From assembly GCA_040830765.1 (NCBI GenBank), contig JBFOMH010000007.1, positions 4,563-68,562 on the forward strand: DNA of 64,000 nucleotides, given 5' to 3'. The stretch is from Puniceicoccaceae bacterium (GTDB lineage: Bacteria > Verrucomicrobiota > Verrucomicrobiia > Opitutales > Oceanipulchritudinaceae). The notes beneath the pieces were generated by a model. That model was not told the DNA's origin, made no database searches, and saw only the letters and a list, made by a program, of their open reading frames with translations. The position numbers were made by a program, and so were the translations under genes. Below, in pieces: positions 1-64,000 of the stretch (positions are counted from its first letter, which is position 1; each line of letters begins with the position of its first letter).

Positions 1-3000
1 CGCGTCCCCGTGTCGTCATAGGTTTCCTTGAACACCCAATTGAAATTATTCGACATGGAGAACCGGACAACGCGGTCATCGACGGTATCCGCATTGGTAT
101 CAATGGCAACGACCGTCTGCACTGCCCCGTCTCCACCATGAATCTGGGTCCAGCCGGAGACCCGTTCATTGTAGTCATCGATTCCGTTCATTCCATCGTC
201 ATCGACTCCGTTGCTGGCGGTCAGGCTTTGAACAGAAGAACCATTGTCCTGTGTGCCGACCAAAATGACCTTGTTGACAGGATCGTAGTCAACCGAACTT
301 GACTCGGTAACGCGAAGGTCGCCAACAATGGAAGTCCATTCGCGGGTCGGGCCCGGTAGGTTGAGCGGATTGGTCAAGCGGTAGATCCCACCGTCATCGG
401 CTTCGAGAAGGTTCCCGGCTGTATCAAAAGTAATGAATCGGGAATCGGCATGAGGCGTCGTATTATTGACAGTGCTGCCGACGATTTGCTCCCAGGCACT
501 CCCGGTGTAGCGGAAGACCCGGCCACCGCCACCTGACAATCCAACTGAGTTATTGGTCCGGCTGGGCTGACGATCCCCACCGACATAGATGACGCTCGAA
601 TTGTTTGGATCAACGGCAAGGGAGAAGTGCAGGTCACCTTGCCCGCCAGGATGGAGTCCGGTCTCGGTCGCTGGACTGCCATCGGTGGAAGTCGGTATGT
701 CGATTTCAAACCAGTTACTGCCGAAATCAGTCGACTTGAAGATATCATTCAGTCCGGTCCCGTTCTGACCATGGGTGTTGGGACCGACGATGCCGACATA
801 GACCGTACCGTCAGCGGCAGAGACAGCTAGCTTCATGCGCTTCTTGTCTTCGAAGTAGTTATCGATCCCATCCCCGTCAGAATCCGATCCGGATGCGATG
901 TTAACCGAATCCGGAGCCCCGCTGCTGGTGTTGATGGGAGACCAGGAGGTGCCTCCGTCATCAGACATAAAGACGCCCTGCTCGGGATTGACTGCGTAAA
1001 GCCGTACCGGTCGCACCGGAGCTGAGGTGCTTCCCGGATCAATTGCCAGGTCCGTGTAGTGCCCTGCCGGGAGACCGATGCCGGCTGAACCGGAAATCTT
1101 GGTCAAGGTATAGCTGGTCAGGGTCGTAGTCGCTGCCAGGTTGTCGATTTCAATTTCCAGCCGGAAAACGCCACCACGGTCATCAACGACATCATTATTG
1201 TCCTGGTCGAGATCCAGTGTGGAGATGAAAATGACCTGTTTGCCGGCGTTGGTCAGTTTCGTGGTCAGGACTCGGGTAATCTTCAGATTGAGGAGCTCCG
1301 TCCGCCCCAGTTCCATCCACGAGTCACCCCCGTCTGTTGTCAGGAGCAATCCCCGGGGGGGCGTTCCGGTGTAGGATGAACTGGTGCGGCCCGTTCCCGC
1401 GATCAGGACAAGCTCATCGTTGGATGTCATTGCCGTGACTTCGGCACCCGTGCTGTCCAGGGGACTCAATGAGAGGGTGCTGATTCCGAGGCTGCTGAAA
1501 TCGTCAGTCAGGTTTTCCCAATTTGTGCCATCTCCGCGCCAGACACCGCCCCCGACGGTTCCCACATAAATGAGGTTCGCATCGAACGGATGCTGGGCAA
1601 TGGCGTTGATGGCTCCCACCACCGGGCTGTAGAGGCTGGTGCTGCTAACCCCGGCAGGACCTTCTTCAGTCCAGGTCGGTATTCCGTCCTGGAGGAAGGG
1701 GAAACCGTTTTTCACATAATAGGCACTCCCTGTGAAGGCAGAGAAGTCAGCCGTTGTCGTGCTTTCTCCCCCGATAAATTCAATCCGACCGATATTGGTG
1801 ATGTCGATGGATAGGGTACCGACGGTCACCAGTGAATCGGTTGCCGTGATATCGGCGTTACGGACAATCCGAAAAGTGTTGTTCCCGGTACCGCCATCTA
1901 CGGTCCCCGAAACTTCTGCATCAACATTGAAATTGAAGAAGTCATTGGCGAGGCCTCCCGTCAGGTTTTCAATTTCCGTGAAAGAGAGATCAACATAGCC
2001 ATCAATTTTCAGGACTCCGGTGCCCTCTTCGGTCATCACCCATTCGGCGTCGGCAGGAATGGCTAATTCAAGTTCGTCGCCGGAACTCGGTACTGAGGAG
2101 AAAATGGAAGTGATGTCATTGTAGGTAATGTCATCCGCCGGATCATCCGCACCGGTCACGGTAACATCCGGGATGTTATTGCCGTTTGCATTGATGACGA
2201 GGAAGGTCAGGGGTCCCGTGTCGAGAATACCGTCAAGGATTCCAGCCACCGCTGCGCTGAGGTTTGCTGTAACAGGGTCGGAGGAGGTGGCATTGATGTT
2301 TCCACTCAGGAAGTGGCGGACGCCCGCTGTCAGGGTTTCCTCCATCACCGCAAGACCAGAATCATGCCCGAGACCAAGTAGGTGACCTACCTCATGCACG
2401 GTGGCCGTGAGGAGGTCCATCTTCCCGTAGGCGTCACTTGAGGTATCGGCCATCCGGTACCCGTCAAGGTTAAGGATTCCGAACTCGGAGGACTCGCCCG
2501 GGGTGGTGTCAACAAACCAGCCATGACCGGCGGCCGTCGGGTCGATAAGGACCATCCCGTCCCGGGCTTCCCCGAGGATGCCGTCCGGGAGATCGGTGAC
2601 GGTTGCGGTAAGGTTGTCGAGGACATCCGTCAGGCCGTTCGCAGCTGCGTAGGCCGACCAGGCCGAGATGGCTGCCGGGAGGATGCTGTCGAGGTCTTGC
2701 TGGGTCAGTGGTTCAACCTCTGCACCCGCATCGGCCGGACCACTGGCATAAAGAAAATCGCCTGCCCCAAAATGGGTCTCAGGCGACTCGAATAGTGAGA
2801 AATTGGCGTAATCCGGTGTGGACACGTTGAAGCCGGAACCGATGCTAAATTCGGACCCGGAAATGATGAATTCGGCTGTATCCCGCTGTTCAAGCAGGTC
2901 ACCGCCCATCGGGGGTCCGTTTGCGGCATGCAGGGTGGTTACTAATTCCTGCGAAAGTGGGTCGTAACGGTCGACCAGTGCAGTGACCTGAAGGAGGCCT

Positions 3001-3365
3001 GCTGAGCTGTCAATTGACGGCCCGTGGAGACTGTAAATAAGCGAAAATTCCTGTGCGGAAACGGCTGTTTCCTCGTTCCCCTCGACCTCAATTCCAGAAC
3101 TGGTGACGGCCTCCATGGGGTCGGCTTCGGCCACCGATTCCTGTCCCTGGAGGGCGGAATCCTCAACCCCGAAAAGGCCATCTTCGGCCACTTCTGCGGC
3201 CGCCGGGGAGGCGTCCATCTCGACAAAAATAGCATCATTTTCCTGGTGCTGATGGAGGAGAGCCTCGGCTGCTTTGGCACCAACAATACCGTCGCCAGAG
3301 AGAAGGAGACGGGGCTCCAGACTCTCCAGTTCAAACTGGTTTTTACGTGGTGGGTGCGAGCTCAA
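1..3365 (-). CDS. Giant LEPRxLL-leader secreted protein with metzincin (matrixin-like) domain and Asp-box/BNR beta-propeller; partial, runs off left edge (>1120 aa)
   Basis: Not in the ORF track because it has no stop inside the window. Hand translation from TTG at 3365 (in-frame TAA upstream at 3387-3389) gives LSSHPPRKNQFELESLEPRLLLSGDG. It contains GHGWFVDTTP...MDLLTATVHEVGHLLGLGH...VME (HExxHxxGxxH at 2364-2396) and Asp boxes TTDGGDSW and SDDGGTSW (942-965). Nearly all lines were checked and showed no in-frame stop. Confidence 0.9.
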   Translation of the reverse strand, partial: MSSHPPRKNQFELESLEPRLLLSGDGIVGAKAAEALLHQHQENDAIFVEMDASPAAAEVAEDGLFGVEDSALQGQESVAEADPMEAVTSSGIEVEGNEETAVSAQEFSLIYSLHGPSIDSSAGLLQVTALVDRYDPLSQELVTTLHAANGPPMGGDLLEQRDTAEFIISGSEFSIGSGFNVSTPDYANFSLFESPETHFGAGDFLYASGPADAGAEVEPLTQQDLDSILPAAISAWSAYAAANGLTDVLDNLTATVTDLPDGILGEARDGMVLIDPTAAGHGWFVDTTPGESSEFGILNLDGYRMADTSSDAYGKMDLLTATVHEVGHLLGLGHDSGLAVMEETLTAGVRHFLSGNINATSSDPVTANLSAAVAGILDGILDTGPLTFLVINANGNNIPDVTVTGADDPADDITYNDITSIFSSVPSSGDELELAIPADAEWVMTEEGTGVLKIDGYVDLSFTEIENLTGGLANDFFNFNVDAEVSGTVDGGTGNNTFRIVRNADITATDSLVTVGTLSIDITNIGRIEFIGGESTTTADFSAFTGSAYYVKNGFPFLQDGIPTWTEEGPAGVSSTSLYSPVVGAINAIAQHPFDANLIYVGTVGGGVWRGDGTNWENLTDDFSSLGISTLSLSPLDSTGAEVTAMTSNDELVLIAGTGRTSSSYTGTPPRGLLLTTDGGDSWMELGRTELLNLKITRVLTTKLTNAGKQVIFISTLDLDQDNNDVVDDRGGVFRLEIEIDNLAATTTLTSYTLTKISGSAGIGLPAGHYTDLAIDPGSTSAPVRPVRLYAVNPEQGVFMSDDGGTSWSPINTSSGAPDSVNIASGSDSDGDGIDNYFEDKKRMKLAVSAADGTVYVGIVGPNTHGQNGTGLNDIFKSTDFGSNWFEIDIPTSTDGSPATETGLHPGGQGDLHFSLAVDPNNSSVIYVGGDRQPSRTNNSVGLSGGGGRVFRYTGSAWEQIVGSTVNNTTPHADSRFITFDTAGNLLEADDGGIYRLTNPLNLPGPTREWTSIVGDLRVTESSSVDYDPVNKVILVGTQDNGSSVQSLTASNGVDDDGMNGIDDYNERVSGWTQIHGGDGAVQTVVAIDTNADTVDDRVVRFSMSNNFNWVFKETYDDTGT

Positions 3366-3660
3366 GAGAGGGGAAATGCAGCGAGATTAGTAGCTGGTAT
3401 AACCTACCGGCCTACTAGGGGTATCCCCTATTTTCGATATGAGGTCAATCCAATAGGAAATGCCACCCAATCAATTAGAGAATCTCCTACCATGTAGCGC
3501 CAGCAGAAGTATACCTAATGGATATTCTTCCGTTTTCGTGAAGATCAGACTTCCAGTTTTCACAAATAAGAACAAATTTTATGTAAATATAAATCGTTTC
3601 AAACGAATGGAATCCGGAATTCCAGACCCTGGAATGAACCGGGAAAGCCCTATTGAAATG

Positions 3661-6600
3661 CTAGTATAGGGAGTACAGATTATCCGCATCGACTGTGTCC
3701 GAAACCGGATTCAGGGGCTTGAACTCCACGAGCGACATTACGGAATAATCACGGTTGATGAAGTTCAGCGGAGGGGCAAATGAAGTGACGGCTGAGGACA
3801 GTTGCGGGGGCCAGAAATTCCCTACCACAACAGGCTGTGGATCGGTGGTCTGGAGCTCAACGGTGTGGGCGGAAATGGTGTAGAATTCAGCGGGATGATG
3901 GATCGCGGGCTGGACATTGGAATCGCTGGAATGGGATTCCGAATCCGGCGCTACGAGATCATCTAGAACCGTAACAGGTTGTGAAACACTTTCATCGATA
4001 GGTGCGGGGGATGCCTCGGAGGCGTAGGCAAAATCATCCGTCTGGAAGGTCACTTCATCAAAGGCGACCTGGCCATGATTGGCAAGAATACCGAAGCTGC
4101 CATCCGTCACCAGCGCATTAAAGGCATGGCCCAGAATGAGCTGTTCATTCCACATCACACTGACCGTACTGCCCTTCAAAGTGACCTCAATATCCTGGGC
4201 ACCCTTTCGCAAATCCCGATCGGCAAAGGCGGCATCAACGAAGAATCCCTTGGCGGTACGGTGGCCGATCAGCACCTCACCGGAATCCGAGGAGACAACT
4301 ACGAACTTGTAGTCCTCCAGCCCGTATTGGTCGAAGACAAACCCACCCTCACCGTTGGCCGTTAAGGTTGCTGCCAGACGGATCAGGGAAGCCGGGGAGA
4401 CGTCCAGCTGGATAAGGTCGATGGCGGCAACGTCGCCACCGAGGGAGGCTGTCACGAAGCCGTTTTCGGTCACCCATGAACCACTAATTGGTTCAGCAAA
4501 CAATCCGGATGAAACCGCCTCGAAGGTTTCCGTGAGGGTGAAGGTAACAGGCGGCCGGAGGCGCTGGACAATGACATTATCAATCATCGCCTTGGAGTTG
4601 TTGGCACCCAGACCGACCATGCCGTCCTTCAGCCCATGCGCGATCCCAAAGGCATCAATACGGAGTTCAAAGACATGGGAAAGGGAAACCTTGTTATCCA
4701 CGGTGAGGGTTACGGTGGACCCGTTGAGCGCAAGGAAGACATTATAATTAGTTCCGGCCTTGAGGGAACCGGGATAGACCGCCTGGACATCGACAATCCA
4801 TTCAGTTTCCGTACGATGGCCTATTTCCAGCTTGCTGTTGGAGACGTTGATACCGGCAAACTTGAAATCTGTATCACTTTGATAATCAAAGACAATGTAG
4901 GCGTTGCTCTTGTAGCCCTTGATGGGCTTCACCGGGTTGAGCGAGGCCAGCATTTCAAAGTAGTTGGGGATGTATTCATCCACATGATAGACGCTCAAGG
5001 CATCCCCTCCCCTGAATTCAGGCTCGACCAGATAGGCGCCTTTCTCGACAGACCAGACTCCACTGTCGGCAAAGAATCCGTCGGATGAACCATCATTGAA
5101 TCCGGCTGAGCGGAGGACGTCGCGCGGCCCGCCGGGGATATTGCCAGCCTGCGGATCCGCCGGGGCCCCTGTCTGGTCCTGCCAGGCAAAGTCCTTTTGC
5201 AGGACCATTCCCAGCTCACCATGAGGCTCGCCGTTGCGGGACGGATTAGGATTATTTTTGGTCGGCTCAGGAATAATAGCTCCAATGGCATCGACATAGC
5301 GGGTCGGATCGGCTCCATCAGCGGCAGACAAGGCATAGAGGAATTCCGGCAGGAAGGGCTGCAGGGTGCGGCTGACGGAGGCCTGACCAAACGGTGCATA
5401 GGGCACGAGATAGCTGTTGTACTCCCCTACCCAGTCGATGAGGCGGTCTCCGCCGGTATTGCCAATGAGGACATCACGCCCGGCCCCGCCATAGGCACGG
5501 TCCTCGTAGGTGGGATGGGTATCCGGTACCGTATTCACCTTGGTGCCGTCATCATTGATATCGTGCTTGTCATCGGCGTTCAAGAGGTCATTGCCCCAAC
5601 CGCCGTAGATGTTGTCACGACCGGTTCCACCGACAATCCAGTCGTTTCCGTTATCCCCGAAGATGGCGTCCTTGCCGTCGTCATAGACCTGCGGATAGGA
5701 CTCGACCTGCTGGCCGGTGGGCTTTGGTACTTCACCTGCCGGCCGGGTCACGCCAAGGGAGGCAGCGGACTCATCAAAGTTGAGGAGGAACTCGACTCCG
5801 CCCCCGTCGTCGAGCTTGTAAAGCTCACCAGTCGCCGGATCGAGGAGTATCTTGCGACGTGGATCGTATTCATCATAGAGGAAGAACTCGCCGGCCCGGA
5901 AGCGGTTGTTCAAGTGCTGCCCATCCTGGTCAACGGGATTGAAAGCAAGGACGTTGCCGGCCTCCAGCACAGCCAGGCTAACCGTATCACCCGGATTGAT
6001 GGGATTCGGCAGCTGGAATACGTTGTAGCCGAGGTTCAGGACGCCGTCGGGGTTTCCATCAAGATCAAAGGTCGGAACATAGGCATCCGGAAGGGCCCCG
6101 GCACCGGACATGGCATCGTCGCCCGAACCACCGTGCAGGAAGTCACTGCCAAGGCCACCGAAGATGATGTCGTCAGCGTAAGGAGTATTGGTATCGTCGT
6201 CGTGGAATTCGTCGTCCATGGCCATCCAGCCGTATTCATAGCTAAACGGAACAAGGTCAGCGGTCTTCTTGAGCGCGCCTTCAAGATGAATTCTGGCAAT
6301 CTGGATTTCACCCGGTGTGTAAATCAATTCTCCAAGCGCATCACCGTTGGAGTAGCGCGGGCTGGCATCCCTGTCGAGCAGGCCCGCGATCCCGTAAAGC
6401 GGTTCACCTTCGACACTGTTGCGGCTGGTCAGGAGGAGCCCATCGTCGCCAACAACTCCATCCTGTCCAGTGCCCCCGGCGATCCAATCGTTACCGTAGC
6501 CACCGACAATGTCATCGTCCTGTCCTTCACCATAGATGGCATCGCTGCCAGTCATTCCAAAGATATAGTCATCGCCAGCTTCACCATGGATGATGTCGGC

Positions 6601-9600
6601 AAGGCCGTTGTCAGCCACACCGTCAATAATAGCTGCACCAGATGGCGTGTAATCCTGACCAAGGGTAGCGTAGTCGGCACCCCCAAGGGTGTAATCCAAC
6701 TGTTCCATAGCACGCGGGATGATGCGGATTTCGCCACGGTCCTCGCTGCCTTCATCGGTTGTGAAGCTTTCGTCGTAATTATAAGTGCGGAATACATCGG
6801 GTGCCTGCGGGTCCGCGTTGGTTTCAACGATCCGGTAGACGTTGGCATTATCGCCCATGATGAAGTCGGCATCATTGGCGTGCCCGGTCGGATCGGTCAG
6901 GATGACCTGTTCATCGTAGGTGGTCGCGATATCGTCATACCATGTCGCGTCACCGATATCGTTGTAATCGATGTCAACGCCTGCGCCGCCAAAGATGATG
7001 TCGGATCCATCAGGACGCATTTGCTCCGCCGTCAGGGTGAGCAAGGCGGCATTGACGCTATCGAGGCCGAAGAGGGCCGAACTGCCGCCAATCATGTCAT
7101 CCTGGCCAAGGCCGCCGTACATGAGGTCGTTCCCTCCATTGCCTTCCATGTAGTCGTCACCATCGGTCACCGCCTCGGGAATGTTGAAGTAAAGGGTCTC
7201 ATCGGTGTCGGGAGTCTTGGTCGTGTCATCGACGACTTCCAGCTCGTGGCTGACGAACGGATCCCCTTCCTCATCGACTCCCACGTTCTGTATCGACTCA
7301 ATCGCTCCGTCGCCCTGCATCAGGTCATCTCCGAGCTGTCCGTACATGATGTCGGCGCCCGGACCACCCGCCATGACGTCCTGACCATAGCGGCCGTTGG
7401 CGATTGCCTCGATGCCGTCATCGTGGTCGACCAGTTGGACATCCCGGCCGGTGGACTGGTCTGGATCCAGCTGCTTGTCGCTGGTGATATTGGTTGTAAT
7501 GGTATCCGGCCCGGTGGTGTAGAGCTGGTCACCAGTCAGGTCACGGAAGCGCGGGTTGGCGACATCTCCCCGGCGCCAGATAATGGTGTTGTCACCGGCC
7601 ATGCTGTCATTGCCGGTTCCGCCATCCATGAGGTCATTCATCTTCAAGTCGCCATTGGAAGGATTCAGGCTCACGGTCACTTCAGGGATACCAGCGTTGG
7701 TTTCGCCCAATTCATCGTAGCCGCCGCCAATTCCCTGATCGCCGGATACATTGTGGCCGCCGGTCATATCATCGTCATCACTACCTCCCCACATCCGGTC
7801 GTCTCCCTGTTGGCCGAGCATGATGTCATCCCCTTCTTCACCATGCATCACATCCCCTTCGCCTGCGTCGGCTTCTGCCGTATGAATGGCGAAGTAATTG
7901 CGGGCGTGGAAGACGTGGCCATCAACGAGTGCGGGAACGAGTGCGGTGTCGGCGGGATCTTCGTACCAGCGGGCATACTGTGGATAGAGCCGGCCGTGGT
8001 CCCCGAACATGACGTCATTGTTCAGGGTCGCCACCGCAAAGAAGTCCACTTCGTCGGCGTCGTCTCCGTAAATGGTATCGAGGTCGGTTCCGCCAAAGAT
8101 TAAGTCGCTTCCCTCATCGCCATAAATCCAATCGCGCCCGCCATTTCTGGGCTGCTCGGTGGTAACGAGATCCAAGGTGGTCAGGTCGGTGTCTGCCTCT
8201 GCTGGATCAAACTTGGCAAACAACTCTGGATTATTGGCATCAATATCGATCCCGTAGATTTCATCGAGGCGCCCGGTTGAGAGCCATTCCCAGGAGCCGT
8301 TGTCCCCGAGGATGATGTCGTCGCCGTCATCAGCGGTAGTGGAGGCTGTTGGTGATGCTCGGTCACCATAGAGATAATCCCCTTCAACCCCGCCGGCAAT
8401 GATGTCGCCACCGGCATTGCCGGAAATCGTATCGACGCCACCCGTATCGAGCGGATCATCGTCATCCTCGTCCGTGGTGACGATGGTCTTTACGGCCGCA
8501 TCAAGGACCACTTTCAGGTCACCTCCGGAGGCGCTACCGACAGCAACCAGGAAGATGTCCGCATTGTCACCGATGAGGATATCGTCCATATCGGCCGAAG
8601 CAGCCGAGGCGTCATCGTCATCCCCGTAAATCGTGTCATCCCCCGTTCCACCGATGGCGACATCCTCGCCCTTGTTGCCAGACATATCATCCGTGCCGCC
8701 CAAGCCATCCTCGAAGGATTGAATCAGGTCGAGGGTGGTCCGGTCCGTATCCGCTGCATAGGTGAAGTCCAAAAGGCCGTTGTCGCCGAGCATGATGTCA
8801 TCGGCATCATCGGCAATTGTGGTGGAATCCGGTACCACCCGATCCCCGTACATGAAGTCGGTTCCGCCATTGTTGACCCCACCCAGCATTATGTCCGCCT
8901 TGGCGTTGCCGGACATGGTGTCCGGACCACCGATTGCTTCGACCTCTGACAGCTCATCAAAGTCGGGATCGCCCTCGTCGATGTCGTCGATTGTGGCGAT
9001 CAGGTCAACGGTCGTGGGATACTCGGAAGCCGCCACCTGGACATAAAGGCGTCCAAAATTGGTGATATCGTTGAGATAGGCGTCGGGGCTGTCGAAATCA
9101 TAGGAGGGATCGTTGATGAGTTCGACCTTCCCGTTGTCACCCAGCATGATGTCCTCGCCATCGAGCGATCCGTGCGAGGCCGTAGCATCATCCCCATACA
9201 TGAGGTCCCCGGCTGTTCCGCCAATGAGGACGTCATCTCCCTGGTCCCCGGAAATCCAGTCTTCCCCACCGAGCCCGTCACGATAAGAGCGGATGAGATC
9301 AATCGTGTTCAGGTCGGGGATACCGGCACCAAGAGCCTCATCCAGCGAGAAGTCGATTTCCCCGTTATCACCAAGGATGATGTCCTGGCCGTCGCTGCCG
9401 AAGAGGACATCGACGCTGCCATTGACGCCACCAAAGATGACATCGTTGTCGAGCTCGCCCTCTACATACTCGTGACCGCCGGTTACATCGTCTTCATCTG
9501 TGGTCCGGACCATTTCAAGGTGGCCGAAATTCGGCTCGTGAGTATCATCGGCGAAGAGCAATTCGCCGTTATCGCCAACAATGATATCGTTGTCACTGGC

Positions 9601-12600
9601 CTCTGGGTCCGTGGGACCGCGGAAGGCACCAAGAGCATCCTCGAAGTTTGGTTCGGTAATATCAACAACCTTGCCATGGCCACCGAAGAGGTAATCGCTG
9701 CCACGTCCGCCCAGGATATAGTCCTGTCCGTTGTCCCCATAAATGATGTCATCAAAGGGATGGCCATCGACATTGGCATCCACATCAACAGCCCCGATGA
9801 TGGTCTCGATGGACCGGAAGCGGCGCTCGTTGAAGGTAACCTTGCCGCCGTCCCCGATTATAACGTCCTCACTGATCGGCGTTACGTCCTCGGGAGCTGG
9901 TGTGTTGGCTACCGGGAGTCGCGGATCAACATCGCCGCCAAACAAGTCGTTGCCCCCGCCACCGAGCATGATGTCGTCGCCAGCATCGCCGGAGAGGATG
10001 TCGTCGCCGTCGCCATTGACCACATCGGTAATAATCAGGTCGAGGGTGCGAATGTCCTGGTCATGGAATTGTCCAACCAAAAGAGCGGCATTGCCGATTC
10101 CGATGGATACGACCGTCGGATCCAAGTCGGTGGCAAGCTTGGCAATCAATCCATCATCCCCGAACATGATATCATTGCTGCTCCCGCCGACCACGAGGTC
10201 GTCATCAACACCACCAAACAGGAGGTCAGGTTCGGTCTGCCCGAAGACCTGGTCGTCACCGGCATCGCCGAACATGACATCGGCACCGGTATCGCCCTTC
10301 ATGACGTCATTGTCGCCATCCCCGTGCATGAAGTCGTTGCCGGAACCACCCGCCATGACATCGTCACCGTCGTTGCCGTAGAGAACATCGGCCTGGTCGC
10401 CGCCATAAATTGAATCGTTATTGGCCCCGCCGCTGATTTTGTCGAATCCCTTGCCGCCAAGGAGGATGTCGTCGCCGCCATTCCCCTCGATGGTATCATC
10501 GCCAGTACCCCCGAGGACAAGGTCGTTACCTCCATCCCCATGAATCTCGTCATTGCCACCCAGACCCAGGTTGGCTGCGCGAATCCTGTCCAGGACAGCA
10601 TCCTCAACGGCGTCAATTCCAGCGCTGATAATGGCCGGTTCAACGTAGCTGCTGATGGGGACAGGCACATAGGCGGCAGGAAGCAAGCCGGCGACATCCA
10701 CATGTTCGCCACTCATCGTGTAGGCGAAGCGTCCACCATCCCCGAGGATGAGATCGATACCATCGCCACCGCGCAGGATATCACTTCCACCGGCACCGAT
10801 GACGACGTCATCCCCTTTGCCGCCGTCCATATTATCGGCCCCGTCCGTTTCCTGGATACGGCTACTGATATAGGTGGTCGCAAAGCGCCCGTCGTCACCA
10901 AAGAGGATGTCGTATCCGCCATTGCCCCAGACCGTGTCGTTCCCTTCGTTGCCATAGATTACATCGTTAGCGGGACCGCCCTTCAGGGTGTCGTTGCCGA
11001 GACCACCGATGATGATGAAGCCTTCGGTGTCACTTGAAGCTGTCGTTCCATCAAAGACAATGGTGTCGTCGCCCACCCCACCAAACACATAACCGGTGAT
11101 CTGGCTTCCGCCGTCACTGGTATCGGCGTCGAAATTCTTGAAAGTGATGGTGTCGTTGCCTTCCCCTCCGTAGGCGATGATTTCATGGACTCCCTCATAT
11201 TCCTGTCCGGAGGTAACGCCCAGGTTGGAAGAGGAGACTTTGACTTTCCCGTCACTCACATAGGTCACTGTGAAGTCCTCATTCCCATCGGAAGTATCAC
11301 CATTGAGGCGGTCCTGGGCATTCGGTCCCATATTGAGGTAGAGCACACCGCCCTCTTCGGTTCCCAGGCGGGGCAAGCGTTCAAAATCAACCCCAAAGTC
11401 AAGAAGCGTGATCTCCGGAGTGATCGGGAATTCCTCCTCAATGCCAAGTAACGAGACCTCAAGGAAGGCAAAGAGTTCAAACGTCAGCTTACCGCCAACG
11501 TCGAAGGCGCCCAGGAGGCCATCCATCTCGATATTTCCGTAAATCTCACTGATGTGAACATGGCCGTCCGCCACCGAATCATTCCAATCAAAGGTAATGA
11601 GCGCATTAACGCCACCACCGACACCGCCACGGGCGATGATCAGGTTCAGTTCCGCTGCTCCCACGAGGCCAAACTGGAAGATGATTTCCGGATCATCCGA
11701 CGTGTCCGTTTCACCGTCGCTGAAGAAGAAGCCGTCGAGAATCAACGCCCCGTTACGGAAATCCGTCTGCGCCCAGCGCCGGATTCCATAGGTGTCGAAT
11801 CCCACGGAATGCAAATCAAGGGTGAAGCTGAAATTGATCTCAATCGACACGGCCAGCGGTCCCCACACGGGGAAGACCTGAAGGTATTCAAAGCCCACGC
11901 TGAGCGGCGGGAGTTCGTATTCGACAATCGTGGCATCCTGGTTGACGAACATCTTTATTATTTCGAGGGCACCGAGGCTGGGATCAAAGATCGGCATCGT
12001 CAGGCCATCGACCAGATTGCCCGTTCCCAGGTCGGTCAGGAAGGAGGAACCGGAGATGAGGGTACTGAATTGGGAGTCGATATTCAGCCCGGGAGTGGTC
12101 AACAGGAGTGCCTCCGCGCCAAGTGGATCCCCGGTGAGCGGATCGGGATTGAAGTAATTGCTCCCGGGTGTGCCAATATCAAACAGGGTCAGATCCCCGA
12201 GGATAAGCGTCGGGAGGCTGCCGAGTTGCCCGATTTCTCCAATCAGCTTAAGGATATCGGCAACGGCCTCGATAAAGCGCGTATCGACATCGTCACTCAA
12301 CAGGCCCGCCAGGTCAATCAGGGTAAAGGGCTCGCCCGCAAGGTCGGAAAGGATGGGAATCTCGGCCGTCAGGATATCGATCACCGGCATGAAAGGTTCA
12401 ATAAACTCGGCTATCTTCTGCAGAGGCTGGCCCAGAGCTTCCTGAACCGCGTAGAGGGCGTCGAACTCCATGCCATCGAGCTTGATCAACTGGATACCTG
12501 GTGTGACGGCATCACCCTCCAGGTCGTCGACATCGGTTGTCGGCAAGGCCCAGTCGAAGATGAAGTCACTTGTCATGACCGGTAGAATCGAAACCGTCTT

Positions 12601-15600
12601 GGTGATCAAGTGGAGGTTGGCGGCATAAGTGGCGCCATCGAGCCGGTTACCGGTAAGGGTGGCTTCCGGATTGAGGCTGCCGATATCGGCAAAGCCGAGG
12701 CGAGCTTCCCCGGTAGTACCGTTCTTGACATCAACAGCAAAGACAAGGTCCGCCCCACTATTCCCGCCAGGATCTGTCACATCAAGCTTGAGGAATCCGA
12801 GTTCCCCGTCGAAGGGCCCTGTTCCGGGCAGCTCGATCTTTAAATCAAGGTCGACATCATCGGCATCCGAGACGTCGATGTAGGCCCCATTGCCGAAGTC
12901 CACCCCAAAGGTGATCTCGATGCTCCAGTCAAAGGTGACCGTCAGGGGCGCTTCCATGTCAAAGAGCAGGTGGTCCGGCCCGATGTCAAAGTCGTCAAAG
13001 GTGAGGATTTGCGCCTGGGTGTCTGTGCGTCCCACCGTGAAAGTCCACTCGCGGTAGCGGTCCTCCGGAGGAACCGCCGGGCCAAGGTTGTTTGTCTGGA
13101 CAGGCCCCGAAATGAGATAGGCGGAAAGCGGCCCGGTGAAGGCGGCTGTGATGAGGGACTGGATGATTGTGTCAGGATCGGGATCCACCGCGTTCTCAAC
13201 CCCGTTCTTGATCGTCCGGGTAAGGGCCCGGCGGAAGTCCTCGATAAAGAGGATATCGGCCATTTGGTCGCCGATGAAGGGGAGATCAATACCAAGCACT
13301 TCCCCGGCCAGCTCGTCACTCAGGAGTTCCAGGTAGAGGTCAAGGGTGTCAATCGCCAGGAGGATGTTTTCAAAGGGATCATAGGGCACCACTTCTTCGG
13401 TAATGTCATCCACGATATCCCCGTAATCCGGCTCCGTGACGGTCAGGCCAGCAATGCCCCCACTGGCCGCATACTCACCAATAAAGTCGTTCGGTCCTTC
13501 ACCGCCATAGAACATGGGCAGGACGATTTCGATATCATCGGCAAGGATTAACGGGGCAATCCAGTCACCGTAGGCGACTGTATCGAGAAGTTGGCGACCC
13601 GAGCCACCGAAATCAAGACCCGGCAGAATGAAGACAAAACTGATCAAAACATCCCCGTCCTTGATGAACACCGACAAGGGGCCGACGTTGGAGCGGAAGA
13701 CCAGACCGAGACCTTTCTGACCTCCGGGAATGTCATATTCCTGGCCCTCTCCTATAACATCGATTCCGCCACCTATGTAAGAGGAATCGAGGAGATAAAT
13801 CTGCGAGGGTGAATTCAGATCGGTAGCGGTCTCCAGATGGACGGCCAGCGCTCCATAGACTTCCAGCACGCCGGCACTGGTAAGGTTGGGAGAGGTGGGA
13901 CCTGTGACAATGTCCAGACCCAGCTTGGTGCTGACCTCATTGAACAGGTTCATGCTCAGCAGCAATTCCGTGCTCCCGGTATCGTAATCCAGCTTGACGT
14001 AGTTGACAGGACCGCCACCGCCGTAGGGATCAACGCCGTCCGGAAGGCCGAAGGCTCCCCGCAAGGCCTGGGGAAGGTCCTGCAGGCGCAGCGCAGGCAG
14101 ACCCAATTCAAATCCCTCGGGACCGATGGCAAACTCGGCTGCTGCGAGGACTTCCTCAATATTGGCGGCACCCCGTTCGAACGCACCCGTCAGGTCGAGC
14201 AACTGCCCGACGCTCCGGTTGATGGCCGGCAGAAGTTTGTTCAATTCCGTGAAACTGGTATTCACGTCAAGGACCACATTAAGGAGGCCGTTGACCAGCC
14301 GCCGCACGCTGTCGTAATCGTAATCATCGAGGAAGCGGAGGTCGCCCAGGGAATTCAAGACCAAGCCCCCGGTGGAGGGTTCCGTCGGGACATAAGGATT
14401 CCCGAAATCAACCAGGACAAAGGGGACGGTATAGGGTGCATCATCGAGGGCCTTGAAGTCACTGTCGAAGGCAAGGTCATCAAACCCCTCCTGGACCTGC
14501 ACGACGAGGTTGAAGCTACCAAAGTTACCCTCGGGTTCCGGTATCCCGTTGACCTGGGCAACCGTTCCCGTGTCAGGTGCCACAATGACGTCATCATCCG
14601 AGAAGGTCCCTGTGACGTTGGACAGGAGCAGGTATCCGGTCGATCCGGAAGCGACAACCGTGGCAATGACGGCGATATCACCGGGATCCGCACCAATCAA
14701 AACATCTCCGGGGGTAAAATCGGTCGGTCCGAGCTCATTGTCATAATCCAGCTTAAGCAATTTCTCAACTGTGGCCGGATAGAGGGTGAAGTCCTGCTTC
14801 ATCAACTCTTCCAGGGTGATCTGGTTCTTGGGTCCGCCGGGATCGGCGAGGTCGGCCGAAATCTCAGCGGTCAAGCTCCCGTCGACATGAACATCCACCC
14901 CGACAATGCCATATAGTCCCGAACCGGGAACACCGGTCCCCGGGTTGACGGTAGCCATGGAGAGCCCGAGTTGCATTTCCGCATCCCTTACGAAGAAACG
15001 GCCATCCAGGCTGGTCAGGCCGATGTTACCGCCCTCGATCACGTTGGGATTCCCCACAAGCTCGGTTTCCGCAGGTGGCGGAAGCAAATCCGGCTCAGTC
15101 AGGAACAAGCCAAGGCCCAGCAGGGCTTCGGATCCGTTGATGGTTGAGATCTGGAAGGCTTCAGTCCCCCCCGTGATATCCTTCAAGCGCAGCCCCGAGT
15201 GGAGGAAGTTGTAGGCCGCCTCGAAGCTGAACGGAGCAATGGTGTTCAGGTAGCCGATAAGGTCCGCCATTGTCGGTCCCGGAACATCGTCGATGGATAC
15301 CAGGTGTTCGACGCCATCCCGGGTCTGGATGATAAAGTCCGCCTTGATGGCCACATCGCTGACCTCGGCAGGATATACAACCGGGTAGCCCAATTGTTGC
15401 TGGGAATACTCATTATTGACTTTGATGGTGAAGTCGGTGGATGGATCCAAGGCCGCAATGACAATGCGGGAGGTATCGTAGAGACTTCCGTCAGGCGGTG
15501 TGGTGCTGTCGTAATCAGCAACGAGGACGGCATCAAGGCCGGCATCGGCAATGGCATCGTTCACTTGATTGACCAAGTCCTCAATCGACCAGTACTTCTG

Positions 15601-18600
15601 GAAACCGGGAAGCACTATCTCCACCTCAGGACCGGCGTTCACCTCGACCGAGAAAGCGACATCGAGTAGGAACGGATAAAGGTACTCCCGTTCCGCACCC
15701 CCTAGCGGGACTATGCGAGGCACATCAAACTCCCGCGGGAAGGTGACTGCCTTCACCTCCATGAAGTCGAGGCCATCCTCGCCATTGAGTTCATCAAAGG
15801 AAGTGGTGTCAAAAATGGCAAATCCGGGAGGAGAGAGATCCACCCCCATGGTCATGGCCAAGCCAGTGCGGCCGGATATCGTCACGGAGACATCGGCAGC
15901 CGCAGCCGCGCTGTCAGGCGCGAGCTTGCTGAAGGGATCCAGCGGAACATTGAATTCGAAGGGCACCAGCCCGTCCGCCGTGTCTTCATTGCGGTCATTG
16001 TCGGTGACGATATTGCGACCGTATCCTTCGAGGACGAGTTGATAGGTCAATTCATTGTTACCTGAATGATAGGCAGCCTGAACCAGTCCCGGCCCCAGAA
16101 GAAAATCCAGCCGGTCCGCGAGGGACTGTGCCGTGAAGAAGGTGGTCACGAGGGTCTTCGTGCCATCGATAGTGGTCAGTTTCATCAACCGGTTTGTCCC
16201 ATCGGGTCCTTCAAGGCCGTCGACCCCGACATCAAACACCAGCATGTCAATCAGGCCACCATAGCGTTCACCATCCCCGTCGGCGTAGTTGAAAAACTGC
16301 GACAGGGTAGCATCGGCAAAGGGAATCTGGTAATCGCGGAAAACTTCCGTCTGGGAAAGTTGCTGCAGGGCGGTGCCGAGGCTGGAGATAAGGCCAATCA
16401 TGCTCTCGGCGTTGAGGATGCTGAAGTTGAGCAGCTCGCCAAAGTTGACCAGTCGGATTTCGTTACTGATGCCGCCCGGTCCCGGGACGGAGGATGCGGG
16501 AGAATCCTGGTCGGGAAGCCCGGGGTTGGGATCATACGTGAAGATCAGCCGGAATCTTCGTTCCACATCATCGTATTCTGCCTTGTCGGAGTTGAAGGGA
16601 TCAAAATTCGCCACAAGACGCGCATCCGTCACCTGGAAATTGTCGGGGGGACCAGTTGTGGCATCATCCAGTCCTGCATTAACCGTGACGGGCAGAAGGA
16701 TTTGCACGTTGGAACTACCGCCCTTGCTGGCCTCGAAGAGTTCCGCGGCCGGTACCAGCAGTTCAGAGTAGGTAATGCCCGCGTCAAAGGTCAGCGTGCC
16801 GGAAATCTCCAGGACGTCGTCAGGCGCACCTCCTTGCAACCAGATGGTGCCTCCCGAGTTGAGGGCATTGACACCAGACAGGCCCGCATAGTTGAGGGCG
16901 CGCTGCAAGTCGGCAACCATGTCATCCATGTCCTGGTTCTTCACCCGGACCTGGATGTCCCAGACCGAGTCGGAGGTGGCCTTGAGACGGACTTGACCAC
17001 TGGATTCGACTGCCTCCACACCCGTTCCACTGATAGCGGTATTGATGGCGGCAATCAGTCCCAGAAGGTCACGCCCCTCCGCGGCGCTGATAACATATGT
17101 CGCAAAGGTACCAAGGTTGGTACGCATGTGGAAGACTGCCGTGTCGTCGGTATAAGCATCCCCGTCATCGAAGTCCGTGTCGCCGACCGTCCCACCGGTC
17201 AATTGCACCGTGACTGCCTTGGGCCCGATAAATCCAAGCCCGGATTCAGCATAGGTACTGTCGATGGACAGGAGCGTGATTCCGGCCACCGAGCTGTCAC
17301 CGGAGATGTAGAGGTATCCACCGGATTGACCGGCGGTAATATTGGTAAAGAGTGCCGCATCCAGGGCATCCTGCAGGTCCACGACTAATTTATCGGTGTC
17401 GCCAAGGTTATCGCCCGTACTTACCTTGGTAACATTGACCTGGGCTTGATGAGAGGTCCCATCATCAAACCGTACCCGCAAGGTAAAGAGGGCATCTCCA
17501 CCAAATTCATTGGAATTGGCGATCAGGTCGGCCTCGAGGTCATCCACCAGGCTGGCGGTCAGGCCTTCACTGAAGCCAATATCCGTTTCACTGGGATCCG
17601 CAAAGCGCAGGCTGACCACGCCCGGGACTTCACCGTTCTCCGAGAGGAGGAAGGTTACGTTGGAGCTGTATTCAAAGGTCGCGTTGCCGCTAATGGCATT
17701 GAGGGGCAAGACTGCGGAACTGATCGTCTCGTTACCCATGCCAAGGGGATTGGTGGTCAGGGTCGGCCACAGCCCGAAGGAAAGGTGATTCACTCCGTCA
17801 ATGACGGCGAAAACAAGGTGATCGATATCAGCGTCCGCGAGGGCCAAATTGATAGCAGCCTGCAGACCAGCCTTGTTTACATAATCACCCGCCGGGACCA
17901 GTACCGGAGTGGATTCTCCCAGGTTGCCGAGGCGAAGGAAGAACCCGACATCATGCTCAAGGTTCCAACTGGGGATGGCGCTGTTGCCGGTCACATATCC
18001 AGCGGTCTTCTCCAGTCCAAACTGGGCATCGGTAAATCCGAGCAGGTCGGGATCATTAGCGTCAATCAAGTCTGTCTCAACCGTAGCGTTGAAGTTCAGG
18101 CTGCCGCCGGTGACTTCAGTTCCGAGGAAGCCGACATGCATATGGAAATCAAGCGGGGAAACATTTGACTGAGCGGATACGGTCAGGGGATCAGCCCAGC
18201 GAATGAAGAAGTCCTCCGCATCAATGACGTCATCCGAGGTCTGCCCTCCCGTATGGATGCCGAACTCAAAGCGGAAGCCGAGGGTGGTCGTTACCGGGAC
18301 CTTGACCTGCCCAGCGTTTTCCCATGTCCCGGTGAACGGGAACATCCGGAATGCATCCGCATCCAGGCCAAGATCAATTGGCATGTCCTGGGATACCGAA
18401 AGCTCGAAGCGCAGGACAAACGTCAGCTCGGCATCCGGATCTTCGGTGGTATCACCAGTGTTTATATCGACGATATTGAAGTGAACCTCCGGACCGGAGG
18501 GATCAAAGAAGCTGGTCCGGAAATCGGTCAGGTGCCGGTCCAGTCCATTGTCAAAGATCCCGGATCCCTTCAGGAAGTCTACAATATCCCCGGTTGTGGC

Positions 18601-19473
18601 AGGATGGGAATTCAGGTAATCAACCAACGGAGTAAAGAGCCATGCGGTGAGGAACTCGACGGCATCCGTCCGATCGTCCCCATTGGTATCCAAAGCGTCC
18701 AGCACCTGTTCATCTTCATCCGAAGGATCGAAGAATGCATCCGGATACATGGTACCGGTGAATCCATCCGCGTTGGTGTCGACAGGCAGGCTGAGCAGGT
18801 CCTTCACTGTGGGCGACTCAAATAACTTGATTCCCCCGGTGTCCTCTCCTGTCTGCAATAGAATCGGCATCCGGTCGCCGAGCAATTCTTCCCCATTGAT
18901 GAATTGGCTGATTTGGTAACCCAGGACAGCGATCCCATCCGCCAAACCCTCAGTTGCCGCGTCCGCAGGCACATCAACGGAGGTCTGTGAAACGGCGGCA
19001 AGATCAGCAGAATCCTTTTCAATCACTTGATAATAGGCAGACTCCAAAGAAGGCGGACCATTGCCAGCATGCAGTGTCGTCACAAGTTCACTGGGCCAGC
19101 GGGCAGAAAGGTCCACCGGTCCGGAGGTTAATAGAATTTCCCGGGAGGGATTGAAAAGTCTTGCTGAGAAAGCCCCATGGAGTTCCAGACCTTGTTCCAC
19201 TTCGTCATTTGCTTCCGGCTCAATGCTGACTGAAGCGTCGACCCCAGGCAGCGCTTCGTCTTCGACATTGTCAAAGATGCCCTCACTTCGCTCGGAGCCT
19301 TCAGAATCCACAACAAACGATGTCTCGGCATAAGCAACCTCAACGGACAAGGCTGTATCCTCCACAGGTCCATCGAACTCCGCCAGTATGCCCATTCCAT
19401 CTGCGGATAGCAGCAGCCGAGGCTCCAAAGCCTCCAGCTTGCAAGGCCCCATGGACTGGTTGCGGCTTCCCAT
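3661..19473 (-). CDS. Giant (5270 aa) LEPRxLL-leader RTX-type Ca-binding surface protein/adhesin with C-terminal lectin-like (ConA/LamG-like) domains
   Basis: N-terminal KLEALEPRLLLSADG; dozens of GGxGxDxxxG nonapeptides (about 5440-11180); very acidic composition; two related beta-rich C-terminal modules (SGVWSVEKG...DFKFAGIN and SGSWVTENG...DYKFVVVS). Confidence 0.9.
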   Translation of the reverse strand: MGSRNQSMGPCKLEALEPRLLLSADGMGILAEFDGPVEDTALSVEVAYAETSFVVDSEGSERSEGIFDNVEDEALPGVDASVSIEPEANDEVEQGLELHGAFSARLFNPSREILLTSGPVDLSARWPSELVTTLHAGNGPPSLESAYYQVIEKDSADLAAVSQTSVDVPADAATEGLADGIAVLGYQISQFINGEELLGDRMPILLQTGEDTGGIKLFESPTVKDLLSLPVDTNADGFTGTMYPDAFFDPSDEDEQVLDALDTNGDDRTDAVEFLTAWLFTPLVDYLNSHPATTGDIVDFLKGSGIFDNGLDRHLTDFRTSFFDPSGPEVHFNIVDINTGDTTEDPDAELTFVLRFELSVSQDMPIDLGLDADAFRMFPFTGTWENAGQVKVPVTTTLGFRFEFGIHTGGQTSDDVIDAEDFFIRWADPLTVSAQSNVSPLDFHMHVGFLGTEVTGGSLNFNATVETDLIDANDPDLLGFTDAQFGLEKTAGYVTGNSAIPSWNLEHDVGFFLRLGNLGESTPVLVPAGDYVNKAGLQAAINLALADADIDHLVFAVIDGVNHLSFGLWPTLTTNPLGMGNETISSAVLPLNAISGNATFEYSSNVTFLLSENGEVPGVVSLRFADPSETDIGFSEGLTASLVDDLEADLIANSNEFGGDALFTLRVRFDDGTSHQAQVNVTKVSTGDNLGDTDKLVVDLQDALDAALFTNITAGQSGGYLYISGDSSVAGITLLSIDSTYAESGLGFIGPKAVTVQLTGGTVGDTDFDDGDAYTDDTAVFHMRTNLGTFATYVISAAEGRDLLGLIAAINTAISGTGVEAVESSGQVRLKATSDSVWDIQVRVKNQDMDDMVADLQRALNYAGLSGVNALNSGGTIWLQGGAPDDVLEISGTLTFDAGITYSELLVPAAELFEASKGGSSNVQILLPVTVNAGLDDATTGPPDNFQVTDARLVANFDPFNSDKAEYDDVERRFRLIFTYDPNPGLPDQDSPASSVPGPGGISNEIRLVNFGELLNFSILNAESMIGLISSLGTALQQLSQTEVFRDYQIPFADATLSQFFNYADGDGERYGGLIDMLVFDVGVDGLEGPDGTNRLMKLTTIDGTKTLVTTFFTAQSLADRLDFLLGPGLVQAAYHSGNNELTYQLVLEGYGRNIVTDNDRNEDTADGLVPFEFNVPLDPFSKLAPDSAAAAADVSVTISGRTGLAMTMGVDLSPPGFAIFDTTSFDELNGEDGLDFMEVKAVTFPREFDVPRIVPLGGAEREYLYPFLLDVAFSVEVNAGPEVEIVLPGFQKYWSIEDLVNQVNDAIADAGLDAVLVADYDSTTPPDGSLYDTSRIVIAALDPSTDFTIKVNNEYSQQQLGYPVVYPAEVSDVAIKADFIIQTRDGVEHLVSIDDVPGPTMADLIGYLNTIAPFSFEAAYNFLHSGLRLKDITGGTEAFQISTINGSEALLGLGLFLTEPDLLPPPAETELVGNPNVIEGGNIGLTSLDGRFFVRDAEMQLGLSMATVNPGTGVPGSGLYGIVGVDVHVDGSLTAEISADLADPGGPKNQITLEELMKQDFTLYPATVEKLLKLDYDNELGPTDFTPGDVLIGADPGDIAVIATVVASGSTGYLLLSNVTGTFSDDDVIVAPDTGTVAQVNGIPEPEGNFGSFNLVVQVQEGFDDLAFDSDFKALDDAPYTVPFVLVDFGNPYVPTEPSTGGLVLNSLGDLRFLDDYDYDSVRRLVNGLLNVVLDVNTSFTELNKLLPAINRSVGQLLDLTGAFERGAANIEEVLAAAEFAIGPEGFELGLPALRLQDLPQALRGAFGLPDGVDPYGGGGPVNYVKLDYDTGSTELLLSMNLFNEVSTKLGLDIVTGPTSPNLTSAGVLEVYGALAVHLETATDLNSPSQIYLLDSSYIGGGIDVIGEGQEYDIPGGQKGLGLVFRSNVGPLSVFIKDGDVLISFVFILPGLDFGGSGRQLLDTVAYGDWIAPLILADDIEIVLPMFYGGEGPNDFIGEYAASGGIAGLTVTEPDYGDIVDDITEEVVPYDPFENILLAIDTLDLYLELLSDELAGEVLGIDLPFIGDQMADILFIEDFRRALTRTIKNGVENAVDPDPDTIIQSLITAAFTGPLSAYLISGPVQTNNLGPAVPPEDRYREWTFTVGRTDTQAQILTFDDFDIGPDHLLFDMEAPLTVTFDWSIEITFGVDFGNGAYIDVSDADDVDLDLKIELPGTGPFDGELGFLKLDVTDPGGNSGADLVFAVDVKNGTTGEARLGFADIGSLNPEATLTGNRLDGATYAANLHLITKTVSILPVMTSDFIFDWALPTTDVDDLEGDAVTPGIQLIKLDGMEFDALYAVQEALGQPLQKIAEFIEPFMPVIDILTAEIPILSDLAGEPFTLIDLAGLLSDDVDTRFIEAVADILKLIGEIGQLGSLPTLILGDLTLFDIGTPGSNYFNPDPLTGDPLGAEALLLTTPGLNIDSQFSTLISGSSFLTDLGTGNLVDGLTMPIFDPSLGALEIIKMFVNQDATIVEYELPPLSVGFEYLQVFPVWGPLAVSIEINFSFTLDLHSVGFDTYGIRRWAQTDFRNGALILDGFFFSDGETDTSDDPEIIFQFGLVGAAELNLIIARGGVGGGVNALITFDWNDSVADGHVHISEIYGNIEMDGLLGAFDVGGKLTFELFAFLEVSLLGIEEEFPITPEITLLDFGVDFERLPRLGTEEGGVLYLNMGPNAQDRLNGDTSDGNEDFTVTYVSDGKVKVSSSNLGVTSGQEYEGVHEIIAYGGEGNDTITFKNFDADTSDGGSQITGYVFGGVGDDTIVFDGTTASSDTEGFIIIGGLGNDTLKGGPANDVIYGNEGNDTVWGNGGYDILFGDDGRFATTYISSRIQETDGADNMDGGKGDDVVIGAGGSDILRGGDGIDLILGDGGRFAYTMSGEHVDVAGLLPAAYVPVPISSYVEPAIISAGIDAVEDAVLDRIRAANLGLGGNDEIHGDGGNDLVLGGTGDDTIEGNGGDDILLGGKGFDKISGGANNDSIYGGDQADVLYGNDGDDVMAGGSGNDFMHGDGDNDVMKGDTGADVMFGDAGDDQVFGQTEPDLLFGGVDDDLVVGGSSNDIMFGDDGLIAKLATDLDPTVVSIGIGNAALLVGQFHDQDIRTLDLIITDVVNGDGDDILSGDAGDDIMLGGGGNDLFGGDVDPRLPVANTPAPEDVTPISEDVIIGDGGKVTFNERRFRSIETIIGAVDVDANVDGHPFDDIIYGDNGQDYILGGRGSDYLFGGHGKVVDITEPNFEDALGAFRGPTDPEASDNDIIVGDNGELLFADDTHEPNFGHLEMVRTTDEDDVTGGHEYVEGELDNDVIFGGVNGSVDVLFGSDGQDIILGDNGEIDFSLDEALGAGIPDLNTIDLIRSYRDGLGGEDWISGDQGDDVLIGGTAGDLMYGDDATASHGSLDGEDIMLGDNGKVELINDPSYDFDSPDAYLNDITNFGRLYVQVAASEYPTTVDLIATIDDIDEGDPDFDELSEVEAIGGPDTMSGNAKADIMLGGVNNGGTDFMYGDRVVPDSTTIADDADDIMLGDNGLLDFTYAADTDRTTLDLIQSFEDGLGGTDDMSGNKGEDVAIGGTGDDTIYGDDDDASAASADMDDILIGDNADIFLVAVGSASGGDLKVVLDAAVKTIVTTDEDDDDPLDTGGVDTISGNAGGDIIAGGVEGDYLYGDRASPTASTTADDGDDIILGDNGSWEWLSTGRLDEIYGIDIDANNPELFAKFDPAEADTDLTTLDLVTTEQPRNGGRDWIYGDEGSDLIFGGTDLDTIYGDDADEVDFFAVATLNNDVMFGDHGRLYPQYARWYEDPADTALVPALVDGHVFHARNYFAIHTAEADAGEGDVMHGEEGDDIMLGQQGDDRMWGGSDDDDMTGGHNVSGDQGIGGGYDELGETNAGIPEVTVSLNPSNGDLKMNDLMDGGTGNDSMAGDNTIIWRRGDVANPRFRDLTGDQLYTTGPDTITTNITSDKQLDPDQSTGRDVQLVDHDDGIEAIANGRYGQDVMAGGPGADIMYGQLGDDLMQGDGAIESIQNVGVDEEGDPFVSHELEVVDDTTKTPDTDETLYFNIPEAVTDGDDYMEGNGGNDLMYGGLGQDDMIGGSSALFGLDSVNAALLTLTAEQMRPDGSDIIFGGAGVDIDYNDIGDATWYDDIATTYDEQVILTDPTGHANDADFIMGDNANVYRIVETNADPQAPDVFRTYNYDESFTTDEGSEDRGEIRIIPRAMEQLDYTLGGADYATLGQDYTPSGAAIIDGVADNGLADIIHGEAGDDYIFGMTGSDAIYGEGQDDDIVGGYGNDWIAGGTGQDGVVGDDGLLLTSRNSVEGEPLYGIAGLLDRDASPRYSNGDALGELIYTPGEIQIARIHLEGALKKTADLVPFSYEYGWMAMDDEFHDDDTNTPYADDIIFGGLGSDFLHGGSGDDAMSGAGALPDAYVPTFDLDGNPDGVLNLGYNVFQLPNPINPGDTVSLAVLEAGNVLAFNPVDQDGQHLNNRFRAGEFFLYDEYDPRRKILLDPATGELYKLDDGGGVEFLLNFDESAASLGVTRPAGEVPKPTGQQVESYPQVYDDGKDAIFGDNGNDWIVGGTGRDNIYGGWGNDLLNADDKHDINDDGTKVNTVPDTHPTYEDRAYGGAGRDVLIGNTGGDRLIDWVGEYNSYLVPYAPFGQASVSRTLQPFLPEFLYALSAADGADPTRYVDAIGAIIPEPTKNNPNPSRNGEPHGELGMVLQKDFAWQDQTGAPADPQAGNIPGGPRDVLRSAGFNDGSSDGFFADSGVWSVEKGAYLVEPEFRGGDALSVYHVDEYIPNYFEMLASLNPVKPIKGYKSNAYIVFDYQSDTDFKFAGINVSNSKLEIGHRTETEWIVDVQAVYPGSLKAGTNYNVFLALNGSTVTLTVDNKVSLSHVFELRIDAFGIAHGLKDGMVGLGANNSKAMIDNVIVQRLRPPVTFTLTETFEAVSSGLFAEPISGSWVTENGFVTASLGGDVAAIDLIQLDVSPASLIRLAATLTANGEGGFVFDQYGLEDYKFVVVSSDSGEVLIGHRTAKGFFVDAAFADRDLRKGAQDIEVTLKGSTVSVMWNEQLILGHAFNALVTDGSFGILANHGQVAFDEVTFQTDDFAYASEASPAPIDESVSQPVTVLDDLVAPDSESHSSDSNVQPAIHHPAEFYTISAHTVELQTTDPQPVVVGNFWPPQLSSAVTSFAPPLNFINRDYSVMSLVEFKPLNPVSDTVDADNLYSLY

Positions 19474-19601
19474 AATCGCAATTCCCTGCTGCCGGAATAG
19501 CGACCACTTTGCATGGGGGGCGGTGCAAATATGGTCTTGCGCCCGTTTGAGTAGAGAGAGGGAAAACCCTTACACCCAAATAAAGTATGGGTCAATATAA
19601 T

Positions 19602-19617
19602 TTTACTTTAAAGTAAA
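19602..19617. promoter_or_regulatory. Perfect 16-bp palindrome TTTACTTTAAAGTAAA, candidate operator upstream of the giant RTX gene
   Basis: Seen directly. It lies just upstream (minus sense) of a TTGACC -35-like hexamer at 19590-19595. Function is inferred. Confidence 0.4.
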
Positions 19618-19630
19618 TTAACCTTGCCGC

Positions 19631-21616
19631 TCAGACCATGCTCTTCCCGGAAAACCCGGTCGCTTCATCGAGCCAGGTGTCCATTTTCATGACATTTTTC
19701 CGGGACAGGAAAGCGACCCGCTGGGCCTTCCACTGGACAAATCCGTTAACAAAGCGACCGACCAGTCGGGCTCCTGGAATCCCTTTCTGCATACTCCAAG
19801 TGAACAGGGAAACCAGCCACTTGGGAGCAAAGCGGTGCAGTAATTCGTCCTCACAACTGACAAAGGCGATGGCGGATCCGGGATCTCCCTGACGTCCGGA
19901 ACGTCCAAAAAGCTGCCGATCAATGCGTCCCGCCTCGTGGCGTTCGGTGGCGATAACATGGAGGCCTCCAAGCTCTGAAACACCCTCCCCGAGCTCGATA
20001 TCGGTCCCGCGCCCGGCCATGTTGGTGGCGATGGTTATGGTGCCGGGAGCCCCTGCGTTAGCGATGATCTTGGCTTCCTGACGGTCATTGAGGGCATTGA
20101 GCAGGTTGATCTTGAAACCCTCCGAATGGAGCCGCTTGGCAAGGACCTGGCTGGTGAAGATGTTCCGGGTCCCAACGAGGACCGGGCGGCCGGCCTGATG
20201 GCAGGCCTCAACCTCGCTGATGACCGCATCCAGCTTGGACTCCAGGGTCCCGTACATCTGGTCCGTAAGGTGGCGCCGGACCACCGCACGGTTGGTCGGA
20301 ATGCGGATGACCGGGAGATGATAGGTATACCAGAGCTCGGAAGCGGCCTCCCAGGCCGTCCCGGTCATGCCGGAAAGCTTGCTGTAGAGCCGGAAATAAC
20401 GCTGGAAACTGAGCCGGGCCAGTGTCTGGTCGACCGGCGAGAGCGGTACCCCTTCCTTGGCCTCAATGGCCTGATGGAGACCATGGCGCCATTTGCGGTT
20501 GGGCATCATCCGACCGGTGAATTCATCAACGATAACCACCTTGTTCTGCTGGACAACATACTGCTTCCCGCGCTTGAAAAACTCCTTTGCATTGAGGGTC
20601 TGCTCAACCAGCTCAAAGGGGCGTGAAGCCCCTCTCCAGCGTTCCGGGAGGAGGTCCAGTTTCGACTCCACAACCCGCCTGCCAGTGCTGGTCAGGGTCA
20701 CTTCCTTGTAGCGGACATCCACCTTGTAATGCTCGTCCGGTTTCATCTGGTAAGCGATGTCCCAGACCACCTTGTAGACCTGATGGAGGAGGTTGTTGTC
20801 CGTAGGAGCAGAGATAATGAGGGGCGTTACGGCTTCATCAATGAGGACACTGTCCGCCTCGTCGACAATCGCGGTGTGCATGCCGCGCATGACCAGGCCA
20901 TCCGCGGCCTTGTAGGGGTGCAGATGCCGGTCCAGAAGGCGCTGGGTCGGATGTTGCTTGTCTCCGAGCTTGAGCCGGTCGCGGAGGAAGTCGGCCACAA
21001 CCTCCTTACTGGTGGTGTAGGTCACGTCCTTGGCGTAGCCACGGGCCCGGTCTTCCGGTTGCAGGATACTGGTCACGAAGCCTACGGACACGCCGCAAAA
21101 CCCATAGAGCTCTTCAAACCATTCCGCATCCCGCTTGGCGAGATAGTCATTGACCGTAATGATATGGCAAGGACGCCCGGTCCATCCGGCAAGGACGGCT
21201 GCCAGGGCGGCGGTCAGGGTCTTACCTTCCCCAGTTGCCATCTCGGCCAAATAGCCCTGGTGAAGGGCCAGCGCCCCCATGATCTGGACTGTAAAGGGGC
21301 GCATCCCGGTTACCCGCTGGGCAGCTTCACGGATGGCCGCCAAGGCATCCGGAATCGCCTCCTCGACATCCTTTCCGGCCCGCCTGAACTGCTCCTTGAA
21401 CTCACCCAAGTGCTTCTGCAGGGCCTGGTCGGAAAGAAACTTCCAGTCTTCCTCCTTGGAATCAACCAGTTCGGCTATCCGGCGCAAGTTGCGCTGAATG
21501 CCCCTGCGGCGCTGATAGCGACCGATGAGGGAATCAACGAGGCGATCCAGCCCGGTGGGTGGTTCCTTGACCTGCGGTATCTGACAAGGCCGGTATTCCT
21601 GGACGATCGTGCTCAT
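19631..21616 (-). CDS. secA: SecA paralogue (SecA_DEAD-type ATPase), C-terminally truncated, 661 aa
   Basis: Motifs AEMATGEGKT, VHIITVNDYLAKRDA, DEADSVLIDEA, GMTGTA, ATNMAGRGTDI and RSGRQGDPG. The protein ends about 70 aa after RQGDPG. Start placed at the ATG (21616) overlapping the upstream TGA (ATGA); the ORF track start is 21661. Confidence 0.92.
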   Translation of the reverse strand: MSTIVQEYRPCQIPQVKEPPTGLDRLVDSLIGRYQRRRGIQRNLRRIAELVDSKEEDWKFLSDQALQKHLGEFKEQFRRAGKDVEEAIPDALAAIREAAQRVTGMRPFTVQIMGALALHQGYLAEMATGEGKTLTAALAAVLAGWTGRPCHIITVNDYLAKRDAEWFEELYGFCGVSVGFVTSILQPEDRARGYAKDVTYTTSKEVVADFLRDRLKLGDKQHPTQRLLDRHLHPYKAADGLVMRGMHTAIVDEADSVLIDEAVTPLIISAPTDNNLLHQVYKVVWDIAYQMKPDEHYKVDVRYKEVTLTSTGRRVVESKLDLLPERWRGASRPFELVEQTLNAKEFFKRGKQYVVQQNKVVIVDEFTGRMMPNRKWRHGLHQAIEAKEGVPLSPVDQTLARLSFQRYFRLYSKLSGMTGTAWEAASELWYTYHLPVIRIPTNRAVVRRHLTDQMYGTLESKLDAVISEVEACHQAGRPVLVGTRNIFTSQVLAKRLHSEGFKINLLNALNDRQEAKIIANAGAPGTITIATNMAGRGTDIELGEGVSELGGLHVIATERHEAGRIDRQLFGRSGRQGDPGSAIAFVSCEDELLHRFAPKWLVSLFTWSMQKGIPGARLVGRFVNGFVQWKAQRVAFLSRKNVMKMDTWLDEATGFSGKSMV

Positions 21617-23769
21617 ATCCCATATCGACGCTGGAGCAACTGGCGGAGCTTGCGGATCCATTGCCGGAGCAAAGGTTCCCTTGGTAAATCATATCGGATG
21701 CGGCCACCTCTCCCATGGTAAACCGTCACCCCGTCGAGCTCGACAAACTGCGACCGCACCTCGAAAAACGGCTCCGATGCCCGAGTCCCGGACTGGTCCT
21801 GCAGGTCAACGGCGACCTCCCCTCCCCCGGCCCATCCAAGGGCAGGTGACGGCAGGTTCTGCCGGTCAGCTGGAATCACATGGTGGGAGGCAATGCCCAG
21901 GGTCTCGCCGGCCTGCCCGTAAATCTTCACCTCGGACTGCTGAATCTCGTTTGTGAAAAGGCGCGAGGCCTCATTCTGGGAAACGATCGAGGAAAAATAA
22001 TAATTGGAATTGTCGATCAGCTGACCCAGCGCGAAACCCCGTTCAAGCCAGGATCCGACGTAGTCATCGATTTCCGGGGAAACCCAGACACCGGCGTGGG
22101 GGGCCCGGACGATCAGTGCATCGCGTGCCTCATAAAGGCGATCGAGGAGCTTTTGGGTGGCCTCGATCCGGCTTTCCAGGGCCTTGATATCGGCTGTTGA
22201 TTCCCTCAGGGCCCGCCGGAGCATGGCATCCGTTCCATCGAGTTGGGCCTGTGCGCCCTCAATCCGCAATTCCAGTTCCTTGTTGTAGAGCCTGATCAAG
22301 GGATCCCCGGCGACAACTTGCCCACCATCGGGAACAAAGACCTCAACCACCTCACCGGAAACATCCGGCGCCACGACGGAATAGGTTTCCGCCAGCATTA
22401 CCCCCGGAGAGCGAAACCGGTTCGGGAAGGGAATCACATCCAGGACCAGAACCAGCACCAGGATGAAGGACACCACTACGGAAATCGCCCGGAAGCGGGT
22501 CCGGTCCAGTTTGGGATCGCTGGCCAAATAGATGACCAACTTGTAGAGCGGGACGATTATCCAGGCAAAGGCACAGACAACCGCCATGATCATACCAAGG
22601 ATGAGGAAGCGGTCCGCCAGGAAAAAGAGGATCGTCGTGAAGATGATGATTTTGTAAATCCAGCTGGCGATGGCGAAGACGGTCAGCCAGACAGCTTCCT
22701 TGCGGGAACGGGCGGGACTGGTCGACTTCTTGTATCCGAAAGCATAATACTCGATGAAGTGCTTGATCAGGCCGGTCGAGCGCTGGTGCAGGTTGGGGAT
22801 GTCGAGCAGGTCGGAAAGGATATAGTAGCCATCGAAACGCAGGAGCGGATTGGCATTGAAAAGAACGGTTGAGACCGAGGCCACGAACATCATGTTGTAG
22901 GCCAGGCTGTGAATGGTCCCAGGCCCTGTCTTGACCCAGACAAAGGCCGCCAGGGCAGCCACGAACATCTCCACTATCATCCCTGAGGCCCCCACCAGGG
23001 CCCGTTGCCATCGACTGCGGAAGGACCACGAGGCAGTGGCGTCCATGTAGGGTATCGGTGTAAAGAGCAGGAACATGATCCCCATCGTATGCACCTCGCC
23101 GCCAAACCGGCGGCAGGCAAAGGCATGCCCGAACTCATGCAGGGTCTTGATGATGACCAGTCCAAGGTAGAGGAAGAACAGGTTGTCCGGAGCAAGGATT
23201 CCCTCGGACTGGCTCCAGAGGTCCTCGAAGTTGTCGATTACTACCTTCAGGGCCAGACCGACAACCACCAGCCAGACCAAGAGTCCGGCCCAACTGAAAA
23301 CCGCTTTCCCGACCGGGAGGGCCCGCTTGAGAAAATTGTCCGGATCAAAAAGCGGGATCCGGGCAAACATGATGCTGCGAAAGAAGGCCTTCCGCTCCTT
23401 TTGCTTCCGCTTGGTGTAGCGGTCAAAGAGCCGGGCGCTGTCGGGTGCGAGGATGGACTGGAGGAGGTTGGCACCATACAACTGGGCCAGCAGACGGATC
23501 ACCTCTTCCTGTCCGGGGGCATTCTCCGGGTCGGCGTCGAAACACTCGTGCCACACCGAGTCAACCGTCCGGTCAGGACTCAGGCGGGACAGGAATTCAT
23601 AGGCTGGCGGGCGAACCCGGAAAAACTGGTTGTTGAAAATATCCTGCAGCACGTACCAGCGTTCCCCCCGGAAAAACTGCCGGTGCACGCGTACATGCGG
23701 CCGCAGGCTGACGCGCTGCTGGGCAATCCTGAACCAGGACTCACTGTAGGTGGAGGGTGTTTCGGCCAT
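21613..23769 (-). CDS. Site-2 (M50) metallopeptidase fused to a C-terminal HlyD/MFP domain, with a probable N-terminal PqqD/RRE-like domain
   Basis: HEFGH (23125-23139) and NANPLLRFDG S2P motifs lie within several TM segments. The C-terminal part has a lipoyl-like hairpin and coiled coil (VAPDVSGEVVEVFVPDGGQVVAGDPLIRL). The N-terminal ~100 aa show a 3-strand + 3-helix pattern. Confidence 0.85.
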   Translation of the reverse strand: MAETPSTYSESWFRIAQQRVSLRPHVRVHRQFFRGERWYVLQDIFNNQFFRVRPPAYEFLSRLSPDRTVDSVWHECFDADPENAPGQEEVIRLLAQLYGANLLQSILAPDSARLFDRYTKRKQKERKAFFRSIMFARIPLFDPDNFLKRALPVGKAVFSWAGLLVWLVVVGLALKVVIDNFEDLWSQSEGILAPDNLFFLYLGLVIIKTLHEFGHAFACRRFGGEVHTMGIMFLLFTPIPYMDATASWSFRSRWQRALVGASGMIVEMFVAALAAFVWVKTGPGTIHSLAYNMMFVASVSTVLFNANPLLRFDGYYILSDLLDIPNLHQRSTGLIKHFIEYYAFGYKKSTSPARSRKEAVWLTVFAIASWIYKIIIFTTILFFLADRFLILGMIMAVVCAFAWIIVPLYKLVIYLASDPKLDRTRFRAISVVVSFILVLVLVLDVIPFPNRFRSPGVMLAETYSVVAPDVSGEVVEVFVPDGGQVVAGDPLIRLYNKELELRIEGAQAQLDGTDAMLRRALRESTADIKALESRIEATQKLLDRLYEARDALIVRAPHAGVWVSPEIDDYVGSWLERGFALGQLIDNSNYYFSSIVSQNEASRLFTNEIQQSEVKIYGQAGETLGIASHHVIPADRQNLPSPALGWAGGGEVAVDLQDQSGTRASEPFFEVRSQFVELDGVTVYHGRGGRIRYDLPREPLLRQWIRKLRQLLQRRYGI

Positions 23770-23772
23770 GAT

Positions 23773-25635
23773 CTAGATCCAGAAGAAGAGGCGCAGGAAA
23801 TCGATGGTGCGATGGAAGATGATCCAGAAGAAGCTGCGCCGTTCGCTTTCAATCTTGGAAATGCCGCCCATGCCGGGTCGCCACCACTCAGCCGGATCGA
23901 CTTCCAACTGGCAACGGACCAGGAAGACATTTTCCGCCTCCTGGGTAGTTGCTACCGGCTCCACAAGGACTACCCGGGCCGGGAACTTTTCCTTTGGCTG
24001 GCTGGAAAAGGCAATTTTCACCGGGGCGTCCAGCCTCACTTCATGAATGTCCCGCTGGTCCACCTTGGCCTCCACGTAGAGCCGGTCGAGGCGGGCAATC
24101 TTAAAGAGGACATCCCCCTTTCGGACCGGAGCACCGAGGCGGCGTTTGAGATCCCCTTCAATAACAAAGGCGTCAAAGGGGCTTTGAATGGAGGCTTGCG
24201 AAATATGGAACTGGACGGATTCCAGTCGCACCCGTGCCTGCTCCGCCTGGGCTGAGAAGATGCGCATCTCGGCCAGCTCATTGCGGGCCCGGGCCTTTTC
24301 CTCCTCACGCAGATAGCGTGTCAAATCGGCTGCCGAAGCTGCCTCTTCGAGAAGAAGGTCGCGCGTATCCAGACTGAGGAGTTGTTCGCCGGTGTCGAAG
24401 ATATTGCCCACTTCGGCATCAACTTCGGAAATGTAGCCGTCAAAGGGAGCAGAAAGGTAGGCCACATTCTCGGTTCGCAAGAGGAAGGGCGCTTCCACCC
24501 GGTAGGTCATCCCCCCGAAAAACAGGACTGCAAGGGCAATCGCACAACTGGCGGCAAGGACCTTGGTCCAGACTTTCTCGGGACCAATGACCTTGCCTAG
24601 AAATTCCCGGGTGGCCGTGGCCAGGCGGGCGCCGAACCAGCGGTCCCGTCGCTTGAGGTCATGCAGGCGCGGCGTTGCCAGGTCAGCGGTGATCCGAAGC
24701 AGCCGGATTTCCTCGTCGCGGAAAGGCTCGGTTGAGCGCTCAAGGGTAATCACTCCGATGGGCTCCCCTTCGTGGCGCATTGGTATCGAACAGATGAATT
24801 TCACGCCATGGTTGGCAGCGAACTTCTCGTGGTCGCGGGTGATCAGAGTCTCCCCTTCCAATGGCGGATAATAGATTTCCTCGTCCTGATCGTAGGCCTC
24901 CTCCATGGCGGATTCGAGCTCACTGACAACCTGCATTTTCTTCTCAAACTTGTCTGAATGGCTGATGGCCTTGGTACGGATGTAGCCGCGCTGTTCCCAA
25001 CCCAGGCTGGCCCGGTCACACTTGTGCTGCCCGGCCAACTCATTGACGAAAACCATCGCCATCTCGACGAACTTCTTCTTCCCGTCCATCATGACCACAA
25101 GGTCAATGACGGAGGCTGCCTGGGCCGCCGCCCCGGGGGCGCGGTTTGACGATTGATAATGCTGCACATCGGCCGGCAGGCAGTTGGCCAGCAAAAGGCG
25201 TTTCAATGCCTCGTCCACTTCCTCCGGTGATACACCGGACAGGAGAAAAACAGCTGCCCATTGCTCGCTGGCACGGCCAGTCTCCAGCTGAATGGCCAGC
25301 GCTGCTTCCTTGGAGTCGCCTGCTGAGGAAGAGGAAATTTCCCTCAAGGCCTGCCCATTTTCGGCAGCCGTATCACAAAGGACCTCGAGTCGATCAAAGA
25401 AGTGGTTCAATCCTTCCCCACTGAGGTTTGCCGGTGAGGCCACAACCTTGCGCCAGCCCGTTCCCTCGTTCTTTCGCTTGCGCACAACGAGACCGAACCG
25501 GGCCATGCCAATCGTCACAAGGGCATCGATATAGGTTTGCCAGAAAACTGCCGGAGGACCGGAAAAACGCCTTAGTGAAGCCAGCTGTTCAAGGGCATCC
25601 CGGAAGGTGCCGGATTGTTCGTGTTCACTGGACAT
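23773..25635 (-). CDS. HlyD-family membrane fusion protein with an N-terminal GAF-like region
   Basis: GAF-like segment (FICSIPMRHEGEPIGVITLERSTEPFRDEE), one TM helix, then MFP core (LSAPFDGYISEV...GEQLLSLD...SPFDAFVIEG). Confidence 0.82.
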   Translation of the reverse strand: MSSEHEQSGTFRDALEQLASLRRFSGPPAVFWQTYIDALVTIGMARFGLVVRKRKNEGTGWRKVVASPANLSGEGLNHFFDRLEVLCDTAAENGQALREISSSSAGDSKEAALAIQLETGRASEQWAAVFLLSGVSPEEVDEALKRLLLANCLPADVQHYQSSNRAPGAAAQAASVIDLVVMMDGKKKFVEMAMVFVNELAGQHKCDRASLGWEQRGYIRTKAISHSDKFEKKMQVVSELESAMEEAYDQDEEIYYPPLEGETLITRDHEKFAANHGVKFICSIPMRHEGEPIGVITLERSTEPFRDEEIRLLRITADLATPRLHDLKRRDRWFGARLATATREFLGKVIGPEKVWTKVLAASCAIALAVLFFGGMTYRVEAPFLLRTENVAYLSAPFDGYISEVDAEVGNIFDTGEQLLSLDTRDLLLEEAASAADLTRYLREEEKARARNELAEMRIFSAQAEQARVRLESVQFHISQASIQSPFDAFVIEGDLKRRLGAPVRKGDVLFKIARLDRLYVEAKVDQRDIHEVRLDAPVKIAFSSQPKEKFPARVVLVEPVATTQEAENVFLVRCQLEVDPAEWWRPGMGGISKIESERRSFFWIIFHRTIDFLRLFFWI

Positions 25636-25637
25636 GA

Positions 25638-26393
25638 TTAATCCTCCAGGCTGAGTTTGAGGAAGCCGCCCTCACCGGGACGCACGGCTCCACCGGGATT
25701 GGCAAAGATGGCCTTTATCCGCAGCAGGCCGCTGGCGGAGTCAACAACCGGGGAGATGAAGACAATCTCCCCGTTCATGCTGGAATTACCTGATGCTTGA
25801 CCCAATTCGGAGATAAATCCCACCGTGTCTCCCATCGACAATCGGCTGGCCAGAGCGGGATCGATATTGGCCACACAGTAGAATTGGCGTGTATCGACGA
25901 TACGCATCAGGATTTGCGGAGGCTCGCAATATTCACCCACCTCTATTGGCAGGCGGGTAACCGTTCCCGTAAACGGTGCCCGGAGTCGCTTCTTTTCCAG
26001 CGAGTCCTTGGCCAGGTCCAGTTCGATGACCGAGATCTGGTAATCACTGCGGGCCTCATCAACCTCCTCCATGGAAATCGAACTGGTTTTCTCCAGCAGC
26101 ATTTCCGATCGCTCGAGGGTGGCCTTGAGGTTGGCTACGAGCACTTCCCGTCGCTTGATATCCAACTCCTCGGCGATGGAGTCCAGCTCGACAATGACTG
26201 TTCCCTTCTCCACGAAACTGCCTTCACCGTGCCGGATGGCACTGACAGTGCCCGGTAGAGTGGATGTCATTTCCACGTCCGCTACCGCTTCTGTCAGGCA
26301 GCGGATCGTTTTTGCTTCAAGCGTGCTAACGAATGTGGCTGCCGTCAAAACGACGAGGGAGAGGCTTCTTTTCAGGTTCCGTTGAGATATCAT
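25638..26393 (-). CDS. Efflux/T1SS periplasmic adaptor (MFP)
   Basis: Signal/TM N-terminus, LPGTVSAIRHGEGSFVEKGTVIVELD, LRAPFTGTV and ISPVVDSASG. Confidence 0.88.
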   Translation of the reverse strand: MISQRNLKRSLSLVVLTAATFVSTLEAKTIRCLTEAVADVEMTSTLPGTVSAIRHGEGSFVEKGTVIVELDSIAEELDIKRREVLVANLKATLERSEMLLEKTSSISMEEVDEARSDYQISVIELDLAKDSLEKKRLRAPFTGTVTRLPIEVGEYCEPPQILMRIVDTRQFYCVANIDPALASRLSMGDTVGFISELGQASGNSSMNGEIVFISPVVDSASGLLRIKAIFANPGGAVRPGEGGFLKLSLED

Positions 26394-28197
26394 AATTGTC
26401 TTCTTCCTGGTAGGGCTTGCGGTAGGATTTTACGGGCAGGGAATCCCAATCGACTCCGAGCCACGGTGTAGTGAAAGTGTCCTCCTGAAAGGCCACCGGG
26501 GCCTCCGCAGGGAGGCGGTCAAAGTCCGCCAGGCGGTAGTCCATGGCCGGGGTTTGCCGGTCTCCATTCCGGGCCCAGTAAGCGGTTCGCTCCTCGAGCT
26601 CCGCATAGTCCACCTCAAGGTTGCGCAGTTGCAGGATGCTTCCCGAAATCAATTGCAGTTCAAGGAGGGACCGCTGGTAATCGATTTCACTTTGCAACTG
26701 CTCCAAGCGGGCGGCAAAGAGCTCCTGCTCGGCCTCCAGTACGCTCCGGGCATCCATCCGGCCAATGTCCCGGCTTTGCATGCGGGTATCGAGAAGGCTG
26801 ATCCGGAAATCAACCACCGATTCCATGCTTCGGGCGGTCGTGAAATTGGCATCGATTCGCTGTGCAGCCGTGTCACAGCCAACCTGGACCTGGGTAAAGA
26901 GACTGGCTTCCGTCCGCTCCGCCCGCATCAACCGCAAATTGGCGGCGCGCTTTTCGTTGACGCCACGAACGTCACCCCAAAGCGGCACCCGGACAACGAC
27001 GCCGACCGACCAGAGGGGAAAGTCATAGCTTTTGAGATCCTCCCAGGATTCCTCCCACCAGCGGCCAAATCCGGATGAGCCCATGTCGGCCTTGAGGTTG
27101 ACCTCGGGAAGCCGCTGGTTCTTCGCGTAACCAAGGCGGATTCGCTCCTGCTCAGTCTGGATTTTAGCCTTTAACAAATCAGGATTCATCGAGGAGGCGG
27201 TGAGCTTAATTTCATCGTAGACACTTTCGACCTCCTTCGATTCCGGAGAGTCGGTCACGATATAACCGACCTGATACTCCCGCGGAACGCCACCAAAATA
27301 CGAGGCCAGGTTGTTCATCGCGTTCACCTGTTTCTGGAAGGACTCCCGTTCGCGCGAACGGCGCAGGGCCAGCCCCGCTTCCGCCTCAAGGACATCGAGC
27401 TTGGCACCCCGACCGGCATCAAAACTGGCCCGGCTGTCTTCAAGGATGGTTGCTGAGAGCGCTACCGATTCCCGACTCAGCTTCAGTTCTTCCTGTGCAT
27501 AATACAAATCCCAGTAGGCCAGTTCCGCCTCGGCGACAACCGTCATCAACTCGCGACGATAGTCCTGGAAAGCGATCTCTGATTGGCGCGCAGCCATCCG
27601 CAGGGAGGCCAGGTTGGAGGCAAAGCCAAATCCCTTTAGGAGCGGTTGCTCGACCGTCAGTCCCCAGCGGGTCTGGTAGCCCTCTTGCGGATTGTCACTC
27701 GTGATCGGTGCATTCCGGTAAATATCATCCCCGAAAACACCGAGTTGCACCCGGGTGCCAAGGGGTGTCCTCACCTCCACCGCGGAACTCAGGCGCCAGG
27801 TGTTTTCCTCGTAGATGTCAGGATAAAAGTCCCTGTCCTCATTCCCGTTGATGGTATTCTGGACCCAGTTGGTGATACGGGTTTCCGGATCCGTGTTCGG
27901 TTGCCTCCGGTCAACGAACTCTGCACTGGAAACAAGGGCCGGCTCGAAGGCACCCATTTCCGCGCTTCGCTGCCGCCGCGCGGCATGAAAGCCCAACAGG
28001 CGGGCCTGCACGGACTCATTATAGTCGACCACGCGCTGCATGTATTCTTCCAGCGACAAGTGGTCATTCGTACCATACCGCGGTTCCAAGGACATCCGCT
28101 GCTCCTCCATTGTCGAAGCAGAAAGGGTGATGTTGGAAACTAACAGGCAAAGCAGGACGGGGCCTATACCCCATACAGGACACAGAAAACACCTCAT
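26326..28197 (-). CDS. tolC: TolC-family outer membrane channel with a long C-terminal extension
   Basis: OEP repeats (QPLLKGFG...LRMAARQSEIAFQDYRREL...YWDLYYAQ; RLPEVNL; VLEAEQELFAARL). It overlaps the downstream MFP start by 68 nt. Confidence 0.88.
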   Translation of the reverse strand: MRCFLCPVWGIGPVLLCLLVSNITLSASTMEEQRMSLEPRYGTNDHLSLEEYMQRVVDYNESVQARLLGFHAARRQRSAEMGAFEPALVSSAEFVDRRQPNTDPETRITNWVQNTINGNEDRDFYPDIYEENTWRLSSAVEVRTPLGTRVQLGVFGDDIYRNAPITSDNPQEGYQTRWGLTVEQPLLKGFGFASNLASLRMAARQSEIAFQDYRRELMTVVAEAELAYWDLYYAQEELKLSRESVALSATILEDSRASFDAGRGAKLDVLEAEAGLALRRSRERESFQKQVNAMNNLASYFGGVPREYQVGYIVTDSPESKEVESVYDEIKLTASSMNPDLLKAKIQTEQERIRLGYAKNQRLPEVNLKADMGSSGFGRWWEESWEDLKSYDFPLWSVGVVVRVPLWGDVRGVNEKRAANLRLMRAERTEASLFTQVQVGCDTAAQRIDANFTTARSMESVVDFRISLLDTRMQSRDIGRMDARSVLEAEQELFAARLEQLQSEIDYQRSLLELQLISGSILQLRNLEVDYAELEERTAYWARNGDRQTPAMDYRLADFDRLPAEAPVAFQEDTFTTPWLGVDWDSLPVKSYRKPYQEEDNYDISTEPEKKPLPRRFDGSHIR

Positions 28198-28337
28198 TTA
28201 AGCATTCAAGACGATACCGGGAATCGAATCAAGAACGAAGTGAGGCCATTACCAGCAGGCATCATACACGCCATTAGCAGTCTTAAAATGGAGATTTCAG
28301 CTGCTATTCAGGTAAAAATCAGTCCTTAACCCGTGTT

Positions 28338-28838
28338 TTACGGCCCGTACGGCGAGTAGGTAACCGGATACTCCGGGATACTCACATGGTAATGGCCTTC
28401 CAGGAATGTGGCGATATCCATCAGCTGGCCGGTTGTCATGGCCTCTGAATAGTCCGGCATCAGGGACTTACCGTCCGGCATATCATACAGTTGCAGGACA
28501 TCCGGCCGGATACTTTCCGAAGGATGAATGATCGCGGTAATCAATTCACCGTAGGTCTTGACCCGGTATACTTGCCCACCGAGGGGTACAACCAGTCCGT
28601 CTTCGTAGGGCTCCACGCTAAACGAGTCGATACCCGCCACAGTATGACATTGGGCACAGCGCAGTTCATTAAAGGCCTGGAGTCCCTTACCAGCATCGCC
28701 AGCGGGAATCCTGAAACCCGGCTCATTGGCGATCGTCTGCCAGATGACAACAATATTAATGAACACCGATAGAATCAGGAGAACCCCCAACACGACGGTT
28801 GCGCTGGTCGTTCTGTTATCTTTTTTCGTCATTTCCAT
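28338..28838 (-). CDS. Membrane-anchored monoheme c-type cytochrome (~166 aa)
   Basis: N-terminal TM helix, single CAQCH and distal SLMPDY Met. GGAGG lies 5 nt upstream of the ATG at 28838. Confidence 0.82.
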   Translation of the reverse strand: MEMTKKDNRTTSATVVLGVLLILSVFINIVVIWQTIANEPGFRIPAGDAGKGLQAFNELRCAQCHTVAGIDSFSVEPYEDGLVVPLGGQVYRVKTYGELITAIIHPSESIRPDVLQLYDMPDGKSLMPDYSEAMTTGQLMDIATFLEGHYHVSIPEYPVTYSPYGP

Positions 28839-29045
28839 ACCCACCTCCATTCTATTCATAAGAAATTCATCCGGAATTGGCAAGAATGAAGCAGTCGGCG
28901 AAATTTGTTCCGGAATGGATTATAAGCTTGCCAGCGGCCTTGGATTAGCGAGTGTCCTGCGCTTCATCGCGGGAACATCCCGCAGGGGAGACCGGTCATG
29001 GCCATGTTCTGGTAGCCTGCTTTTAAAACCGGTCGAGAAAACCAC

Positions 29046-30365
29046 ATGTCATCCATTACGTTTGCGGACCTGCCCTTGGCAGAGTCCCTCCATCGCGCCT
29101 TGCGCGAACAGAATTACACCACGCCGACTCCGATCCAGGAGCAGTCGATTCCACCGCAACTGGAAGGACGGGACCTCATTGGCTGTGCCCAGACAGGCAC
29201 TGGCAAGACAGCGGCCTTCGCCCTGCCCATCCTGCATCACATAGCCGAGCGGCCCAAGGGCCTGAAACGGGGTAAGGCACGGACCTTGGTCCTGACCCCG
29301 ACCCGCGAGCTGGCGGTCCAGGTGGGCAAGAGCTTCACGACCTACGGCAGAAACATGCGGATTCGGCATGCCCTTGTCTACGGAGGCGTCAGCCAGCACC
29401 CCCAGACCCGTTCCCTGCAAAAGGGCGTGGATATCCTGGTGGCTACACCCGGACGCTTGATGGACTTGATGGAGCAGGGACACATTGACCTGAGCGCTGT
29501 TGAGTTTCTCGTCCTTGATGAAGTCGACCGCATGCTCGATATGGGGTTTGTCCATGATGTCCGCCGGATCGTCTCCTCGATCCCGCAGGAGCGCCAGACT
29601 GCGCTCTTCACGGCTACCCTGACTAAAGACGTCGAGAAAATCGCCGCGGCCTTCGTCAAGGAACCGGTACGGGTGACCGTTTCCCCGGAAAAGCCGGTTG
29701 TCGAAAACATCGACCAGGAGGTTTGTTTCATCCGTCCGGAAAACAAAATCCCCCTCCTGCAGGCCTACCTTCGTGGCCAGGCTGACCGGAAAGGCAATCA
29801 TTCAACTATTATCTTCTGCCGCACCAAATATGGAACGGAGAAGCTCTCCAAGCAGTTGAACCGCCATGGCTTCAATTCCGACGCCATCCACGGGGACAAG
29901 TCGCAGGGTGCCCGCCAGCGGGCCCTGAACAACTTCCGTTCCGGCAAGCTCCCCATCCTCGTGGCTACGGATGTTGCCGCCCGGGGAATCGACGTCCGGA
30001 CCATTTCCCTGGTCATCAACTTTGATCTGCCCGAAGCGCCGGACAGCTATGTCCACCGTATCGGCCGGACCGCCCGGGCTGAAGCACACGGTAATGCCGT
30101 CAGCTTTTGTACCGCCAAGGATGTCGGCCTGCTGGCAGCCATCGAAAAGTACATCGGCCTCAAGATTGAGGTGGATACCCACCACCCGTTCCATGACGCG
30201 GCAACTGCCGATCGCTCCACCCACCATAGCAAGCGGCCCCACCGTAAACAGGGATTCAACAAACAACGCCGCTATGGCAAACGGCGCCCGCAAAACGACA
30301 ATCCCTTCAAGGGCAATTTTCGCAAGCGGAAGCGGGAGGGCTCGACACGGGGTGGCAAGCGTTAA
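29046..30365 (+). CDS. rhlE: DEAD-box RNA helicase (RhlE-like)
   Basis: Q motif (TPTPIQ), AQTGTGKT, PTRELAVQ, DEVDRMLDMGF, HGDKSQGARQ, HRIGRTARA and a basic C-terminal tail. Confidence 0.92.
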   Translation: MSSITFADLPLAESLHRALREQNYTTPTPIQEQSIPPQLEGRDLIGCAQTGTGKTAAFALPILHHIAERPKGLKRGKARTLVLTPTRELAVQVGKSFTTYGRNMRIRHALVYGGVSQHPQTRSLQKGVDILVATPGRLMDLMEQGHIDLSAVEFLVLDEVDRMLDMGFVHDVRRIVSSIPQERQTALFTATLTKDVEKIAAAFVKEPVRVTVSPEKPVVENIDQEVCFIRPENKIPLLQAYLRGQADRKGNHSTIIFCRTKYGTEKLSKQLNRHGFNSDAIHGDKSQGARQRALNNFRSGKLPILVATDVAARGIDVRTISLVINFDLPEAPDSYVHRIGRTARAEAHGNAVSFCTAKDVGLLAAIEKYIGLKIEVDTHHPFHDAATADRSTHHSKRPHRKQGFNKQRRYGKRRPQNDNPFKGNFRKRKREGSTRGGKR

Positions 30366-30428
30366 GCTACCGTTGTTCGGTAAGAAAAGGGATTGTGATT
30401 TTCATGGGGCCGACTTTTTATCGGCCTC

Positions 30429-32393
30429 ATGCACCAGACAGTCTCTTACCCCAAACGTCTCCTTGCAATTGGCATTGGAATTTTTGCCTTCCTGCTGAAT
30501 GCCTCAGCCGACATTTCCGTCCCCACCCTCTTTTCCGACCACATGGTCCTACAGCGGGACAAGCCGATCAAGGTCTGGGGTTGGGGTGAACCGGGAGAAG
30601 CGGTAAATGTCCGGATCAGTGACGCTGAGGCCGGTGCATTGACTGGCAGGGATGGCCGCTGGATGGTCGAACTCCCTCCCCTGAAAGCGGGTGGGCCCCA
30701 TACGTTGCTTATTGAAGGCACCAACACGATCACCCTCAAGGATGTCCTCATCGGGGAAGTCTGGATTGCCTCCGGGCAATCCAACATGCAATGGACATCG
30801 GGACGGTCCACCAATGCCGACCTCCATCGGCTTATCGCCACGACATCGTCGGGTATTCGTTTTAACAAGGTCCGCAACCTCGGCAGCCAGGTGCCGCAGG
30901 AAACGACAGACAATGACTGGGTCGTGGCCTCGCCTGGTAGTGTCGATGACAACACCGCCGTCGGCTACGCCTTTGCCAAAACCCTCCATGCTGTTCTGGG
31001 TGTCCCGGTGGGGATCATCGACACCGCCTGGGGTGCTTCCACTTGCGAGGCATGGGTCGACCGTGCGCTTACCGCTTCCGACCCTCAGCTGAAAAATATT
31101 CATGAGGATTGGCTGGCAAAGGAAGCCACTTATGATCACGAGGCGGACATGGCGGCTTATGAAGTCAAGCTGGCTGAATGGGAGGTTCATCAAACAGGAC
31201 CAAAACCACGCAAGCCCCATGACGAAATGGTCTGCCAGCATCGCCCGGGCAATCTCTGGAACGCCCGCACCCTGCCGGTGGCACCCTACACGATTCGGGG
31301 GGTTATCTGGTACCAGGGGGAAGGGAATGCCCAGTCCGTCGACCGGGCGGTGCAATACCATCACCTTTTCAGCACCATGATTGGGGAATGGCGCCAGCTC
31401 TGGGAGGAGGAATTCCCCTTCTACTTTGTCCAGTTGGCGGATTACCGGAAGGAATCTGTCTTTGCACCCAATGAGCCCTGGCCCTTCCTCCGGGAATCGC
31501 AGGCACGGACCATGGAGACAGTTCCCAATACCGGCCAGGCCGTTATCATCGACATCGGTGAAGGCAAGGACATCCACCCGCAGGAGAAGGAAGAGGTTGG
31601 CCGCCGTCTCGCCCGCTGGGCACTGAACAAGGATTACGGCTACACCGGACTGGCCCACCGCGCCCCGGAATTCAAGTCATGGACGCAGGAGGGAGACACC
31701 GTTGTCGTGGATTTCAACTACACGGGTAAAGGCCTGCGTCCTTTCGACACCCACTCTGTACATGGCTTCGTCGTCCGTTCGGAAGACGCACAGTGGCATG
31801 TCGTCGAGGGCAAGGTGGCCAGGAAGCACTCGGTTGAGCTGAAGTTGCCAATGGCCCTGACCGTCACCGCGGTCCGTTATGCCTGGGCTAATAACCCGGT
31901 CTGCAACCTGTTCAGCCTTGACGGGCTGCCCGTTACTCCATTCAGAACCGACACGGAGAATACAGTCATGGAAGATAACTTCAGCGCATCCATCCTCTAC
32001 GATATCGACCGCGCCTTCAGCGCCCGGGCCCGGGAAGTGGGCACGGCCCAGGCGTTCATGGAATTTGCCGCCGAGGACGCGGTCATGTACCGCGACGGAT
32101 CCGAGCCGATCATGGGCAGGAAGGCCATTGGACAGGTTCTTTCCGGTGACAATGGATCCCTGGTTTGGGAACCGGTGGCTGGCGACATCGCTGCCAGCGG
32201 TGATCTCGGCTACACCCGCGGCAAGTTTGTCTACAACACCGCCCCGGGGCCGGATGGCCAACCACCACTGGGTCCCTTCAAGGGCTATTACACTTCCATC
32301 TGGAAAAAGCAAACGGATGGTTCCTGGAAGTGGGTTTACGACGGGGGAATCATTACGGAAAAACCGGCCCCTCCAGAGGAGGCAACAGAGTAA
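30429..32393 (+). CDS. Sialate O-acetylesterase (SASA) family protein fused to a C-terminal NTF2/SnoaL-like (DUF4440-type) domain
   Basis: Signal peptide; FSDHMVLQRD, GEVWIASGQSNM, GVIWYQGEGN, DIHPQEK and VRYAWANNP; the C-terminal ~140 aa contain DIAASGDLGYTRG and YTSIWKKQTDGSWKW. Confidence 0.85.
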   Translation: MHQTVSYPKRLLAIGIGIFAFLLNASADISVPTLFSDHMVLQRDKPIKVWGWGEPGEAVNVRISDAEAGALTGRDGRWMVELPPLKAGGPHTLLIEGTNTITLKDVLIGEVWIASGQSNMQWTSGRSTNADLHRLIATTSSGIRFNKVRNLGSQVPQETTDNDWVVASPGSVDDNTAVGYAFAKTLHAVLGVPVGIIDTAWGASTCEAWVDRALTASDPQLKNIHEDWLAKEATYDHEADMAAYEVKLAEWEVHQTGPKPRKPHDEMVCQHRPGNLWNARTLPVAPYTIRGVIWYQGEGNAQSVDRAVQYHHLFSTMIGEWRQLWEEEFPFYFVQLADYRKESVFAPNEPWPFLRESQARTMETVPNTGQAVIIDIGEGKDIHPQEKEEVGRRLARWALNKDYGYTGLAHRAPEFKSWTQEGDTVVVDFNYTGKGLRPFDTHSVHGFVVRSEDAQWHVVEGKVARKHSVELKLPMALTVTAVRYAWANNPVCNLFSLDGLPVTPFRTDTENTVMEDNFSASILYDIDRAFSARAREVGTAQAFMEFAAEDAVMYRDGSEPIMGRKAIGQVLSGDNGSLVWEPVAGDIAASGDLGYTRGKFVYNTAPGPDGQPPLGPFKGYYTSIWKKQTDGSWKWVYDGGIITEKPAPPEEATE

Positions 32394-32396
32394 GCA

Positions 32397-33050
32397 ATGG
32401 GATCCCGCGACCTGCATCCGACATCCGGCTATTCCCCAGCGGAGGAATGGGCCAATACCATTACCCATGGGATTGGTGCCGTCCTGAGCCTCGTCGGGCT
32501 GGTCGTGGCTGTCGTCTTCGCCTCCTTGAATGCGAATGCCTACCTGATCACCGCCTGCGCCATCTACGGCTCCTCGCTGCTGGTGTTGCACCTGTCATCG
32601 ACCCTCTACCATGCGGCCCGCGATCTGAAGTGGAAACGCCGCTTCCTGGCGGCTGACCATGCCTCGATTTACCTCCTCATCGCCGGGACCTATACCCCGT
32701 TTTGTCTCGGTCCGATGCGCGGACCTGTCGGCTGGACCTTGTTTGGTATCATCTGGGCACTGGCCATTGTCGGGATCTACAAGGAAATCCTCCGGCCCAA
32801 ACGCGGAACCAGTGTCTCGGCGACCATTTACCTCATCATGGGTTGGTTGGTCATCGGGTTCCTGTATCCACTTATTACCTCGATTTCCACCCATGGCCTG
32901 ATCATGCTGCTTATTGGAGGAAGCCTCTATTCCATTGGCGTTGTCTTCTATAAATGGCATTCCCTGAAGTATCATCATGCCATCTGGCACCTCTTTGTCA
33001 TCGGTGGTGCGGCCTGCCAGTTCGTCGCTGTCATGGGATTAATCACCTGA
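32397..33050 (+). CDS. Hemolysin III / PAQR family membrane protein
   Basis: EEWANTITHG, SSTLYH, DHASIYLLIAGTYTPF and HAIWHLFV motifs; 7 TM segments. Confidence 0.93.
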   Translation: MGSRDLHPTSGYSPAEEWANTITHGIGAVLSLVGLVVAVVFASLNANAYLITACAIYGSSLLVLHLSSTLYHAARDLKWKRRFLAADHASIYLLIAGTYTPFCLGPMRGPVGWTLFGIIWALAIVGIYKEILRPKRGTSVSATIYLIMGWLVIGFLYPLITSISTHGLIMLLIGGSLYSIGVVFYKWHSLKYHHAIWHLFVIGGAACQFVAVMGLIT

Positions 33051-33102
33051 CCTTCACAACTCGTCCCACCTCACCGGATGCCAGTCCTTTCCATGGCCGG
33101 AA

Positions 33103-33131
33103 TTGACATAAGGGATTCAACGTGATTTAAC
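33103..33131 (+). promoter_or_regulatory. Candidate sigma70 promoter for the repeat protein
   Basis: TTGACA (33103-33108), 17 nt, then TTTAAC preceded by TGn. The -10 match is weak. Confidence 0.4.
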
Positions 33132-33258
33132 GGCCAGTGGCCATGAAGCCCCGCTACAGCTCTTGGGGCCCCCGTTTGGCAGGCAAGGGTGTGCCGTACA
33201 CCCCAACCCGCTTCCGGCAATGCTATGTCCACCCGGAAGCAACATGGAAACTTGTCCC

Positions 33259-36200
33259 ATGAAAACGATGCGTCTCGTCTACTCGCTTACCCTGTCCGGT
33301 CTCATTCTTTGCCCGCAGACTGTGCTGGCTATTGACTACACCTGGAATGGCGGCACCGGCGACTGGAGCAGTGCCGGAAAATGGACGCCATCTGGCGTTC
33401 CCGCCGATGGAGATTCAGCAACCGTCAACAGCGGAACCGTTACCCTCTCCGGTACCGAGACTGTCGGCATCCTCAATCTGCAGGGTGGCTCACTGACTGG
33501 TCCGGGTTCCCTGACCATGACGAATGCCTTCAACTGGAGCGTGGCCACCATCATGGACTTCAGCGGCATCCTCATTCTTGCCCATGGCGCGACGGCAACG
33601 CTGGACGGCACGGGTAACCATGACATCCGCAACGGCACCATCCAGCTCGAGGGCGATTTGAACCATGTCGGCCCGGGTCACTTACACTTCCACTACGGAG
33701 CCGGCATGGATATCCGTAAGACAGGAGTGGTGGATATCCAGGGTGACCTGGCCTGGAGCCATTATTATGGCAATGCGGCACCCATCACCAACGCTGGCCG
33801 CATCAAGAAGACATCCGGTACCGGACAATTCACCTTCTCCAGTATCACGCCTACCAACACCGAGGATGGTCGAATTGAGGTCCACAGCGGAACCCTGGTT
33901 TTTAATAATGGTGTCAACGGCAGCGGCGTCCTCAATGCATCGAGTGGAGCGGTCCTGCACTCCCCCAACTCCTGCAGCCTGACCAATGTGGACTTGTCCG
34001 GGTTCGGCATCAAGCGCTTCAGCGCAGGCAACCTCACCCTGGCCGGTGATTGCAGCGGTCACAATGTCGAGCTCGCCGGGGCCAAGCTTCTCGGCAGCCA
34101 TACACTCAGTGGCAGCTGGAATTGGATCAGCGGGTTGATTGATGGTACGCCCGAGGACACAACCACCATCGCCGACACCGCCACCTTGACTGTCACCGGT
34201 GAAGGCGATCATGAAATTCGCAACCGCTCCCTGGTCATCAATGGCATCCTCAATCACGAGGGGCCAGGTCGCCTGCATCTCAACTACGGTCCGACGGTCC
34301 AAGTCAGCCTGGGCGGCGTAATCAATATCCAGGGCGATCTTGAATGGGCCCATTCATGGGGGGATGCCGGGACGATAGTCAATGACGGGACGATTTCCAA
34401 GAACGCCGGCGATGGCATCGCTGTCATCAGTAACAATATCATCACCAACCACAACCTGCTCGAACTGACCAGCGGATCCCTGACCCTCAACGGGGTCACT
34501 TTCAACAACATAGGAACAACCCGGATCGACACCGGAACACTTTCCTTTAGTGGCAACGGGACCAGTCCCGGGGAATGGATCCTCGCAGAGGGAGCACTGC
34601 TCACCTTCACCGGCGGCAGTCCGATCATCGGGGAAGTTGCCTCCTTCACTGGTCTCGGTAACGTGAAAATTGCCGGGGCCACCGTTGCCTTCAATGGCCC
34701 GGTCAGGGTGCCCCGCCTGGAGTTGTCCACCGGTACCATAGCCGGATCGGGCGTGCTGTCCGTGACCAAGGCCTTCGGGTGGACCCGTAACTCAATGGTC
34801 AATGGTGCCCTCTCCATTGTCATTGAGAATGGTGCCGTTGGAACCATCTCGGGCGACGGCGACCACGACTTCCGGACCGGCAACCTGATCGTCGAGGGAA
34901 CGCTTGAGCACCACGGACCCGGCAATCTGGTTTTTAATTACGGGGCGACCGTGGATATCGCCATCGGTGGCGTGGTCGACATCATGGGCGACTACGCCTG
35001 GGGCTATAACTGGGGAGACGCGCCCGTCATGACCAACGCTGGAACCTTCGTTAAAAGCGCTGGCTCAGGTGACACCACCATCCAGAACGTCAGACCCACC
35101 AATACCCCCGATGGGACCTTTCAGGCTTTGTCCGGCACCCTTGTGCTTAAAAGCGGCCTCAATGGCGGCGGCACCTTGGATGCGTCCGTGGGCGCGCTCA
35201 TCACTATCCCGGCGTCTTCCAGCCTGACCAGCCTTACCCTGTCGGGCGAAGGCATCAAGCGTTTCACCGGCGGTGACCTCATCCTCGCCGGCGACTGCAC
35301 GGGCAACAAAGTCGAACTGGCCGGGACCCGGCTGCTTGGCAGCCATACACTGAGGGGAAACTGGAAGTGGATCAGCGGCATGATTGAAGGTCAGGACGAA
35401 ACCACCACCATCGCCAGTGGTGCTGTCTTTTCGGTTGCTGGAGAGGGCGACCACGACTTGCGTTACCGCACGGTCCTGATTGAGGGCTTTCTCAATCATG
35501 ACGGTCCCGGACGACTCCACCTTAACTATGGTCCAACGGTCCAGACAACCCTCGATGGCGTCATTAATATCCTCGGCGATCTGGAATGGCCACATTCATG
35601 GGGCGATGCGGGAACCATCATCAATGGCGGGACAATCTCCAAGAGCCTTGGGGATGGCATTGCAGTCATCAGCAACAACATCCTGACCAACAACAACCTG
35701 ATTGAGCTGACCAGCGGCTCGCTGACCCTGAATGGTGTCACGTTCACGAACAACGGCCAGGCCCGGATTGACGCCGGCACCCTCTCCTTCAGCGGGAACG
35801 GCACCAGCACCGGTCAATGGACGACCGCTGAGGGGACCCGTGTCAATTTCACCGGCGGCAGTCCGGTCATCGGTTCAGGCTCCACCTTCACTGGCCTCGG
35901 GGAATGGAAAGTCGCCGGAGCAACTGTCTACTTTGATGGAACGGTCAGTGTACCCAGGCTGGAGTTGAACTCCGGCAAGATTGCCGGATCAGGGATGCTC
36001 AGCGTGACCAAGGCCTTCGGCTGGACAAATGACTCCTTTGTTGATGGCACCCTCTCCATCATCATTGAAGACGGGGCCATTGGTACGATTTCAGGGGAAG
36101 GCAACCACGACTTCCGGGTTGGCAATCTCACTGTCCGGGGAACACTGGAGCACCACGGACCGGGGCAGCTCCTGTTCAATTACGGGGCGACCGTGGACAA

Positions 36201-37809
36201 CCACGGGGTTGTGGACATCAAAGGCGACTTTACCTGGGGCTATCACTGGGGCGATGCACCTACCGTGACCAACGCCGGTATCTTCGTTAAGAGTTCCGGT
36301 TCCGAAACGGCCACGGTTCATAATATCAAGCCCACTAACACGCCCGAAGGGACCTTTGAGGTCTTGTCTGGCACCCTTGCCCTCAACAGCGGCCTGAACG
36401 GTGGGGGTATCCTTCAGGCTGCCGAGGGTGGCTTGTTACACATCCCCACCACCTCCAACCTCACCAATGTCAACCTCCCCGGAAACGGCATCAAGCGCTT
36501 CTCTGGAGGCAACCTTACCCTCGCCGGCTATTGCAGCGGTAATAATGTGGAGCTCGCCGGAGCCAAGCTCTTCGGGAGCCACACCCTCAGGGGCCATTGG
36601 TACTGGATCAGTGGCATAATCGAGGGAACAACAGAGGATACCACCACGATTGCCCCCGGGGCCGTCCTATCGGCCACAGGGGACGGCGACCACGACATCC
36701 GTAACCGGACCCTGAGTGTCGAAGGCACCCTCAACCACGACGGTCCCGGTCGACTCCATCTCAACTACGGCACAAATCTCCGGACCGTCCCGGGCGGGAC
36801 CATCAACATCCAGGACGATCTCGTCTGGCAGTATTCATGGGGCAATGCCCCGGCCATCTCCAATGAAGGCACTATCGCCAAGACTGGCGGTGAGGGCGAA
36901 GTGGTCTTTAATAGTCCCCGGCCAGTTAATAAATCCACCGGCCGCATCGAGTCGCACAGTGGAACCATCCGCTTCCCGGGTGGAGTAACCGAAGGTGGCA
37001 CCTTCCATGCCGCAGAGGGCGCGCAGATCCTTATCGAGAACAGCTCCAGCCTTACGGATGTCCGCTTCAGCGGTCCAGGTATCCAGTTGCTCACGGGCGG
37101 TGATGTTACCCTTTCCGGCGACTGCCATTCGGAGAACCTGGAAATCCACGGGGCCGACATCCTCGGCACCCACACCCTCCATGGCACATGGCACTGGCGG
37201 ACAGGGGAGTTCAGGGGTCCCGGTACCACCACCCTCGCCCCCTATGCCTACCTGCGCCTTATTGGCGACACCGACCACATCCTCCGCGGTCGAGACTTAA
37301 CCAATACAGGCTTCATCTGGCATGAGGGGATGGGCCGCCTTGTCCTCGCCGACAACGCCAGCCTGAGCAACGCCCCGACGGGTGCCTGTGTCCTTGCCAG
37401 TGATTCCTCATGGACAAACGCTGAGGGGCAGGAAGCCACCTTTATCAACAACGGGGTGATCTACAAAATCGGCCAGACAGGGGCCAGCTGGTTCGACCTC
37501 GATTTCCAGAACAACGGCGCTCTCGTTTCCTACATGGGCTGGTTTGTCGTCGAGGACTGGGTCTGGCACGCCGAGCAAGGCTGGATTTACTGCATCATGG
37601 TCGACGACAGAAGTTTGTATTACTATGATGCCGGTGTCGATTGCTGGGCCTGGACCGGCCCGGAGTACTATGCGTGGATTTACTGGTTTTGGCCCATCGA
37701 GAGGTGGAGCTACTGCGTCTGGGCCGTCCCGGGGGAACGGTGGTTCTGGATCTATCCCGAGGATATCCACAAGCCGGAAGAGGAAATGATGCCCCAGCCG
37801 TCCCTATGA
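33259..37809 (+). CDS. Large secreted beta-helix-like repeat protein (~1516 aa) with seven ~200-aa modules and a Trp/Tyr-rich C-terminal domain
   Basis: Signal peptide MKTMRLVYSLTLSGLILCPQTVLA followed by IDYTWNGGTGDW; G/T/N/S-rich repeats; recurring GxHDxR and HxGPGxL motifs. The ORF track start (33163) is probably over-extended. Confidence 0.85.
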   Translation: MKTMRLVYSLTLSGLILCPQTVLAIDYTWNGGTGDWSSAGKWTPSGVPADGDSATVNSGTVTLSGTETVGILNLQGGSLTGPGSLTMTNAFNWSVATIMDFSGILILAHGATATLDGTGNHDIRNGTIQLEGDLNHVGPGHLHFHYGAGMDIRKTGVVDIQGDLAWSHYYGNAAPITNAGRIKKTSGTGQFTFSSITPTNTEDGRIEVHSGTLVFNNGVNGSGVLNASSGAVLHSPNSCSLTNVDLSGFGIKRFSAGNLTLAGDCSGHNVELAGAKLLGSHTLSGSWNWISGLIDGTPEDTTTIADTATLTVTGEGDHEIRNRSLVINGILNHEGPGRLHLNYGPTVQVSLGGVINIQGDLEWAHSWGDAGTIVNDGTISKNAGDGIAVISNNIITNHNLLELTSGSLTLNGVTFNNIGTTRIDTGTLSFSGNGTSPGEWILAEGALLTFTGGSPIIGEVASFTGLGNVKIAGATVAFNGPVRVPRLELSTGTIAGSGVLSVTKAFGWTRNSMVNGALSIVIENGAVGTISGDGDHDFRTGNLIVEGTLEHHGPGNLVFNYGATVDIAIGGVVDIMGDYAWGYNWGDAPVMTNAGTFVKSAGSGDTTIQNVRPTNTPDGTFQALSGTLVLKSGLNGGGTLDASVGALITIPASSSLTSLTLSGEGIKRFTGGDLILAGDCTGNKVELAGTRLLGSHTLRGNWKWISGMIEGQDETTTIASGAVFSVAGEGDHDLRYRTVLIEGFLNHDGPGRLHLNYGPTVQTTLDGVINILGDLEWPHSWGDAGTIINGGTISKSLGDGIAVISNNILTNNNLIELTSGSLTLNGVTFTNNGQARIDAGTLSFSGNGTSTGQWTTAEGTRVNFTGGSPVIGSGSTFTGLGEWKVAGATVYFDGTVSVPRLELNSGKIAGSGMLSVTKAFGWTNDSFVDGTLSIIIEDGAIGTISGEGNHDFRVGNLTVRGTLEHHGPGQLLFNYGATVDNHGVVDIKGDFTWGYHWGDAPTVTNAGIFVKSSGSETATVHNIKPTNTPEGTFEVLSGTLALNSGLNGGGILQAAEGGLLHIPTTSNLTNVNLPGNGIKRFSGGNLTLAGYCSGNNVELAGAKLFGSHTLRGHWYWISGIIEGTTEDTTTIAPGAVLSATGDGDHDIRNRTLSVEGTLNHDGPGRLHLNYGTNLRTVPGGTINIQDDLVWQYSWGNAPAISNEGTIAKTGGEGEVVFNSPRPVNKSTGRIESHSGTIRFPGGVTEGGTFHAAEGAQILIENSSSLTDVRFSGPGIQLLTGGDVTLSGDCHSENLEIHGADILGTHTLHGTWHWRTGEFRGPGTTTLAPYAYLRLIGDTDHILRGRDLTNTGFIWHEGMGRLVLADNASLSNAPTGACVLASDSSWTNAEGQEATFINNGVIYKIGQTGASWFDLDFQNNGALVSYMGWFVVEDWVWHAEQGWIYCIMVDDRSLYYYDAGVDCWAWTGPEYYAWIYWFWPIERWSYCVWAVPGERWFWIYPEDIHKPEEEMMPQPSL

Positions 37810-39978
37810 ATCCTCTTCAGCGGCCCGTTGCTCATCCTTTCCGGATTCCTCCTCCTTGAGCCGTTGAAGTTCCAGCGGGTGTTCGGATTGCATTTCCTCC
37901 TCAGACATCATGCCAGTCAGCCAGGACAGGTTCATTGGGTAGACGTCGGGATTGAAGATGACAAAGTAGAAGTGCCACACGATAATCGCCAGGGTCGCCA
38001 AAACCGCCTCGTAGAAGTGGATCGTCCGGCTGATATCAAAGCCCAGCTTGGTCAGCAGCCCGATGGTCGTGTTCTCGTACCAGAGCAGGAAACCGGTTAC
38101 CGACATCAGGATGCTTCCCCAGATCAGCGCCCAGTACTCCGTCTTCTCAATATAGCTGAAGCGGGCAAAGCGGGGCCGCTCCTTCGAGAGACCGAGATTG
38201 TAGCGCAGGATCATCTTCATGTCGGTGAGATCCTTCCACCTTGGAAGAATGTCATGGAACACCTGTCGCCCGCGCTCGGTGAAGGCAATATAGCCTATGT
38301 GCCACACCCCACTGAGGCACATCACGACTCCGGCAATCCGGTGGACCAAGCCTCTTAACTCGAAGAGATGACCATTGAGCTCACGCAATGCCTCCACCCA
38401 CCAGGCCTCCGGGTAGCGCAGCATGAAGCCGGTTATGCAGAGGATGATGAAACTCAGGGCAAGGGTGCCGTGTTGCAGCCGCTCATTGACAGTCAGGCGC
38501 AGATAGAGACGATGGGGTTGCCCGTCCGGGAGTTGTCGATGCGGCTTTCCCTGGTAAGTCGCCTTCAGGCGTACCTTTTGGAAGAAATCAAGACCATTGT
38601 GAAGGGTCATCCCACCAATGATCAGGCAGATGCCCCAGATGTAGATGGTGGCGATCCAGTAGAGCACCGGCTCCTCCGAATGGGTATCCAAACTGACGTG
38701 TACCTTCCCCCGGGCAAAGCGCTCATTGGCCCCCTCATGGCAATGGCCGCAGGTCTCGGCCAGGTTGTTGGGATGGACCCATGATTCCGGATCATCACAG
38801 GCCCGGACATCATGATAGGCGTGGCAACTGGCACAATTGACCGCCTCCACTGCACCCCCGCGGGTGGCCAGGCCGTGGAAACTGTCCTCGAAGGTCTCCA
38901 AGCGGTCCGCCTCCAGTCCGTAACGCTCGGCAAGGCGCACCGATCCATGGCACTCCCCGCAGACCTGCTCCGCCATGTTGGCCGGGGCAATCGGCGCTTT
39001 GGGATCCGTGTGGTGCATGATGTTGTGCTCCCCATGGCAATCCGTACAGACCGGGGCATCGAGGTAGCCTTTGGCCAGGACCGTGGCATGGATGGAGTGC
39101 AGATAGTCTTCCGCCGCCTTGGGGTGACATTGGGCACACTGGGATACCACCCGTCCCCGGCTCACAGCGGATTCCACATCGGAGGCCCGTCCAACCGAAT
39201 GACTGTCATGGCAATTGATGCAGGTTGGCGCGCTTTCATTTCCCTCAAACAGGGCCTTTCCGTGGACACTGCGTTCATAGGACGTGATGAACGGCGTCCC
39301 GTAGAGAGTCTGGCCGGAAACTTCCGGATTCTCGACATGACAGCTGACACAGAAATCCGCCAGCATTGCCTTGTGATGGGCAAGATCCAGTTTCTGGGCC
39401 TCCACCACCAGGTCGGATGTATGGCAGTCAAGGCAGGTCGGGGCAGTCTCTACTCCCTCTTCAAGCGCTCGGGCATGTGCGCAATGGAGGTACTTAATCG
39501 ATTGTTCCTCATGGCAAATCCCGCAGCGGCTGGTCTGCCGGGCATTGGCAAAGGGATAATCCGGATGGTCACTGCCAAGGATCTGATGAGAGCCATGGCA
39601 GCCGGTACATCTCAGGCGCTCCGTCAAAATGGTTTCCTCGTCCAGATCGTCGAAGCCCTCGTGAAACAAATGGTTCCCGGCGAGGTCATCGTGACAGTCC
39701 AAGCAGCCGACAACCGCCGGGACGATTGGATCCGCGTGCGGCAGGTCGTCCTCGTCTAACCCGGCGTGGCAGTCGCCGCAGTCGAATCCCTCATGGGGAG
39801 TTCCTTCGAAATGCGAATCCGTCACATACAAGGATACTTCCTGCCCTCCACGCTCCATGGTCATGGACCCATCGTCATGGCAGTCCAGGCAGCTCTCCGC
39901 ACCGGCCGGGATTCCCATCATCACCGTCATCAGGAAAGCCGTGCAGCTTGCCCTCAATTCCAAGAAGCGCTTTCTCAT
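37804..39978 (-). CDS. CbcL-like multiheme cytochrome c (13 CxxCH) fused to a diheme cytochrome b (FdnI-like) membrane domain
   Basis: 13 CxxCH motifs counted by eye. The C-terminal TM domain has ERLQHG, VHRIAG, KTEYWALIWG and TIHFYEAVLATLAIIVWHFY. Confidence 0.88.
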   Translation of the reverse strand: MRKRFLELRASCTAFLMTVMMGIPAGAESCLDCHDDGSMTMERGGQEVSLYVTDSHFEGTPHEGFDCGDCHAGLDEDDLPHADPIVPAVVGCLDCHDDLAGNHLFHEGFDDLDEETILTERLRCTGCHGSHQILGSDHPDYPFANARQTSRCGICHEEQSIKYLHCAHARALEEGVETAPTCLDCHTSDLVVEAQKLDLAHHKAMLADFCVSCHVENPEVSGQTLYGTPFITSYERSVHGKALFEGNESAPTCINCHDSHSVGRASDVESAVSRGRVVSQCAQCHPKAAEDYLHSIHATVLAKGYLDAPVCTDCHGEHNIMHHTDPKAPIAPANMAEQVCGECHGSVRLAERYGLEADRLETFEDSFHGLATRGGAVEAVNCASCHAYHDVRACDDPESWVHPNNLAETCGHCHEGANERFARGKVHVSLDTHSEEPVLYWIATIYIWGICLIIGGMTLHNGLDFFQKVRLKATYQGKPHRQLPDGQPHRLYLRLTVNERLQHGTLALSFIILCITGFMLRYPEAWWVEALRELNGHLFELRGLVHRIAGVVMCLSGVWHIGYIAFTERGRQVFHDILPRWKDLTDMKMILRYNLGLSKERPRFARFSYIEKTEYWALIWGSILMSVTGFLLWYENTTIGLLTKLGFDISRTIHFYEAVLATLAIIVWHFYFVIFNPDVYPMNLSWLTGMMSEEEMQSEHPLELQRLKEEESGKDEQRAAEEDS

Positions 39979-40050
39979 TTCCCTCCTCTTTTCCTATAAG
40001 CAGCTCTAAATCTGTTTCAGCATAAAAAAAGCAAATGTTATAGACAATCA

Positions 40051-40060
40051 TATAATTATA
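40051..40060. promoter_or_regulatory. Palindromic TATAATTATA giving overlapping perfect -10 boxes on both strands between the divergent cytochrome genes
   Basis: TATAAT on + at 40051-40056 and on - at 40060-40055, in an AT-rich 153-bp intergenic region. No good -35 was found. Confidence 0.45.
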
Positions 40061-40131
40061 CCCAATACTCGATTTCTCGAAGGCCGGAAAAACCAGCTCA
40101 ATTCAACCCGGTCGTTCAGCAACAAAACCCC

Positions 40132-42237
40132 ATGAAAACCGTAAGCCGCCTACTGACGTTGGCCCTGGTTCTTGCCCAGCCCAGCTTCGCTGACGAATCG
40201 CTCTCCAATGAGAGCTGCCTCGATTGCCACAATGATCCCGGCTGGACCGAGATGCGCAAGGGCAAGGAGGTCTCCATGCATGTCGATCCGGAGGTCTTTG
40301 CCAACTCCCTGCACGGGGACTTTGACTGCATCGACTGCCACGTCGATATCGAGGAAGTTCCGCATGCGGACAAACTGGAATATGCTTCCTGTGCAGATTG
40401 TCATGATGATGTGCAGGATGAGTACGAGCACAGCATCCACGGGGCCATGAAGGTCATGGGCAACGGCGATGCTGCCAGCTGTGGGGACTGCCACGGCTAC
40501 CATGATATCCAGCCCGTCGATTCAATCGACTCCCCTGTCTTCAAGATGAACTTGGCCCGGATGTGTGCCAAGTGCCATGACAACCCGGGTATCACCGAGG
40601 AATACCGCATGCGGGTACCGGAAGCTGGTAGTCACTATGCGGAAAGTATCCATGGCAAGGCCCTCATGCAGTACGGGCTCATCGTTGCTCCCTCCTGCAA
40701 CGATTGCCATGGGGTCCACAACATCCGGAGGGCTGTGGATGAGAATTCCATGGTCCACCACACAAACATTGATGAAACCTGTGGGCAATGTCACGTCGGC
40801 GTGGCTGAGGAATACGCCAAGAGCGTCCATGGCCAGCACCTCGATGATGAGGGGAAGATGGTTGCGGTCTGTAACGACTGCCACACGGCCCACGATATTG
40901 AAATTCCCGGCTCGGCCCATTTCAAGGCCACCAGTGATGAAAAATGCGGAGCCTGCCATGCTGACCGGTTGCACAATTACCACGAGACCTACCACGGCAA
41001 GGCCATGGTCCTCGGCGAGGCCAACAAGGCCCCGGAAGTCGCAGCCTGCTATGACTGCCACGGCCACCACAATATCCTTCCAGAAGAGAATCCAGAATCC
41101 TGGTTGTCGGAAGAGAACATCCTTGCGACCTGTGCCAAGTGCCATGAAGGGGCCAATGCCAACTTTTCCGGCTATGTCCCGCATGCCGACCATACCGACA
41201 AGGAAAACTATCCCTGGCTCTACTATTCTTTCGTCTTCATGACGACTCTCCTCATCAGCGTCTTCATCTTCTTCGGGATCCATACCTTCTTCTGGCTTTT
41301 TCGTTCGGCCTACCTCTTCTTCCATGATTCGAAAACCTTCCATGAGGCCCGCTTCAAGGTGAAAGATGACGGTGAATGGTACACCCGCTTTGTCCCCTTC
41401 GAGCGCTTCCTCCACTTCCTCGTCGTGACCAGCTTCCTGCTCCTGGTCGTTACTGGAATGCCGCTTAAGTTCTACTACACGGACTGGGCCCAGGCCCTGT
41501 TCACCATGATGGGTGGTGTTGATGTGGCCCGCTCTCTGCACCACTTCGGGGCTATCATCACATTCCTCTACTTCGGGCTGCACCTCGGGGACCGGTTGAT
41601 TGCCATCATCCGCAACTGGAAGGTCATCCTGGATCCCGAATCCAAACGCCCCAGCTGGAAGCGCATGATGAACATCGCCTTTGGACCGGACTCGATGATG
41701 CCCAGCAAGCAGGACTGGCAGGACTTCATCGCCCACCAGAAGTGGTTCTTTGGCAAGGGCGAAAAGCCGCAGTTCGACCGCTGGACTTACTGGGAAAAGT
41801 TTGACTACCTGGCCGTCTTCTGGGGGGTCGCGATCATTGGCCTATCCGGCATGATCATGTGGTTCCCAATTTTCTTCTCCACTTTCCTCCCCGGCTGGGC
41901 CATTAATGTCGCCCTGATTGTCCACTCCGACGAGGCCCTCCTGGCAGCCGGCTTCATCTTTACCTTCCACTTCTTCAACACCCACTTCCGACTGGAAAAA
42001 CTGCCCATGGACACGGTCATCTTCTCCGGGCGCATCTCCAAGGCGGAAATGCTCCACGAGCGCAAGCGCTGGTACGACCGATTGGTCGCCGAGGGTCGAC
42101 TCGAGGAACACCGCGTCCGCGACGAATGGGAACGTTGGAAGCGCATCGCCAAGGCCTTCGGATACGGCTTCTTCGGACTCGGGATCATCCTCCTCCTGAT
42201 GATTATTTACGCCATGGCCGTGCGGTTGCTGCATTAA
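40132..42237 (+). CDS. CbcL-like multiheme cytochrome c (11 CxxCH) fused to a diheme cytochrome b membrane domain
   Basis: 11 CxxCH motifs counted by eye; signal peptide; C-terminal ERFLHF, SLHHFG, EKFDYLAVFWG and IVHSDEALLAAGFIFTFHFF. Confidence 0.88.
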   Translation: MKTVSRLLTLALVLAQPSFADESLSNESCLDCHNDPGWTEMRKGKEVSMHVDPEVFANSLHGDFDCIDCHVDIEEVPHADKLEYASCADCHDDVQDEYEHSIHGAMKVMGNGDAASCGDCHGYHDIQPVDSIDSPVFKMNLARMCAKCHDNPGITEEYRMRVPEAGSHYAESIHGKALMQYGLIVAPSCNDCHGVHNIRRAVDENSMVHHTNIDETCGQCHVGVAEEYAKSVHGQHLDDEGKMVAVCNDCHTAHDIEIPGSAHFKATSDEKCGACHADRLHNYHETYHGKAMVLGEANKAPEVAACYDCHGHHNILPEENPESWLSEENILATCAKCHEGANANFSGYVPHADHTDKENYPWLYYSFVFMTTLLISVFIFFGIHTFFWLFRSAYLFFHDSKTFHEARFKVKDDGEWYTRFVPFERFLHFLVVTSFLLLVVTGMPLKFYYTDWAQALFTMMGGVDVARSLHHFGAIITFLYFGLHLGDRLIAIIRNWKVILDPESKRPSWKRMMNIAFGPDSMMPSKQDWQDFIAHQKWFFGKGEKPQFDRWTYWEKFDYLAVFWGVAIIGLSGMIMWFPIFFSTFLPGWAINVALIVHSDEALLAAGFIFTFHFFNTHFRLEKLPMDTVIFSGRISKAEMLHERKRWYDRLVAEGRLEEHRVRDEWERWKRIAKAFGYGFFGLGIILLLMIIYAMAVRLLH

Positions 42238-42572
42238 TTCCCCGCGTAAATCATTCGTTCCCCGCGTAAATCATTCGTTCCCCGCGTTGAAACGCGGGTC
42301 TGATCTCCCGCCATCCCGACGGGATGGCATTACCAATAGGCCCTGGTTTTAACCAGGGCTAGGTGTGGCATTGAATCATTCGTTCCCCGCGTTGAAACGC
42401 GGGTCTGACCTCCGCCATCCCGACGGGATGGCAATATCAATAAGCCCTGGTTTTAACCGGGGCTGGGACGGGCCGCGATACACCATTCGTTCCCCGCGTT
42501 GAAACGCGGGTCTGATCTCCCGCCATCCCGACGGGATGGCATTACCAATAGGCCCTGGTTTTAACCAGGGCT
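42238..42572. repeat. Cluster of three REP/REPIN-like triple-hairpin units preceded by a 20-bp tandem duplication
   Basis: Hairpin A CCCGCGTTGAAACGCGGG at 42281, 42386 and 42493. Each is followed by B GCCATCCCGACGGGATGGC and C GCCCTGGTTTTAACC(A/G)GGGC. TTCCCCGCGTAAATCATTCG occurs twice at 42238-42277. Confidence 0.92.
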
Positions 42573-42606
42573 TGCCATCGAATCCTCCCGAGACTAACTC
42601 GGATGC

Positions 42607-44526
42607 ATGAATCACTTATCCTTCATGTCTGCCAACTTTGTCGCCCGGGAGCTGGGGTACAACATGCCGGAGGGCTGGTTGCAAGGAGATGCCGCTACCC
42701 AGGCCCACTTCTCGCCCCTGAATACATTTGAGGAGCGCTTTGATGCCCTGCTGGGCGAGATTGTCGACCTTGGATTCGAGGCGATCGATCTCTGGACGGG
42801 CCACCTCAACTGGAAGTGGGCCACGCCAGCTCATTTGGATACCGCCAAAGGACTATTGGACAAGCATGGCCTGCGGGTGGTCAGCTACGCCGGTGGATTC
42901 GGTGAAACGCCTGCTGAGTTTGAGGCGGCCTGCCTTATTTGCCGCAAACTGGGAATCCCCATCCTGGGAGGGGGCACAAGCCTTCTGGAAAGTGACCGCG
43001 ATGCGGCGGTGGCCATCCTCCGCAAACACGGGGTGATCTTTGCTCTAGAGAACCATCCGGAGGCCAATGCGGAGGAAGTGCTGGCCAAGCTGGGTGATGG
43101 CGACGAGGACGTCATCGGGGTCGCTGTCGACACGGGCTGGTTCGCCACCCAGGAAGCCGATGTATTCAAGGAGTTGCAGGCTTTGGGGAACCGTATCCGG
43201 CATGTCCACCTGAAGGACGTGCTCGCCAAGCGAACTGAGAAGACCGGTTATTTTTTCAAGGATATGGGACATGAGACCTGCGAGCTGGGCAAGGGTATTG
43301 TCCCCGTCAAGGAGTGTATCCAATATCTGGTGACACAAGGTTACCGGGGAGCTATTGCCATCGAGCACGAACCGGAAGATTTCGATCCCCGGGATGACTG
43401 CCGGAAGTCACTGGAAAGCGTCAAGGGCTGGTTCGTGGAGGCCACCACCGCCATTACACCGAAGGATCCAGTGGGCGTGGCCATTGTCGGCTGTGGCAAC
43501 ATTGCCGACCGCTATGCGGCCCAGATCAACTCCTACCCGCACGTCAAGCTGCTGGGAACCCAGGACATCGATCGCTCCCGGGCGGAAAAGCTGGCTACCG
43601 ATTTTAGTGGGAAGGTCTATGATTCGATTGAGGAGCTGCTCGCCGACGATGCAGTGGAGGTCGTCGTCAACCTGACCATCCACCATGTCCATGAAGCGAT
43701 TATCCGCCAGTGCCTTGAGGCGGGAAAGCATGTCCACACGGAAAAGCCCCTCGCCCTTAACAGCGAGGCGGCATGGGGCCTGGTTGAGCTGGCGGACCAG
43801 CTCGGCCTGCGGCTTAGCAGTGCCCCTACCACCTGGCTTGGGGAGGCCCAGCAGGCGGTCTGGCGGAAGATAAAGGAAGGCGCAATCGGCCAGCCCCGTA
43901 TTGCCTATGCAGAGGTCAACTGGGGTCGTATTGAGTCGTGGCATCCCAACCCAGGACCGTTCTATGCTGTCGGTCCGGTATTTGATGTCGCAGTGTATCC
44001 CCTTACCCTGCTGACGGCGTTTTTCGGCCCGGTCAAGCGGGTCATTGCCGGCGGGGGGGTCCTCTATCCGGACCGCCTTACCAAGGAGGGCAAGCCGTTT
44101 ACCGTCGAGTCACCAGACTGGACAGCTGCTGTGGTCGAGTTTGCCTCTGGCATGACGGCCCGGGTCACTGCCAGCTTTTACGTCACCGGGACCACAACCC
44201 AGTCCGGAATGGAGATTCACGGGGACAACGGGATGGTCCGCATGGACCGCTGGGATGTCTTTGAATCACCAGCTTACGTGGCCAGCAAGGAGACCGGCGA
44301 CCAGACCTGGAAACTTGTGCCCGACAGTTATCCCGCTCCGGGAATTGAGTTTGCCCGCGGGCTTTCCGATCTCGCCCACGCCATCCGGGAAAATCGGCCC
44401 CACCTGACAACAGGGGCGCATGCCGCCCATGTTGTAGAAATTGCCGAGGCAATCCTCACCAGTATCCGGGAGTCACGCCCGGTCGAAGTCGACGCTACTC
44501 GTTTTCGGCCAGCTGAACTTGCTTGA
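42607..44526 (+). CDS. Fusion of a sugar-phosphate isomerase/epimerase-like TIM barrel (AP_endonuc_2 type) and a Gfo/Idh/MocA oxidoreductase
   Basis: N-half: ALENHP, VAVDTGW, HVHLKD and IAIEHEP metal ligands. C-half from ~43471: VGVAIVGCGNIA, HVHTEKP and GPVFDVAVYP. Confidence 0.88.
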   Translation: MNHLSFMSANFVARELGYNMPEGWLQGDAATQAHFSPLNTFEERFDALLGEIVDLGFEAIDLWTGHLNWKWATPAHLDTAKGLLDKHGLRVVSYAGGFGETPAEFEAACLICRKLGIPILGGGTSLLESDRDAAVAILRKHGVIFALENHPEANAEEVLAKLGDGDEDVIGVAVDTGWFATQEADVFKELQALGNRIRHVHLKDVLAKRTEKTGYFFKDMGHETCELGKGIVPVKECIQYLVTQGYRGAIAIEHEPEDFDPRDDCRKSLESVKGWFVEATTAITPKDPVGVAIVGCGNIADRYAAQINSYPHVKLLGTQDIDRSRAEKLATDFSGKVYDSIEELLADDAVEVVVNLTIHHVHEAIIRQCLEAGKHVHTEKPLALNSEAAWGLVELADQLGLRLSSAPTTWLGEAQQAVWRKIKEGAIGQPRIAYAEVNWGRIESWHPNPGPFYAVGPVFDVAVYPLTLLTAFFGPVKRVIAGGGVLYPDRLTKEGKPFTVESPDWTAAVVEFASGMTARVTASFYVTGTTTQSGMEIHGDNGMVRMDRWDVFESPAYVASKETGDQTWKLVPDSYPAPGIEFARGLSDLAHAIRENRPHLTTGAHAAHVVEIAEAILTSIRESRPVEVDATRFRPAELA

Positions 44527-45481
44527 ACGGTCGCGAGGTTGCCTTGTCCGCTGTCGGAAAATCGTCCGGAATGGGCTGGGTCACTTTGCCAGTGGCCACC
44601 CATTCCACCCCGCGCAGGAGGGTTGTCTGGAAGCCCACTCCCTCAAAGGAATAGTCCTCGTGGCCGAGGGTCGTATGGAAGATTCGGCCCTCGCCATACT
44701 CGAGGACCATCAGCATCGGCTCATGGCGGCCGGTTCCCTTCAGCTCAGGTGAAGAATAAGCGGAGGCAATGATGGTCATGTTCTCCGCCGGCCCACGCAG
44801 GCGGTCGTAGCACTCGTCCTGGGTATGCAGCCACTGCTTGGGCATGCCTTCCGTAATCGGATGCGGCTCCCGCAACATAATGAGGATTTCATGCTGTGGC
44901 CCGTGGCTGCCGCCACGGCCGGGAGAAACGTCCCGGACCAATTCCCCGGCCTCGTTGTAATAGACATAGGGTCCGTCCTCCTCGTTGCGCCCACCCCAGC
45001 CACCAAGGCCGATCATGCGGTTGAATTCCTTCCAATCCGGCCAGGAGTTGTTGGCCGCATGGACGACAACAAATCCACCCCCGCCGGATACAAAAGCCTC
45101 CAATGCGGCCTGTGTTTCCTCCGGCCAGGGAGCAGCCTTCCAGCCAAAGTTGGAGATCACCACATCATAGTCATCGAAAGCCGGGAGATAGTGCGGATCC
45201 GTCTTGGGCTCGGGCATTGGGAAATACTCCAGGCCATCGCCCAGCGGGTACTGCTCCGACCACTTCTCACCCCGCCAGGTGAAACGGGTCCGCTGTATCT
45301 CCACAGTGAACTTCCCCGTCTCTTCCAAGTACTGCTTCATCATCATCGTCGACTTCGGCCACACCGTGTGGTTGTTCTGCCCGTCGACAATGAGGACGCG
45401 GATGGGACCTGTCTCTGCATCACAAGCACTGAGTAGCATCGTCAGGGGAAGGAAAATAAGAAACATGCTGAGTCGCGTCAT
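44495..45481 (-). CDS. ThuA-like (class I glutamine-amidotransferase-like) lipoprotein
   Basis: Lipobox LSAC; RVLIVDGQNNH, GGGFVVVHAANN, DECY, GRIFHTTLGH and RGVEWVATG. Confidence 0.85.
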   Translation of the reverse strand: MTRLSMFLIFLPLTMLLSACDAETGPIRVLIVDGQNNHTVWPKSTMMMKQYLEETGKFTVEIQRTRFTWRGEKWSEQYPLGDGLEYFPMPEPKTDPHYLPAFDDYDVVISNFGWKAAPWPEETQAALEAFVSGGGGFVVVHAANNSWPDWKEFNRMIGLGGWGGRNEEDGPYVYYNEAGELVRDVSPGRGGSHGPQHEILIMLREPHPITEGMPKQWLHTQDECYDRLRGPAENMTIIASAYSSPELKGTGRHEPMLMVLEYGEGRIFHTTLGHEDYSFEGVGFQTTLLRGVEWVATGKVTQPIPDDFPTADKATSRPFKQVQLAENE

Positions 45482-45590
45482 GAAGTCTGACTTTAGACAC
45501 CCGTCAGAATGAATCAATATCGGACTTGGAATTGTAACGGGTCCATTTATTAACTTGCTCTTATACCGTTATGCTGTAATTTTATGCGTT

Positions 45591-45833
45591 ATGAAAAAGG
45601 TCTCGATAATGGAGGCTCAGCATAACCTCTCCAAGGTCCTGCAAAAGGTGGAGGAAGGTCAGGCCGTGTATGTCACCCGCCGCAAGAAAGTGGTGGCGAA
45701 AATTGTCCCCCCCACCAGCGAAGAGCCAGTGAAATTTCCGGACTTCGCAGGGCGCGCGCGTCGCACATGGGGTGGAAAGTGGTCCGGTACTGCCTCCTCC
45801 GATCTCCTTGATGAATCCCGGGGCAACCGATGA
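45591..45833 (+). CDS. Type II antitoxin, Phd/YefM family
   Basis: MKKVSIMEAQHNLSKVLQKVEEGQAVYVTRRKKVVAKIVP; overlaps the toxin start (ATGA). Confidence 0.88.
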   Translation: MKKVSIMEAQHNLSKVLQKVEEGQAVYVTRRKKVVAKIVPPTSEEPVKFPDFAGRARRTWGGKWSGTASSDLLDESRGNR

Positions 45834-46270
45834 AGGCCTATTACGACACAGGTGTCATCCTGAAGCTATACACCACCGAGTCGGAATCCGCTGCCGTCAG
45901 GCGGTTCGTCAAGGCAAGGAAGGAGCCCCTTTACCTGAATTCCCTCCACCGGACAGAGTGCGTCTCAGCCTTTCGGCTCAAGGCCTTTCGCGGGGAATGC
46001 GGCGAGGAGGCTTCCACAAATGCGATTGCTGACCTGGAGGATGATATTGCCAGTGGCATGATCCAGCTTGTCGGTATAGACTGGGACGCTGCCTGGAGCC
46101 TCAGTCGCGCAATGGCGGATGCCCATGCTGCAACAACCGGATGCCGGACCCTCGATACCCTGCACGTGGCCTGTGCCCGCTCGCTTGGCATTCGCGAGCT
46201 GATAAGCTCCGACAAAAGACAGAGGAAGCTGGCAAGGGCCATTGGCATGCGGGTCACCGAACCGCGCTAG
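45830..46270 (+). CDS. vapC: PIN-domain toxin, VapC family
   Basis: AYYDTGVILKLY...E, RTLDTLHVACA and SSDKRQ PIN motifs. Confidence 0.9.
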   Translation: MKAYYDTGVILKLYTTESESAAVRRFVKARKEPLYLNSLHRTECVSAFRLKAFRGECGEEASTNAIADLEDDIASGMIQLVGIDWDAAWSLSRAMADAHAATTGCRTLDTLHVACARSLGIRELISSDKRQRKLARAIGMRVTEPR

Positions 46271-46294
46271 GAGAACTTTACCATCACAGCGCAG

Positions 46295-46317
46295 ACCCGG
46301 GTTGAAATTTTCCGGGT
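46295..46317. repeat. Degenerate solo REP-like hairpin (C-type) between convergent vapC and rhaB
   Basis: ACCCGGGTTGAAA...CCGGGT matches the reverse complement of the C hairpin at 60-61 kb, with a short insertion. Confidence 0.5.
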
Positions 46318-46344
46318 AAAGGAGCGGTCCGCTCGGGAGGAAAA

Positions 46345-47754
46345 TCACCCGTAAACTATCGGATCGAACTGCTTCTCGATCTGGAGACGAAAGTTGTCCA
46401 CGGAATCAATGACATCCATAGCCTTCAACTGGTAGGCGGCATTGCCAATGATGGCGGCCTCTGTCGGGATGGCGCAGACCTGGCGGCCACTGCGTTCAGA
46501 GATGGCGCGGCAGAGATTGGTATTCTTGGCCCCTCCCCCGATGATGACGATACGCTTGAAGGACTTGCCGAGGGAACTCTCGAAATTGTTCATCGACTCG
46601 GCAATGCTCTGGGCAATCGATTCGGCGGCCAGCTTGAGGTAGCCAGGGAGCGTCTGCGGCTTGTCATACCCGAAGTCAGCCAGCTGCTTGTCGACCGCGA
46701 CCTGCATGTCCTTCGGGTTGAAGAGGGCCTCGTCGGTAGTGTCGAGAACATAGTCCGGTCGCGGAATTTTCGCTACCGCTTCATCCAGCTGCATCCACTC
46801 CTCGGCGCTGGACGGCTTGGCCTGGAAGCTCTCGAGGAGCTTTTCCACCAGCCAGAGGCCGAGGAGGATTTTTGTTGGCCGGAAGGCACCGTTACCGCAA
46901 CGTTCGTGGGAGATGCCCTGGGAGAGCCCCTTGTCGACCGGGAAGGGCTTGTCGGAGAAGCAGCCTGCGAGGCACCATGTGCCGGTGCTGACAATGAAGT
47001 CGTCGTCCGTTACCCCAGGCGCGCCTTCAAAGGCACAGGAAGTGTCGTGCCCGGGAACGAGGGAGACCGCGAGTCCGGAAAGGCCGCGTTCGCCGGTGAT
47101 GTTACCCAATCGCTTGCCTGCCGTTGCGGGACCGTAAAACCATGATTCCGGGATGCCCAGTTCATCCATCAGGCCGTTGGCGAACGTGCACCCATCAAGG
47201 GCCAGCAACTGGGAGGTACTGGCGATGGATACCTCGTTCAGCATGGAGCCGCTGAGCAGGTAGTTGACATAATCCGGCAGCCACAGACACCGTTTGACGG
47301 CCTCCCGCAAGGAGGGCATCGCCTGCAGGGTCTCCATTAACTGGAAGGTCGTGTTGTAGACAACCACGGGAATCCCGGTATGTTCATACATGTGCCGCGC
47401 CTGCTCGGAATTCGGTTCCGGCAGGATCGGCCGTGTCCGTTCATCGCGGTAAGAATAAATCGGATGAGCCAGCCGGCCGTCCTCGAGGACCAGGGCACAA
47501 TCAACGCCCCAAAAATCGACTCCGCAGGAGGCAAGGCTCTTTACCTCGCGTCGTGCGGCCTGCAATCCCTGGACAATTTCCCGGAATAGACTGCCCGGTT
47601 GCCAGTAGTAGTGGTTGCCCAGCTTTTCAAAGCCGTGGGAAAATCGATGGGTCTCGGTGAGGTCGAGACGGGAACCGTCCCAGCGGACAAGAAACACGCG
47701 CCCGCTGGTGGCGCCCATATCGACAGCGGCAACAGTGGTCGGTGTAGCTGTCAT
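46345..47754 (-). CDS. rhaB: Rhamnulokinase (FGGY family)
   Basis: AAVDMGATSGRV, GVDFWGVDCAL, YSYRDERT, GHDTSCA, VSTGTWCLAG and IIGGGAKN. Confidence 0.88.
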   Translation of the reverse strand: MTATPTTVAAVDMGATSGRVFLVRWDGSRLDLTETHRFSHGFEKLGNHYYWQPGSLFREIVQGLQAARREVKSLASCGVDFWGVDCALVLEDGRLAHPIYSYRDERTRPILPEPNSEQARHMYEHTGIPVVVYNTTFQLMETLQAMPSLREAVKRCLWLPDYVNYLLSGSMLNEVSIASTSQLLALDGCTFANGLMDELGIPESWFYGPATAGKRLGNITGERGLSGLAVSLVPGHDTSCAFEGAPGVTDDDFIVSTGTWCLAGCFSDKPFPVDKGLSQGISHERCGNGAFRPTKILLGLWLVEKLLESFQAKPSSAEEWMQLDEAVAKIPRPDYVLDTTDEALFNPKDMQVAVDKQLADFGYDKPQTLPGYLKLAAESIAQSIAESMNNFESSLGKSFKRIVIIGGGAKNTNLCRAISERSGRQVCAIPTEAAIIGNAAYQLKAMDVIDSVDNFRLQIEKQFDPIVYG

Positions 47755-47760
47755 GGTGCC

Positions 47761-48756
47761 TTAGATTGAAAGGCCCAATTGACCAAACGCAACGCTGCGT
47801 TCCTCAACCAGCTCGGCATTGGAAGCGGCAATCTTCTCCTTGGCGTAGTCCGTCAGCTTGACACCTTCGACAACCCGCCAGTTGCCGACGGCATCCACTC
47901 GTATCGGCATGGAAGTAATGATGCCCTCGGGTGTTCCGTATTCACCTTTGGATATGACGCAGACGCTGTGGAAGCCACCCCGGGTGGGGTTGTTGAGATC
48001 GCGTACCGTGTCCACGACGGCATAGGCGGCGGAGGCGGCCGAGGAGGCCCCGCGGGCCTGGATAATCGCCGCGCCCCGCTTGCCGACAGTCGGGACAAAG
48101 GTTTCCTTGAGCCAGTCTTCGTCGGTGATGACCGCCGTGGCTGGCTGGCGGCCGATCTTGGCATTATAAAAATCCGGCCACATTGTCGGGCTGTGATTAC
48201 CCCAGACGCAGAGCTCGGTCACTTCCTTGACGGGGACCCCGGCCTTCTGGGCCAGCTGTGTCTTGGCCCGGTTCTCGTCCAGTCGGGTCATGGCGAAGAA
48301 TTGCTCATTAGGGATGTCCGGAGCGCTCTTCATGGCGATGAGGCAATTGGTGTTGCAGGGATTGCCAACCACCAGGACCCGGCAACTGCTCTTGGCGTTG
48401 TCATTGATAGCCTTCCCCTGGCCGACAAAAATCTTCCCGTTGATGCCGAGCAGGTCGGCGCGCTCCATGCCCGCCTTGCGCGGCACAGAACCCACCAGCA
48501 GCGCCCAGTCGCAGTCCTTGAACCCGACATTGAGATCGGACGTCTGGACAATCTCCTCCAGCAGCGGAAAAGCACAATCGTCCAGTTCCATAGCCACACC
48601 CTTGAGGGCGTCGAGGGCCGGCTCGATCTCGATCAGGTTCAGGGCCACCGGTTGGTCCGGGCCGAACATTTGGCCGGAGGCAATCCGGAACAGGAGGGCA
48701 TATCCAATGTTACCGGCAGCTCCGGTAACGGCGACGCGTATCGCTTCTTTTTTCAT
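47761..48756 (-). CDS. mdh: Malate dehydrogenase (type 2 MDH family)
   Basis: [29 protein letters not shown] (Arg at the specificity position), [23 protein letters not shown] and [10 protein letters not shown]. Confidence 0.92.
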
Positions 48757-48775
48757 CTCAGTTGCTTAATAATGG

Positions 48776-49867
48776 TTAGCGCTTCAATTCGTTCATGATC
48801 ATGTCGGTGATCTGCTGGACAACAGCCTCGTCAACATCACCTGCGGGAGCCGGTTCCGTGGAGCAGCTGCAGGTACCCGGCTGCGGGTTCGAGTGCACGG
48901 TATGCTCCCCGATGTCGCACAGCTCGCATTCCTTCAGCTCATCCAGGCGGTAGTCCGGCATGCCCAGCTTCTTGCGCAGCTCAATCAGCTCCTTCAGCTT
49001 GTCGGTGCCGTATTGCTTGGGTCCGCCAATTTGCATGGCCACGGTGACCGTCTGGCAGAAAGCGTCGGTATTTTCCATCTTCCAATAGGCATCCTCGACA
49101 TCCTTGCCCCAGCAGATGACTCCGTGGTTCTGCATCAGGATGGACTGGTGCTTCTTGGCCAGCGCGCCGACTTCCCTCGCGTTCTCCGGCGTGCCGGGGG
49201 TCTGGTAGCTGGCGAGGCCGATTTCACCAAGGAAGACTTCCGGCTCTGGAATGAGGCAAGAGGGTGGCGTCACCCCGGCGACCGCGAAGGCTGTTGCATG
49301 GACCGGGTGGGCGTGGACACAGGACTTGGCCTTAGGCTCATTCTTCATGATGCCAAGGTGGGTGTTGACCTCGGAAGTCCGCGGCCGGGTTCCGGCAACC
49401 TGGTTGCCGTCGAGGTCCACCAGGCAAAGGTCGTCCGGGGTCATGAAACCCTTGGAAATCAGGGTCGGTGTGCAGAGAACGAGGTTGTCCCCTACCCGCA
49501 CGGTGATGTTACCGCCGTTACCGTCGACGTACCCCTTGTCCCAGATACGCTTGCCGATGTGGCAGATGCGTTCCTTGAGGGCCTGGATTTCCGGGGAATA
49601 AAAGAACTTCTCCAGCTCGGCTGCCGTCTTGGGATCCCCACCGGGCTTCCAGTTGTACTCCGCATCCGGCAGCACCGGCGTGTGGATCTTCACCGAGGAA
49701 CTGCTACCGCTCGACGCCTGCGGGGCTGCCGTTCCCGGCTTCACCTTGTGCTTGCGGAGGATATCCCGGGCCATCGGCGTGAACTTGGCATCCGCCGGAA
49801 GGGTCTTCAGGCAGGTGCCCTGGGCAATCATCTTTTCAAGATCTTTAGCTGTGTAGAATTTGCTCAT
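48776..49867 (-). CDS. Class II aldolase/adducin family (BMC-associated rhamnulose/fuculose-1-P aldolase)
   Basis: GNGGNITVR, TSEVNTH, CVHAHP and MQNHGVICWG; C-terminal amphipathic EAVVQQITDMIMNELK encapsulation-peptide-like helix. Confidence 0.88.
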   Translation of the reverse strand: MSKFYTAKDLEKMIAQGTCLKTLPADAKFTPMARDILRKHKVKPGTAAPQASSGSSSSVKIHTPVLPDAEYNWKPGGDPKTAAELEKFFYSPEIQALKERICHIGKRIWDKGYVDGNGGNITVRVGDNLVLCTPTLISKGFMTPDDLCLVDLDGNQVAGTRPRTSEVNTHLGIMKNEPKAKSCVHAHPVHATAFAVAGVTPPSCLIPEPEVFLGEIGLASYQTPGTPENAREVGALAKKHQSILMQNHGVICWGKDVEDAYWKMENTDAFCQTVTVAMQIGGPKQYGTDKLKELIELRKKLGMPDYRLDELKECELCDIGEHTVHSNPQPGTCSCSTEPAPAGDVDEAVVQQITDMIMNELKR

Positions 49868-49876
49868 GTTTCAAAA

Positions 49877-50170
49877 TTACGGGGTTTGAAATTTGTAGGT
49901 ATCCACCAGGGCCACGTTGATGGCGTCCAGCGGGATCGGAAAATCAAAGGGTTGGGTCGCTTCCGTGCCCTCCACATAAAGGATGACGTCGCCATCTCCA
50001 GCACCGAGGTTGTCATAGACAACGGGAGTCCAGCCATCGGCCACTCCGTCGGGATTCTTCCCGGACAACTCGTCCGGCCCCATCGGTGCCAGCACCAACC
50101 AGCGCGCCCCCTTGAACTGGGGAGCCGCATGACTCAGCGTGACCTTGCCTATGACGCGTCCGGGTTTCAT
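49877..50170 (-). CDS. BMC vertex protein (EutN/CcmL, BMC-P)
   Basis: MKPGRVIGKV...VVYDNLGAGDGDVIL...PLDAINVALVD. Confidence 0.88.
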   Translation of the reverse strand: MKPGRVIGKVTLSHAAPQFKGARWLVLAPMGPDELSGKNPDGVADGWTPVVYDNLGAGDGDVILYVEGTEATQPFDFPIPLDAINVALVDTYKFQTP

Positions 50171-50171
50171 C

Positions 50172-50426
50172 TCAGTCAACTAATCCGAGGACCTGGTTGC
50201 GGATCGGTGAGTGGTCGTCATGCACCGTCCCCTGCGACCATTGGCCATCCGTGGTGATAAAGACCCGCGTGTGTCGCCCGGCCCCAAAGGGATCAATGGC
50301 TGCAACCGGGTGGCCGGTCGCTTCGCCATTCTCGTCCACGGGTGTGCAAAGGACAATCTTCTGTCCCTTCAGGCTCGGGTGAGCTACCGTGGCTGTGGCG
50401 TGGCCGTCTACGCGGGCGAGTATCAT
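50172..50426 (-). CDS. BMC vertex protein (EutN/CcmL, BMC-P)
   Basis: MILARVDGHATAT...AAIDPFGAG...VLGLVD. Confidence 0.88.
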   Translation of the reverse strand: MILARVDGHATATVAHPSLKGQKIVLCTPVDENGEATGHPVAAIDPFGAGRHTRVFITTDGQWSQGTVHDDHSPIRNQVLGLVD

Positions 50427-50435
50427 GCGGTTGGG

Positions 50436-51881
50436 TTAAATGATGTTCAGCTGGTCCACCAGGGTGCAGCGGCGGAAGCGGGTGAATGTCCGGGGCGTGG
50501 TAATGCCCTCGCCCGTGGTGGTGGCAATGGAAAAGCTGATATAGCCTTCGCCGCCAAGTCCCAGTCCTGCCACGCAGGGACCGTTCTTGACGAACAAGGT
50601 GGTGTCCATCTCCCGGCCCATTGAGGTCATCCGGCTGACGTTCATGGTGTGAATCATCGCCGAGTGCTTGTATCCATGTTCCGATACCTTGGCCATCTGA
50701 ACCGCAGCATCAAAGTTTGGCGCGCGGACAATCGGCAGGAGCGGCATCATCTGTTCCTCGACAACGAAGAGGTCGTTCTCGTCCGTCTCGGCGATGAGCA
50801 TTTCCGTCTTGGGATTGATATTCAATCCGGCAATGGCCGCCAGCTTGGAGGCATCCGCACCGACATAGGCCCGGTTCAGGACAGCGTGCGAGCAACCGCC
50901 CCCGCCATCCTTGATATCAAAGACTTCCTTCTTGATGGCTTCCAGTTGGGTCTTGTTGAGGAGGACCGCACCAGCCCGTTGCATGGAGTCGATGAGTGCC
51001 TTGTAGCAATCACCGGAGGCAAAGACCTGCTTCTCCCCAATGCAGAGAAGGTTGTTGTCGTAGCCGCCACCGAGGATGATGTCGCGGGCCACCTTGTTCA
51101 TGTCCAGCGCCTTGCAGTCATCCACCACAACGGGCGGATTGCCGGGGCCGGCGCAGATGGCGCGCTTGCCGGTTTTCATCGCCGCATCGACGACCGCCGG
51201 ACCGCCGGTGATGCAGAGCAGGGCCACTTCGGGAGCGGCACACAGCTCGTTGAAGGAATCCAGGGTTGGCTTCTCGACGGTGCAAATCAGGTTGCTGATT
51301 CCGAGTTCCGCCTTGATGGCCTCGTTGAACTCATGCACCGCCATCGCTGCGCAGGCCGCTCCGCCCGGGTGCGGGTTGATGACCACCGCGTTGCCGGCCG
51401 CCACCATGTTGACAACGTTACCGGCAATCGTCGGGACCGAATGGGTCACCGGGGTAATGGCGCCGATCACGCCCCAAGGGGCGGATTCGTCCATCGTGAT
51501 GCCGGCGTCGCCACTCATGCCATGCGGGGCAAGGTATTCCGTCCCGAGGACATTGCGGATGCCCTGCAGCTTCTCGATCTTGTGATCAAGGCGGCCAATC
51601 TTTGTCTCTTCAAACTCGACCGTGCCCCAGCGAACCGCGTTGTCGGCACACATCTGCTTGACGATCTCCACCACCTTGGCTCTGCCGGCCCAGCCTTTTT
51701 GCTTCAGCTGCTCAAAGCCACCATGGGCTGCCTTTGCGGCCGATGCGGCGTCATCAAAGACGCCATGACGGCCCGGCTTGGATTGTATCGATGGTGTCAC
51801 CACAGTCGCGTTGGCGGACTGCAGCTTGCCCAGCACTTCTGTAACAACGCTGCGGATGTCTGCTTCACTCAGCTGACTCAT
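50436..51881 (-). CDS. CoA-acylating aldehyde dehydrogenase (PduP/EutE type), BMC cargo
   Basis: APWGVIGAITPVTH, TGGPAVV, AGPGNPP, DNNLLCIGEK and EQMMPLLP; N-terminal EP-like helix SEADIRSVVTEVLGKL. Confidence 0.92.
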   Translation of the reverse strand: MSQLSEADIRSVVTEVLGKLQSANATVVTPSIQSKPGRHGVFDDAASAAKAAHGGFEQLKQKGWAGRAKVVEIVKQMCADNAVRWGTVEFEETKIGRLDHKIEKLQGIRNVLGTEYLAPHGMSGDAGITMDESAPWGVIGAITPVTHSVPTIAGNVVNMVAAGNAVVINPHPGGAACAAMAVHEFNEAIKAELGISNLICTVEKPTLDSFNELCAAPEVALLCITGGPAVVDAAMKTGKRAICAGPGNPPVVVDDCKALDMNKVARDIILGGGYDNNLLCIGEKQVFASGDCYKALIDSMQRAGAVLLNKTQLEAIKKEVFDIKDGGGGCSHAVLNRAYVGADASKLAAIAGLNINPKTEMLIAETDENDLFVVEEQMMPLLPIVRAPNFDAAVQMAKVSEHGYKHSAMIHTMNVSRMTSMGREMDTTLFVKNGPCVAGLGLGGEGYISFSIATTTGEGITTPRTFTRFRRCTLVDQLNII

Positions 51882-51900
51882 TTTCGGCTACTCCTGTATC

Positions 51901-52215
51901 TTAACTGTTACTCGCCTCGTAGGTCTTCTTGCCCAGGATGCTCACGTTGTCGACAATGCCGACAATGGCCGCGTCCACCGGGACGGACTTGAGCCCGTCG
52001 GCTTGGCGGGCCGAGCTGCCCTGGGCGAACATGACCAGTTCCCCCTCGCCTGCACCCAGTGTGTCAATCGCCACGATGGTGTTGCTACCGGGTTTGAATT
52101 GGCTCGGGTTGTCCGGGTCCGCCAGCATTGGACGGACCATGAGGAGCTTGCGCCCCCGCATGCTGTCGTCCTTCTTCGTCGAGACGACGGAGCCTATGAC
52201 TTTACCCAAGTACAT
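51901..52215 (-). CDS. BMC vertex protein (EutN/CcmL, BMC-P)
   Basis: MYLGKVIGSVVSTKKD...VAIDTLGAGEGELV...GSSAR...PVDAAIVGIVD. Confidence 0.93.
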   Translation of the reverse strand: MYLGKVIGSVVSTKKDDSMRGRKLLMVRPMLADPDNPSQFKPGSNTIVAIDTLGAGEGELVMFAQGSSARQADGLKSVPVDAAIVGIVDNVSILGKKTYEASNS

Positions 52216-52220
52216 CGGTC

Positions 52221-52517
52221 CTACTTTTTGGCGGTTTTCTTCTTGGCCGGTACGACGGCGGCGATGTCATCGTGCGGACGCGCGATAACGTGGGCGCTGA
52301 TGACTTCACCGAGGTTGCCGGCTGCTTCAGCCCCCGCCTCGATGGCGGCCTTGACCGCGGCAACGTCGCCGGTGATGGTCGCGCTGACGAGCGCGCTGCC
52401 AATCCCCTTCATGGGACCGGCCAGCTGCACGTTGGCGGCCTTCAGCATCGCGTCGGTGCCCTGGACGAGGGCGGTGAGTCCTTTTGTTTCCAATATTCCA
52501 ATTGCTTGTTTAGCCAT
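52221..52517 (-). CDS. BMC hexamer shell protein (BMC-H)
   Basis: AIGILETKG...DAMLKAANV...GDVAAVKAAIEAG...HVIARPH. Confidence 0.93.
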   Translation of the reverse strand: MAKQAIGILETKGLTALVQGTDAMLKAANVQLAGPMKGIGSALVSATITGDVAAVKAAIEAGAEAAGNLGEVISAHVIARPHDDIAAVVPAKKKTAKK

Positions 52518-52558
52518 GATTATATGTGTTTAAATTTTTGTAGTGATTCGTTATTACA

Positions 52559-53740
52559 TTAGTTCTGAATAAGGCGGCTGACCTCCCGGGCGATGACGAG
52601 TTCTTCGTTCGCCGGAATGACGGCCACCTTGATGGTGGAGTCGGCTGTGTTGATGAAGCCCTCCTTGCCGCGGACGGTGGACCGGTTGGCCTCGTCGTCG
52701 ATACGGACCCCGAGGTCCTCCAGTCCGGCACAGACGCTGGCCCGGAGTTCAGGATTGTTTTCCCCGATACCGGCGGTGAAGGCGATTACCTCCAGGCCGC
52801 CCATCTTGAGGAAGAAGGAACCCGTCCAGTGGCGTATGCTGTCGATGAGCACGTCAATGGCGAGGTTGGCATCCGGATTGTCGTCATTCGCTGCGGCGAG
52901 GATGTCCCGCAGGTCATTGCTGATCCCGGACAACCCCAGCAGGCCGCTTTCCTTGGTCAACTGGCGCTCGGCTTCCTCGATGGAAAGTCCCAGCAACTTG
53001 CTGACATAGGGAACCGCCATCGAGTCGAGGTCGCCCACCCGGTTGTTCTGGGGCAGGCCGCTCTGCGGACTGAATCCCATGCTGGTACCGATGGCGACGC
53101 CGTTCTTGATGCCGGTAACCGAACTGCTTCCTCCCAGATGGCAGGAAATGGCCCGCAAAGGCGCTCCCGTGAACGGACTCGGCCCGTCAAGATAGAGCCG
53201 GCGAGTGCGTTCGGCAACGTCTTCGCGGTCCAGCAATTCGGCGGTCCGTTCAGCGATGAACTTGTGACTGGCCCCGTGGAATCCATAACGCTGGATGCCC
53301 AGTTCCCGCCATGCCTTCGGGATGGCGTAGGTCCGGGCCGCTTCCGGAATCCACTGGTAGAAGGCGGTCTCGAATAGAGCCACCCGTGGCACCTCGGGAA
53401 GCATCCGCTGGAAACAGCGAATTCCCTCGGCATAGGCCGGATTGTGGGCCGGAGCCACTTCGGCAAAGCCTTCCAGCGCCGCGAGAACGCGGTCATCCGC
53501 CGGAACGCAACCACTGAGGTCCTTGCCCAAAACCGTCTTGAAACCAACGGCGGCCAACTCCTTTCCAGAGCTGATGATGCCGTCGCCAACCAGGTTCTCC
53601 AGCATCTCCTCGATGCAGGGACTGTACTCGGTCACACGCTCATAGCCGCCCTCGGCGAGCAACTCCGCAGAGGAATCGCCCATCTCGAAGAGACGGTACT
53701 TGAACGAGGTCGAGCCCAGGTTGGCGACGAGTATCTTCAT
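52559..53740 (-). CDS. ackA: Acetate/propionate kinase family (probable lactate kinase step)
   Basis: MKILVANLGSTSFKY, APAHNP, FETAF, RYGFHGASH, CHLGGSSS and FTAGIGEN. The real start is 53740; the ORF track start is over-extended. Confidence 0.9.
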   Translation of the reverse strand: MKILVANLGSTSFKYRLFEMGDSSAELLAEGGYERVTEYSPCIEEMLENLVGDGIISSGKELAAVGFKTVLGKDLSGCVPADDRVLAALEGFAEVAPAHNPAYAEGIRCFQRMLPEVPRVALFETAFYQWIPEAARTYAIPKAWRELGIQRYGFHGASHKFIAERTAELLDREDVAERTRRLYLDGPSPFTGAPLRAISCHLGGSSSVTGIKNGVAIGTSMGFSPQSGLPQNNRVGDLDSMAVPYVSKLLGLSIEEAERQLTKESGLLGLSGISNDLRDILAAANDDNPDANLAIDVLIDSIRHWTGSFFLKMGGLEVIAFTAGIGENNPELRASVCAGLEDLGVRIDDEANRSTVRGKEGFINTADSTIKVAVIPANEELVIAREVSRLIQN

Positions 53741-53741
53741 C

Positions 53742-54020
53742 CTAGCCAATCCATTTACCGAGGACACCAAGGTCGTCGTGCGGACGCGGGATGACCTGCA
53801 CCGCAATGACTTCGCCGATCTGCCCGGCTGCTTCCGCACCGGCTTCGACGCCCGCCTTGACGGCCGCAACATCACCGGTGAAAAAGCCGGTCACGAGGCC
53901 GCTGCCGACCTTTTCCCAGCCGGTCATGGTGACATCAGCCGCCTTCAGGGCAGCGTCACTGGCCTCCATGAGGGTCACCAGTCCTTTACATTCAATAAGT
54001 CCTATAGCTTGTTTTGCCAT
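53742..54020 (-). CDS. BMC hexamer shell protein (BMC-H)
   Basis: AIGLIECKG...DAALKAADV...GDVAAVKAGVEAG...VIPRPH. Confidence 0.93.
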   Translation of the reverse strand: MAKQAIGLIECKGLVTLMEASDAALKAADVTMTGWEKVGSGLVTGFFTGDVAAVKAGVEAGAEAAGQIGEVIAVQVIPRPHDDLGVLGKWIG

Positions 54021-54044
54021 GATTGTAATCTCCCTTTCCTGGGT

Positions 54045-54308
54045 TTAGAAGAACTTCAGCAGGTCCTCATGCGGACGTGCCATGACGTGGGCGGCCACCA
54101 GCTCGCCAACACGGTTGGCTGCTTCGGCCCCAGCCTCGACGGCCGCCTTGACACTACCGACATCGCCTTTGACGAAGACGGTCAGCATTCCGGCACCGAT
54201 CGGGACTTGCTTCACAAGGCTGACATTCGCCGCCTTGACCATGGCGTCACTGGCCTCAATGGATCCAGTGAGCCCCTTTGTTTCGATCAATCCAATGGAT
54301 TCGCTCAT
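54045..54308 (-). CDS. BMC hexamer shell protein (BMC-H)
   Basis: SIGLIETKG...DAMVKAANV...[13 protein letters not shown]...HVMARPH. Confidence 0.93.
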
Positions 54309-54349
54309 TTTATTATTTGGGTTGTTGTTATCGTGTTAATTTGTGGAAA

Positions 54350-55030
54350 CTACTTGACCAGTTCGCAGGGCACATCCGGGCCGAAGCCACAGCAATTCCC
54401 CTCGTCTGTGTCGATGTGTACCTCCAGCTTGAAGGATGGATCCACGCGGACAAAAATGCGGTCGAAGGTGACACCCAGGTCACCCCCGACCTTCAGCTTC
54501 ATGAAACTCTTGTTCTCCACCCCGTAGTGGGCAGCGTCTTCCGGCGCCATGTGGACGTGCGGTGCCGCCCGGATGACCCCGTCTTCCATCTTCAGGAATC
54601 CGGCCGGCCCCATCAGCATGCAGCCCGGCGTCCCCTTGATGTCGCCGGAGTTGCGGATGGGAATGTTGAATCCGAGGGAAATGGCATCGGTGTAGGCCAG
54701 CTCAACCTGGTTGATATCCCGGCACGGTCCGAGGATGCGCAAATTGGAAATGACCCGGCTACGCGGGCCGATCAGAGTCACGGCCTCCTCCGCGGCATAC
54801 TGTCCCTCCTGGTAAAGCCACTTTTTGGGAGTCAATTGATGCCCCTTGCCAAACAACGTCTCCACCGCTTCCTGGGTCAGGTGACAATGGCGCGCACTGA
54901 TATTGACCACCAGGGGATTCGGGCCCGCTGCCTGTTTGGCCGGTTGTGGGCCCGCTTGCCGACGCAGGCTTTGACGCACAAGTTGCTCAATATGAGCACG
55001 ATCCAGAGGCAGTGTATTTGGGGAAGACAT
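54350..55030 (-). CDS. pduL: PduL-type phosphate acyltransferase
   Basis: VNISARHCHL, LYQEGQYAAEE, RILGPCR, IRNSGD, APHVHM and HIDTDEGN; N-terminal EP-like helix. Confidence 0.92.
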   Translation of the reverse strand: MSSPNTLPLDRAHIEQLVRQSLRRQAGPQPAKQAAGPNPLVVNISARHCHLTQEAVETLFGKGHQLTPKKWLYQEGQYAAEEAVTLIGPRSRVISNLRILGPCRDINQVELAYTDAISLGFNIPIRNSGDIKGTPGCMLMGPAGFLKMEDGVIRAAPHVHMAPEDAAHYGVENKSFMKLKVGGDLGVTFDRIFVRVDPSFKLEVHIDTDEGNCCGFGPDVPCELVK

Positions 55031-55125
55031 TTGGAAAATCTTTATTTGACCCCTATTTCCGCGTTTAATTCCAAATTAGTCAACATTTTCTTGCCATAAT
55101 TCACAGAATTTCCCAAATTTTCCAA
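55029..55125. promoter_or_regulatory. Divergent BMC/DeoR control region with repeated TTCCAA motif (candidate DeoR operators)
   Basis: TTGGAAAAT (55031-55039) and its exact reverse complement ATTTTCCAA (55117-55125) flank the region. A central TTCCAAAT lies at 55069-55076. Confidence 0.45.
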
Positions 55126-55127
55126 CA

Positions 55128-55907
55128 ATGCTAGCCCAAGAGCGCCAACAACGCATCCTTACCCTCCTCGAGGAGCGCGGCACCGTCCGCACGATTGACC
55201 TCGCGGAGGAGTTTGCGGTTACCGATGAGACAATCCGGCGCGACCTGCAATCCCTTGAGGAGAACCGCCAGTTGACCCGTATTCATGGCGGGGCCAGCAC
55301 CGTCAGCGGCCGGCCCAAGCTTCAGTCCTTCACCGAGCGGCGCACCCTCGAGATCGGAAAGAAGCAGCTCATCGCCAAGGCGGCTATCGACTTAATTGAA
55401 CCGGGCCAGACCTACGCTTTTGACAGCAGCACAACGGCCTTTGAGCTGGTTTCCATCCTGCCCGACCTCCCCTTCCGGGTCGTCACCAATGCCTATGCTG
55501 TCCTCGATCACCTGATCCGGATGGAGAATGTCGACCTTGTCTCGACCGGCGGGCGCTACGATCCCAAGACCCAGACCTTCATCGGTGGGGACAGCCACAC
55601 CGCCCTGCGGCGTTACCAGGTACACACCGCCTTCATCTCCTGTATCGGACTGGATGTTGGACGCGGCGCCAGTGAGGGATTTGAACAGCAGGCGATATTC
55701 AAGGAAATCCTCGTCCAGATCGCCCAGCAGGTGGTCCTCCTCGTCGACTCATCCAAACTGGGCCATCACTCCGAATACTACTTTGCGGGATTGCACAACC
55801 TTTCCATGGTTATTACGGATAATGAAGCGGACCCTGCCATTGTTGACCAATTGCGCAACCTCGGCTGCATTGTCCGGATAGCTGAGCCACTTGAAGAAAA
55901 CAAATGA
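55128..55907 (+). CDS. DeoR/GlpR family transcriptional regulator of the BMC locus
   Basis: ERQQRIL...VTDETIRRDL...RIHGGA HTH, followed by a DeoR C-terminal domain (FDSSTT, VTNA, STGG). Confidence 0.93.
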   Translation: MLAQERQQRILTLLEERGTVRTIDLAEEFAVTDETIRRDLQSLEENRQLTRIHGGASTVSGRPKLQSFTERRTLEIGKKQLIAKAAIDLIEPGQTYAFDSSTTAFELVSILPDLPFRVVTNAYAVLDHLIRMENVDLVSTGGRYDPKTQTFIGGDSHTALRRYQVHTAFISCIGLDVGRGASEGFEQQAIFKEILVQIAQQVVLLVDSSKLGHHSEYYFAGLHNLSMVITDNEADPAIVDQLRNLGCIVRIAEPLEENK

Positions 55908-56677
55908 GCCTTCTCCATACGCCTCCAAACCGGGTCGCCGGCAAATCGGTCCAGATGATGACCACCTGCCTCTGCGATGCCTTTTACGCTGACGTGGCCC
56001 GTGCCACCGTCGAGGTCCTCGATTACCTCGGCTGCGATATCGAGCTCCCCGACGGCCAGACCTGTTGCGGCCAACCCGCTTTCAACGCCGGTGACTGGGA
56101 TGCCTCCCGCAAGGTCGTGCGGCACACCGTCAAGACCTTCCCTGGCGACAAGCCGGTCATTGTCCCCTCCGGCTCCTGTGCCGCGATGATCTTCCACGGT
56201 GCCCTCCTGGCATTTGAAAAGGAAGAAGACTTGCCGGAAGTAAAAATCCTCAGCGAACGGACCTGGGAACTGGTCGATTACATTGTCAATGGACTCGGAA
56301 TCAATGAGTGGCCGGGCAAGTTCGAGGCCAAGGTCACTGTTCACCGCAGCTGCCACTTGCGCGGCTCCAATAGCGGGGACGCCATCATGGAACTCTTGGG
56401 ATCCATCGAGGGGCTGACGCTCCTGCCGATTGACGAGGTCGAGCAATGCTGCGGCTTCGGAGGGACCTTTGCAGTGTCCTTCCCCAACGTCTCCCGCGAG
56501 ATGGGGCAACTCAAGGTTGAGAACCTCACAGAACCGGGTCCGGACGTGGTGGCTGCCGCCGACATGGGCTGCATGATGCACTTCGGAGGCATGATGGAAA
56601 AGCAAGGCATCCAGACCACGCGCCTTCATGTTGCCCAAATTCTCCGCGACTCACTCAAAAACGCCGGATTGCTATGA
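55904..56677 (+). CDS. lutA: L-lactate utilization protein LutA/LldE (CCG domains)
   Basis: TCLCDAF, QTCCGQP, SGSCAAM, HRSCH, QCCGFGGTF and DMGCMMH. Confidence 0.9.
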   Translation: MSLLHTPPNRVAGKSVQMMTTCLCDAFYADVARATVEVLDYLGCDIELPDGQTCCGQPAFNAGDWDASRKVVRHTVKTFPGDKPVIVPSGSCAAMIFHGALLAFEKEEDLPEVKILSERTWELVDYIVNGLGINEWPGKFEAKVTVHRSCHLRGSNSGDAIMELLGSIEGLTLLPIDEVEQCCGFGGTFAVSFPNVSREMGQLKVENLTEPGPDVVAAADMGCMMHFGGMMEKQGIQTTRLHVAQILRDSLKNAGLL

Positions 56678-58077
56678 AGTCCCTGCAAGAAATTGATGTA
56701 ACCGCGCGCGACCTCAATGACGAGGTCCAGAAGTCCACTTATCTCGCCTCCAAGGCCAAGACCGAGAAACGCCTCGCCATCCTCGAGAACGATTACCCGG
56801 ATCCCGACAAGCTGAGGGAGACCGCAGGACTCATCAAGCAGCACACCTTGGAGCACCTCGACAAGTACCTTGCCCAGGCTGAAGCCAGCCTGACTGATGC
56901 TGGCGCCCAGGTTCACTTTGCCGTCGATGCGGACGGCGCGAACGCCCGAGTCCTGCAAATCATGCAGGAGAACGGGGCCAAACGGATGGTCAAGAGCAAG
57001 AGCATGGTCACCGAGGAAACCCACCTCCTGCCCTACCTCGAGCAGAACGGCATGGAGGTCGTCGAGACCGACCTAGGTGAATTCATTGTCCAGATCGACG
57101 GCGACCATCCCTCCCATATCGTCACCCCGATCATCCACAAGAACCGGCGCGACATCGCCAAGAGCTTTGAGCGCGAGGGACTTGGTGACTACAATGACGA
57201 TCCGGAGACCATTACCCGCCGCGCCCGGGCCCACTTGCGCCAGAAGTACCTTGATGCGGACGTCGGGCTGACCGGGGGCAACTTTGTCTCCGCCGAGTCC
57301 GGTCGCGTGGTCATTGTCACCAACGAGGGTAATGCCCGTTTTTCTGTAGCGGCGAATCGAATACACATCGCCATGATTGGGATTGAGAAGATCGTCCCCA
57401 GCGACCGCGACCTTTCCCTTTACCTGAATCTCCTCGCCCGTTCCTCCACCGGACAGCAATTCACGGTCTACAACCAGTTCATCAACGGGCCCCGCAGCGA
57501 GAACCAGCCGCACGGCCCGGAGCAATTTCACGTCATCTTTATCGACAACCGGCGCACGGAGGTCCTGGCCAGCGAGTGCCGGGAGATTCTCCGCTGCATC
57601 CGCTGTGGTGCCTGTCTCAATGTCTGTCCGGTCTTCCGGCAGGCCGGTGGACATGCTTACCGCAGCGTCTATCCGGGACCGGTCGGAGCGGTCCTCAGTC
57701 CCCTCCTCGCAGGGAACCGCTACCCGGAGCTGGCTGACCTGCCCAAGGCCTCCAGCCTGTGTGGGGCCTGCAACGAGGTTTGTCCGGTCAATATTCCCAT
57801 CCCCGATCTGCTTCTCCGCCTTCGCGACAAGGCCAAGAAGGAAAAGGCCTCCAAGGCAATGAAGGGTACCCCGGCCCTAGGGCTCTGGGCCACCCTTTGT
57901 TCGCAGCCGGCGATGTGGAAGACGGCCCTGACGATGGGACACACCATGAACTACATTCCCACGGAGATGATCCCCCACCCGTCGGCCCGGGCATGGCAGC
58001 ATGCCCGCAAGCTGCCCAAGTTCCAGGGCGGCGAGTTCCGCAAGTGGTTCAAGCACCGTGAACTGACCAGCAAGTAA
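56674..58077 (+). CDS. lutB: L-lactate utilization Fe-S protein LutB/LldF
   Basis: VKSKSMVTEE, ETDLGEFIVQ, PSHIVTP, TNEGN, CIRCGACLNVCPV and CGACNEVCPV. Confidence 0.93.
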   Translation: MKSLQEIDVTARDLNDEVQKSTYLASKAKTEKRLAILENDYPDPDKLRETAGLIKQHTLEHLDKYLAQAEASLTDAGAQVHFAVDADGANARVLQIMQENGAKRMVKSKSMVTEETHLLPYLEQNGMEVVETDLGEFIVQIDGDHPSHIVTPIIHKNRRDIAKSFEREGLGDYNDDPETITRRARAHLRQKYLDADVGLTGGNFVSAESGRVVIVTNEGNARFSVAANRIHIAMIGIEKIVPSDRDLSLYLNLLARSSTGQQFTVYNQFINGPRSENQPHGPEQFHVIFIDNRRTEVLASECREILRCIRCGACLNVCPVFRQAGGHAYRSVYPGPVGAVLSPLLAGNRYPELADLPKASSLCGACNEVCPVNIPIPDLLLRLRDKAKKEKASKAMKGTPALGLWATLCSQPAMWKTALTMGHTMNYIPTEMIPHPSARAWQHARKLPKFQGGEFRKWFKHRELTSK

Positions 58078-58087
58078 GGATTTAATC

Positions 58088-58693
58088 ATGAGCAACGACA
58101 GGGAAACCATTTTCTCCTCCATCCAAAAAGCGCTTGAGCCCCTGCCGGAACGGACCGCGTATCCCGATTGGGATGATGACATGGTCATTCCCAGGTCCCT
58201 CCCGGAGACCAACACCGCCAAGGAGCTCTTTGCCCAAATACTGGTCGCCGCCAGCGGAAAGTATTTCGACGCTGTCACCGAGCTGATCGAGTTCATGATC
58301 CAGGAAGGCCATACCTTCGGGTACTGCGACCCAAGCCTCGCTCACCACCTTGAGAAACAGGAAGGTATCAGCTTCGATACCGAATACGACATGGCCAAGG
58401 TCGACGATTACCAGTTTGGCATCACCCGCGCCAGCGCCGCCATTGCCGAGACCGGCACCCTTATGCTCAGCGACAGCGACACTTCCGCCCGCCTCGGTGC
58501 CCTTGCCCCGTGGCTGCACATCGCTGTTGTCCTGGAAGAGGATATCGTCCCCACCGTCCTCGATGCCATTCACCGCTTCGGCGATGATCCCAACATCATC
58601 TTTGCCACCGGTCCCTCCAAGACCGCTGACGTAGAGGGCATCCTTATTGAAGGCGTCCACGGTCCGGGAATCCAGGTGGCCTTGGTCATCTAA
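58088..58693 (+). CDS. lutC: L-lactate utilization protein LutC/LldG (LUD domain)
   Basis: AIAETGTL, TGPSKTADVEGILIEGVHGP. Confidence 0.9.
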   Translation: MSNDRETIFSSIQKALEPLPERTAYPDWDDDMVIPRSLPETNTAKELFAQILVAASGKYFDAVTELIEFMIQEGHTFGYCDPSLAHHLEKQEGISFDTEYDMAKVDDYQFGITRASAAIAETGTLMLSDSDTSARLGALAPWLHIAVVLEEDIVPTVLDAIHRFGDDPNIIFATGPSKTADVEGILIEGVHGPGIQVALVI

Positions 58694-58781
58694 CTGGTGC
58701 ACCTACAATCGCCACTCCAGGCTTGAATCCTGCAGAAAGCGTTGTTCCTTTCCCGTTTGATCCAAACCAAGAACATTCATA

Positions 58782-59303
58782 ATGAGCAATCAAGGTCTCA
58801 CTGATTATAACATCCTGGCAAGGGAGGACGGTTCCACATCCTATGTGGTTGTTGGCATGCAACGGGTTTTCCAGCACATCATGAAGTCGGAGGAGTTCGA
58901 GCAACGGTTCGAATCACTTGACCATGTGGTCAATGCCATCATGGAAACTGTCGATGATACCCGGAACCCAAGAGTGCACAGCACCTTACTGGCCTACACC
59001 AGGAATGAAGATAGCTCGGCAAAAACAGAAAGTCGGCATCTTGAAAAGAAAGTGTCCCGCAAGGAGGTTTTCGAGCATTTGCCAGAAGTCCTTAGAAGTT
59101 ATATCCACGAGAGACTGCCCGGTTCCAATGTGACCACGATTTTGGAAAACGGTAACCTGGTCGGATACCGGACAATCAATCAGGAACTACCTTACCTTGT
59201 TTCGGTTCTGCAGATTGCCGTCTCGGCAAGGAAACGGGGCAAGACATTTGATGCTGTCCTCCATCGGACCATGAGGGATGCCGAGCCCCCCATTTCCTAT
59301 TGA
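58782..59303 (+). CDS. Hypothetical protein (173 aa), no recognisable family
   Basis: Clean ORF filling the gap between lutC and the REP cluster; lower-GC codon usage than its neighbours. Confidence 0.6.
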   Translation: MSNQGLTDYNILAREDGSTSYVVVGMQRVFQHIMKSEEFEQRFESLDHVVNAIMETVDDTRNPRVHSTLLAYTRNEDSSAKTESRHLEKKVSRKEVFEHLPEVLRSYIHERLPGSNVTTILENGNLVGYRTINQELPYLVSVLQIAVSARKRGKTFDAVLHRTMRDAEPPISY

Positions 59304-59314
59304 CCCCGCTTAGG

Positions 59315-59463
59315 TTCCCCGCGTTGAAACGCGGGCCTCACCTCTCCCGTCCCGTCGGGACGGGAATATCCATAAACCCGGGTTTTAACCCGGGGCCACC
59401 AATGCCGGTTACATCCCGTCCCATCGGGACGGGTTGATGTATAAACCCGGGTTTTAACCCGGG
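59315..59463. repeat. REP-like hairpin cluster (A-B-C-B-C)
   Basis: A at 59318-59335, B CCCGTCCCGTCGGGACGGG at 59346-59364, C CCCGGGTTTTAACCCGGG at 59377-59394, then a second B and C. Confidence 0.9.
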
Positions 59464-59568
59464 ACTGCCAACAATCCAAAATGACTAACACGTTGGCTTG
59501 AACAGTCCATGTAAGAAAAAGGGAATATTGATAAGTTGTTACCATCGAATGATCCGCAGAACTTAGTC

Positions 59569-59805
59569 ATGAGCCCGATTGCCACTGCCCTTTGCTTCCT
59601 GTCCTCCGCCGTAATTGTCCTGTCCTTCTTTTTTGCCGTGCGCTGCCTCTTTGTCCATGAAAGGCGCCTGGAGGCCTGGCGTTCAACGGTCAAGCACGTC
59701 ATCTATGTCACGCGGAAGACTTTCAAGCGTATCGTTCTCGCACTTGGATGCCTCTCCCTGATGGTCTTTCTCGTGGCAACCTACTTCCAAATAGCCCCGC
59801 GTTAA
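59569..59805 (+). CDS. Small two-TM hypothetical protein (~78 aa) between REP clusters
   Basis: Two hydrophobic segments separated by a basic loop. The last codons and stop come from a partial A hairpin. Confidence 0.5.
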   Translation: MSPIATALCFLSSAVIVLSFFFAVRCLFVHERRLEAWRSTVKHVIYVTRKTFKRIVLALGCLSLMVFLVATYFQIAPR

Positions 59806-59962
59806 AACAATTCCCGTCCCGATGGGACGGGTTTATTCAATAGGCCCGGGTTTTAACACGGGGTCACCAATACCGATTACATCCCCGCGTTGAAACGCGG
59901 GGCTCATCTCATCCCGTCCCGTCGGGACGGGAATATCCATAAACCAGGGTTTCAACCCGGGC
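59795..59962. repeat. REP-like hairpin cluster (partial A-B-C, then A-B-C) downstream of tnpA
   Basis: CCCCGCGTTAAAAC at 59795; full A at ~59883; B and C hairpins with a few mismatches. Confidence 0.88.
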
Positions 59963-59978
59963 CTATTTACCTGGGCCG

Positions 59979-60425
59979 CTAATCCCAAAGATATCGCTCG
60001 TTGTATTCAACACCCGCCTTGTCCAAGAGATATGTATACTCACCCTTGAATGATTGGCGCCTGTGATGTTCCTCCTGATTCTGGATATACCGCTTGACCG
60101 AATTCAATGCTGAGGTGCTGACACTAAATGCGGCATATTCCTTCTGCCAGGCAAACCGCAATTCCAACAGGTGCGACTCGTTCAACCACCGCGATGATCC
60201 TCCCTTGATGAGCTGCATAGCCCTGCTCAAAGGCATCGTTGCGGGAATCGAGAGGAGAATATGGACATGATCCTCAACACCACCAACTTCAATTGCTTCC
60301 ATGCCAACAGCTCTTGCGATCCCTCCCATGTAAGGCCACAAGTGTGAGCGGATCATTGGAGTCAGTAGCGGTTCACGGCGCTTTGTGCTGAAGACACAAT
60401 GGAAATGCGCACTGATGTAGGACAT
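59979..60425 (-). mobile_element. tnpA: HUH Y1 transposase (IS200/IS605 TnpA-like / REP-associated), no tnpB
   Basis: HFHCVFSTKRR, DHVHILL (HUH), IKGGSSRW, FAWQKEY and RYIQNQEEHH (catalytic Tyr); flanked on both sides by palindromic units. Confidence 0.92.
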
Positions 60426-60530
60426 TCCGGTATTCCCACAATACCGGTCTACCGGGACAATCCATTGGATTACCTGAAATTAACCAGCCCCGGACGCAAA
60501 CGCTACCATCCCGGATTCGAACGCAACCAT

Positions 60531-60815
60531 CCCCGCGTTGAAACGCGGGGCTAATCTCCCCCGTCCCATCGGGACGGGATTATACATAAACCCGGGTCAT
60601 CAATGCCGATCCAACCACCCCCGCGTTGAAACGCGGGGCTAATCTCCCCCCGTCCCATCGGGACGGGATTATACATAAACCCGGGTTTCAACCCGGGTCA
60701 TCGATGCCGATCAAACCTTCCCCGCGTTAAAACGCGGGGCTAACACATCCCGTCCCATCGGGACGGGTTGACGCAGAAACCCGGGTTTCAACCCGGGTCA
60801 TCGGGACGGGATGGC
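60531..60815. repeat. Three REP-like A-B-C units upstream of tnpA
   Basis: A hairpins at 60531, 60619 and 60720. The first unit has lost half of C. A trailing half-B lies at ~60801-60815. Confidence 0.92.
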
Positions 60816-60831
60816 GTGTAGGCGCCCGGGT

Positions 60832-62070
60832 CTACCGCACCGCCAGCACGTCTTTTTCGTAGGTCTTGACGGCGTCAAGCAGGGCCGCCTCGCCTGGGAC
60901 ATCATTCCGCGAGCAGAATTCCTCCCAGACCACACTCCACGGGAGAGCCTTGTTCATCTCGAGAAGGGAAAGGCGGGTGGTGAAATCGCCGGCCAGTTCG
61001 GCCTCAAGAAGTTTTTCACGTGGCTCAAGCAACGCCATCAGGAGGCACTTCTGGGCGGAACGGGTCCCGATGGCCCAGGCGGCGATGCGGTTGATGGAGG
61101 CATCGAAGAAGTCGAGCCCGATATGTGTCCGCGGGAGCGCGTCGCAGCGGACCAGCTCCTGCATGATGGCCTGGGTCTGGTCGTCGAGCAGGACGACATG
61201 GTCGCTGTCCCAGCGGACCCCGCGGGAAACATGCAGCAGCAACTCCGGCACATACATGAGGACGGAAGAAATCTTGTCCGCGATGCTTTCAGTTGGGTGG
61301 AAGTGTCCGGCATCGAGACAGAGGGCCGTCTGGTTTTTGGCAGCATAGCCAAGATAGAACTCATGCGAGCCGACGACGTAGCTCTCCGAGCCAATGCCGA
61401 ACAGCTTGCACTCGACGGCATCGATGTTGTGGGCGGGATTTAATTTTTCCTCAAAAACGGCATCCAGGCTGGCTTCCAGTCGCTGGCGGTAGCCCAGCCG
61501 GTCGACCGGCTGGTCCTTCATTCCGTCCGGTATCCACACATTGGTAACGCAGGCGCTGCCGAGCTGCTCCCCGATGGCCGCCCCGATGGTGCGGCTGCGA
61601 CGGCAGTGCTCGATCCAGAAATCGCGGATGCCGGCATCCGGGCTACTCAGGGTGAGGCCGTCATCCGCCTTGGAATGAGAGAAGCAGGACGGATTGAAGT
61701 CCATCCCGAGCCCATTGGCCTTGCACCAGTCGATCCAGCCCTGGAAATGCTCCACCTCGATGGCATCGCGGTCGACCGTCTTGCCCCCGAAATCGCCGTA
61801 CATGGCATGGAGGTTCAGACGGTGATTACCCGGAAGGAGCGCGATTACCTGCTCAAGATCCTGACGTAGTTCAGCGATAGTCCGTGCCTTGCCAGGATAA
61901 TTGCCGGTCACGGCGAGACCACTGCCGAGTTCTCCGTCACCGCCTTCAAAGCCACCCACATCGTCACCCTGCCAGCAATGCAGGGAAATAGGGGTAGCGG
62001 ATAAAACTTCAAGGGCCTGTTCGGTGTCGACGCCGAGTTCGGCATAGAGGGATTTTACCTGTTCGTACAT
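60832..62070 (-). CDS. rhaA: L-rhamnose isomerase
   Basis: [84 protein letters not shown] and [11 protein letters not shown]. Start set at MYEQ. Confidence 0.95.
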
Positions 62071-62077
62071 GCTGGAG

Positions 62078-62106
62078 ATTATAGACTTCGCCCCAGAAAC
62101 CGTGAA
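62078..62106 (-). promoter_or_regulatory. sigma70 promoter for rhaA, probably giving a leaderless mRNA
   Basis: On the minus strand: TTCACG (62106-62101), 17 nt, perfect TATAAT (62083-62078), 7 nt, ATG (62070). Confidence 0.55.
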
Positions 62107-62163
62107 TGGACAGCCTGACAAAATATTTGCACTTTTTGACATCCACATGAAGATGAGCCGAAC

Positions 62164-63048
62164 ATGACAGGGGAACTCGAGAGCTTCAGCCGTTACCTCC
62201 CACCGGACAAGCAGTCCCGGCACTGGGGTTGGCGGCTGCTCGATGCTGGGCGGCAATCCATTCCTCCGCAGGCCCCTTATCCGGTACCGGGACATCCATT
62301 GGGATACCTCTTTGGCAAGGCCGGGAAGCGGACACTGGACGAGTTCCAAATCATCTTCATCACTGCCGGAAACGGGACCTTTGAATCCAAGTCAGCCCCG
62401 TTGACAACCGTGGGCTCCGGAGATGCCCTGCTGCTTTTTCCCCATGAATGGCATCGTTACCGCCCCGATCCGGAAACCGGCTGGAATGAATACTGGCTCG
62501 GTTTCCGGGGACAAGACGCGGAACGCGTAATGGGCACCTTTTTCGATCCTGCCTCACCGATCCGCCATCCCGCGCAAACGGATGAAATTATCCGGCTCTT
62601 CGAGCAAATGCTACACTGGCTGAAGAATCCGGTTGCGGGAATCGAGCAGGTCCTGGCCAGCCATGTCCCCCTCATCCTCGCCTTCCTTCAATCCGGCAGC
62701 CTGCACCAGGGAACATCCGGGATGGATGACTCCCAGTTGGTCCAGGTGGCAAAGTCACGAATCCTCCAGAACATCTCCTCGCGTACCGATCTGGCTGATC
62801 TGGCCCGTTCACTGGGGATCAGCTATTCCAAGTTTCGTGCGCTTTTCAAGGAACAGACGGGTTATTCTCCCCGTGAGTTTGAAAACCTGATCAAGCTCAA
62901 CCGGGCCCGTGACCTGCTCCAATCAGGCAACTACAGTGTTTCCTCCACCGCGGACGCCCTTGGCTATACCTCCGTCTATTACTTCTCGCGCGCCTTCAAG
63001 CGGCAGTTTGGTCAGTCGCCGCGCAACTGGCTGAATCAGTCGATGTGA
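62164..63048 (+). CDS. AraC-family transcriptional regulator, divergent from rhaA
   Basis: Cupin-like N-domain ([12 protein letters not shown]); C-terminal double HTH ([38 protein letters not shown]). Confidence 0.92.
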
Positions 63049-63350
63049 AAGACTTCCCTGAGATCGGAAGCGACGGGGCTGTTGTCAGGATTTGAGGGCA
63101 TGACATCTCCCATGTGTTTCCACCAGCGCTGGCAAACCTCCGTTGAAGCAATGGCCTGCCAGCGTTCCTCATCCTCAATCTCCGCATAGGCGAAAAGTTG
63201 GCGCGTCTCCGGGTGCAGGAAAATGGAGTAATTGTGCACCCCGTGCTCCTTCAAGACCGCTTCCAGTTCCTCCCAAATCGGGCTGTGGCGCCGCTCGTAT
63301 TCCTCCTCAGCGCCAGCGTTGACGCTCATCACAAACCCCTTCCGAATCAT
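63036..63350 (-). CDS. rhaM: L-rhamnose mutarotase
   Basis: RKGFVMSV...[14 protein letters not shown]...NYSIFL...LFAY...[12 protein letters not shown]...LREVFHID. Confidence 0.93.
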
Positions 63351-63351
63351 C

Positions 63352-63540
63352 CTACTCTCCAGTCGTGGCTTCCTTGTTCAACTTCTGCACCATCGGCGCG
63401 GCTACCAGCCAGAGGACGGTGCCGATGAGCATGACAATCTTCACCGTGGCCAGTTGCAGGGTACCGGTCAGGAAAAGGATGGAAGGGAGAATGGTCAGGG
63501 CGAGCCCGACGCGTCCGAGAATTTTCAATACAGGTTCCAT
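63352..63540 (-). CDS. Small two-TM membrane protein (~62 aa), probable permease partner
   Basis: [26 protein letters not shown]...[14 protein letters not shown], directly between the permease and rhaM. Confidence 0.65.
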
Positions 63541-63550
63541 ATCAAAGGCT

Positions 63551-64000
63551 TTAGGCGTTGGCAGAGGATTTGCGGGTAAAGACAAGGAACAGTAGTCCAC
63601 AGGCAATCCAGCAGGGCAGCGGGAAATACCAGGCGGAAATGCCCTGCACTTGAATAAAATACATCGCTACGCCGACGGGAATGACCCAGGCGAGGAGTAC
63701 AGGTATGCTGAAGGAGCTGGCCGGCTTGGCATTGTGCAGGTTTGCCGCGTCCCCCTTGCGGTGGAAATGCCAGTCAAAGAAGATGATGGCCCCGATTGGC
63801 GCAAGGATGGTTCCGTAGAGGCCGACGAATCCGAGCAACTTCCATGCAAAGGCGGGGAAGACACCGGCAACCGTGGCGATAAATCCGGTCACCAGTGTGA
63901 CCTTGAAACGGGATACTTTGGGCATGATCGCCTGGAAGGCCAGGCCGGCGCGGTAAATGGTCGGGTTGGCGGTTGTCCACCCGGCAAGGATGACGCAGAT
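63551..64000 (-). CDS. NCS1 / purine-cytosine permease-like transporter, partial (runs off right edge)
   Basis: Frame is open to the window end: ICVILAGWTTANPTIYRAGLAFQAIMPK..., followed by several TM helices. Confidence 0.7.
   Translation of the reverse strand: MCVILAGWTTANPTIYRAGLAFQAIMPKVSRFKVTLVTGFIATVAGVFPAFAWKLLGFVGLYGTILAPIGAIIFFDWHFHRKGDAANLHNAKPASSFSIPVLLAWVIPVGVAMYFIQVQGISAWYFPLPCWIACGLLFLVFTRKSSANA

What the first reader, a model, noticed from the sequence alone, without database searches (positions are those of the whole stretch)
2910..19437. Two unrelated giant proteins share a two-part N-terminal leader (LExLEPRLLLS ... ELVTTLHAxNGPP)
Seen by hand translation: both proteins have L-E-x-L-E-P-R-L-L-L-S-(A/G)-D-G with the LEPR leucine at exactly residue 16 (19428 and 3320, the latter from a TTG start). 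After an unrelated acidic spacer, both carry a near-identical second motif: ELVTTLHAGNGPP (19051-19089, residue 129) and ELVTTLHAANGPP (2910-2948, residue 140). Beyond it the proteins diverge completely, and neither has a Sec signal peptide. Established: LEPRxLL is a known signature of giant PVC proteins, with unknown function. I do not recall the second motif being described. Inference: motif 1 is a recognition signal and motif 2 a processing or retention site, analogous to the LapA retention module or an Asn-Gly autocleavage site.
Basis: partly seen in the sequence, partly recalled or inferred. Interest (0 to 1): 0.88.

Follow-up and report, generated by a model that had tools for sequence, protein, structure and literature searches.

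The report
Long three-part LEPR export leader
Two otherwise unrelated huge proteins begin with the same modular, mostly disordered 140-150-residue leader, whose last element is an undescribed helix-plus-NGPP motif found only in such leaders in Verrucomicrobiota; it most likely marks cargo of an ABC-less, SecA-like/TolC-type export machine encoded next door.

Summary
The 5270-aa RTX protein (3661-19473, -) and its 2642-aa neighbour (start 3365, -) align only over residues 1-141 and 1-152. The similarity stops exactly at NGPP.

The leader has three motifs, not two:
- M1: FxLExLEPRxLLS[AG]DG, about 15 residues from the start.
- M2: D[IL]F[DE], about 53 residues after M1.
- M3: QLVxTLxAA-N-G-P-P, about 135 residues after M1.

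The spacer is acidic and predicted disordered. M3 is the only predicted helix.

M1 is already known (NCBIfam LEPR-8K; Studholme 2004). M2 and M3 match no Pfam or NCBIfam model, and I found no paper naming them.

M3 occurs in about half of Verrucomicrobiota LEPR proteins and in at least 78 distinct protein clusters. Six-frame scans found it only inside such proteins. It scored in 0 of 301 Planctomycetota genomes, although 33 of them have LEPR proteins. M3 is therefore a lineage-specific add-on, not part of the universal signal.

LEPR proteins co-occur almost perfectly with the upstream TolC / HlyD / GAF-HlyD / M50-HlyD / short-SecA cassette, and often start directly after it.

- LapA/LapG: no LapG gene and no folded retention domain.
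- Asn-Gly autocleavage: both N and G vary.

The function of M3 is unresolved. A leader-passenger junction element for docking or processing is my best reading.

The parts
3661..19473 (-). Giant cargo protein, 5270 aa, with RTX repeats in the C-terminal half and a long LEPR leader at the N-terminus
   Evidence: ORF; RTX repeats (PF00353); LEPR-8K at 28.9 bits
19396..19437 (-). M1 of the giant protein: LEALEPRLLLSADG (residues 13-26)
   Evidence: M1 logo from 97 leaders
19249..19281 (-). M2 of the giant protein: GIFDNVEDEAL (residues 65-75)
   Evidence: [IL]F lies at a median of +53 from M1 in 86 of 103 leaders, against 23% expected by chance
19051..19098 (-). M3 of the giant protein: WPS-ELVTTLHAGNGPP (residues 126-141). 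Predicted amphipathic helix 126-137, capped by NGPP
   Evidence: AF2 helix with pLDDT 70-79; M3 profile hit at 34.4 bits
3..3365 (-). Second cargo protein (2642 aa in the full contig; runs off the window), with a weak matrixin-like Zn-protease match after the leader. Starts at TTG 3365
3288..3329 (-). M1 of the second protein: LESLEPRLLLSGDG (residues 13-26)
   Evidence: 30.7 bits
3150..3179 (-). M2 of the second protein: GLFGVEDSAL (residues 63-72)
2910..2948 (-). M3 of the second protein: ELVTTLHAANGPP (residues 140-152)
   Evidence: 34.4 bits
19631..21661 (-). Short SecA paralogue (676 aa): DEAD motor, preprotein cross-linking domain and second P-loop domain, with no wing/scaffold match
21613..23769 (-). 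RRE-like domain + M50 (site-2-type) metalloprotease with intact HEFGH and NANPLLRFDG motifs + HlyD-type adaptor (718 aa)
23773..25635 (-). GAF-HlyD adaptor
25638..26393 (-). Short HlyD adaptor
26326..28197 (-). TolC-type outer-membrane factor (OEP)

Best explanation
Both proteins carry a 'long LEPR leader', a modular N-terminal export leader. Its parts, in order:
1. A short tip containing K/R.
2. M1, FxLExLEPRxLLS[AG]DG. This is the already known LEPR-XLL address, about 15 residues from the start.
3. An acidic, intrinsically disordered spacer (median net charge -18) containing M2, D[IL]F[DE], about 53 residues after M1.
4. M3, a three-turn amphipathic helix ([MLIV]xx[QE]LVxTLxAA) stopped by an invariant N/Q-G/A-P-P. 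It lies about 135 residues after M1 and never closer than about 105. The unrelated passenger domains begin directly after it.

The leader marks cargo of the cassette encoded directly upstream: TolC-type channel, HlyD, GAF-HlyD, RRE-like/M50-protease-HlyD and short SecA. This cassette has no ABC transporter.

Shown here: the leader anatomy, the specificity of M3 for LEPR proteins, its lineage limits, and the genomic linkage of LEPR proteins to the cassette.

Inferred:
- M1 is the universal address, read in the cytoplasm by the RRE-like domain and/or the SecA' clamp.
- M3 is a Verrucomicrobiota-specific junction element: a docking helix and/or processing point that sets where the leader ends and the passenger begins.
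- The minimum length of the spacer reflects the distance the leader must span in the envelope-crossing conduit.
For: Anatomy
-. Spacing from M1 to M3 in the set found by LEPR first (n = 28): median 133.5, IQR 123.5-142, minimum 112.
- AF2 with a 44-sequence alignment: mean pLDDT 58; the only regular element is a helix at residues 126-137, which is M3.
- The two window proteins are alike only up to NGPP.

Generality of M3
- About 12 of 17 readable LEPR N-termini from related genomes.
- 14 of 26 from the phylum sample.
- 78 of the top 150 cluster representatives (clusters at 50% identity); 171 hits at E <= 1e-3 among 1.84 billion proteins.

Specificity of M3
- Six-frame profile scans of 41 and of 301 Verrucomicrobiota genomes hit only LEPR-type giant ORFs.

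Link to the cassette
- A LEPR ORF starts directly after the SecA' gene in 7 related genomes and in many of the 80 cassette loci.
- Phylogenetic profile in 301 genomes: both present 22, LEPR only 1, M50 orthologue only 3, neither 275. Fisher p = 4e-29.
- Cassette gene order is conserved across phyla.
- The M50 catalytic motifs are intact.
- The M50 N-terminal domain folds like RiPP leader-recognition elements: TbiB1 and lasso-peptide B1, each solved with its leader bound, at Foldseek probability 0.99-1.0 and target-normalised TM 0.66-0.71.
- No canonical T1SS ABC transporter in this genome.
Against: - No experiment exists on the cassette or on the leader. Export, direction of transport and any cleavage are all inferred.
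- M3 is missing from about half of Verrucomicrobiota LEPR proteins, including some encoded directly after SecA' (L016, L067, L099, L100).
- M3 is essentially absent from Planctomycetota, although the cassette there is orthologous. The core machine therefore does not need M3.
- Fold evidence for the RRE-like domain is below formal significance: Foldseek E = 0.02-0.07 and Pfam PqqD E = 0.25.
- The spacing statistic has an upper tail to 248. In the larger set it is also biased by the profile used to find the sequences.
- The phylogenetic profiles are not corrected for shared ancestry.
Confidence: 0.55

Rival explanations
1. M3 is the leader-peptidase site. The M50 protease of the cassette, or a secreted protease such as the co-encoded LEPR-metalloprotease, cuts at or next to A-A|N-G-P-P. 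This removes a pro-leader of about 140 residues during or after export, by analogy with double-glycine leaders cut by the C39 domain of peptidase-containing ABC transporters.
For: - M3 lies exactly at the leader-passenger boundary, and similarity ends at PP.
- It has small residues at A-A/G preceded by an amphipathic helix.
- The M50 catalytic motifs are intact.
- An RRE-like leader reader is fused to the protease.
- JGI names the family 'putative peptide zinc metalloprotease'.
Against: - M3 scored in 0 of 301 Planctomycetota genomes and is missing from about half of Verrucomicrobiota LEPR proteins. The M50 protease, by contrast, is conserved in every cassette locus examined.
- The strongest conservation (PP, N/Q) lies on the putative P' side. 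That is unusual for a leader-cleavage site.
- No C39 domain and no canonical T1SS ABC transporter.
- No N-terminal proteomics data.
Confidence: 0.22
2. The long leader is a tether, working like LapA but with different parts. M1 stays bound at the inner-membrane machine, the acidic spacer stays threaded through the adaptor/TolC conduit, and M3 sits at the outer exit where the folded passenger begins. Release would come from M50 cleavage near M1, perhaps controlled through the GAF adaptor.
For: - There is a lower bound of about 105-112 residues between M1 and M3. This is roughly the length needed to cross a tripartite conduit of about 300 Å as an extended chain. That figure is my own knowledge and estimate.
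- The spacer is disordered, strongly acidic and poorly conserved in sequence.
- The protease and a ligand-sensing GAF domain are built into the adaptors.
- The passengers look like adhesins or enzymes of surface type.
Against: - No LapG homologue, no LapB-type ABC transporter and no globular retention domain.
- Planctomycetota LEPR proteins have short leaders with no room for a tether.
- A SecA-type motor is expected to feed the chain N-terminus first, which fits poorly with an N-terminus that stays behind.
Confidence: 0.15
3. M3 is a spontaneous Asn-Gly (or Asn-Pro-type) self-cleavage or deamidation site.
For: N-G is the commonest pair in M3 (N in 88 of 101 copies, G in 72 of 101).
Against: - Q replaces N in 13 of 101 copies, and A or P replaces G in 29 of 101. 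Only PP is invariant.
- The conserved 12-residue helix upstream has no role in such chemistry.
Confidence: 0.03
4. M3 has no function of its own. It is a remnant of a leader cassette spread by duplication and recombination among paralogous giant genes.
For: - All six LEPR proteins of this genome share the leader layout.
- M3 is lineage-restricted.
Against: - M3 stays nearly invariant across at least 78 clusters (clustered at 50% identity), while the flanking spacer is barely alignable: mean column identity 13%.
- Its position relative to M1 is constrained.
- It precedes many unrelated passenger domains.
Confidence: 0.05

Closest known systems
LEPR-XLL N-terminal domain (NCBIfam NF012209 'LEPR-8K'), equal to the planctomycete N-terminal export-signal motif RRLxxExLExRxLLA of Studholme, Fuerst & Bateman 2004 (Pfam PF07595, as cited in PMC8567305)
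   Same: M1 of both proteins matches above the curated cut-off. It sits at the extreme N-terminus of large surface-type proteins that lack a Sec signal.
   Different: The known motif is about 24 residues long. Here it is followed by an acidic spacer of about 120 residues carrying two further conserved motifs (M2, M3). No model or paper that I could find describes these, and Planctomycetota LEPR proteins lack them.
Conserved 'secondary SecA_DEAD' locus (SecA_DEAD + Peptidase_M50/HlyD + GAF/HlyD + HlyD ± OEP) of Kamneva, Poudel & Ward 2015 (PMC4452313)
   Same: The five genes upstream of the giant gene are this locus, in the same order as in 80 loci from many phyla.
   Different: The 2015 paper names neither a cargo nor a signal. 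Here LEPR-leader proteins co-occur with the locus and are encoded directly after it.
Double-glycine leaders cut by C39 peptidase-containing ABC transporters, and RiPP leaders read by RRE (PqqD-like) domains
   Same: In both cases an N-terminal leader contains a short amphipathic recognition helix ending in small residues. A peptidase and a leader-reading domain are built into the exporter. The M50 N-terminal domain resembles RRE structures solved with a leader bound.
   Different: - The cargo is thousands of residues long, not a peptide.
- The protease is an M50 metalloprotease, not C39.
- There is no ABC transporter.
- The conserved PP follows the small residues.
- Cleavage is not demonstrated.
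LapA-type giant adhesins (LapBCE type 1 secretion, N-terminal retention module, LapG/LapD-controlled release)
   Same: Giant RTX-bearing surface protein with a special N-terminus. Export through a TolC-type conduit. A protease and a small-ligand sensor domain are associated with the system.
   Different: - No LapG, LapD or LapB homologues.
- The N-terminus is disordered and acidic, not a folded plug.
- There is no TAAG site in the LapG context.

Membership tests
LEPR-XLL / LEPR-8K N-terminal domain (NF012209) | Match to the 24-position model above 17 bits, located at the N-terminus | tested here: met
   28.9 and 30.7 bits at residues 11-32. All six copies in the genome were found.
LEPR-XLL / LEPR-8K N-terminal domain (NF012209) | No classical Sec hydrophobic core in the leader | tested here: met
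   The highest 19-residue Kyte-Doolittle mean in the leaders has a median of 0.99 and a 95th percentile of 1.6. No dedicated signal-peptide predictor was available.
Cargo of the Kamneva 2015 SecA_DEAD/M50-HlyD cassette | Encoded next to the cassette | tested here: met
   Cassette at 19631-28197(-), directly upstream of the giant gene. The same layout occurs in 7 related genomes and in many of the 80 loci.
Cargo of the Kamneva 2015 SecA_DEAD/M50-HlyD cassette | Co-occurrence of the leader and the cassette across genomes | tested here: met
   301 genomes: both 22, LEPR only 1, M50 only 3, neither 275; p = 4e-29. 41 related genomes: p = 2.5e-5. Not corrected for phylogeny.
Cargo of the Kamneva 2015 SecA_DEAD/M50-HlyD cassette | Export depends on the cassette | not testable with these tools
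   Needs genetics or biochemistry.
LapA-type retention module with LapG site | LapG-type periplasmic cysteine protease (PF06035) in the genome | tested here: not met
   No match in the 97%-complete genome. The control genome Caulobacter matched.
LapA-type retention module with LapG site | Folded N-terminal plug domain | tested here: not met
   AF2 mean pLDDT 58, pTM 0.20, a single 12-residue helix.
LapA-type retention module with LapG site | Type 1 secretion ABC transporter (LapB/HlyB/PrtD type) | tested here: not met
   Best scores were 238 bits against a cut-off of 510 (PrtD) and 350 against 725 (HlyB).
Asn-Gly self-cleavage site | Invariant Asn-Gly pair | tested here: not met
   N 88 / Q 13; G 72 / A 22 / P 7, out of 101 copies.
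Double-glycine leader with C39 peptidase ABC exporter | G-G/A/S at positions -2/-1, and a C39 domain on an ABC exporter | tested here: not met
   M3 has A-A/G followed by a conserved N-G-P-P. The ABC exporters in the genome match the HlyB model only from position 127 or later, so they show no N-terminal peptidase domain.
RRE (PqqD-like) leader recognition | Winged-helix RRE fold in a pathway protein | tested here: inconclusive
   AF2 of M50 residues 1-135: pLDDT 78.9, with strands followed by three helices. Foldseek hits to TbiB1 + leader, lasso-peptide B1 + leader, LynD, ThcOx and CteB have probability 0.9-1.0 and target-normalised TM 0.62-0.71, but E = 0.04-0.1. Pfam PqqD E = 0.25 across the full model length.
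RRE (PqqD-like) leader recognition | Direct binding of a leader motif | not testable with these tools
   Only single-chain structure prediction was available.

The most novel reading that the evidence does not exclude
The long LEPR leader is a molecular ruler for a so far uncharacterised, ABC-less secretion pathway of diderm bacteria. M1 is held by the RRE/SecA' entry complex. The acidic spacer of at least about 105 residues spans the whole adaptor/TolC conduit. The M3 helix-PP element is the checkpoint at which the passenger is committed, docked or cut free. This would make it the first defined multi-part N-terminal signal for exporting proteins of 5,000-20,000 residues.
Probability: 0.25. 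Interest if true: 0.85.

Novelty: new variant of a known kind. Interest (0 to 1): 0.6.

Why it matters
How bacteria export proteins of 5,000 to over 20,000 residues that have neither a Sec signal nor a type 1 ABC transporter is an open question. The cassette was noticed in 2015 and the LEPR motif in 2004, but neither has been studied experimentally.

A defined leader with three short motifs, a length rule and a clear lineage contrast turns this question into testable constructs:
- Leader-reporter fusions.
- Motif and spacer-length mutants.
- Binding assays of motif peptides with the RRE-like domain and with SecA'.
- Mapping of the mature N-terminus.

The lineage contrast is between long leaders in Verrucomicrobiota and short ones in Planctomycetota.

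The M3 profile is also a practical annotation tool. It finds the true N-termini of giant cargo genes in fragmented assemblies. In one case it found cargo that the LEPR-8K model had missed (G218).

Tried and rejected
- Word-indexed homologue search with leader residues 1-160 gave only 3 hits, because E-values scale to 5.8 billion sequences. Its only use was to name the taxon (Puniceicoccales / Oceanipulchritudo).
- Pfam and NCBIfam scans of the leaders at E <= 1 or 10 showed nothing on M2 or M3. PF07595 itself did not register.
- Text searches for LEPR-XLL, LEPRxLL, LEPR-8K, LEPRLLLS, ANGPP and SecA_DEAD+HlyD found nothing relevant beyond Kamneva 2015.
- The West-Roberts 2023 preprint on giant genes concerns SecA domains inside Omnitrophota giant proteins. 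That is a different situation.
- I looked for a cassette component whose presence tracks M3 and found none. OEP, HlyD, GAF-HlyD, M50 and SecA' are present whether or not the adjacent cargo has M3.
- AF2 of the leader did not show M1, M2 and M3 packing into a small domain. It predicts disorder plus one helix.
- SREBP/site-2-protease analogy (DRSR-ILLC resembling LEPR-LLLS, and an Asn-Pro helix breaker). I considered this from memory only. The leader has no transmembrane segment, so I did not pursue it.
- My 'next ORF after SecA'' heuristic picked spurious ORFs in high-GC loci. I relied on the HMM hits instead.
Full report
**1. What is in the window**

The minus strand carries, in order of transcription:
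- a TolC-type OEP gene (26326-28197);
- a short HlyD adaptor (25638-26393);
- a GAF-HlyD adaptor (23773-25635);
- an M50-peptidase/HlyD fusion (21613-23769);
- a 676-aa SecA paralogue with DEAD motor, preprotein cross-linking domain and second P-loop, but no wing/scaffold match (19631-21661);
- a 5270-aa ORF with RTX repeats in its C-terminal half (3661-19473);
- after about 295 bases, a second large ORF starting at TTG 3365. It runs off the window and is 2642 aa in the full contig. It has a weak matrixin-like metalloprotease match.

The window is C7:4563-68562 of a 3.99-Mb draft genome that is 97% complete. Names attached to the closest database proteins place it in Puniceicoccaceae / Oceanipulchritudo, Verrucomicrobiota.

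**2. Check of the observation**

- Giant protein: LEALEPRLLLSADG with the LEPR leucine at residue 16, and ELVTTLHAGNGPP at residues 129-141 (19051-19089).
- Second protein: LESLEPRLLLSGDG, and ELVTTLHAANGPP at residues 140-152 (2910-2948).

Both N-termini pass NCBIfam NF012209 (LEPR-8K) at 28.9 and 30.7 bits against a cut-off of 17. BLASTP of the two proteins finds a single significant alignment, residues 1-152 against 1-141 (E = 2e-9). It ends at NGPP, and the next best alignment has E = 0.079.

**3. The leader has three motifs, not two**

The genome encodes six LEPRLLLS proteins, of 15,021, 8,811, 6,957, 5,937+, 5,270 and 2,642 aa.
- Four have a clear M3: three read ELVTTLHA[AG]NGPP and one reads LLLTLKAGQGPP.
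- Two paralogues have a shortened variant, (E)xSLxPRAPP, at the same distance from M1.

I pooled 103 leaders from related genomes, a phylum sample and a database search. The logos are as follows.
- M1: [KR]..F.LE.LEPR[LVI]LLS[AG]D[GP]. Its first leucine lies at a median of residue 15.
- M2: D[IL]F[DE], a median of 53 residues after M1 (IQR 49-56). It is present in 86 of 103 leaders, against 23% expected from composition.
- M3: [MLIV][TAS][DQE][QE]-L-[VT]-[ET]-T-L-[HRNK]-A-A-[N88/Q13]-[G72/A22/P7]-P-P. PP is invariant, and conservation vanishes directly after it.

The spacer is acidic: D+E 18%, K+R 2.7%, median net charge -18. It is barely alignable, with a mean column identity of 13%.

AlphaFold2 with a 44-sequence alignment predicts disorder (mean pLDDT 58, pTM 0.20). 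The only regular element is a helix at residues 126-137, which is M3 up to the NGPP cap (pLDDT 70-79). Hydrophobic residues at positions -12, -8, -7, -4 and -1 relative to the Asn give this helix one hydrophobic face.

**4. Spacing**

In the set found by LEPR first, which is not biased towards M3 spacing (n = 28), M1 to M3 has these values:
- median 133.5 residues;
- IQR 123.5-142;
- minimum 112;
- a tail to 248.

In the profile-found set (n = 75) the range is 105-194, with a median of 139. The sharp lower limit, together with free sequence, suggests a minimum-length requirement. The comparison with the length of a tripartite conduit is my own estimate and was not measured.

**5. How general and how specific is M3?**

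- Related genomes. LEPR-8K hits occur in 13 of 41 genomes. About 12 of 17 readable N-termini have M3.
- Verrucomicrobiota sample. 23 of 301 genomes have LEPR hits. 14 of 26 fetched non-own N-termini have M3.
- Database search. A profile of the six own leaders against 1.84 billion cluster representatives found 171 proteins at E <= 1e-3. Of the best 150, 147 have M1 and 78 have both M1 and M3. Of the 43 that extend at least 300 aa past M1, 37 have M3. This last figure is biased, because the query contains M3.
- Reverse test. An 18-column M3 profile was searched in six frames.
  - In the 41 related genomes, all 16 hits down to E = 3e-3 fall inside LEPR ORFs.
  - In the 301 phylum genomes, all 22 hits with E <= 7e-4 fall inside giant ORFs. 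Of these, 21 are LEPR-8K-positive. The other is an 18,984-aa ORF that starts directly after an M50/SecA' pair, which the LEPR-8K model had missed.

I found no convincing M3 outside such a protein.

**6. Lineage limits**

The M3 profile found nothing in ten cassette-bearing genomes of other phyla. It also found nothing in 301 Planctomycetota genomes, although 33 of those genomes hold 116 LEPR-8K hits.

Reading twelve of these N-termini shows mostly short leaders in which the passenger follows M1 directly. One has a diverged M3-like copy, SELVELELAGQPPP.

M3, with the spacer and M2, therefore defines a 'long leader' subclass that is characteristic of Verrucomicrobiota, including Kiritimatiellae and Victivallales loci. 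It is not part of the universal LEPR signal.

**7. Link to the cassette**

Kamneva, Poudel & Ward 2015 (PMC4452313) described the SecA_DEAD + M50/HlyD + GAF/HlyD + HlyD ± OEP locus by computer analysis. They proposed a secretion-related role and named no cargo or signal.

Evidence gathered here:
- LEPR and close orthologues of the M50-HlyD protein co-occur in the 301 Verrucomicrobiota genomes: both 22, LEPR only 1 (a weak hit), M50 only 3, neither 275. Fisher p = 4e-29.
- In the 41 related genomes the counts are 12, 1, 6 and 22, p = 2.5e-5. These tests ignore shared ancestry.
- In seven related genomes a LEPR ORF starts about 2.2 kb after the M50 gene, that is, directly after SecA'.
- In 80 cassette loci from Verrucomicrobiota, Desulfobacterota, Spirochaetota, Bacteroidota, Nitrospirota, Chlorobi, Proteobacteria, Planctomycetota and others, the gene order OEP-HlyD-GAFHlyD-M50-SecA' is conserved.
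- 18 of those loci hold an M1-positive ORF, usually the gene after SecA'. Eight hold M3, always in the M1-positive ORF.
- No cassette component tracks the presence of M3.
- The genome has no type 1 ABC transporter above curated cut-offs and no LapG. The cassette is therefore the obvious route for its RTX-bearing giant proteins.

Other agents of this scan reached the same cassette-cargo link on other genomes. That is not independent evidence, and I re-tested it here.

**8. Candidate readers of the leader**

- The M50 domain keeps HEFGH and NANPLLRFDG.
- Its N-terminal 135 residues, folded with 28 homologues, give a confident model: pLDDT 78.9, pTM 0.65, strands followed by three helices.
- The nearest solved folds include RiPP leader-recognition elements crystallised with their leaders: TbiB1 (5v1v), lasso-peptide B1 (6jx3), LynD, ThcOx and CteB. 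Foldseek probability is 0.9-1.0 and target-normalised TM is 0.62-0.71, but E-values are only 0.04-0.1. Pfam PqqD matches over its full length at E = 0.25. This is suggestive, not proven.
- SecA' keeps its preprotein cross-linking domain.

**9. Interpretation**

Shown:
- a conserved, ordered, three-motif leader;
- M3 as a helix-PP element restricted to LEPR cargo;
- a minimum-length spacer;
- tight genomic coupling of LEPR proteins to the cassette.

Inferred:
- M1 is the universal address.
- M3 is a lineage-specific junction element for docking and/or processing.

Because the orthologous machine in Planctomycetota works with cargo that lacks M3, M3 is unlikely to be the general M50 cleavage site. 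If M50 cuts a universal site, M1 is the better candidate.

- LapA/LapG: no LapG, no plug domain, no ABC transporter.
- Asn-Gly self-cleavage: both N and G vary.

A tether-through-the-channel model and a pro-leader cleavage model both remain open, and I could not separate them by computation.

**10. Novelty**

M1 is in print: Studholme 2004, as cited in PMC8567305, and NF012209. The cassette is in print (Kamneva 2015).

I found no description of M2, M3, the long/short leader dichotomy or the spacing rule in Pfam, NCBIfam or the searchable literature. The library does not cover subscription journals, and I did not open the 2004 paper itself.

Noticed in passing
window 3-3365(-); L003, L004, L014: The LEPR protein with the weak matrixin-like match and the ...AAGHGWFVD... 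stretch is the gene directly after SecA' in three related genomes (G004, G012, G007); the relative L004 also carries an HEMGHVLGL motif. In this genome the giant RTX gene sits between them. A conserved, co-exported metalloprotease is a candidate extracellular processing enzyme for the other cargo proteins.
   Followed up: partly
L025, L028, L033, L037, L046, L099, L107, L016 (N-terminal 150-250 aa): Many LEPR proteins carry a recurring module, '(F/V/I)(A/S)PGNSPG(I/V)', about 30-60 residues after the leader, followed by 'IEIGG...G..YDQ'-type repeats. It appears to be a shared first passenger domain and was not identified.
   Followed up: no
own genome C8 (5937+ aa) and C19 (8811 aa): Two paralogous LEPR giants have a shortened M3 variant (ELENSLQPRAPP / SGSLMPRAPP) at the normal distance from M1. 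A shared 'ITHGFQMGFEG' domain follows it.
   Followed up: no
window 19330-19400 and other leaders, about 25-30 residues after M1: There is a weaker fourth conserved patch, [ST]xA[IV]xV[ED] (for example TALSVEVAYAE, NDAIFVEMD, LSAIIVVDD), between M1 and M2.
   Followed up: no
Verrucomicrobiota phylum sample: A second, distant M50-HlyD subfamily (24-33% identity, E 1e-43 to 1e-71) is present in about 44 further genomes that have no LEPR hits. It is presumably a paralogous system with other cargo.
   Followed up: no
L062:14291-15109 and 15298-21207: In one Verrucomicrobiales MAG, the ORF directly after SecA' starts with a good LEPR motif but turns into Arg-rich nonsense after about 60 residues and stops at 273 aa. 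A second LEPR ORF with a weak M3 follows. This may be a frameshifted or decayed cargo gene, or an assembly error.
   Followed up: no
L051-L130 from non-PVC phyla (e.g. L055, L056, L059, L098): Cassette loci in Spirochaetota, Desulfobacterota, Nitrospirota and Gammaproteobacteria show no LEPR-type ORF within 10 kb. The exception is one Desulfobacterales MAG (L067). Their cargo and signal remain unknown.
   Followed up: partly
own genome C5:130170-175233(-): A 15,021-aa LEPR protein with a perfect M3 (RELVTTLHAANGPP) is the largest gene of this genome. It lies away from the cassette.
   Followed up: no

Follow-up and report, generated by a model that had tools for sequence, protein, structure and literature searches.

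Textbooks present SecA as the motor that drives the Sec pathway, and current models centre on its two-helix finger and scaffold at SecY. The locus described here raises the question of what a SecA paralogue does that ends before the finger and is encoded in one operon with periplasmic adaptor proteins and a TolC-family channel. It lies in a stretch of 64,000 nucleotides from a Puniceicoccaceae bacterium (contig JBFOMH010000007.1), which as a whole is called the window below.

The short SecA and its truncation point

The gene and its main elements map to the following positions in the window.

19631–21616, minus strand: short SecA paralogue, 661 aa plus stop, with NBD1, preprotein-binding domain, NBD2 and only the first long scaffold helix (open reading frame and translation, Pfam, PDB alignment, AlphaFold, Foldseek)
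21218–21232, minus strand: Walker A GEGKT, residues 129–133
20852–20863, minus strand: DEAD box, residues 252–255 (DEVD in canonical SecA)
20447–20809, minus strand: preprotein-binding domain, approximately residues 270–390, with the family-specific invariant W327 and R332 (Pfam SecA_PP_bind 1.3e-28, invariant columns)
19877–19906, minus strand: helicase motif VI GRSGRQGDPG, residues 571–580 (family alignment)
19655–19771, minus strand: long scaffold helix, residues 616–654, corresponding to approximately E. coli 619–657, the sole part of the C-domain that is kept (AlphaFold secondary structure, E. coli alignment)

Translation of the open reading frame runs from an ATG at 21616 to a stop codon at 19631–19633; an initial annotation of this DNA had given these coordinates and the 661 aa correctly, and the strand has to be stated as minus. 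An alternative longer frame opens at 21661 (676 aa). The start was set at 21616, because all homologues are about 661 aa long and begin at the equivalent position. The motifs of NBD1, the preprotein-binding domain and NBD2 had all been described as intact, which was borne out by Pfam matches to SecA_DEAD (PF07517, 1e-101), SecA_PP_bind (PF01043, 1e-28) and P-loop_SecA (PF21090, 7e-56) and by an alignment of 36 homologues, in which GEGKT (129–133), DEAD (252–255), TGT (418–420), TNMAGRGTDI (531–540) and GRSGRQGDPG (571–580) are invariant.

Neither SecA_SW (PF07516) nor SEC-C was matched by the short SecA. The protein continues for 81 residues after RQGDPG, a distance first counted as about 70. 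Its alignment with B. subtilis SecA stops at residue 603 of 841. In the alignment with E. coli SecA, R639 pairs with R642, which places the end of the short SecA at E. coli residue ~664, at the close of the first scaffold helix (619–668) and before the tip of the two-helix finger (793–799). The earlier claim that wing domain, two-helix finger and C-tail are missing therefore stands. In the AlphaFold model (pLDDT 79.8), residues 616–654 form a single long helix, and the top Foldseek matches of this model are all SecA. The short SecA scores below the cut-off of housekeeping SecA models (NF009538, 636 bits vs 814; TIGR00963, 621 vs 800) and also of SecA2 models (TIGR03714, 532 vs 930; TIGR04221, 460 vs 725; TIGR04397, 556 vs 1085; NF012136, 403 vs 1100).

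Conservation across the family

If the gene were a secA pseudogene, decaying or truncated, or a product of misassembly, its shorter length would be explained but nothing else, and the chance that this is the right explanation is negligible. Of the 150 top representatives at 50% identity, 133 measure 600–730 aa; a length so widely shared belongs to the family and did not arise by chance truncation. A length of 640–700 aa is kept in >130 clusters at 50% identity, and strain-specific decay, named beforehand as a refuting observation, is thereby ruled out. Further points against decay are the conserved family motifs at both termini and the intact gene in all 11 carrier genomes of the phylum, save one in which it is split across contig ends. 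In addition, a quick tree groups the canonical SecAs in one clade (99% SH-aLRT), and the short proteins fall outside it.

Elements that distinguish the family map as follows.

21554–21616, minus strand: N-terminal extension, residues 1–21, motif EYR.., present across the short family
21515–21553, minus strand: helix 22–34, GLDxxVDxxIG, homologous to the N-terminal helix with which SecA binds lipid and SecY, basic there but acidic or neutral here (alignment, charge count)
20897–20971, minus strand: NBD1 insertion of ~19 residues within residues 216–240, LGxxxxPTRRL...GLVMRG, conserved in the family
19646–19684, minus strand: C-terminal end motif MDTWLDEAxxFxG, residues 645–657 (family alignment)

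Before the SecA-homologous start, members of the short family carry a median of 25 extra residues, compared with ~1.5 in canonical SecA. Within helix 22–34, G22, D24 and G32 are invariant in the 36 aligned homologues, and the mean net charge of the helix is -0.30 in 138 short proteins vs +1.0 in 12 canonical ones (p = 8e-4). The NBD1 insertion is missing from the SecA of B. subtilis and E. coli and from the host genome's own canonical SecA. In the end motif, D646 and W648 are invariant, and (L/M)(S/A)F is retained down to members at 38–47% identity.

The operon and the M50-adaptor

Upstream of the short secA lie four genes on the same strand.

21613–23769, minus strand: M50-adaptor, 718 aa (Pfam, profile and structure matches)
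23773–25635, minus strand: GAF-adaptor, 620 aa, with a cytoplasmic part (1–358) containing a GAF domain, a membrane helix (359–377) and a periplasmic adaptor (profile searches)
25638–26393, minus strand: short periplasmic adaptor, 251 aa (profile searches)
26326–28197, minus strand: TolC-family outer-membrane channel, 623 aa (Pfam OEP 2.8e-34; TIGR01844 3.9e-31, below cut-off)

The operon thus encodes three adaptor-bearing proteins and one OEP protein, and profile searches found no ABC domain in any of its five proteins. The M50-adaptor consists of a cytoplasmic beta3-alpha3 N-domain, ~7 membrane helices and a periplasmic part, the fold of which matches the AcrA, MexA and MacA adaptors. Its S2P metal-binding motifs HEFGH (211–215) and NANPLLRFDG (305–314) are intact and both lie in the membrane-helix part. 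With a match to NF041824 below the cut-off (8e-50), the M50 domain is similar to RiPP leader peptidases.

The stop codon of the M50-adaptor gene overlaps the start of the short secA in an ATGA, as the initial annotation had it and as can be read in the sequence ...GGGATATGAGC. This adjacency is obligate. In five phyla, 10/10 short-SecA loci have the M50-adaptor gene immediately upstream, its stop codon either overlapping the secA start or lying no more than 21 nt from it. The two genes are also contiguous in 12/12 loci of 11 genomes of the phylum; in all 22 loci examined the M50-adaptor gene is directly upstream, overlapping or at most ~100 nt off. Next to canonical secA it was found in none of ~70 loci, a control set obtained from a motif search with the family alignment that gave 80 loci, ~70 of them housekeeping secA because of the shared motifs. 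The identities of short SecA and M50-adaptor to the window proteins run in parallel (r = 0.98, 27 pairs, with two proteins paired when their contigs were of the same length and not by contig look-up). The whole five-gene module is kept in the same order in Methylomirabilota (L003) and in a second metagenome contig (JGI).

GAF-adaptor, short adaptor and M50-adaptor also occur as a related triad, with no SecA at all, in 27 other genomes of the phylum, and no ABC gene was present within the triads in the three loci opened. The membrane module can therefore exist without the short SecA ATPase.

Three candidates for a fusion of SecA with a partner were rejected. A 1384-aa open frame suggesting an M50-adaptor/SecA fusion in one genome (G062) arose by chance in GC-rich DNA, the adaptor gene being in another frame. 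Of the other two, the 830-aa protein P0040 reflects an internal duplication or an assembly artefact and P0225 proved to be a long canonical SecA; neither links SecA to a partner domain.

Giant proteins with an LEPR leader

Two candidate cargo genes lie downstream of the short secA.

3661–19473, minus strand: candidate cargo 1, RTX-type giant of 5270 aa with the N-terminal leader LEPRLLLSADG, starting 157 nt after the short secA stop
3–3365, minus strand: candidate cargo 2, second giant with an LEPR leader, 2649-aa frame running off the window (leader match)

In the host genome, the candidate cargos measure 2,600–15,000 aa and begin with basic residues, after which comes LEPRLLLS(A/G); the element common to six of them is N-terminal. 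Their leaders lack the hydrophobic core of a Sec signal, with a maximum hydropathy of only 0.8–1.7; genuine signal peptides or anchors from this region reach 2.35–3.2. A 16-bp palindrome separates the short secA from the giant gene; it occurs nowhere else in the genome and so does not mark a regulon.

The short SecA is present in 11 of 151 genomes of the phylum. Matches to the LEPR model NF012209 (LEPR-8K) were found in the identical 11 genomes; the frames concerned are 615 to 20,466 aa long, mostly >2,000 aa. A high-scoring orthologue of the M50-adaptor, encoded contiguously with the short secA, is again confined to these 11/151. The hypergeometric probability of hitting exactly those 11 by chance is 6e-17, a figure inflated by clade structure. 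An LEPR gene starts <350 nt past the short secA in 4/11 genomes. In other phyla, LEPR matches occurred in 6/9 genomes with a short SecA vs 0/14 control genomes; the model covers 24 positions only, and the other 3/9 gave no match. This three-way co-occurrence shows a functional link between the short SecA, the M50-adaptor and LEPR proteins and does not in itself give the mechanism.

Relation to the housekeeping Sec machinery

The host genome also encodes a normal SecA of 1034 aa (contig C18), which carries its only SecA_SW domain; a profile search found no wing or scaffold domain encoded in trans outside this protein. SecY is present in one copy and no SecY2 was found in the host genome, so the short SecA has no SecY2 partner.

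How such a protein might behave at SecYEG can be judged from truncations of E. coli SecA, namely N68 (SecA1-609, PDB 5K9T) and N643–N668, among which N664 comprises the same domains as the short SecA (PMC5456053). N649–N668, which span the end point of the short SecA, have high ATPase activity, yet neither SecYEG nor membranes raise their pOmpA translocation above 0%, and translocation requires N828–831 (PMC5456053). De-repressed in ATPase and inactive in translocation, these laboratory fragments were engineered from a housekeeping protein (PMC5456053). The short SecA, in contrast, is an ancient paralogue that occurs naturally and has conserved terminal additions of its own and dedicated partners. 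Hsieh et al. tied the scaffold-helix segment 643–668 to functional contact with SecYEG, and N643–N668 regain activity once C-terminal fragments are supplied in trans (PMC5456053). Both the preprotein-binding domain and the equivalent of segment 643–668 are present in the short SecA, so contact with SecY is possible.

It might therefore be asked whether the short SecA is an accessory Sec factor. Export would then take two steps, in which the short SecA delivers LEPR proteins to the housekeeping SecYEG and the adaptor/TolC part collects them from the periplasm; in one variant, the short SecA may pair in a heterodimer with full-length SecA, the latter lending its two-helix finger in trans. There are precedents for both steps, since mycobacterial SecA2 acts together with SecA1 and SecYEG, and MacAB-TolC takes the enterotoxin STII from the periplasm. 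The retained preprotein-binding domain and scaffold helix are in line with such a role, as is the AlphaFold model, which is closest to the SecY-bound SecA conformations 5eul and 6itc (TM-score 0.77), and the rescue of N643–N668 by C-terminal fragments points the same way. However, this explanation is unlikely. The short SecA has no finger and the genome no second SecY, the cargo lacks a hydrophobic signal core, and the lipid- and SecY-binding N-terminal helix is altered in charge and buried behind an extension of 21–25 residues. Moreover, E. coli fragments of equal length translocate nothing with SecYEG alone, and a distribution that tracks M50-adaptor and LEPR proteins exactly would not be needed for a general Sec helper.

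A possible exporter driven by the short SecA

The initial annotation had proposed that the protein does not drive SecYEG in the standard way and that the M50-adaptor is its best partner candidate. This reading agrees with all computable tests and is supported by them. Taken together, the short SecA is probably a functional, specialised ATPase that powers, from the cytoplasm, an envelope-spanning exporter of TolC type that handles giant LEPR-leader proteins and has no ABC protein. Besides this motor, the exporter would comprise the M50 protease-adaptor, the GAF-adaptor, the short adaptor and the outer-membrane channel.

From the domain layout, export might proceed as follows. The LEPR leader would be caught by the SecA clamp, by the cytoplasmic N-domain of the M50-adaptor, or by both. 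The short SecA could then dock at the cytoplasmic face of M50-adaptor and GAF-adaptor via its N-terminal extension, its NBD1 insertion or its LSF-type C-terminal end; the cytoplasmic domain of the GAF-adaptor is an equally possible docking site. ATP-driven cycling of the clamp would hold the chain unfolded and feed it, N-terminus first, through the inner-membrane assembly into the adaptor tube and the outer channel, the leader would be cut off by the HExxH site, and direction might come from the folding of RTX repeats outside the cell. We infer docking at the M50-adaptor, independence of SecYEG, transport direction and leader cleavage from the gene context and the conserved elements.

A more far-reaching reading, which we put forward tentatively and rate at a little less than an even chance, is that of a separate diderm export route, in which a SecA-derived motor threads giant proteins without SecYEG or an ABC transporter and LEPRxLL is a dedicated address tag. 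The motor would be stripped of every SecY-engaging element and would pass its cargo N-terminus first, possibly during translation, through three adaptor-bearing membrane proteins and the TolC-like channel, with an S2P-type leader peptidase among the adaptor-bearing proteins of the hetero-oligomer. If true, the SecA engine would be reusable on a different conduit, with a large ancient family retaining motor and clamp only, and the export of proteins of 5,000–20,000 residues without a Sec signal or an ABC exporter in Verrucomicrobia, Planctomycetes and others would be explained. Counting against an exporter, no obvious protein-conducting channel is encoded. To our knowledge, S2P-type membrane domains are proteases and are not known as translocation pores.

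The short SecA might also be no translocation motor at all but an ATP-dependent holdase, unfoldase or gatekeeper that hands the LEPR leader to the M50 protease and regulates this protease, while the energy for transport would come from elsewhere, for instance from folding outside the cell or from the proton-motive force, acting through the membrane proteins that bear the adaptors. The adaptor triads that have no neighbouring ATPase gene fit this explanation, as does the similarity of the M50 domain to RiPP leader peptidases, and the two-helix finger, usually credited with pushing the chain, is lost (PMC8082313). On the other hand, motor motifs that are invariant over a very deep family are expected for repeated ATP turnover, and a cargo of thousands of residues would need sustained unfolding or feeding. 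We regard this explanation, which in practice overlaps with the exporter model, as quite improbable. The three-way co-occurrence puts a name to motor, partner and cargo alike, and the exporter model is thereby directly testable.

Comparison with known systems

The basic observation was already published in silico in 2015, when Kamneva, Poudel and Ward (PLoS One) described secondary SecA_DEAD domain proteins and their conserved locus (PMC4452313). It is the same family, with SecA_DEAD, preprotein-binding domain and NBD2 and with SecA_SW absent or a fragment, and the locus likewise contains M50/HlyD, GAF/HlyD, HlyD and sometimes OEP genes in Verrucomicrobia, Planctomycetes, Proteobacteria and others (PMC4452313). 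The short SecA shares the features by which that family was defined, being a second copy beside a canonical SecA with a conserved neighbourhood and a separate phylogeny. The authors had independently proposed that the SecA-like ATPase replaces the ABC protein and that the M50 membrane domain is perhaps the pore; the cargo was not named and the truncation point not mapped (PMC4452313). Among the carriers they named is Methylobacterium extorquens AM1, with META1p2399–2402 (PMC4452313). What is added here is the end point at E. coli ~664, the N-terminal extension, the NBD1 insertion and the C-terminal end motif, together with the obligate translational coupling of M50-adaptor and secA, the exact co-occurrence with LEPR proteins and the SecA-less sister triads. 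A literature search found no experimental study of the short SecA family and no publication linking LEPR cargo to it.

SecA2 proteins (Mycobacterium, 4UAQ; Clostridioides, 6SXH; Listeria; Streptococcus SecA2-SecY2) are likewise second SecAs, present alongside an essential SecA1, for a subset of exported proteins. They measure ~760–810 aa, keep scaffold domain and two-helix finger and work via SecYEG or SecY2, whereas the short SecA has neither finger nor SecY2. Type I secretion (HlyB-HlyD-TolC; the LapA system) is similarly tripartite and spans the envelope, with adaptors, a TolC-family channel and cargo that includes giant RTX proteins, such as the adhesin LapA, and is devoid of a Sec signal. 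In contrast to its ABC transporter, the ATPase of the short-SecA operon is soluble and SecA-derived, and the operon has three different adaptor-bearing proteins, two of which carry a further part, an S2P-type protease in one and a GAF domain in the other. The type I signal is C-terminal and uncleaved, while the LEPR leader, the putative signal here, is N-terminal, which would imply N-to-C transport.

SecA_DEAD and preprotein-binding modules were also reported inside giant proteins of Omnitrophota and Actinobacteria, where the authors proposed that the embedded module helps to export the giant protein itself (West-Roberts et al. 2023, preprint, 10.1101/2023.11.21.568195). These modules, too, have no scaffold or wing domain and are tied to giant proteins. 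They lie in cis, within the giant protein and beside membrane helices, whereas the short SecA is a separate protein of 661 aa encoded beside its candidate cargo and coupled to an adaptor/TolC machine.

Operon organisation

The short secA comes fifth in a compact operon, all of which lies on the minus strand; the strand had been absent from the initial annotation.

Features of the operon and the neighbouring giant genes (window coordinates)
28197-26326, minus strand: TolC-family channel
26393-25638, minus strand: periplasmic adaptor, 251 aa
25635-23773, minus strand: GAF-adaptor
23769-21613, minus strand: M50 protease-adaptor (M50-adaptor), 718 aa
ATG at 21616, stop at 19631-19633, minus strand: short SecA, 661 aa, one intact gene
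19473-3661, minus strand: RTX-type giant protein, 5270 aa, starting 157 nt after the short secA
3365-3, minus strand: second giant protein, running off the window

The short secA stop is followed, up to the start of the giant gene, by an AT-rich spacer of 157 nt that contains a perfect 16-bp palindrome, TTTACTTTAAAGTAAA (19602-19617), which is unique in the genome allowing up to one mismatch and could be an operator or a transcript-processing site of the cargo gene.

Domain structure and end point of the short SecA

Pfam matches in the short SecA were SecA_DEAD, SecA_PP_bind and P-loop_SecA, with no match to the wing/scaffold (SecA_SW) or SEC-C models, and all NCBIfam curated SecA and SecA2 models scored far under their own cut-offs. 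The short SecA has Walker A, the DEAD box and motifs III, V and VI, none of which varies among 36 homologues. Among solved structures, the protein aligned to residues 18-603 of the 841 of Bacillus subtilis SecA. Its R639 aligns with R642 of Escherichia coli SecA, so that the C-terminus falls at about E. coli residue 664, within the first long scaffold helix (619-668) and ahead of the finger tip (793-799) and the zinc finger (885-897). The AlphaFold model (pLDDT 79.8) shows a SecA motor with the clamp closed and a single long terminal helix (616-654), and its strong Foldseek matches were all SecA, the engineered truncation SecA-N68 among them. The proposal made from sequence, that wing, two-helix finger and C-tail are lacking and the motifs intact, was therefore correct, and the structural comparison with E. 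coli SecA that it called for places the end point before the finger. The length of 661 aa was also right, whereas 81 residues, not about 70, follow RQGDPG. Several members (P0009, P0012 and P0095) are titled 'prepilin peptidase' in NCBI records, clearly a misnomer spreading through annotation.

Several elements are specific to the family. An N-terminal extension of approximately 21-25 residues is present, and the GLDxxVDxxIG helix, homologous to the basic lipid- and SecY-binding N-terminus of SecA, is acidic or neutral here (mean charge -0.30 versus +1.0 in canonical SecA, p = 8e-4). NBD1 carries a conserved insertion of about 19 residues within residues 216-240, W327 and R332 are invariant in the preprotein-binding domain, and the C-terminal end ..MDTWLDEALSFxG is conserved, its (L/M)(S/A)F motif being kept even in the most distant members. 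The C-domain of SecA engages SecY and restrains the ATPase, and these elements are candidates for partner-binding or regulatory elements replacing it.

A separate family

More than 100 clusters of 657-678 aa, with identity as low as 55%, were recovered from 5.8 billion proteins; they belong to Verrucomicrobiota, Acidobacteriota and Methylomirabilota. When cluster representatives (50% identity) were searched exhaustively with HMMER, 133 of the best 150 were 600-730 aa long, with identity down to 38%. Length is kept unusually strictly: down to 55% identity, close orthologues are nearly all 657-664 aa, and those of the M50-adaptor nearly all 716-720 aa. In a quick maximum-likelihood tree with SH-aLRT support, the canonical SecAs form one clade (99%), which includes the genome's own 1034-aa SecA, and the short proteins lie outside it as two deep groups. 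Decay is excluded; the strain-specific decay named earlier as a refuting outcome fails, as the length is kept family-wide and the family is separate from the canonical clade. The genome encodes one normal SecA, one SecA_SW domain (within that SecA) and one SecY, which leaves no split gene and no SecY2.

This housekeeping SecA (L001 22-3123, on contig C18 of the same genome) has about 100 extra residues in the preprotein-binding domain and, at its C-terminus, no cysteines at the place of the E. coli CPCGSGKKYKQCH zinc finger.

The M50-adaptor as probable partner

The M50-adaptor TGA overlaps the short SecA ATG (GGGATATGAGC), and the ATGA overlap described for this pair is real. Among 83 loci compared, the M50-adaptor was directly upstream in all 10 short-SecA loci (from Methylomirabilota, three orders of Planctomycetota, Verrucomicrobiota, Burkholderiales and three Gammaproteobacteria), overlapping the short secA in five and separated by 1-21 nt in the others; it adjoined a canonical secA in none of about 70. 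In the phylum of the window, short SecA was found in 11 of 151 genomes (12 loci), and M50-adaptor orthologues (>600 bits) occurred in exactly those 11, always contiguous with it. Across 27 pairs, assigned to each other on the basis of equal length of the longest contig, identities to the two window proteins run parallel (r = 0.98, mean difference 0.4 points).

The M50-adaptor model (pLDDT 82.9) starts with a small beta3-alpha3 domain in the cytoplasm. About seven membrane helices follow, in which HEFGH and NxxPxxxxDG are intact, then an adaptor like AcrA, MexA and MacA, and finally a basic C-terminal helix. This last helix (residues 700-718, window 21613-21700, ..LLRQWIRKLRQLLQRRYGI) is conserved and amphipathic and follows the periplasmic beta-barrel; its terminus, (K/R)(R)(Y/F)xx, recurs in other phyla.

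Distant M50-adaptor paralogues (23-30% identity) were found in 27 further genomes of the 151, none of which has LEPR proteins. Three such loci (L094 5366-10348, L095 4418-10123 and L096 7672-14848) each hold a triad of a long (GAF-)adaptor, a short adaptor and the distant paralogue, with no SecA or ABC gene inside. The membrane module therefore predates, or is more widespread than, the version coupled to SecA. In L095, a radical-SAM/SPASM gene precedes the triad, and circularly permuted ATP-grasp and Alpha-E genes come after it. Two loci, a SecA-type one of Methylomirabilota (L003) and the verrucomicrobial SecA-less L094, have a full-length sigma-70 (rpoD-type) gene immediately upstream of the adaptor module, at 1129-3081 and 2895-4919 respectively.

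LEPR proteins as candidate cargo

Matches to the NCBIfam motif LEPR-8K (NF012209) occurred in exactly the 11 of 151 genomes with short SecA, an overlap with a chance probability of 6e-17 (hypergeometric; inflated by shared ancestry). The LEPR frames there span 615 to 20,466 aa, most exceeding 2,000 aa, and in four of the 11 genomes, that of the window included, fewer than 350 nt separate the short secA from the start of a downstream LEPR gene. Outside the phylum, six of nine short-SecA genomes had LEPR matches versus none of 14 controls. G069, a 2.1-Mb genome of the same genus, is without short SecA, M50-adaptor orthologue and LEPR proteins alike.

The genome of the window encodes six LEPR proteins (2,649-15,026 aa). 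The leader runs from a few basic residues through (F/L)ELExLEPRLLLS(A/G)(D/E)G into an acidic disordered stretch. The best 12-residue hydropathy of the six was 0.8-1.7, compared with 2.35-3.2 for signal peptides and anchors of the operon, and they thus have no Sec-type signal.

Possible function and earlier work

SecA is known to insert its finger into SecY, to trap the chain in its clamp and to bind lipid, SecY and the ribosome through its N-terminus (PMC8082313). The closest yardstick is provided by E. coli SecA fragments: those ending at N649-N668 have high ATPase activity and 0% translocation even with SecYEG, and translocation requires N828-831 (PMC5456053). By this analogy, the short SecA is unlikely to drive SecYEG in the standard way, and the initial interpretation, that it couples to another partner, gains support from these fragments and from the adjacent M50-adaptor. 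It is probably the dedicated motor or unfoldase of an ABC-less TolC-type exporter for LEPR giants, docked on the M50-adaptor/GAF-adaptor assembly. Export in two steps by way of SecYEG, with SecA1 possibly supplying the missing helices, would have to accommodate leaders of such low hydropathy and appears unlikely. Slightly less likely still, the protein would be no motor but would serve the leader peptidase as chaperone or gatekeeper, a role that fits poorly with the invariant ATPase motifs.

[quoted passage not shown] No experimental follow-up of that system, and no paper tying it to LEPR proteins, was found in the literature. The short SecA is a new member of a family known computationally. 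New here are the precise point of truncation, the elements specific to the family, the obligate M50-adaptor coupling, the exact LEPR match and the SecA-less triads. A 2023 preprint (10.1101/2023.11.21.568195) describes a parallel case, SecA modules that lack the scaffold and are embedded in giant proteins of Omnitrophota. In the 4930-aa protein P0165, residues 2980-3552 resemble the SecA motor (33% identity to the short SecA), and this may likewise be a SecA module inside a giant protein.

What the first reader, a model, noticed from the sequence alone, without database searches (positions are those of the whole stretch)
37804..42237. Head-to-head pair of CbcL-like quinol oxidoreductases (13 and 11 c-hemes) in a sugar-degrading PVC bacterium
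Seen: two paralogous but clearly diverged multiheme-c + diheme-b fusions, divergently arranged around 153 bp, with no catalytic partner subunits next to them. Established: Geobacter CbcL has this architecture (fewer hemes) and moves electrons from menaquinol to periplasmic acceptors for extracellular respiration. Inference: two redox-potential-tuned exits or entries to the quinone pool, suggesting unrecognised anaerobic or extracellular electron transfer.
Basis: partly seen in the sequence, partly recalled or inferred. Interest (0 to 1): 0.62.

Follow-up and report, generated by a model that had tools for sequence, protein, structure and literature searches.

The report
Paired CbcL-type membrane multihaem cytochromes
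A marine Opitutales (Oceanipulchritudo-like) bacterium carries two back-to-back genes for membrane cytochromes that probably link the menaquinone pool to a 13- or 11-haem periplasmic chain; they are real and fit an electron-export kit found elsewhere in the genome, but the protein family and the kit are already described in this phylum.

Summary
Window 37804-39978(-) encodes a 724-aa protein with 13 CxxCH motifs. Window 40132-42237(+) encodes a 701-aa protein with 11. Each has a signal peptide and a C-terminal FdnI-like dihaem-b membrane domain, and they diverge from a 153-bp spacer with no catalytic partner alongside.

The 11-haem protein (P0002) is a true CbcL-clade member: 34% identical over its full length to a Geobacter CbcL orthologue, with six TM helices. 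The same type is already catalogued in Opitutae (Zhong & Shi 2018). The 13-haem protein (P0001) belongs to a sister clade with five TM helices, and 13 haems is the norm for that clade in Opitutales.

The two clades sit side by side in many phyla, usually in tandem and often next to an ImcH homologue.

This genome also holds an ImcH homologue, a monohaem cytochrome c, an MtrB-like barrel, an 8-haem periplasmic cytochrome and a 9-haem outer cytochrome on contig C5. In relatives the CbcL-like genes co-occur with these.

The extracellular-electron-transfer reading is therefore genomically supported. Direction, potential tuning and expression remain untested.

Verdict: solid, a new member of a known kind, of moderate interest.

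The parts
37804..39978 (-). P0001: 724-aa 13-haem c / dihaem b fusion, sister clade of CbcL ('P1 type')
   Evidence: ORF and translation. 13 CxxCH and 5 TM. PF01292 at 59.6 bits. AF2 pLDDT 87.2, and the top PDB fold is 1kqf_C FdnI with TMt 0.74. 28% identity to Geobacter CbcL. 116 of the 120 closest database clusters also have 13 CxxCH.
39898..39978 (-). P0001 signal peptide (aa 1-27, ...PAGA/ES)
   Evidence: Hydrophobic N-terminus directly before the first CLDCH. Helix 2-21 with low pLDDT in the AF2 model. The cleavage site is inferred.
38674..39897 (-). P0001 periplasmic multihaem domain: 1 + 6 dihaem modules (CxxCH at 30 | 67,92 | 124,152 | 182,210 | 253,281 | 311,340 | 382,410)
   Evidence: Motif positions, with a regular 25-29 residue spacing inside pairs. 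Every Cys and His of the 13 motifs is invariant in 113 homologues.
37807..38673 (-). P0001 membrane domain: an extra TM1 plus a 4-helix FdnI-like dihaem-b bundle, then an acidic cytoplasmic tail
   Evidence: TM windows. Invariant His 460, 503, 546, 560, 654 and 669. Foldseek hits to 1kqf_C and 6g94_A.
39979..40131 (.). 153-bp divergent spacer; TTATAGACA at 40038-40046 is conserved in two congeners
   Evidence: Sequence. Alignment with G008 and G011 spacers. It overlaps a weak sigma-70-like match at 40041-40069, but the promoter scan was not above background (4 found against 2.3 +/- 1.6 in shuffles).
40132..42237 (+). P0002: 701-aa 11-haem c / dihaem b fusion, CbcL clade ('P2 type')
   Evidence: ORF and translation. 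11 CxxCH and 6 TM. 34% identity and 339 bits over the full length to a Geobacter CbcL orthologue. Same clade as CbcL with 100* support. Same haem and TM layout as Opitutae PAW67162.1 and Oter_2603 in Zhong & Shi Table S2.
40192..41211 (+). P0002 periplasmic multihaem domain: 1 + 5 dihaem modules
   Evidence: CxxCH at 29 | 66,87 | 117,145 | 189,217 | 247,272 | 306,334. It has one dihaem module more than CbcL (247/272).
41212..42234 (+). P0002 membrane domain: TM1, a 4-helix b bundle and a sixth C-terminal TM as in CbcL
   Evidence: TM windows. His 384, 428, 470, 598 and 613 are invariant across P0001, P0002 and two Geobacter CbcL. The WTYWEKFD and IVHSDEALLA blocks are shared with CbcL.

Best explanation
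Both genes encode stand-alone inner-membrane oxidoreductases of the CbcL/MtrH/MtoC superfamily.

Shown:
- Each protein has a Sec signal peptide.
- Each has a periplasmic chain of 2n+1 c-haems built from dihaem modules. n is 6 in P0001 and 5 in P0002.
- One helix brings the chain back across the membrane.
- An FdnI-type four-helix bundle follows, with four conserved His placed to bind two b-haems, one near each membrane face.

Inferred:
- Menaquinol (MK-7 in cultured Opitutae) is oxidised at the b-haem domain.
- Electrons pass bC -> bP -> the c-haem chain.
- They then reach, directly or through the conserved monohaem cytochrome c, the 8-haem MtrA-like cytochrome inside the MtrB-like barrel and the 9-haem surface cytochrome encoded on contig C5.
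- The final acceptors would be extracellular ones such as Fe(III)/Mn(IV) oxides or humic quinones.
- The two proteins and the ImcH homologue would be three parallel exits from the quinone pool, by analogy with ImcH/CbcL/CbcBA of Geobacter sulfurreducens.

In many other Verrucomicrobiota the ImcH and CbcL-like genes lie in one row. In this genome the module is scattered over three loci, and the P1/P2 pair has become divergent.
For: Architecture.

CbcL relationship:
- P0002 matches a Geobacter CbcL orthologue at 34% over the full length, E 6e-112. That orthologue has 618 aa and 9 CxxCH, with the same length and haem number as GSU0274 in Zhong & Shi Table S2.
- The tree splits with 100* support into a clade holding P2-like proteins, CbcL and P0002, and a clade holding P1-like proteins and P0001.

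Partners in the genome, C5 224111-231120:
- An ImcH homologue that is 40-41% identical over its full length to the Geobacter protein. It has the same CX3CH plus 6 CxxCH pattern and 3 TM helices.
- A monohaem cytochrome c.
- A 718-aa protein (modelled as the 713-aa P0124) whose AF2 model has as best PDB fold MtrB 6r2q_B (E 1.5e-12, TM 0.61/0.66). The next hits are TonB-dependent receptors at about 0.4.
- A 265-aa cytochrome with 7 CxxCH plus one CX4CH and DmsE/GSU2203-type partial hits.
- A 9-haem 707-aa protein.
- CcsBA and an AraC/PocR regulator upstream.

Co-occurrence:
- In the genus, 9 genomes have both P0002 and the porin and 4 have neither.
- In an even sample of 201 good Verrucomicrobiota genomes, 11 have a CbcL-like gene and all 11 have ImcH. 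Only 2 of the other 190 have ImcH (Fisher 2e-16, not corrected for phylogeny).
- All 8 genomes with the porin have ImcH.

Linkage elsewhere:
- 41 of 80 species-level loci with a P2-type gene have a second CbcL-like gene beside it, and 30 of 80 have an ImcH-like gene in the same locus, in most directly upstream of P2.
- In G043 the 13-haem gene is 6.5 kb from the ImcH/porin cluster.
Against:
- The cultured congener O. coccoides CK1056 carries both genes and the porin (G007). It is described as obligately aerobic and nitrate-negative (PMC10288369).
- The genome has two haem-copper oxidase subunit I candidates and a CydA-like ORF by motif.
- Zhong & Shi found no sequence feature that separates quinol-oxidising from quinone-reducing members.
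- The native direction of the FdnI fold is periplasm to quinone.
- The pair is not physically linked to the C5 cluster in this genome.
- The co-occurrence statistics are inflated by shared ancestry.
Confidence: 0.6

Rival explanations
1. Same proteins, opposite direction. They act as quinone reductases (MtoC-like) that take electrons from extracellular or periplasmic donors such as Fe(II), reduced humics or a partner cell. The electrons arrive through the porin-cytochrome conduit and enter the menaquinone pool. Oxygen would be the terminal acceptor in an aerobe living at a sediment oxic-anoxic interface.
For: - FdnI, the best structural match, natively carries electrons from the periplasmic side to a cytoplasmic-side quinone site (established knowledge of E. 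coli Fdh-N).
- CbcL/MtrH/MtoC homologues occur in both Fe(III) reducers and Fe(II) oxidisers, and no sequence feature separates the two (PMC6295460).
- The cultured congener is described as obligately aerobic.
- Oxidase candidates are present.
Against: - All 11 sampled CbcL-like genomes also carry ImcH. Zhong & Shi report ImcH only from Fe(III) reducers.
- Reducing MK (about -74 mV; from general knowledge, not tested here) from Fe(II) or humics is uphill.
- No Cyc2 or MtoD-type markers were looked for or seen.
Confidence: 0.2
2. They are general periplasmic quinol dehydrogenases, like CymA or NrfH in role. They would serve soluble periplasmic or surface reductases of this genome rather than the porin-cytochrome conduit. 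Candidates are the tetrathionate-reductase-family octahaem cytochrome (C17 118049-119677) and the HAO-like octahaem cytochrome (C18 73880-75346).
For: - Both octahaem enzymes exist in the genome. Their flanking genes were not examined, so it is not known whether they have their own membrane anchor.
- HAO-like genes lie near the CbcL-like cluster in two other loci, L113 and L156.
Against: - Conserved neighbours across 80 loci are ImcH, a monohaem cytochrome c, a second CbcL-like gene and outer multihaem proteins, not OTR or HAO.
- Co-occurrence with the porin within the genus is perfect, 9 with both and 4 with neither.
- Co-distribution with OTR and HAO was not tested.
Confidence: 0.13
3. They are gamma subunits of a formate dehydrogenase or hydrogenase, as several database names say ('formate dehydrogenase gamma subunit', 'cytochrome b subunit of formate dehydrogenase').
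For: JGI names for many homologues. Weak NCBIfam hits to TIGR01583 and TIGR02125. FdnI and HyaC are the best structural matches for the membrane domain.
Against: - NCBIfam scores are far below cut-off (51.5 against 115.85; 33.1 against 121.5).
- No molybdopterin or FeS partner lies beside them here or in L001-L003.
- No NiFe hydrogenase large-subunit motifs were found in the genome.
- The fused 11-13 haem domain takes the place where FdnH would dock (inference).
Confidence: 0.02

Closest known systems
CbcL (GSU0274) of Geobacter sulfurreducens and the CbcL/MtrH/MtoC family (Zacharoff et al. 2016, as cited in Zhong & Shi 2018, PMC6295460)
   Same: - A signal peptide, an N-terminal multihaem c domain made of dihaem modules, and a HydC/FdnI-like dihaem-b membrane domain in one polypeptide.
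- P0002 shares six TM helices, five invariant membrane His and long identical blocks (WTYWEKFD, IVHSDEALLA). It is 34% identical over the full length and clusters with CbcL.
- Opitutae proteins with the identical 11-haem/6-TM layout are already listed as family members.
   Different: - There are 11 and 13 haems instead of 9.
- P0001 lacks the sixth TM, is only 28% identical, and lies in a sister clade for which the three Geobacter genomes searched have no member.
- Two paralogues sit together, whereas those Geobacter genomes have one.
- The role at low redox potential shown genetically for CbcL is untested here.
FdnI (PDB 1KQF chain C) and HyaC (6G94): the cytochrome b556 subunits of E. coli formate dehydrogenase-N and hydrogenase-1
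   Same: A four-helix bundle with one His on each of the first two helices and two His about 14-15 residues apart on the last helix, which gives two b-haems stacked across the membrane. FdnI is the top Foldseek hit at TMt 0.74.
   Different: There is no FdnGH or HyaAB partner. An extra N-terminal TM helix with its own invariant His (H460 in P0001, H384 in P0002) links a fused multihaem c domain. NCBIfam equivalog scores are far below cut-off.
Verrucomicrobial porin-multihaem cytochrome cluster of He et al. 2017 (mSphere, PMC5615132), and MtrCAB of Shewanella (PDB 6R2Q)
   Same: Contig C5 has the described set: a large porin, an adjacent periplasmic cytochrome with eight haem sites and an extracellular multihaem protein. 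The porin model's best PDB match is MtrB.
   Different: That paper left the inner-membrane step open ('ET in IM') and described clusters from humic freshwater and soil. Here the host is a marine Oceanipulchritudo-like organism, and the candidate inner-membrane parts are identified by co-occurrence: ImcH in the cluster and the P1/P2 pair elsewhere.
ImcH (GSU3259) plus CbcL plus CbcBA: the potential-dependent set of quinol oxidases in G. sulfurreducens (bioRxiv 10.1101/2021.04.15.440034)
   Same: Several non-homologous or paralogous inner-membrane cytochromes in one genome serve one outer conduit. An ImcH homologue at 40% identity is present.
   Different: The third member here is a CbcL paralogue rather than CbcBA. 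No potential dependence is known.

Membership tests
CbcL/MtrH/MtoC family (Zhong & Shi 2018) | N-terminal periplasmic domain with multiple CX2CH motifs (3-23 in the family; 9 in CbcL) behind a signal peptide | tested here: met
   13 motifs in P0001 and 11 in P0002, each with a hydrophobic N-terminal leader.
CbcL/MtrH/MtoC family (Zhong & Shi 2018) | C-terminal HydC/FdnI-like b-type cytochrome domain | tested here: met
   P0001: PF01292 at 59.6 bits, above the 30.1 cut-off, and Foldseek 1kqf_C prob 1.00, TMt 0.74. P0002: PF01292 at 26.9 bits, below cut-off, but it aligns residue for residue with CbcL and P0001 and keeps all membrane His.
CbcL/MtrH/MtoC family (Zhong & Shi 2018) | Six transmembrane helices (most members) | tested here: inconclusive
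   P0002 has 6, including the C-terminal helix shared with CbcL. P0001 has 5 and ends in an acidic soluble tail. The feature is met for P0002 and not met for P0001.
CbcL/MtrH/MtoC family (Zhong & Shi 2018) | Conserved His in the membrane region as b-haem ligands | tested here: met
   H384, H428, H470, H598 and H613 (P0002 numbering) are invariant in P0001, P0002 and two Geobacter CbcL. H460, H503, H546, H560, H654 and H669 are invariant in 113 P1-type sequences.
CbcL/MtrH/MtoC family (Zhong & Shi 2018) | Sequence relationship to CbcL (family range 28.6-100% identity) and placement with CbcL in a tree | tested here: inconclusive
   P0002: 34% identity over the full length, in the same 100*-supported clade as CbcL. 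P0001: 28% over 581 residues, in the sister clade. The tree is FastTree and the tool warned about long branches.
CbcL/MtrH/MtoC family (Zhong & Shi 2018) | Function: menaquinol oxidation needed for reduction of low-potential extracellular acceptors | not testable with these tools
   This needs genetics and electrochemistry.
Formate dehydrogenase gamma subunit (NCBIfam TIGR01583) / NiFe-hydrogenase cytochrome b (TIGR02125) | Score above the equivalog cut-off, and adjacent catalytic subunits | tested here: not met
   51.5 against 115.85 bits and 33.1 against 121.5 bits. No FdnGH- or Hya-like neighbours. No NiFe large-subunit motifs in the genome.
ImcH (for the C5 224111-225619 partner protein) | Three N-terminal TM helices, a NapC/NirT-like segment, and seven haem sites | tested here: met
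   40-41% identity over residues 25-500 to the single Geobacter homologue of about 503-520 aa in three genomes. Identical motif pattern of CX3CH plus 6 CxxCH. PF03264 hit. I identified the Geobacter protein as ImcH from its architecture, not from a record name.
MtrAB-type porin-cytochrome conduit (for C5 225999-228955) | A large (about 26-strand) outer-membrane barrel encoded next to a periplasmic multihaem cytochrome that can insert in it | tested here: met
   The AF2 model is all-beta with about 26-30 strands (pLDDT 71). The best PDB fold is MtrB 6r2q_B, E 1.5e-12, TM 0.61/0.66. The adjacent 265-aa cytochrome has 8 haem sites and DmsE/GSU2203-type hits below cut-off. Insertion and electron transfer were not tested.

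The most novel reading that the evidence does not exclude
The 13-haem, five-helix P1 type is an undescribed sister family of CbcL. In most of the P2-type loci that hold a second CbcL-like gene, that gene is of the P1 type. The 2n+1 series of dihaem modules (9, 11, 13, 19, 21 haems) would set the physical reach of a rigid periplasmic wire. On that reading the Opitutales proteins would dock directly on the MtrA-like cytochrome. Marine Opitutales described as obligate aerobes, including the cultured O. coccoides CK1056, would then have a cryptic, possibly bidirectional, extracellular respiration.
Probability: 0.2. Interest if true: 0.6.

Novelty: new member of a known kind. Interest (0 to 1): 0.33.

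Why it matters
If the kit works, polysaccharide-degrading marine Verrucomicrobiota that are described as strict aerobes could respire metal oxides or humic substances in sediments. That would alter how their carbon turnover is modelled. A cultured congener, O. coccoides CK1056, carries both CbcL-like genes and the porin homologue (its ImcH was not checked). It therefore offers a tractable non-proteobacterial system to ask why cells keep several parallel quinol exits (ImcH, CbcL type, P1 type) and what extra dihaem modules do. The immediate value is modest, because the family, its presence in Opitutae and the verrucomicrobial porin-cytochrome cluster are already published. This report mainly adds three things: the link between them, the two-clade structure, and a correction of 'formate dehydrogenase gamma subunit' annotations.

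Tried and rejected
- PDB sequence searches with both proteins gave only short multihaem matches and no full-length relative.
- My first ORF caller (longest ORF first) lost true genes to antisense ORFs in high-GC loci. My first merging of tblastn hits fused neighbouring genes. Both were replaced by a non-overlapping best-hit tblastn map.
- The promoter and terminator scan of the locus was uninformative: 4 promoter-like sites against 2.3 +/- 1.6 expected, and no terminators. The spacer aligns poorly outside the genus.
- Pfam gives nothing for the porin, and NCBIfam gives nothing for the aromatic C-terminal tails.
- The control genomes of the genome search do not include Geobacter.
- I considered an obligate P1-P2 heterocomplex and think it unlikely. 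Two good genomes of the same genus (G012, G013) have P2 without P1. Several genomes (G106, G118, G228, and Nibricoccus L002 locally) show only a P1-type gene.
- MtrH and MtoC sequences could not be fetched, so I could not test whether the P1 clade equals the MtoC/MtrH branch. Their published layout (9 haems, 6 TM) resembles the CbcL/P2 type rather than P1.

Full report
**Observation**

- P0001 (window 37804-39978, minus strand) is 724 aa with 13 CxxCH motifs.
- P0002 (40132-42237, plus strand) is 701 aa with 11 CxxCH motifs.
- Neither has CX3-4CH or CxxCK variants.
- Both start with a hydrophobic signal peptide that runs straight into the first CLDCH.
- After the last haem motif, P0001 has five hydrophobic helices and P0002 has six.
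- Pfam finds Ni_hydr_CYTB (PF01292) in P0001 above cut-off and in P0002 just below it. Both also match cytochrome c7/c3/paired-CXXCH families.
- The two proteins are 27% identical over their whole length.
- The spacer is 153 bp and AT-rich.
- The flanking genes are HlyIII, a 1548-aa repeat protein without Pfam hits, a GFO/IDH/MocA fusion, ThuA, sugar kinases and malate/lactate dehydrogenase. None is a catalytic redox partner.
- These are the only two PF01292 genes in the 3.99-Mb, 97%-complete genome.

**What organism**

The closest named proteins come from Oceanipulchritudo and other Opitutales/Puniceicoccales. The locus is syntenic with O. coccoides CK1056. There the same two genes face away from each other but are separated by 2-Hacid_dh, TamB and an Omp85 gene. 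That genome is G007, 'same genus' in the genome search.

**Relation to CbcL**

I reached three Geobacter genomes through a PpcA search and searched them with P0001. Each has a single homologue.

The G. hydrogenophilus protein has 618 aa and 9 CxxCH at 35-258. That is the same length and haem number as GSU0274 (619 aa) in Zhong & Shi's Table S2. I therefore treat it as a CbcL orthologue.

| Comparison | Identity | Score |
|---|---|---|
| P0002 vs Geobacter CbcL | 34%, end to end | 339 bits, E 6e-112 |
| P0001 vs Geobacter CbcL | 28% | 195 bits |
| P0001 vs P0002 | 27% | 230 bits |

- The membrane halves of P0002 and CbcL are nearly co-linear and share the sixth C-terminal helix.
- P0002 is thus closer to Geobacter CbcL than to its own neighbour.
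- A four-way alignment shows five invariant membrane His. In P0002 numbering these are 384, 428, 470, 598 and 613.
- Their positions match the FdnI pattern. One His lies at the cytoplasmic start of the first bundle helix and one at the periplasmic start of the second. Two more lie 15 residues apart on the last helix. That is the arrangement for two b-haems stacked across the membrane.
- The fifth invariant His sits in the extra helix that links the haem domain to the bundle. Its role is unknown.
- An AF2 model of P0001 built on 113 homologues is confident (pLDDT 87.2, pTM 0.73).
- The best PDB fold match of that model is FdnI (1kqf_C, prob 1.00, TMt 0.74), followed by HyaC.

**Two old clades, not a local duplication**

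A scan of species-representative genomes with a P0002/CbcL profile hit at least 592 relatives.
- The best 80 are mostly Verrucomicrobiota at about 60% identity.
- Planctomycetota, Gemmatimonadota and Myxococcota follow at about 50%.
- Acidobacteriota, Zixibacteria, Krumholzibacteria and Ignavibacteria follow at about 42%.

Full-length ORFs extracted from those 80 loci show these haem counts:

| Type | Source | Haem counts (number of sequences) |
|---|---|---|
| P2-like | ORFs from the 80 loci | 11 (51), 19 (16), 10 (7), 21 (1) |
| P1-like | neighbours in those loci | 9 (24), 11 (4), 12 (1), 16 (1) |
| P1 type | the 120 closest database clusters to P0001 | 13 (116), 12 (3), 18 (1) |

- The motif spacing shows one N-terminal haem plus n dihaem modules. 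n is 4 in CbcL, 5 in P0002 and 6 in P0001; 19- and 21-haem relatives fit the same 2n+1 series with n = 9 and 10.
- A tree of 86 sequences splits with 100* support into two clades. One holds the P2-like proteins, Geobacter CbcL and P0002. The other holds the 9-haem P1-like proteins, the Opitutales 13-haem proteins and P0001.
- The tree was built with FastTree and the tool warned about long branches, so the split is good evidence but not final.
- A tblastn map of the 80 loci shows a second CbcL-like gene beside the P2-type gene in 41 of them. It is in tandem in 37, divergent in 3 and convergent in 1. Many of the remaining loci end at a contig edge.
- An ImcH-like gene lies in 30 of the loci, in most directly upstream of P2, and a monohaem cytochrome c lies nearby in 26.
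- The common verrucomicrobial order is monohaem c, ImcH-like, P2 (11 haems), P1 (9 haems). Sometimes an outer multihaem gene follows, and a 4-haem/NrfC/NrfD module precedes.
- The head-to-head form seen here recurs in congeners G008 and G011, in a 2-Mb Opitutales contig (L003), and in Akkermansiaceae/Luteolibacter loci.

**Partners in this genome**

It has them. Contig C5 224111-231120 encodes, on one strand:
- **An ImcH homologue.** It has 502 aa and three N-terminal helices. It is 40-41% identical over residues 25-500 to the single Geobacter homologue, with the identical CX3CH plus six CxxCH pattern.
- **A 110-aa monohaem cytochrome c.**
- **A 718-aa protein with no Pfam hit.** It was modelled as the 713-aa P0124. 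Its AF2 model is an all-beta barrel of about 26-30 strands. The best PDB fold match is MtrB of the Mtr complex (6r2q_B, E 1.5e-12, TM 0.61/0.66). The TonB-dependent receptors that follow score about 0.4.
- **A 265-aa periplasmic cytochrome.** It has seven CxxCH and one CX4CH, and partial DmsE/GSU2203 decahaem hits.
- **A 707-aa nine-haem protein.**

Upstream lie an AraC/PocR-type regulator and CcsBA-like cytochrome c biogenesis genes. This matches the 'novel porin-multihaem cytochrome' cluster that He et al. 2017 described in Verrucomicrobia. They reported an eight-haem periplasmic cytochrome, a porin of at least 20 strands and an extracellular multihaem protein, and left the inner-membrane step open.

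A monohaem c, 4-haem, NrfC and NrfD module lies on C27. It is the counterpart of the module seen upstream of ImcH in other Verrucomicrobia. The kit is therefore complete but dispersed over three contigs.

**Co-occurrence**

- Within the genus, nine genomes have both P0002 and the porin, and four have neither.
- In an even sample of 201 high-quality Verrucomicrobiota genomes, only 11 (5%) have any CbcL-like gene.
- All 11 have the ImcH homologue, against 2 of the other 190. Fisher's test gives 2e-16 but is not corrected for phylogeny.
- All eight genomes with a detectable porin homologue have ImcH.
- In G043 and G106 the CbcL-like gene lies within a few kilobases of the ImcH/porin genes.
- P1 and P2 do occur without each other. 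G012 and G013 have P2 only. G106, G118 and G228 appear to have P1 only. An obligate heterocomplex is therefore unlikely.

**Mechanism**

Shown:
- the domain order and the topology implied by signal peptide and helix count;
- the conservation of all haem-binding Cys and His and of the b-haem ligands;
- the FdnI fold;
- membership of P0002 in the CbcL clade;
- the presence and co-distribution of ImcH and an MtrB-like conduit.

Inferred:
- Menaquinol is oxidised at the b-domain. MK-7 is the quinone of cultured Opitutae.
- Electrons then run through bC, bP and the c-haem chain to the monohaem cytochrome c or directly to the 8-haem cytochrome.
- They pass through the barrel to the nine-haem protein and on to an external acceptor.
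- If the quinol site lies on the cytoplasmic side as in FdnI, outward flow would consume membrane potential. That could help reach low-potential acceptors. This last point is speculation by analogy.

The opposite direction of flow cannot be excluded. Zhong & Shi found family members in both Fe(III) reducers and Fe(II) oxidisers, with no distinguishing sequence feature. O. coccoides is described as obligately aerobic.

**What is known already**

- Zhong & Shi 2018 list CbcL/MtrH/MtoC homologues in 15 phyla, including four in Verrucomicrobia, with 3-23 haems.
- Their Table S2 contains an Opitutae protein (PAW67162.1, 706 aa) and Opitutus terrae Oter_2603 (729 aa). Both have the same 11-haem/6-TM layout as P0002. 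The table also lists an O. terrae ImcH homologue.
- FeGenie-type surveys routinely flag CbcL homologues in lake bacteria.
- Earlier notes of this scan describe the tandem 11-haem plus 9-haem pair and the ImcH neighbour in other Verrucomicrobiota, and judged them ordinary. My independent maps agree.
- I did not find in the papers I read any description of the P1 clade as a separate lineage, the 13-haem Opitutales form, the 2n+1 module series, or the statistical link of these proteins to the He et al. conduit.
- Many homologues are named 'formate dehydrogenase gamma subunit' by one source. The sub-threshold NCBIfam scores and the missing partners do not support that name.

**Verdict**

The finding is a new member of a known kind. 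Interest is moderate to low, raised a little by the existence of a cultured congener, described as aerobic, in which the prediction can be tested.

Noticed in passing
window 33163-37809 (+): A 1548-aa secreted-looking repeat protein, convergent with P0001, with no Pfam hit. Its last ~130 aa are W/Y-rich and match 12 other ORFs of the genome, including the 9-haem outer cytochrome. It is absent from this position in O. coccoides, so it is probably not part of the cytochrome module.
   Followed up: partly
window 42267-42572: Directly after the P0002 stop codon lie three tandem ~94-nt units, 104-108 nt apart. Each holds three perfect or near-perfect palindromic hairpins (CCCGCGTTGAAACGCGGG, GCCATCCCGACGGGATGGC, GCCCTGGTTTTAACCAGGGC). 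This is a REP-like array that may end or stabilise the transcript.
   Followed up: partly
G000 C17 118049-119677 and many other ORFs: The last ~90 aa of the tetrathionate-reductase-family octahaem cytochrome are an aromatic-rich tail shared with at least 51 ORFs of this genome. It has no NCBIfam match. It looks like a lineage-specific C-terminal sorting or anchoring domain.
   Followed up: partly
G000 C27 91002-94148: A monohaem cytochrome c (minus strand) lies next to a 4-haem 186-aa cytochrome, an NrfC-like 4Fe-4S protein and an NrfD membrane protein. The NrfC-like protein matches by BLAST, and the others match by gene order, the module upstream of the ImcH/CbcL-like genes in other Verrucomicrobiota loci L096 and L111.
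   Followed up: partly
P0001 H460 / P0002 H384 (window about 38599-38601 and 41281-41283): There is an invariant His in the extra linker TM helix. It is conserved in both clades and in Geobacter CbcL, in addition to the four FdnI-type b-haem ligands. Its role is unknown; a quinol site or an extra ligand are possibilities.
   Followed up: no
window 3661-19473 (-) and G000 C5 130168-175242 (-): Giant ORFs of 5270 aa and 15024 aa appear in the ORF lists. They were not examined.
   Followed up: no
G003 (Geobacter argillaceus) C4 39387-40850 and 49505-51151: In this Geobacter the ImcH and CbcL homologues lie only about 9 kb apart on the same strand. That is a looser version of the adjacency common in other phyla.
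   Followed up: no
G000 C18 73880-75346 and C5 38946-41084: There is an HAO/HDH-like octahaem cytochrome (weak hydrazine-dehydrogenase family hit) and an 8-haem cytochrome fused to TPR repeats. Their functions and partners were not examined.
   Followed up: no
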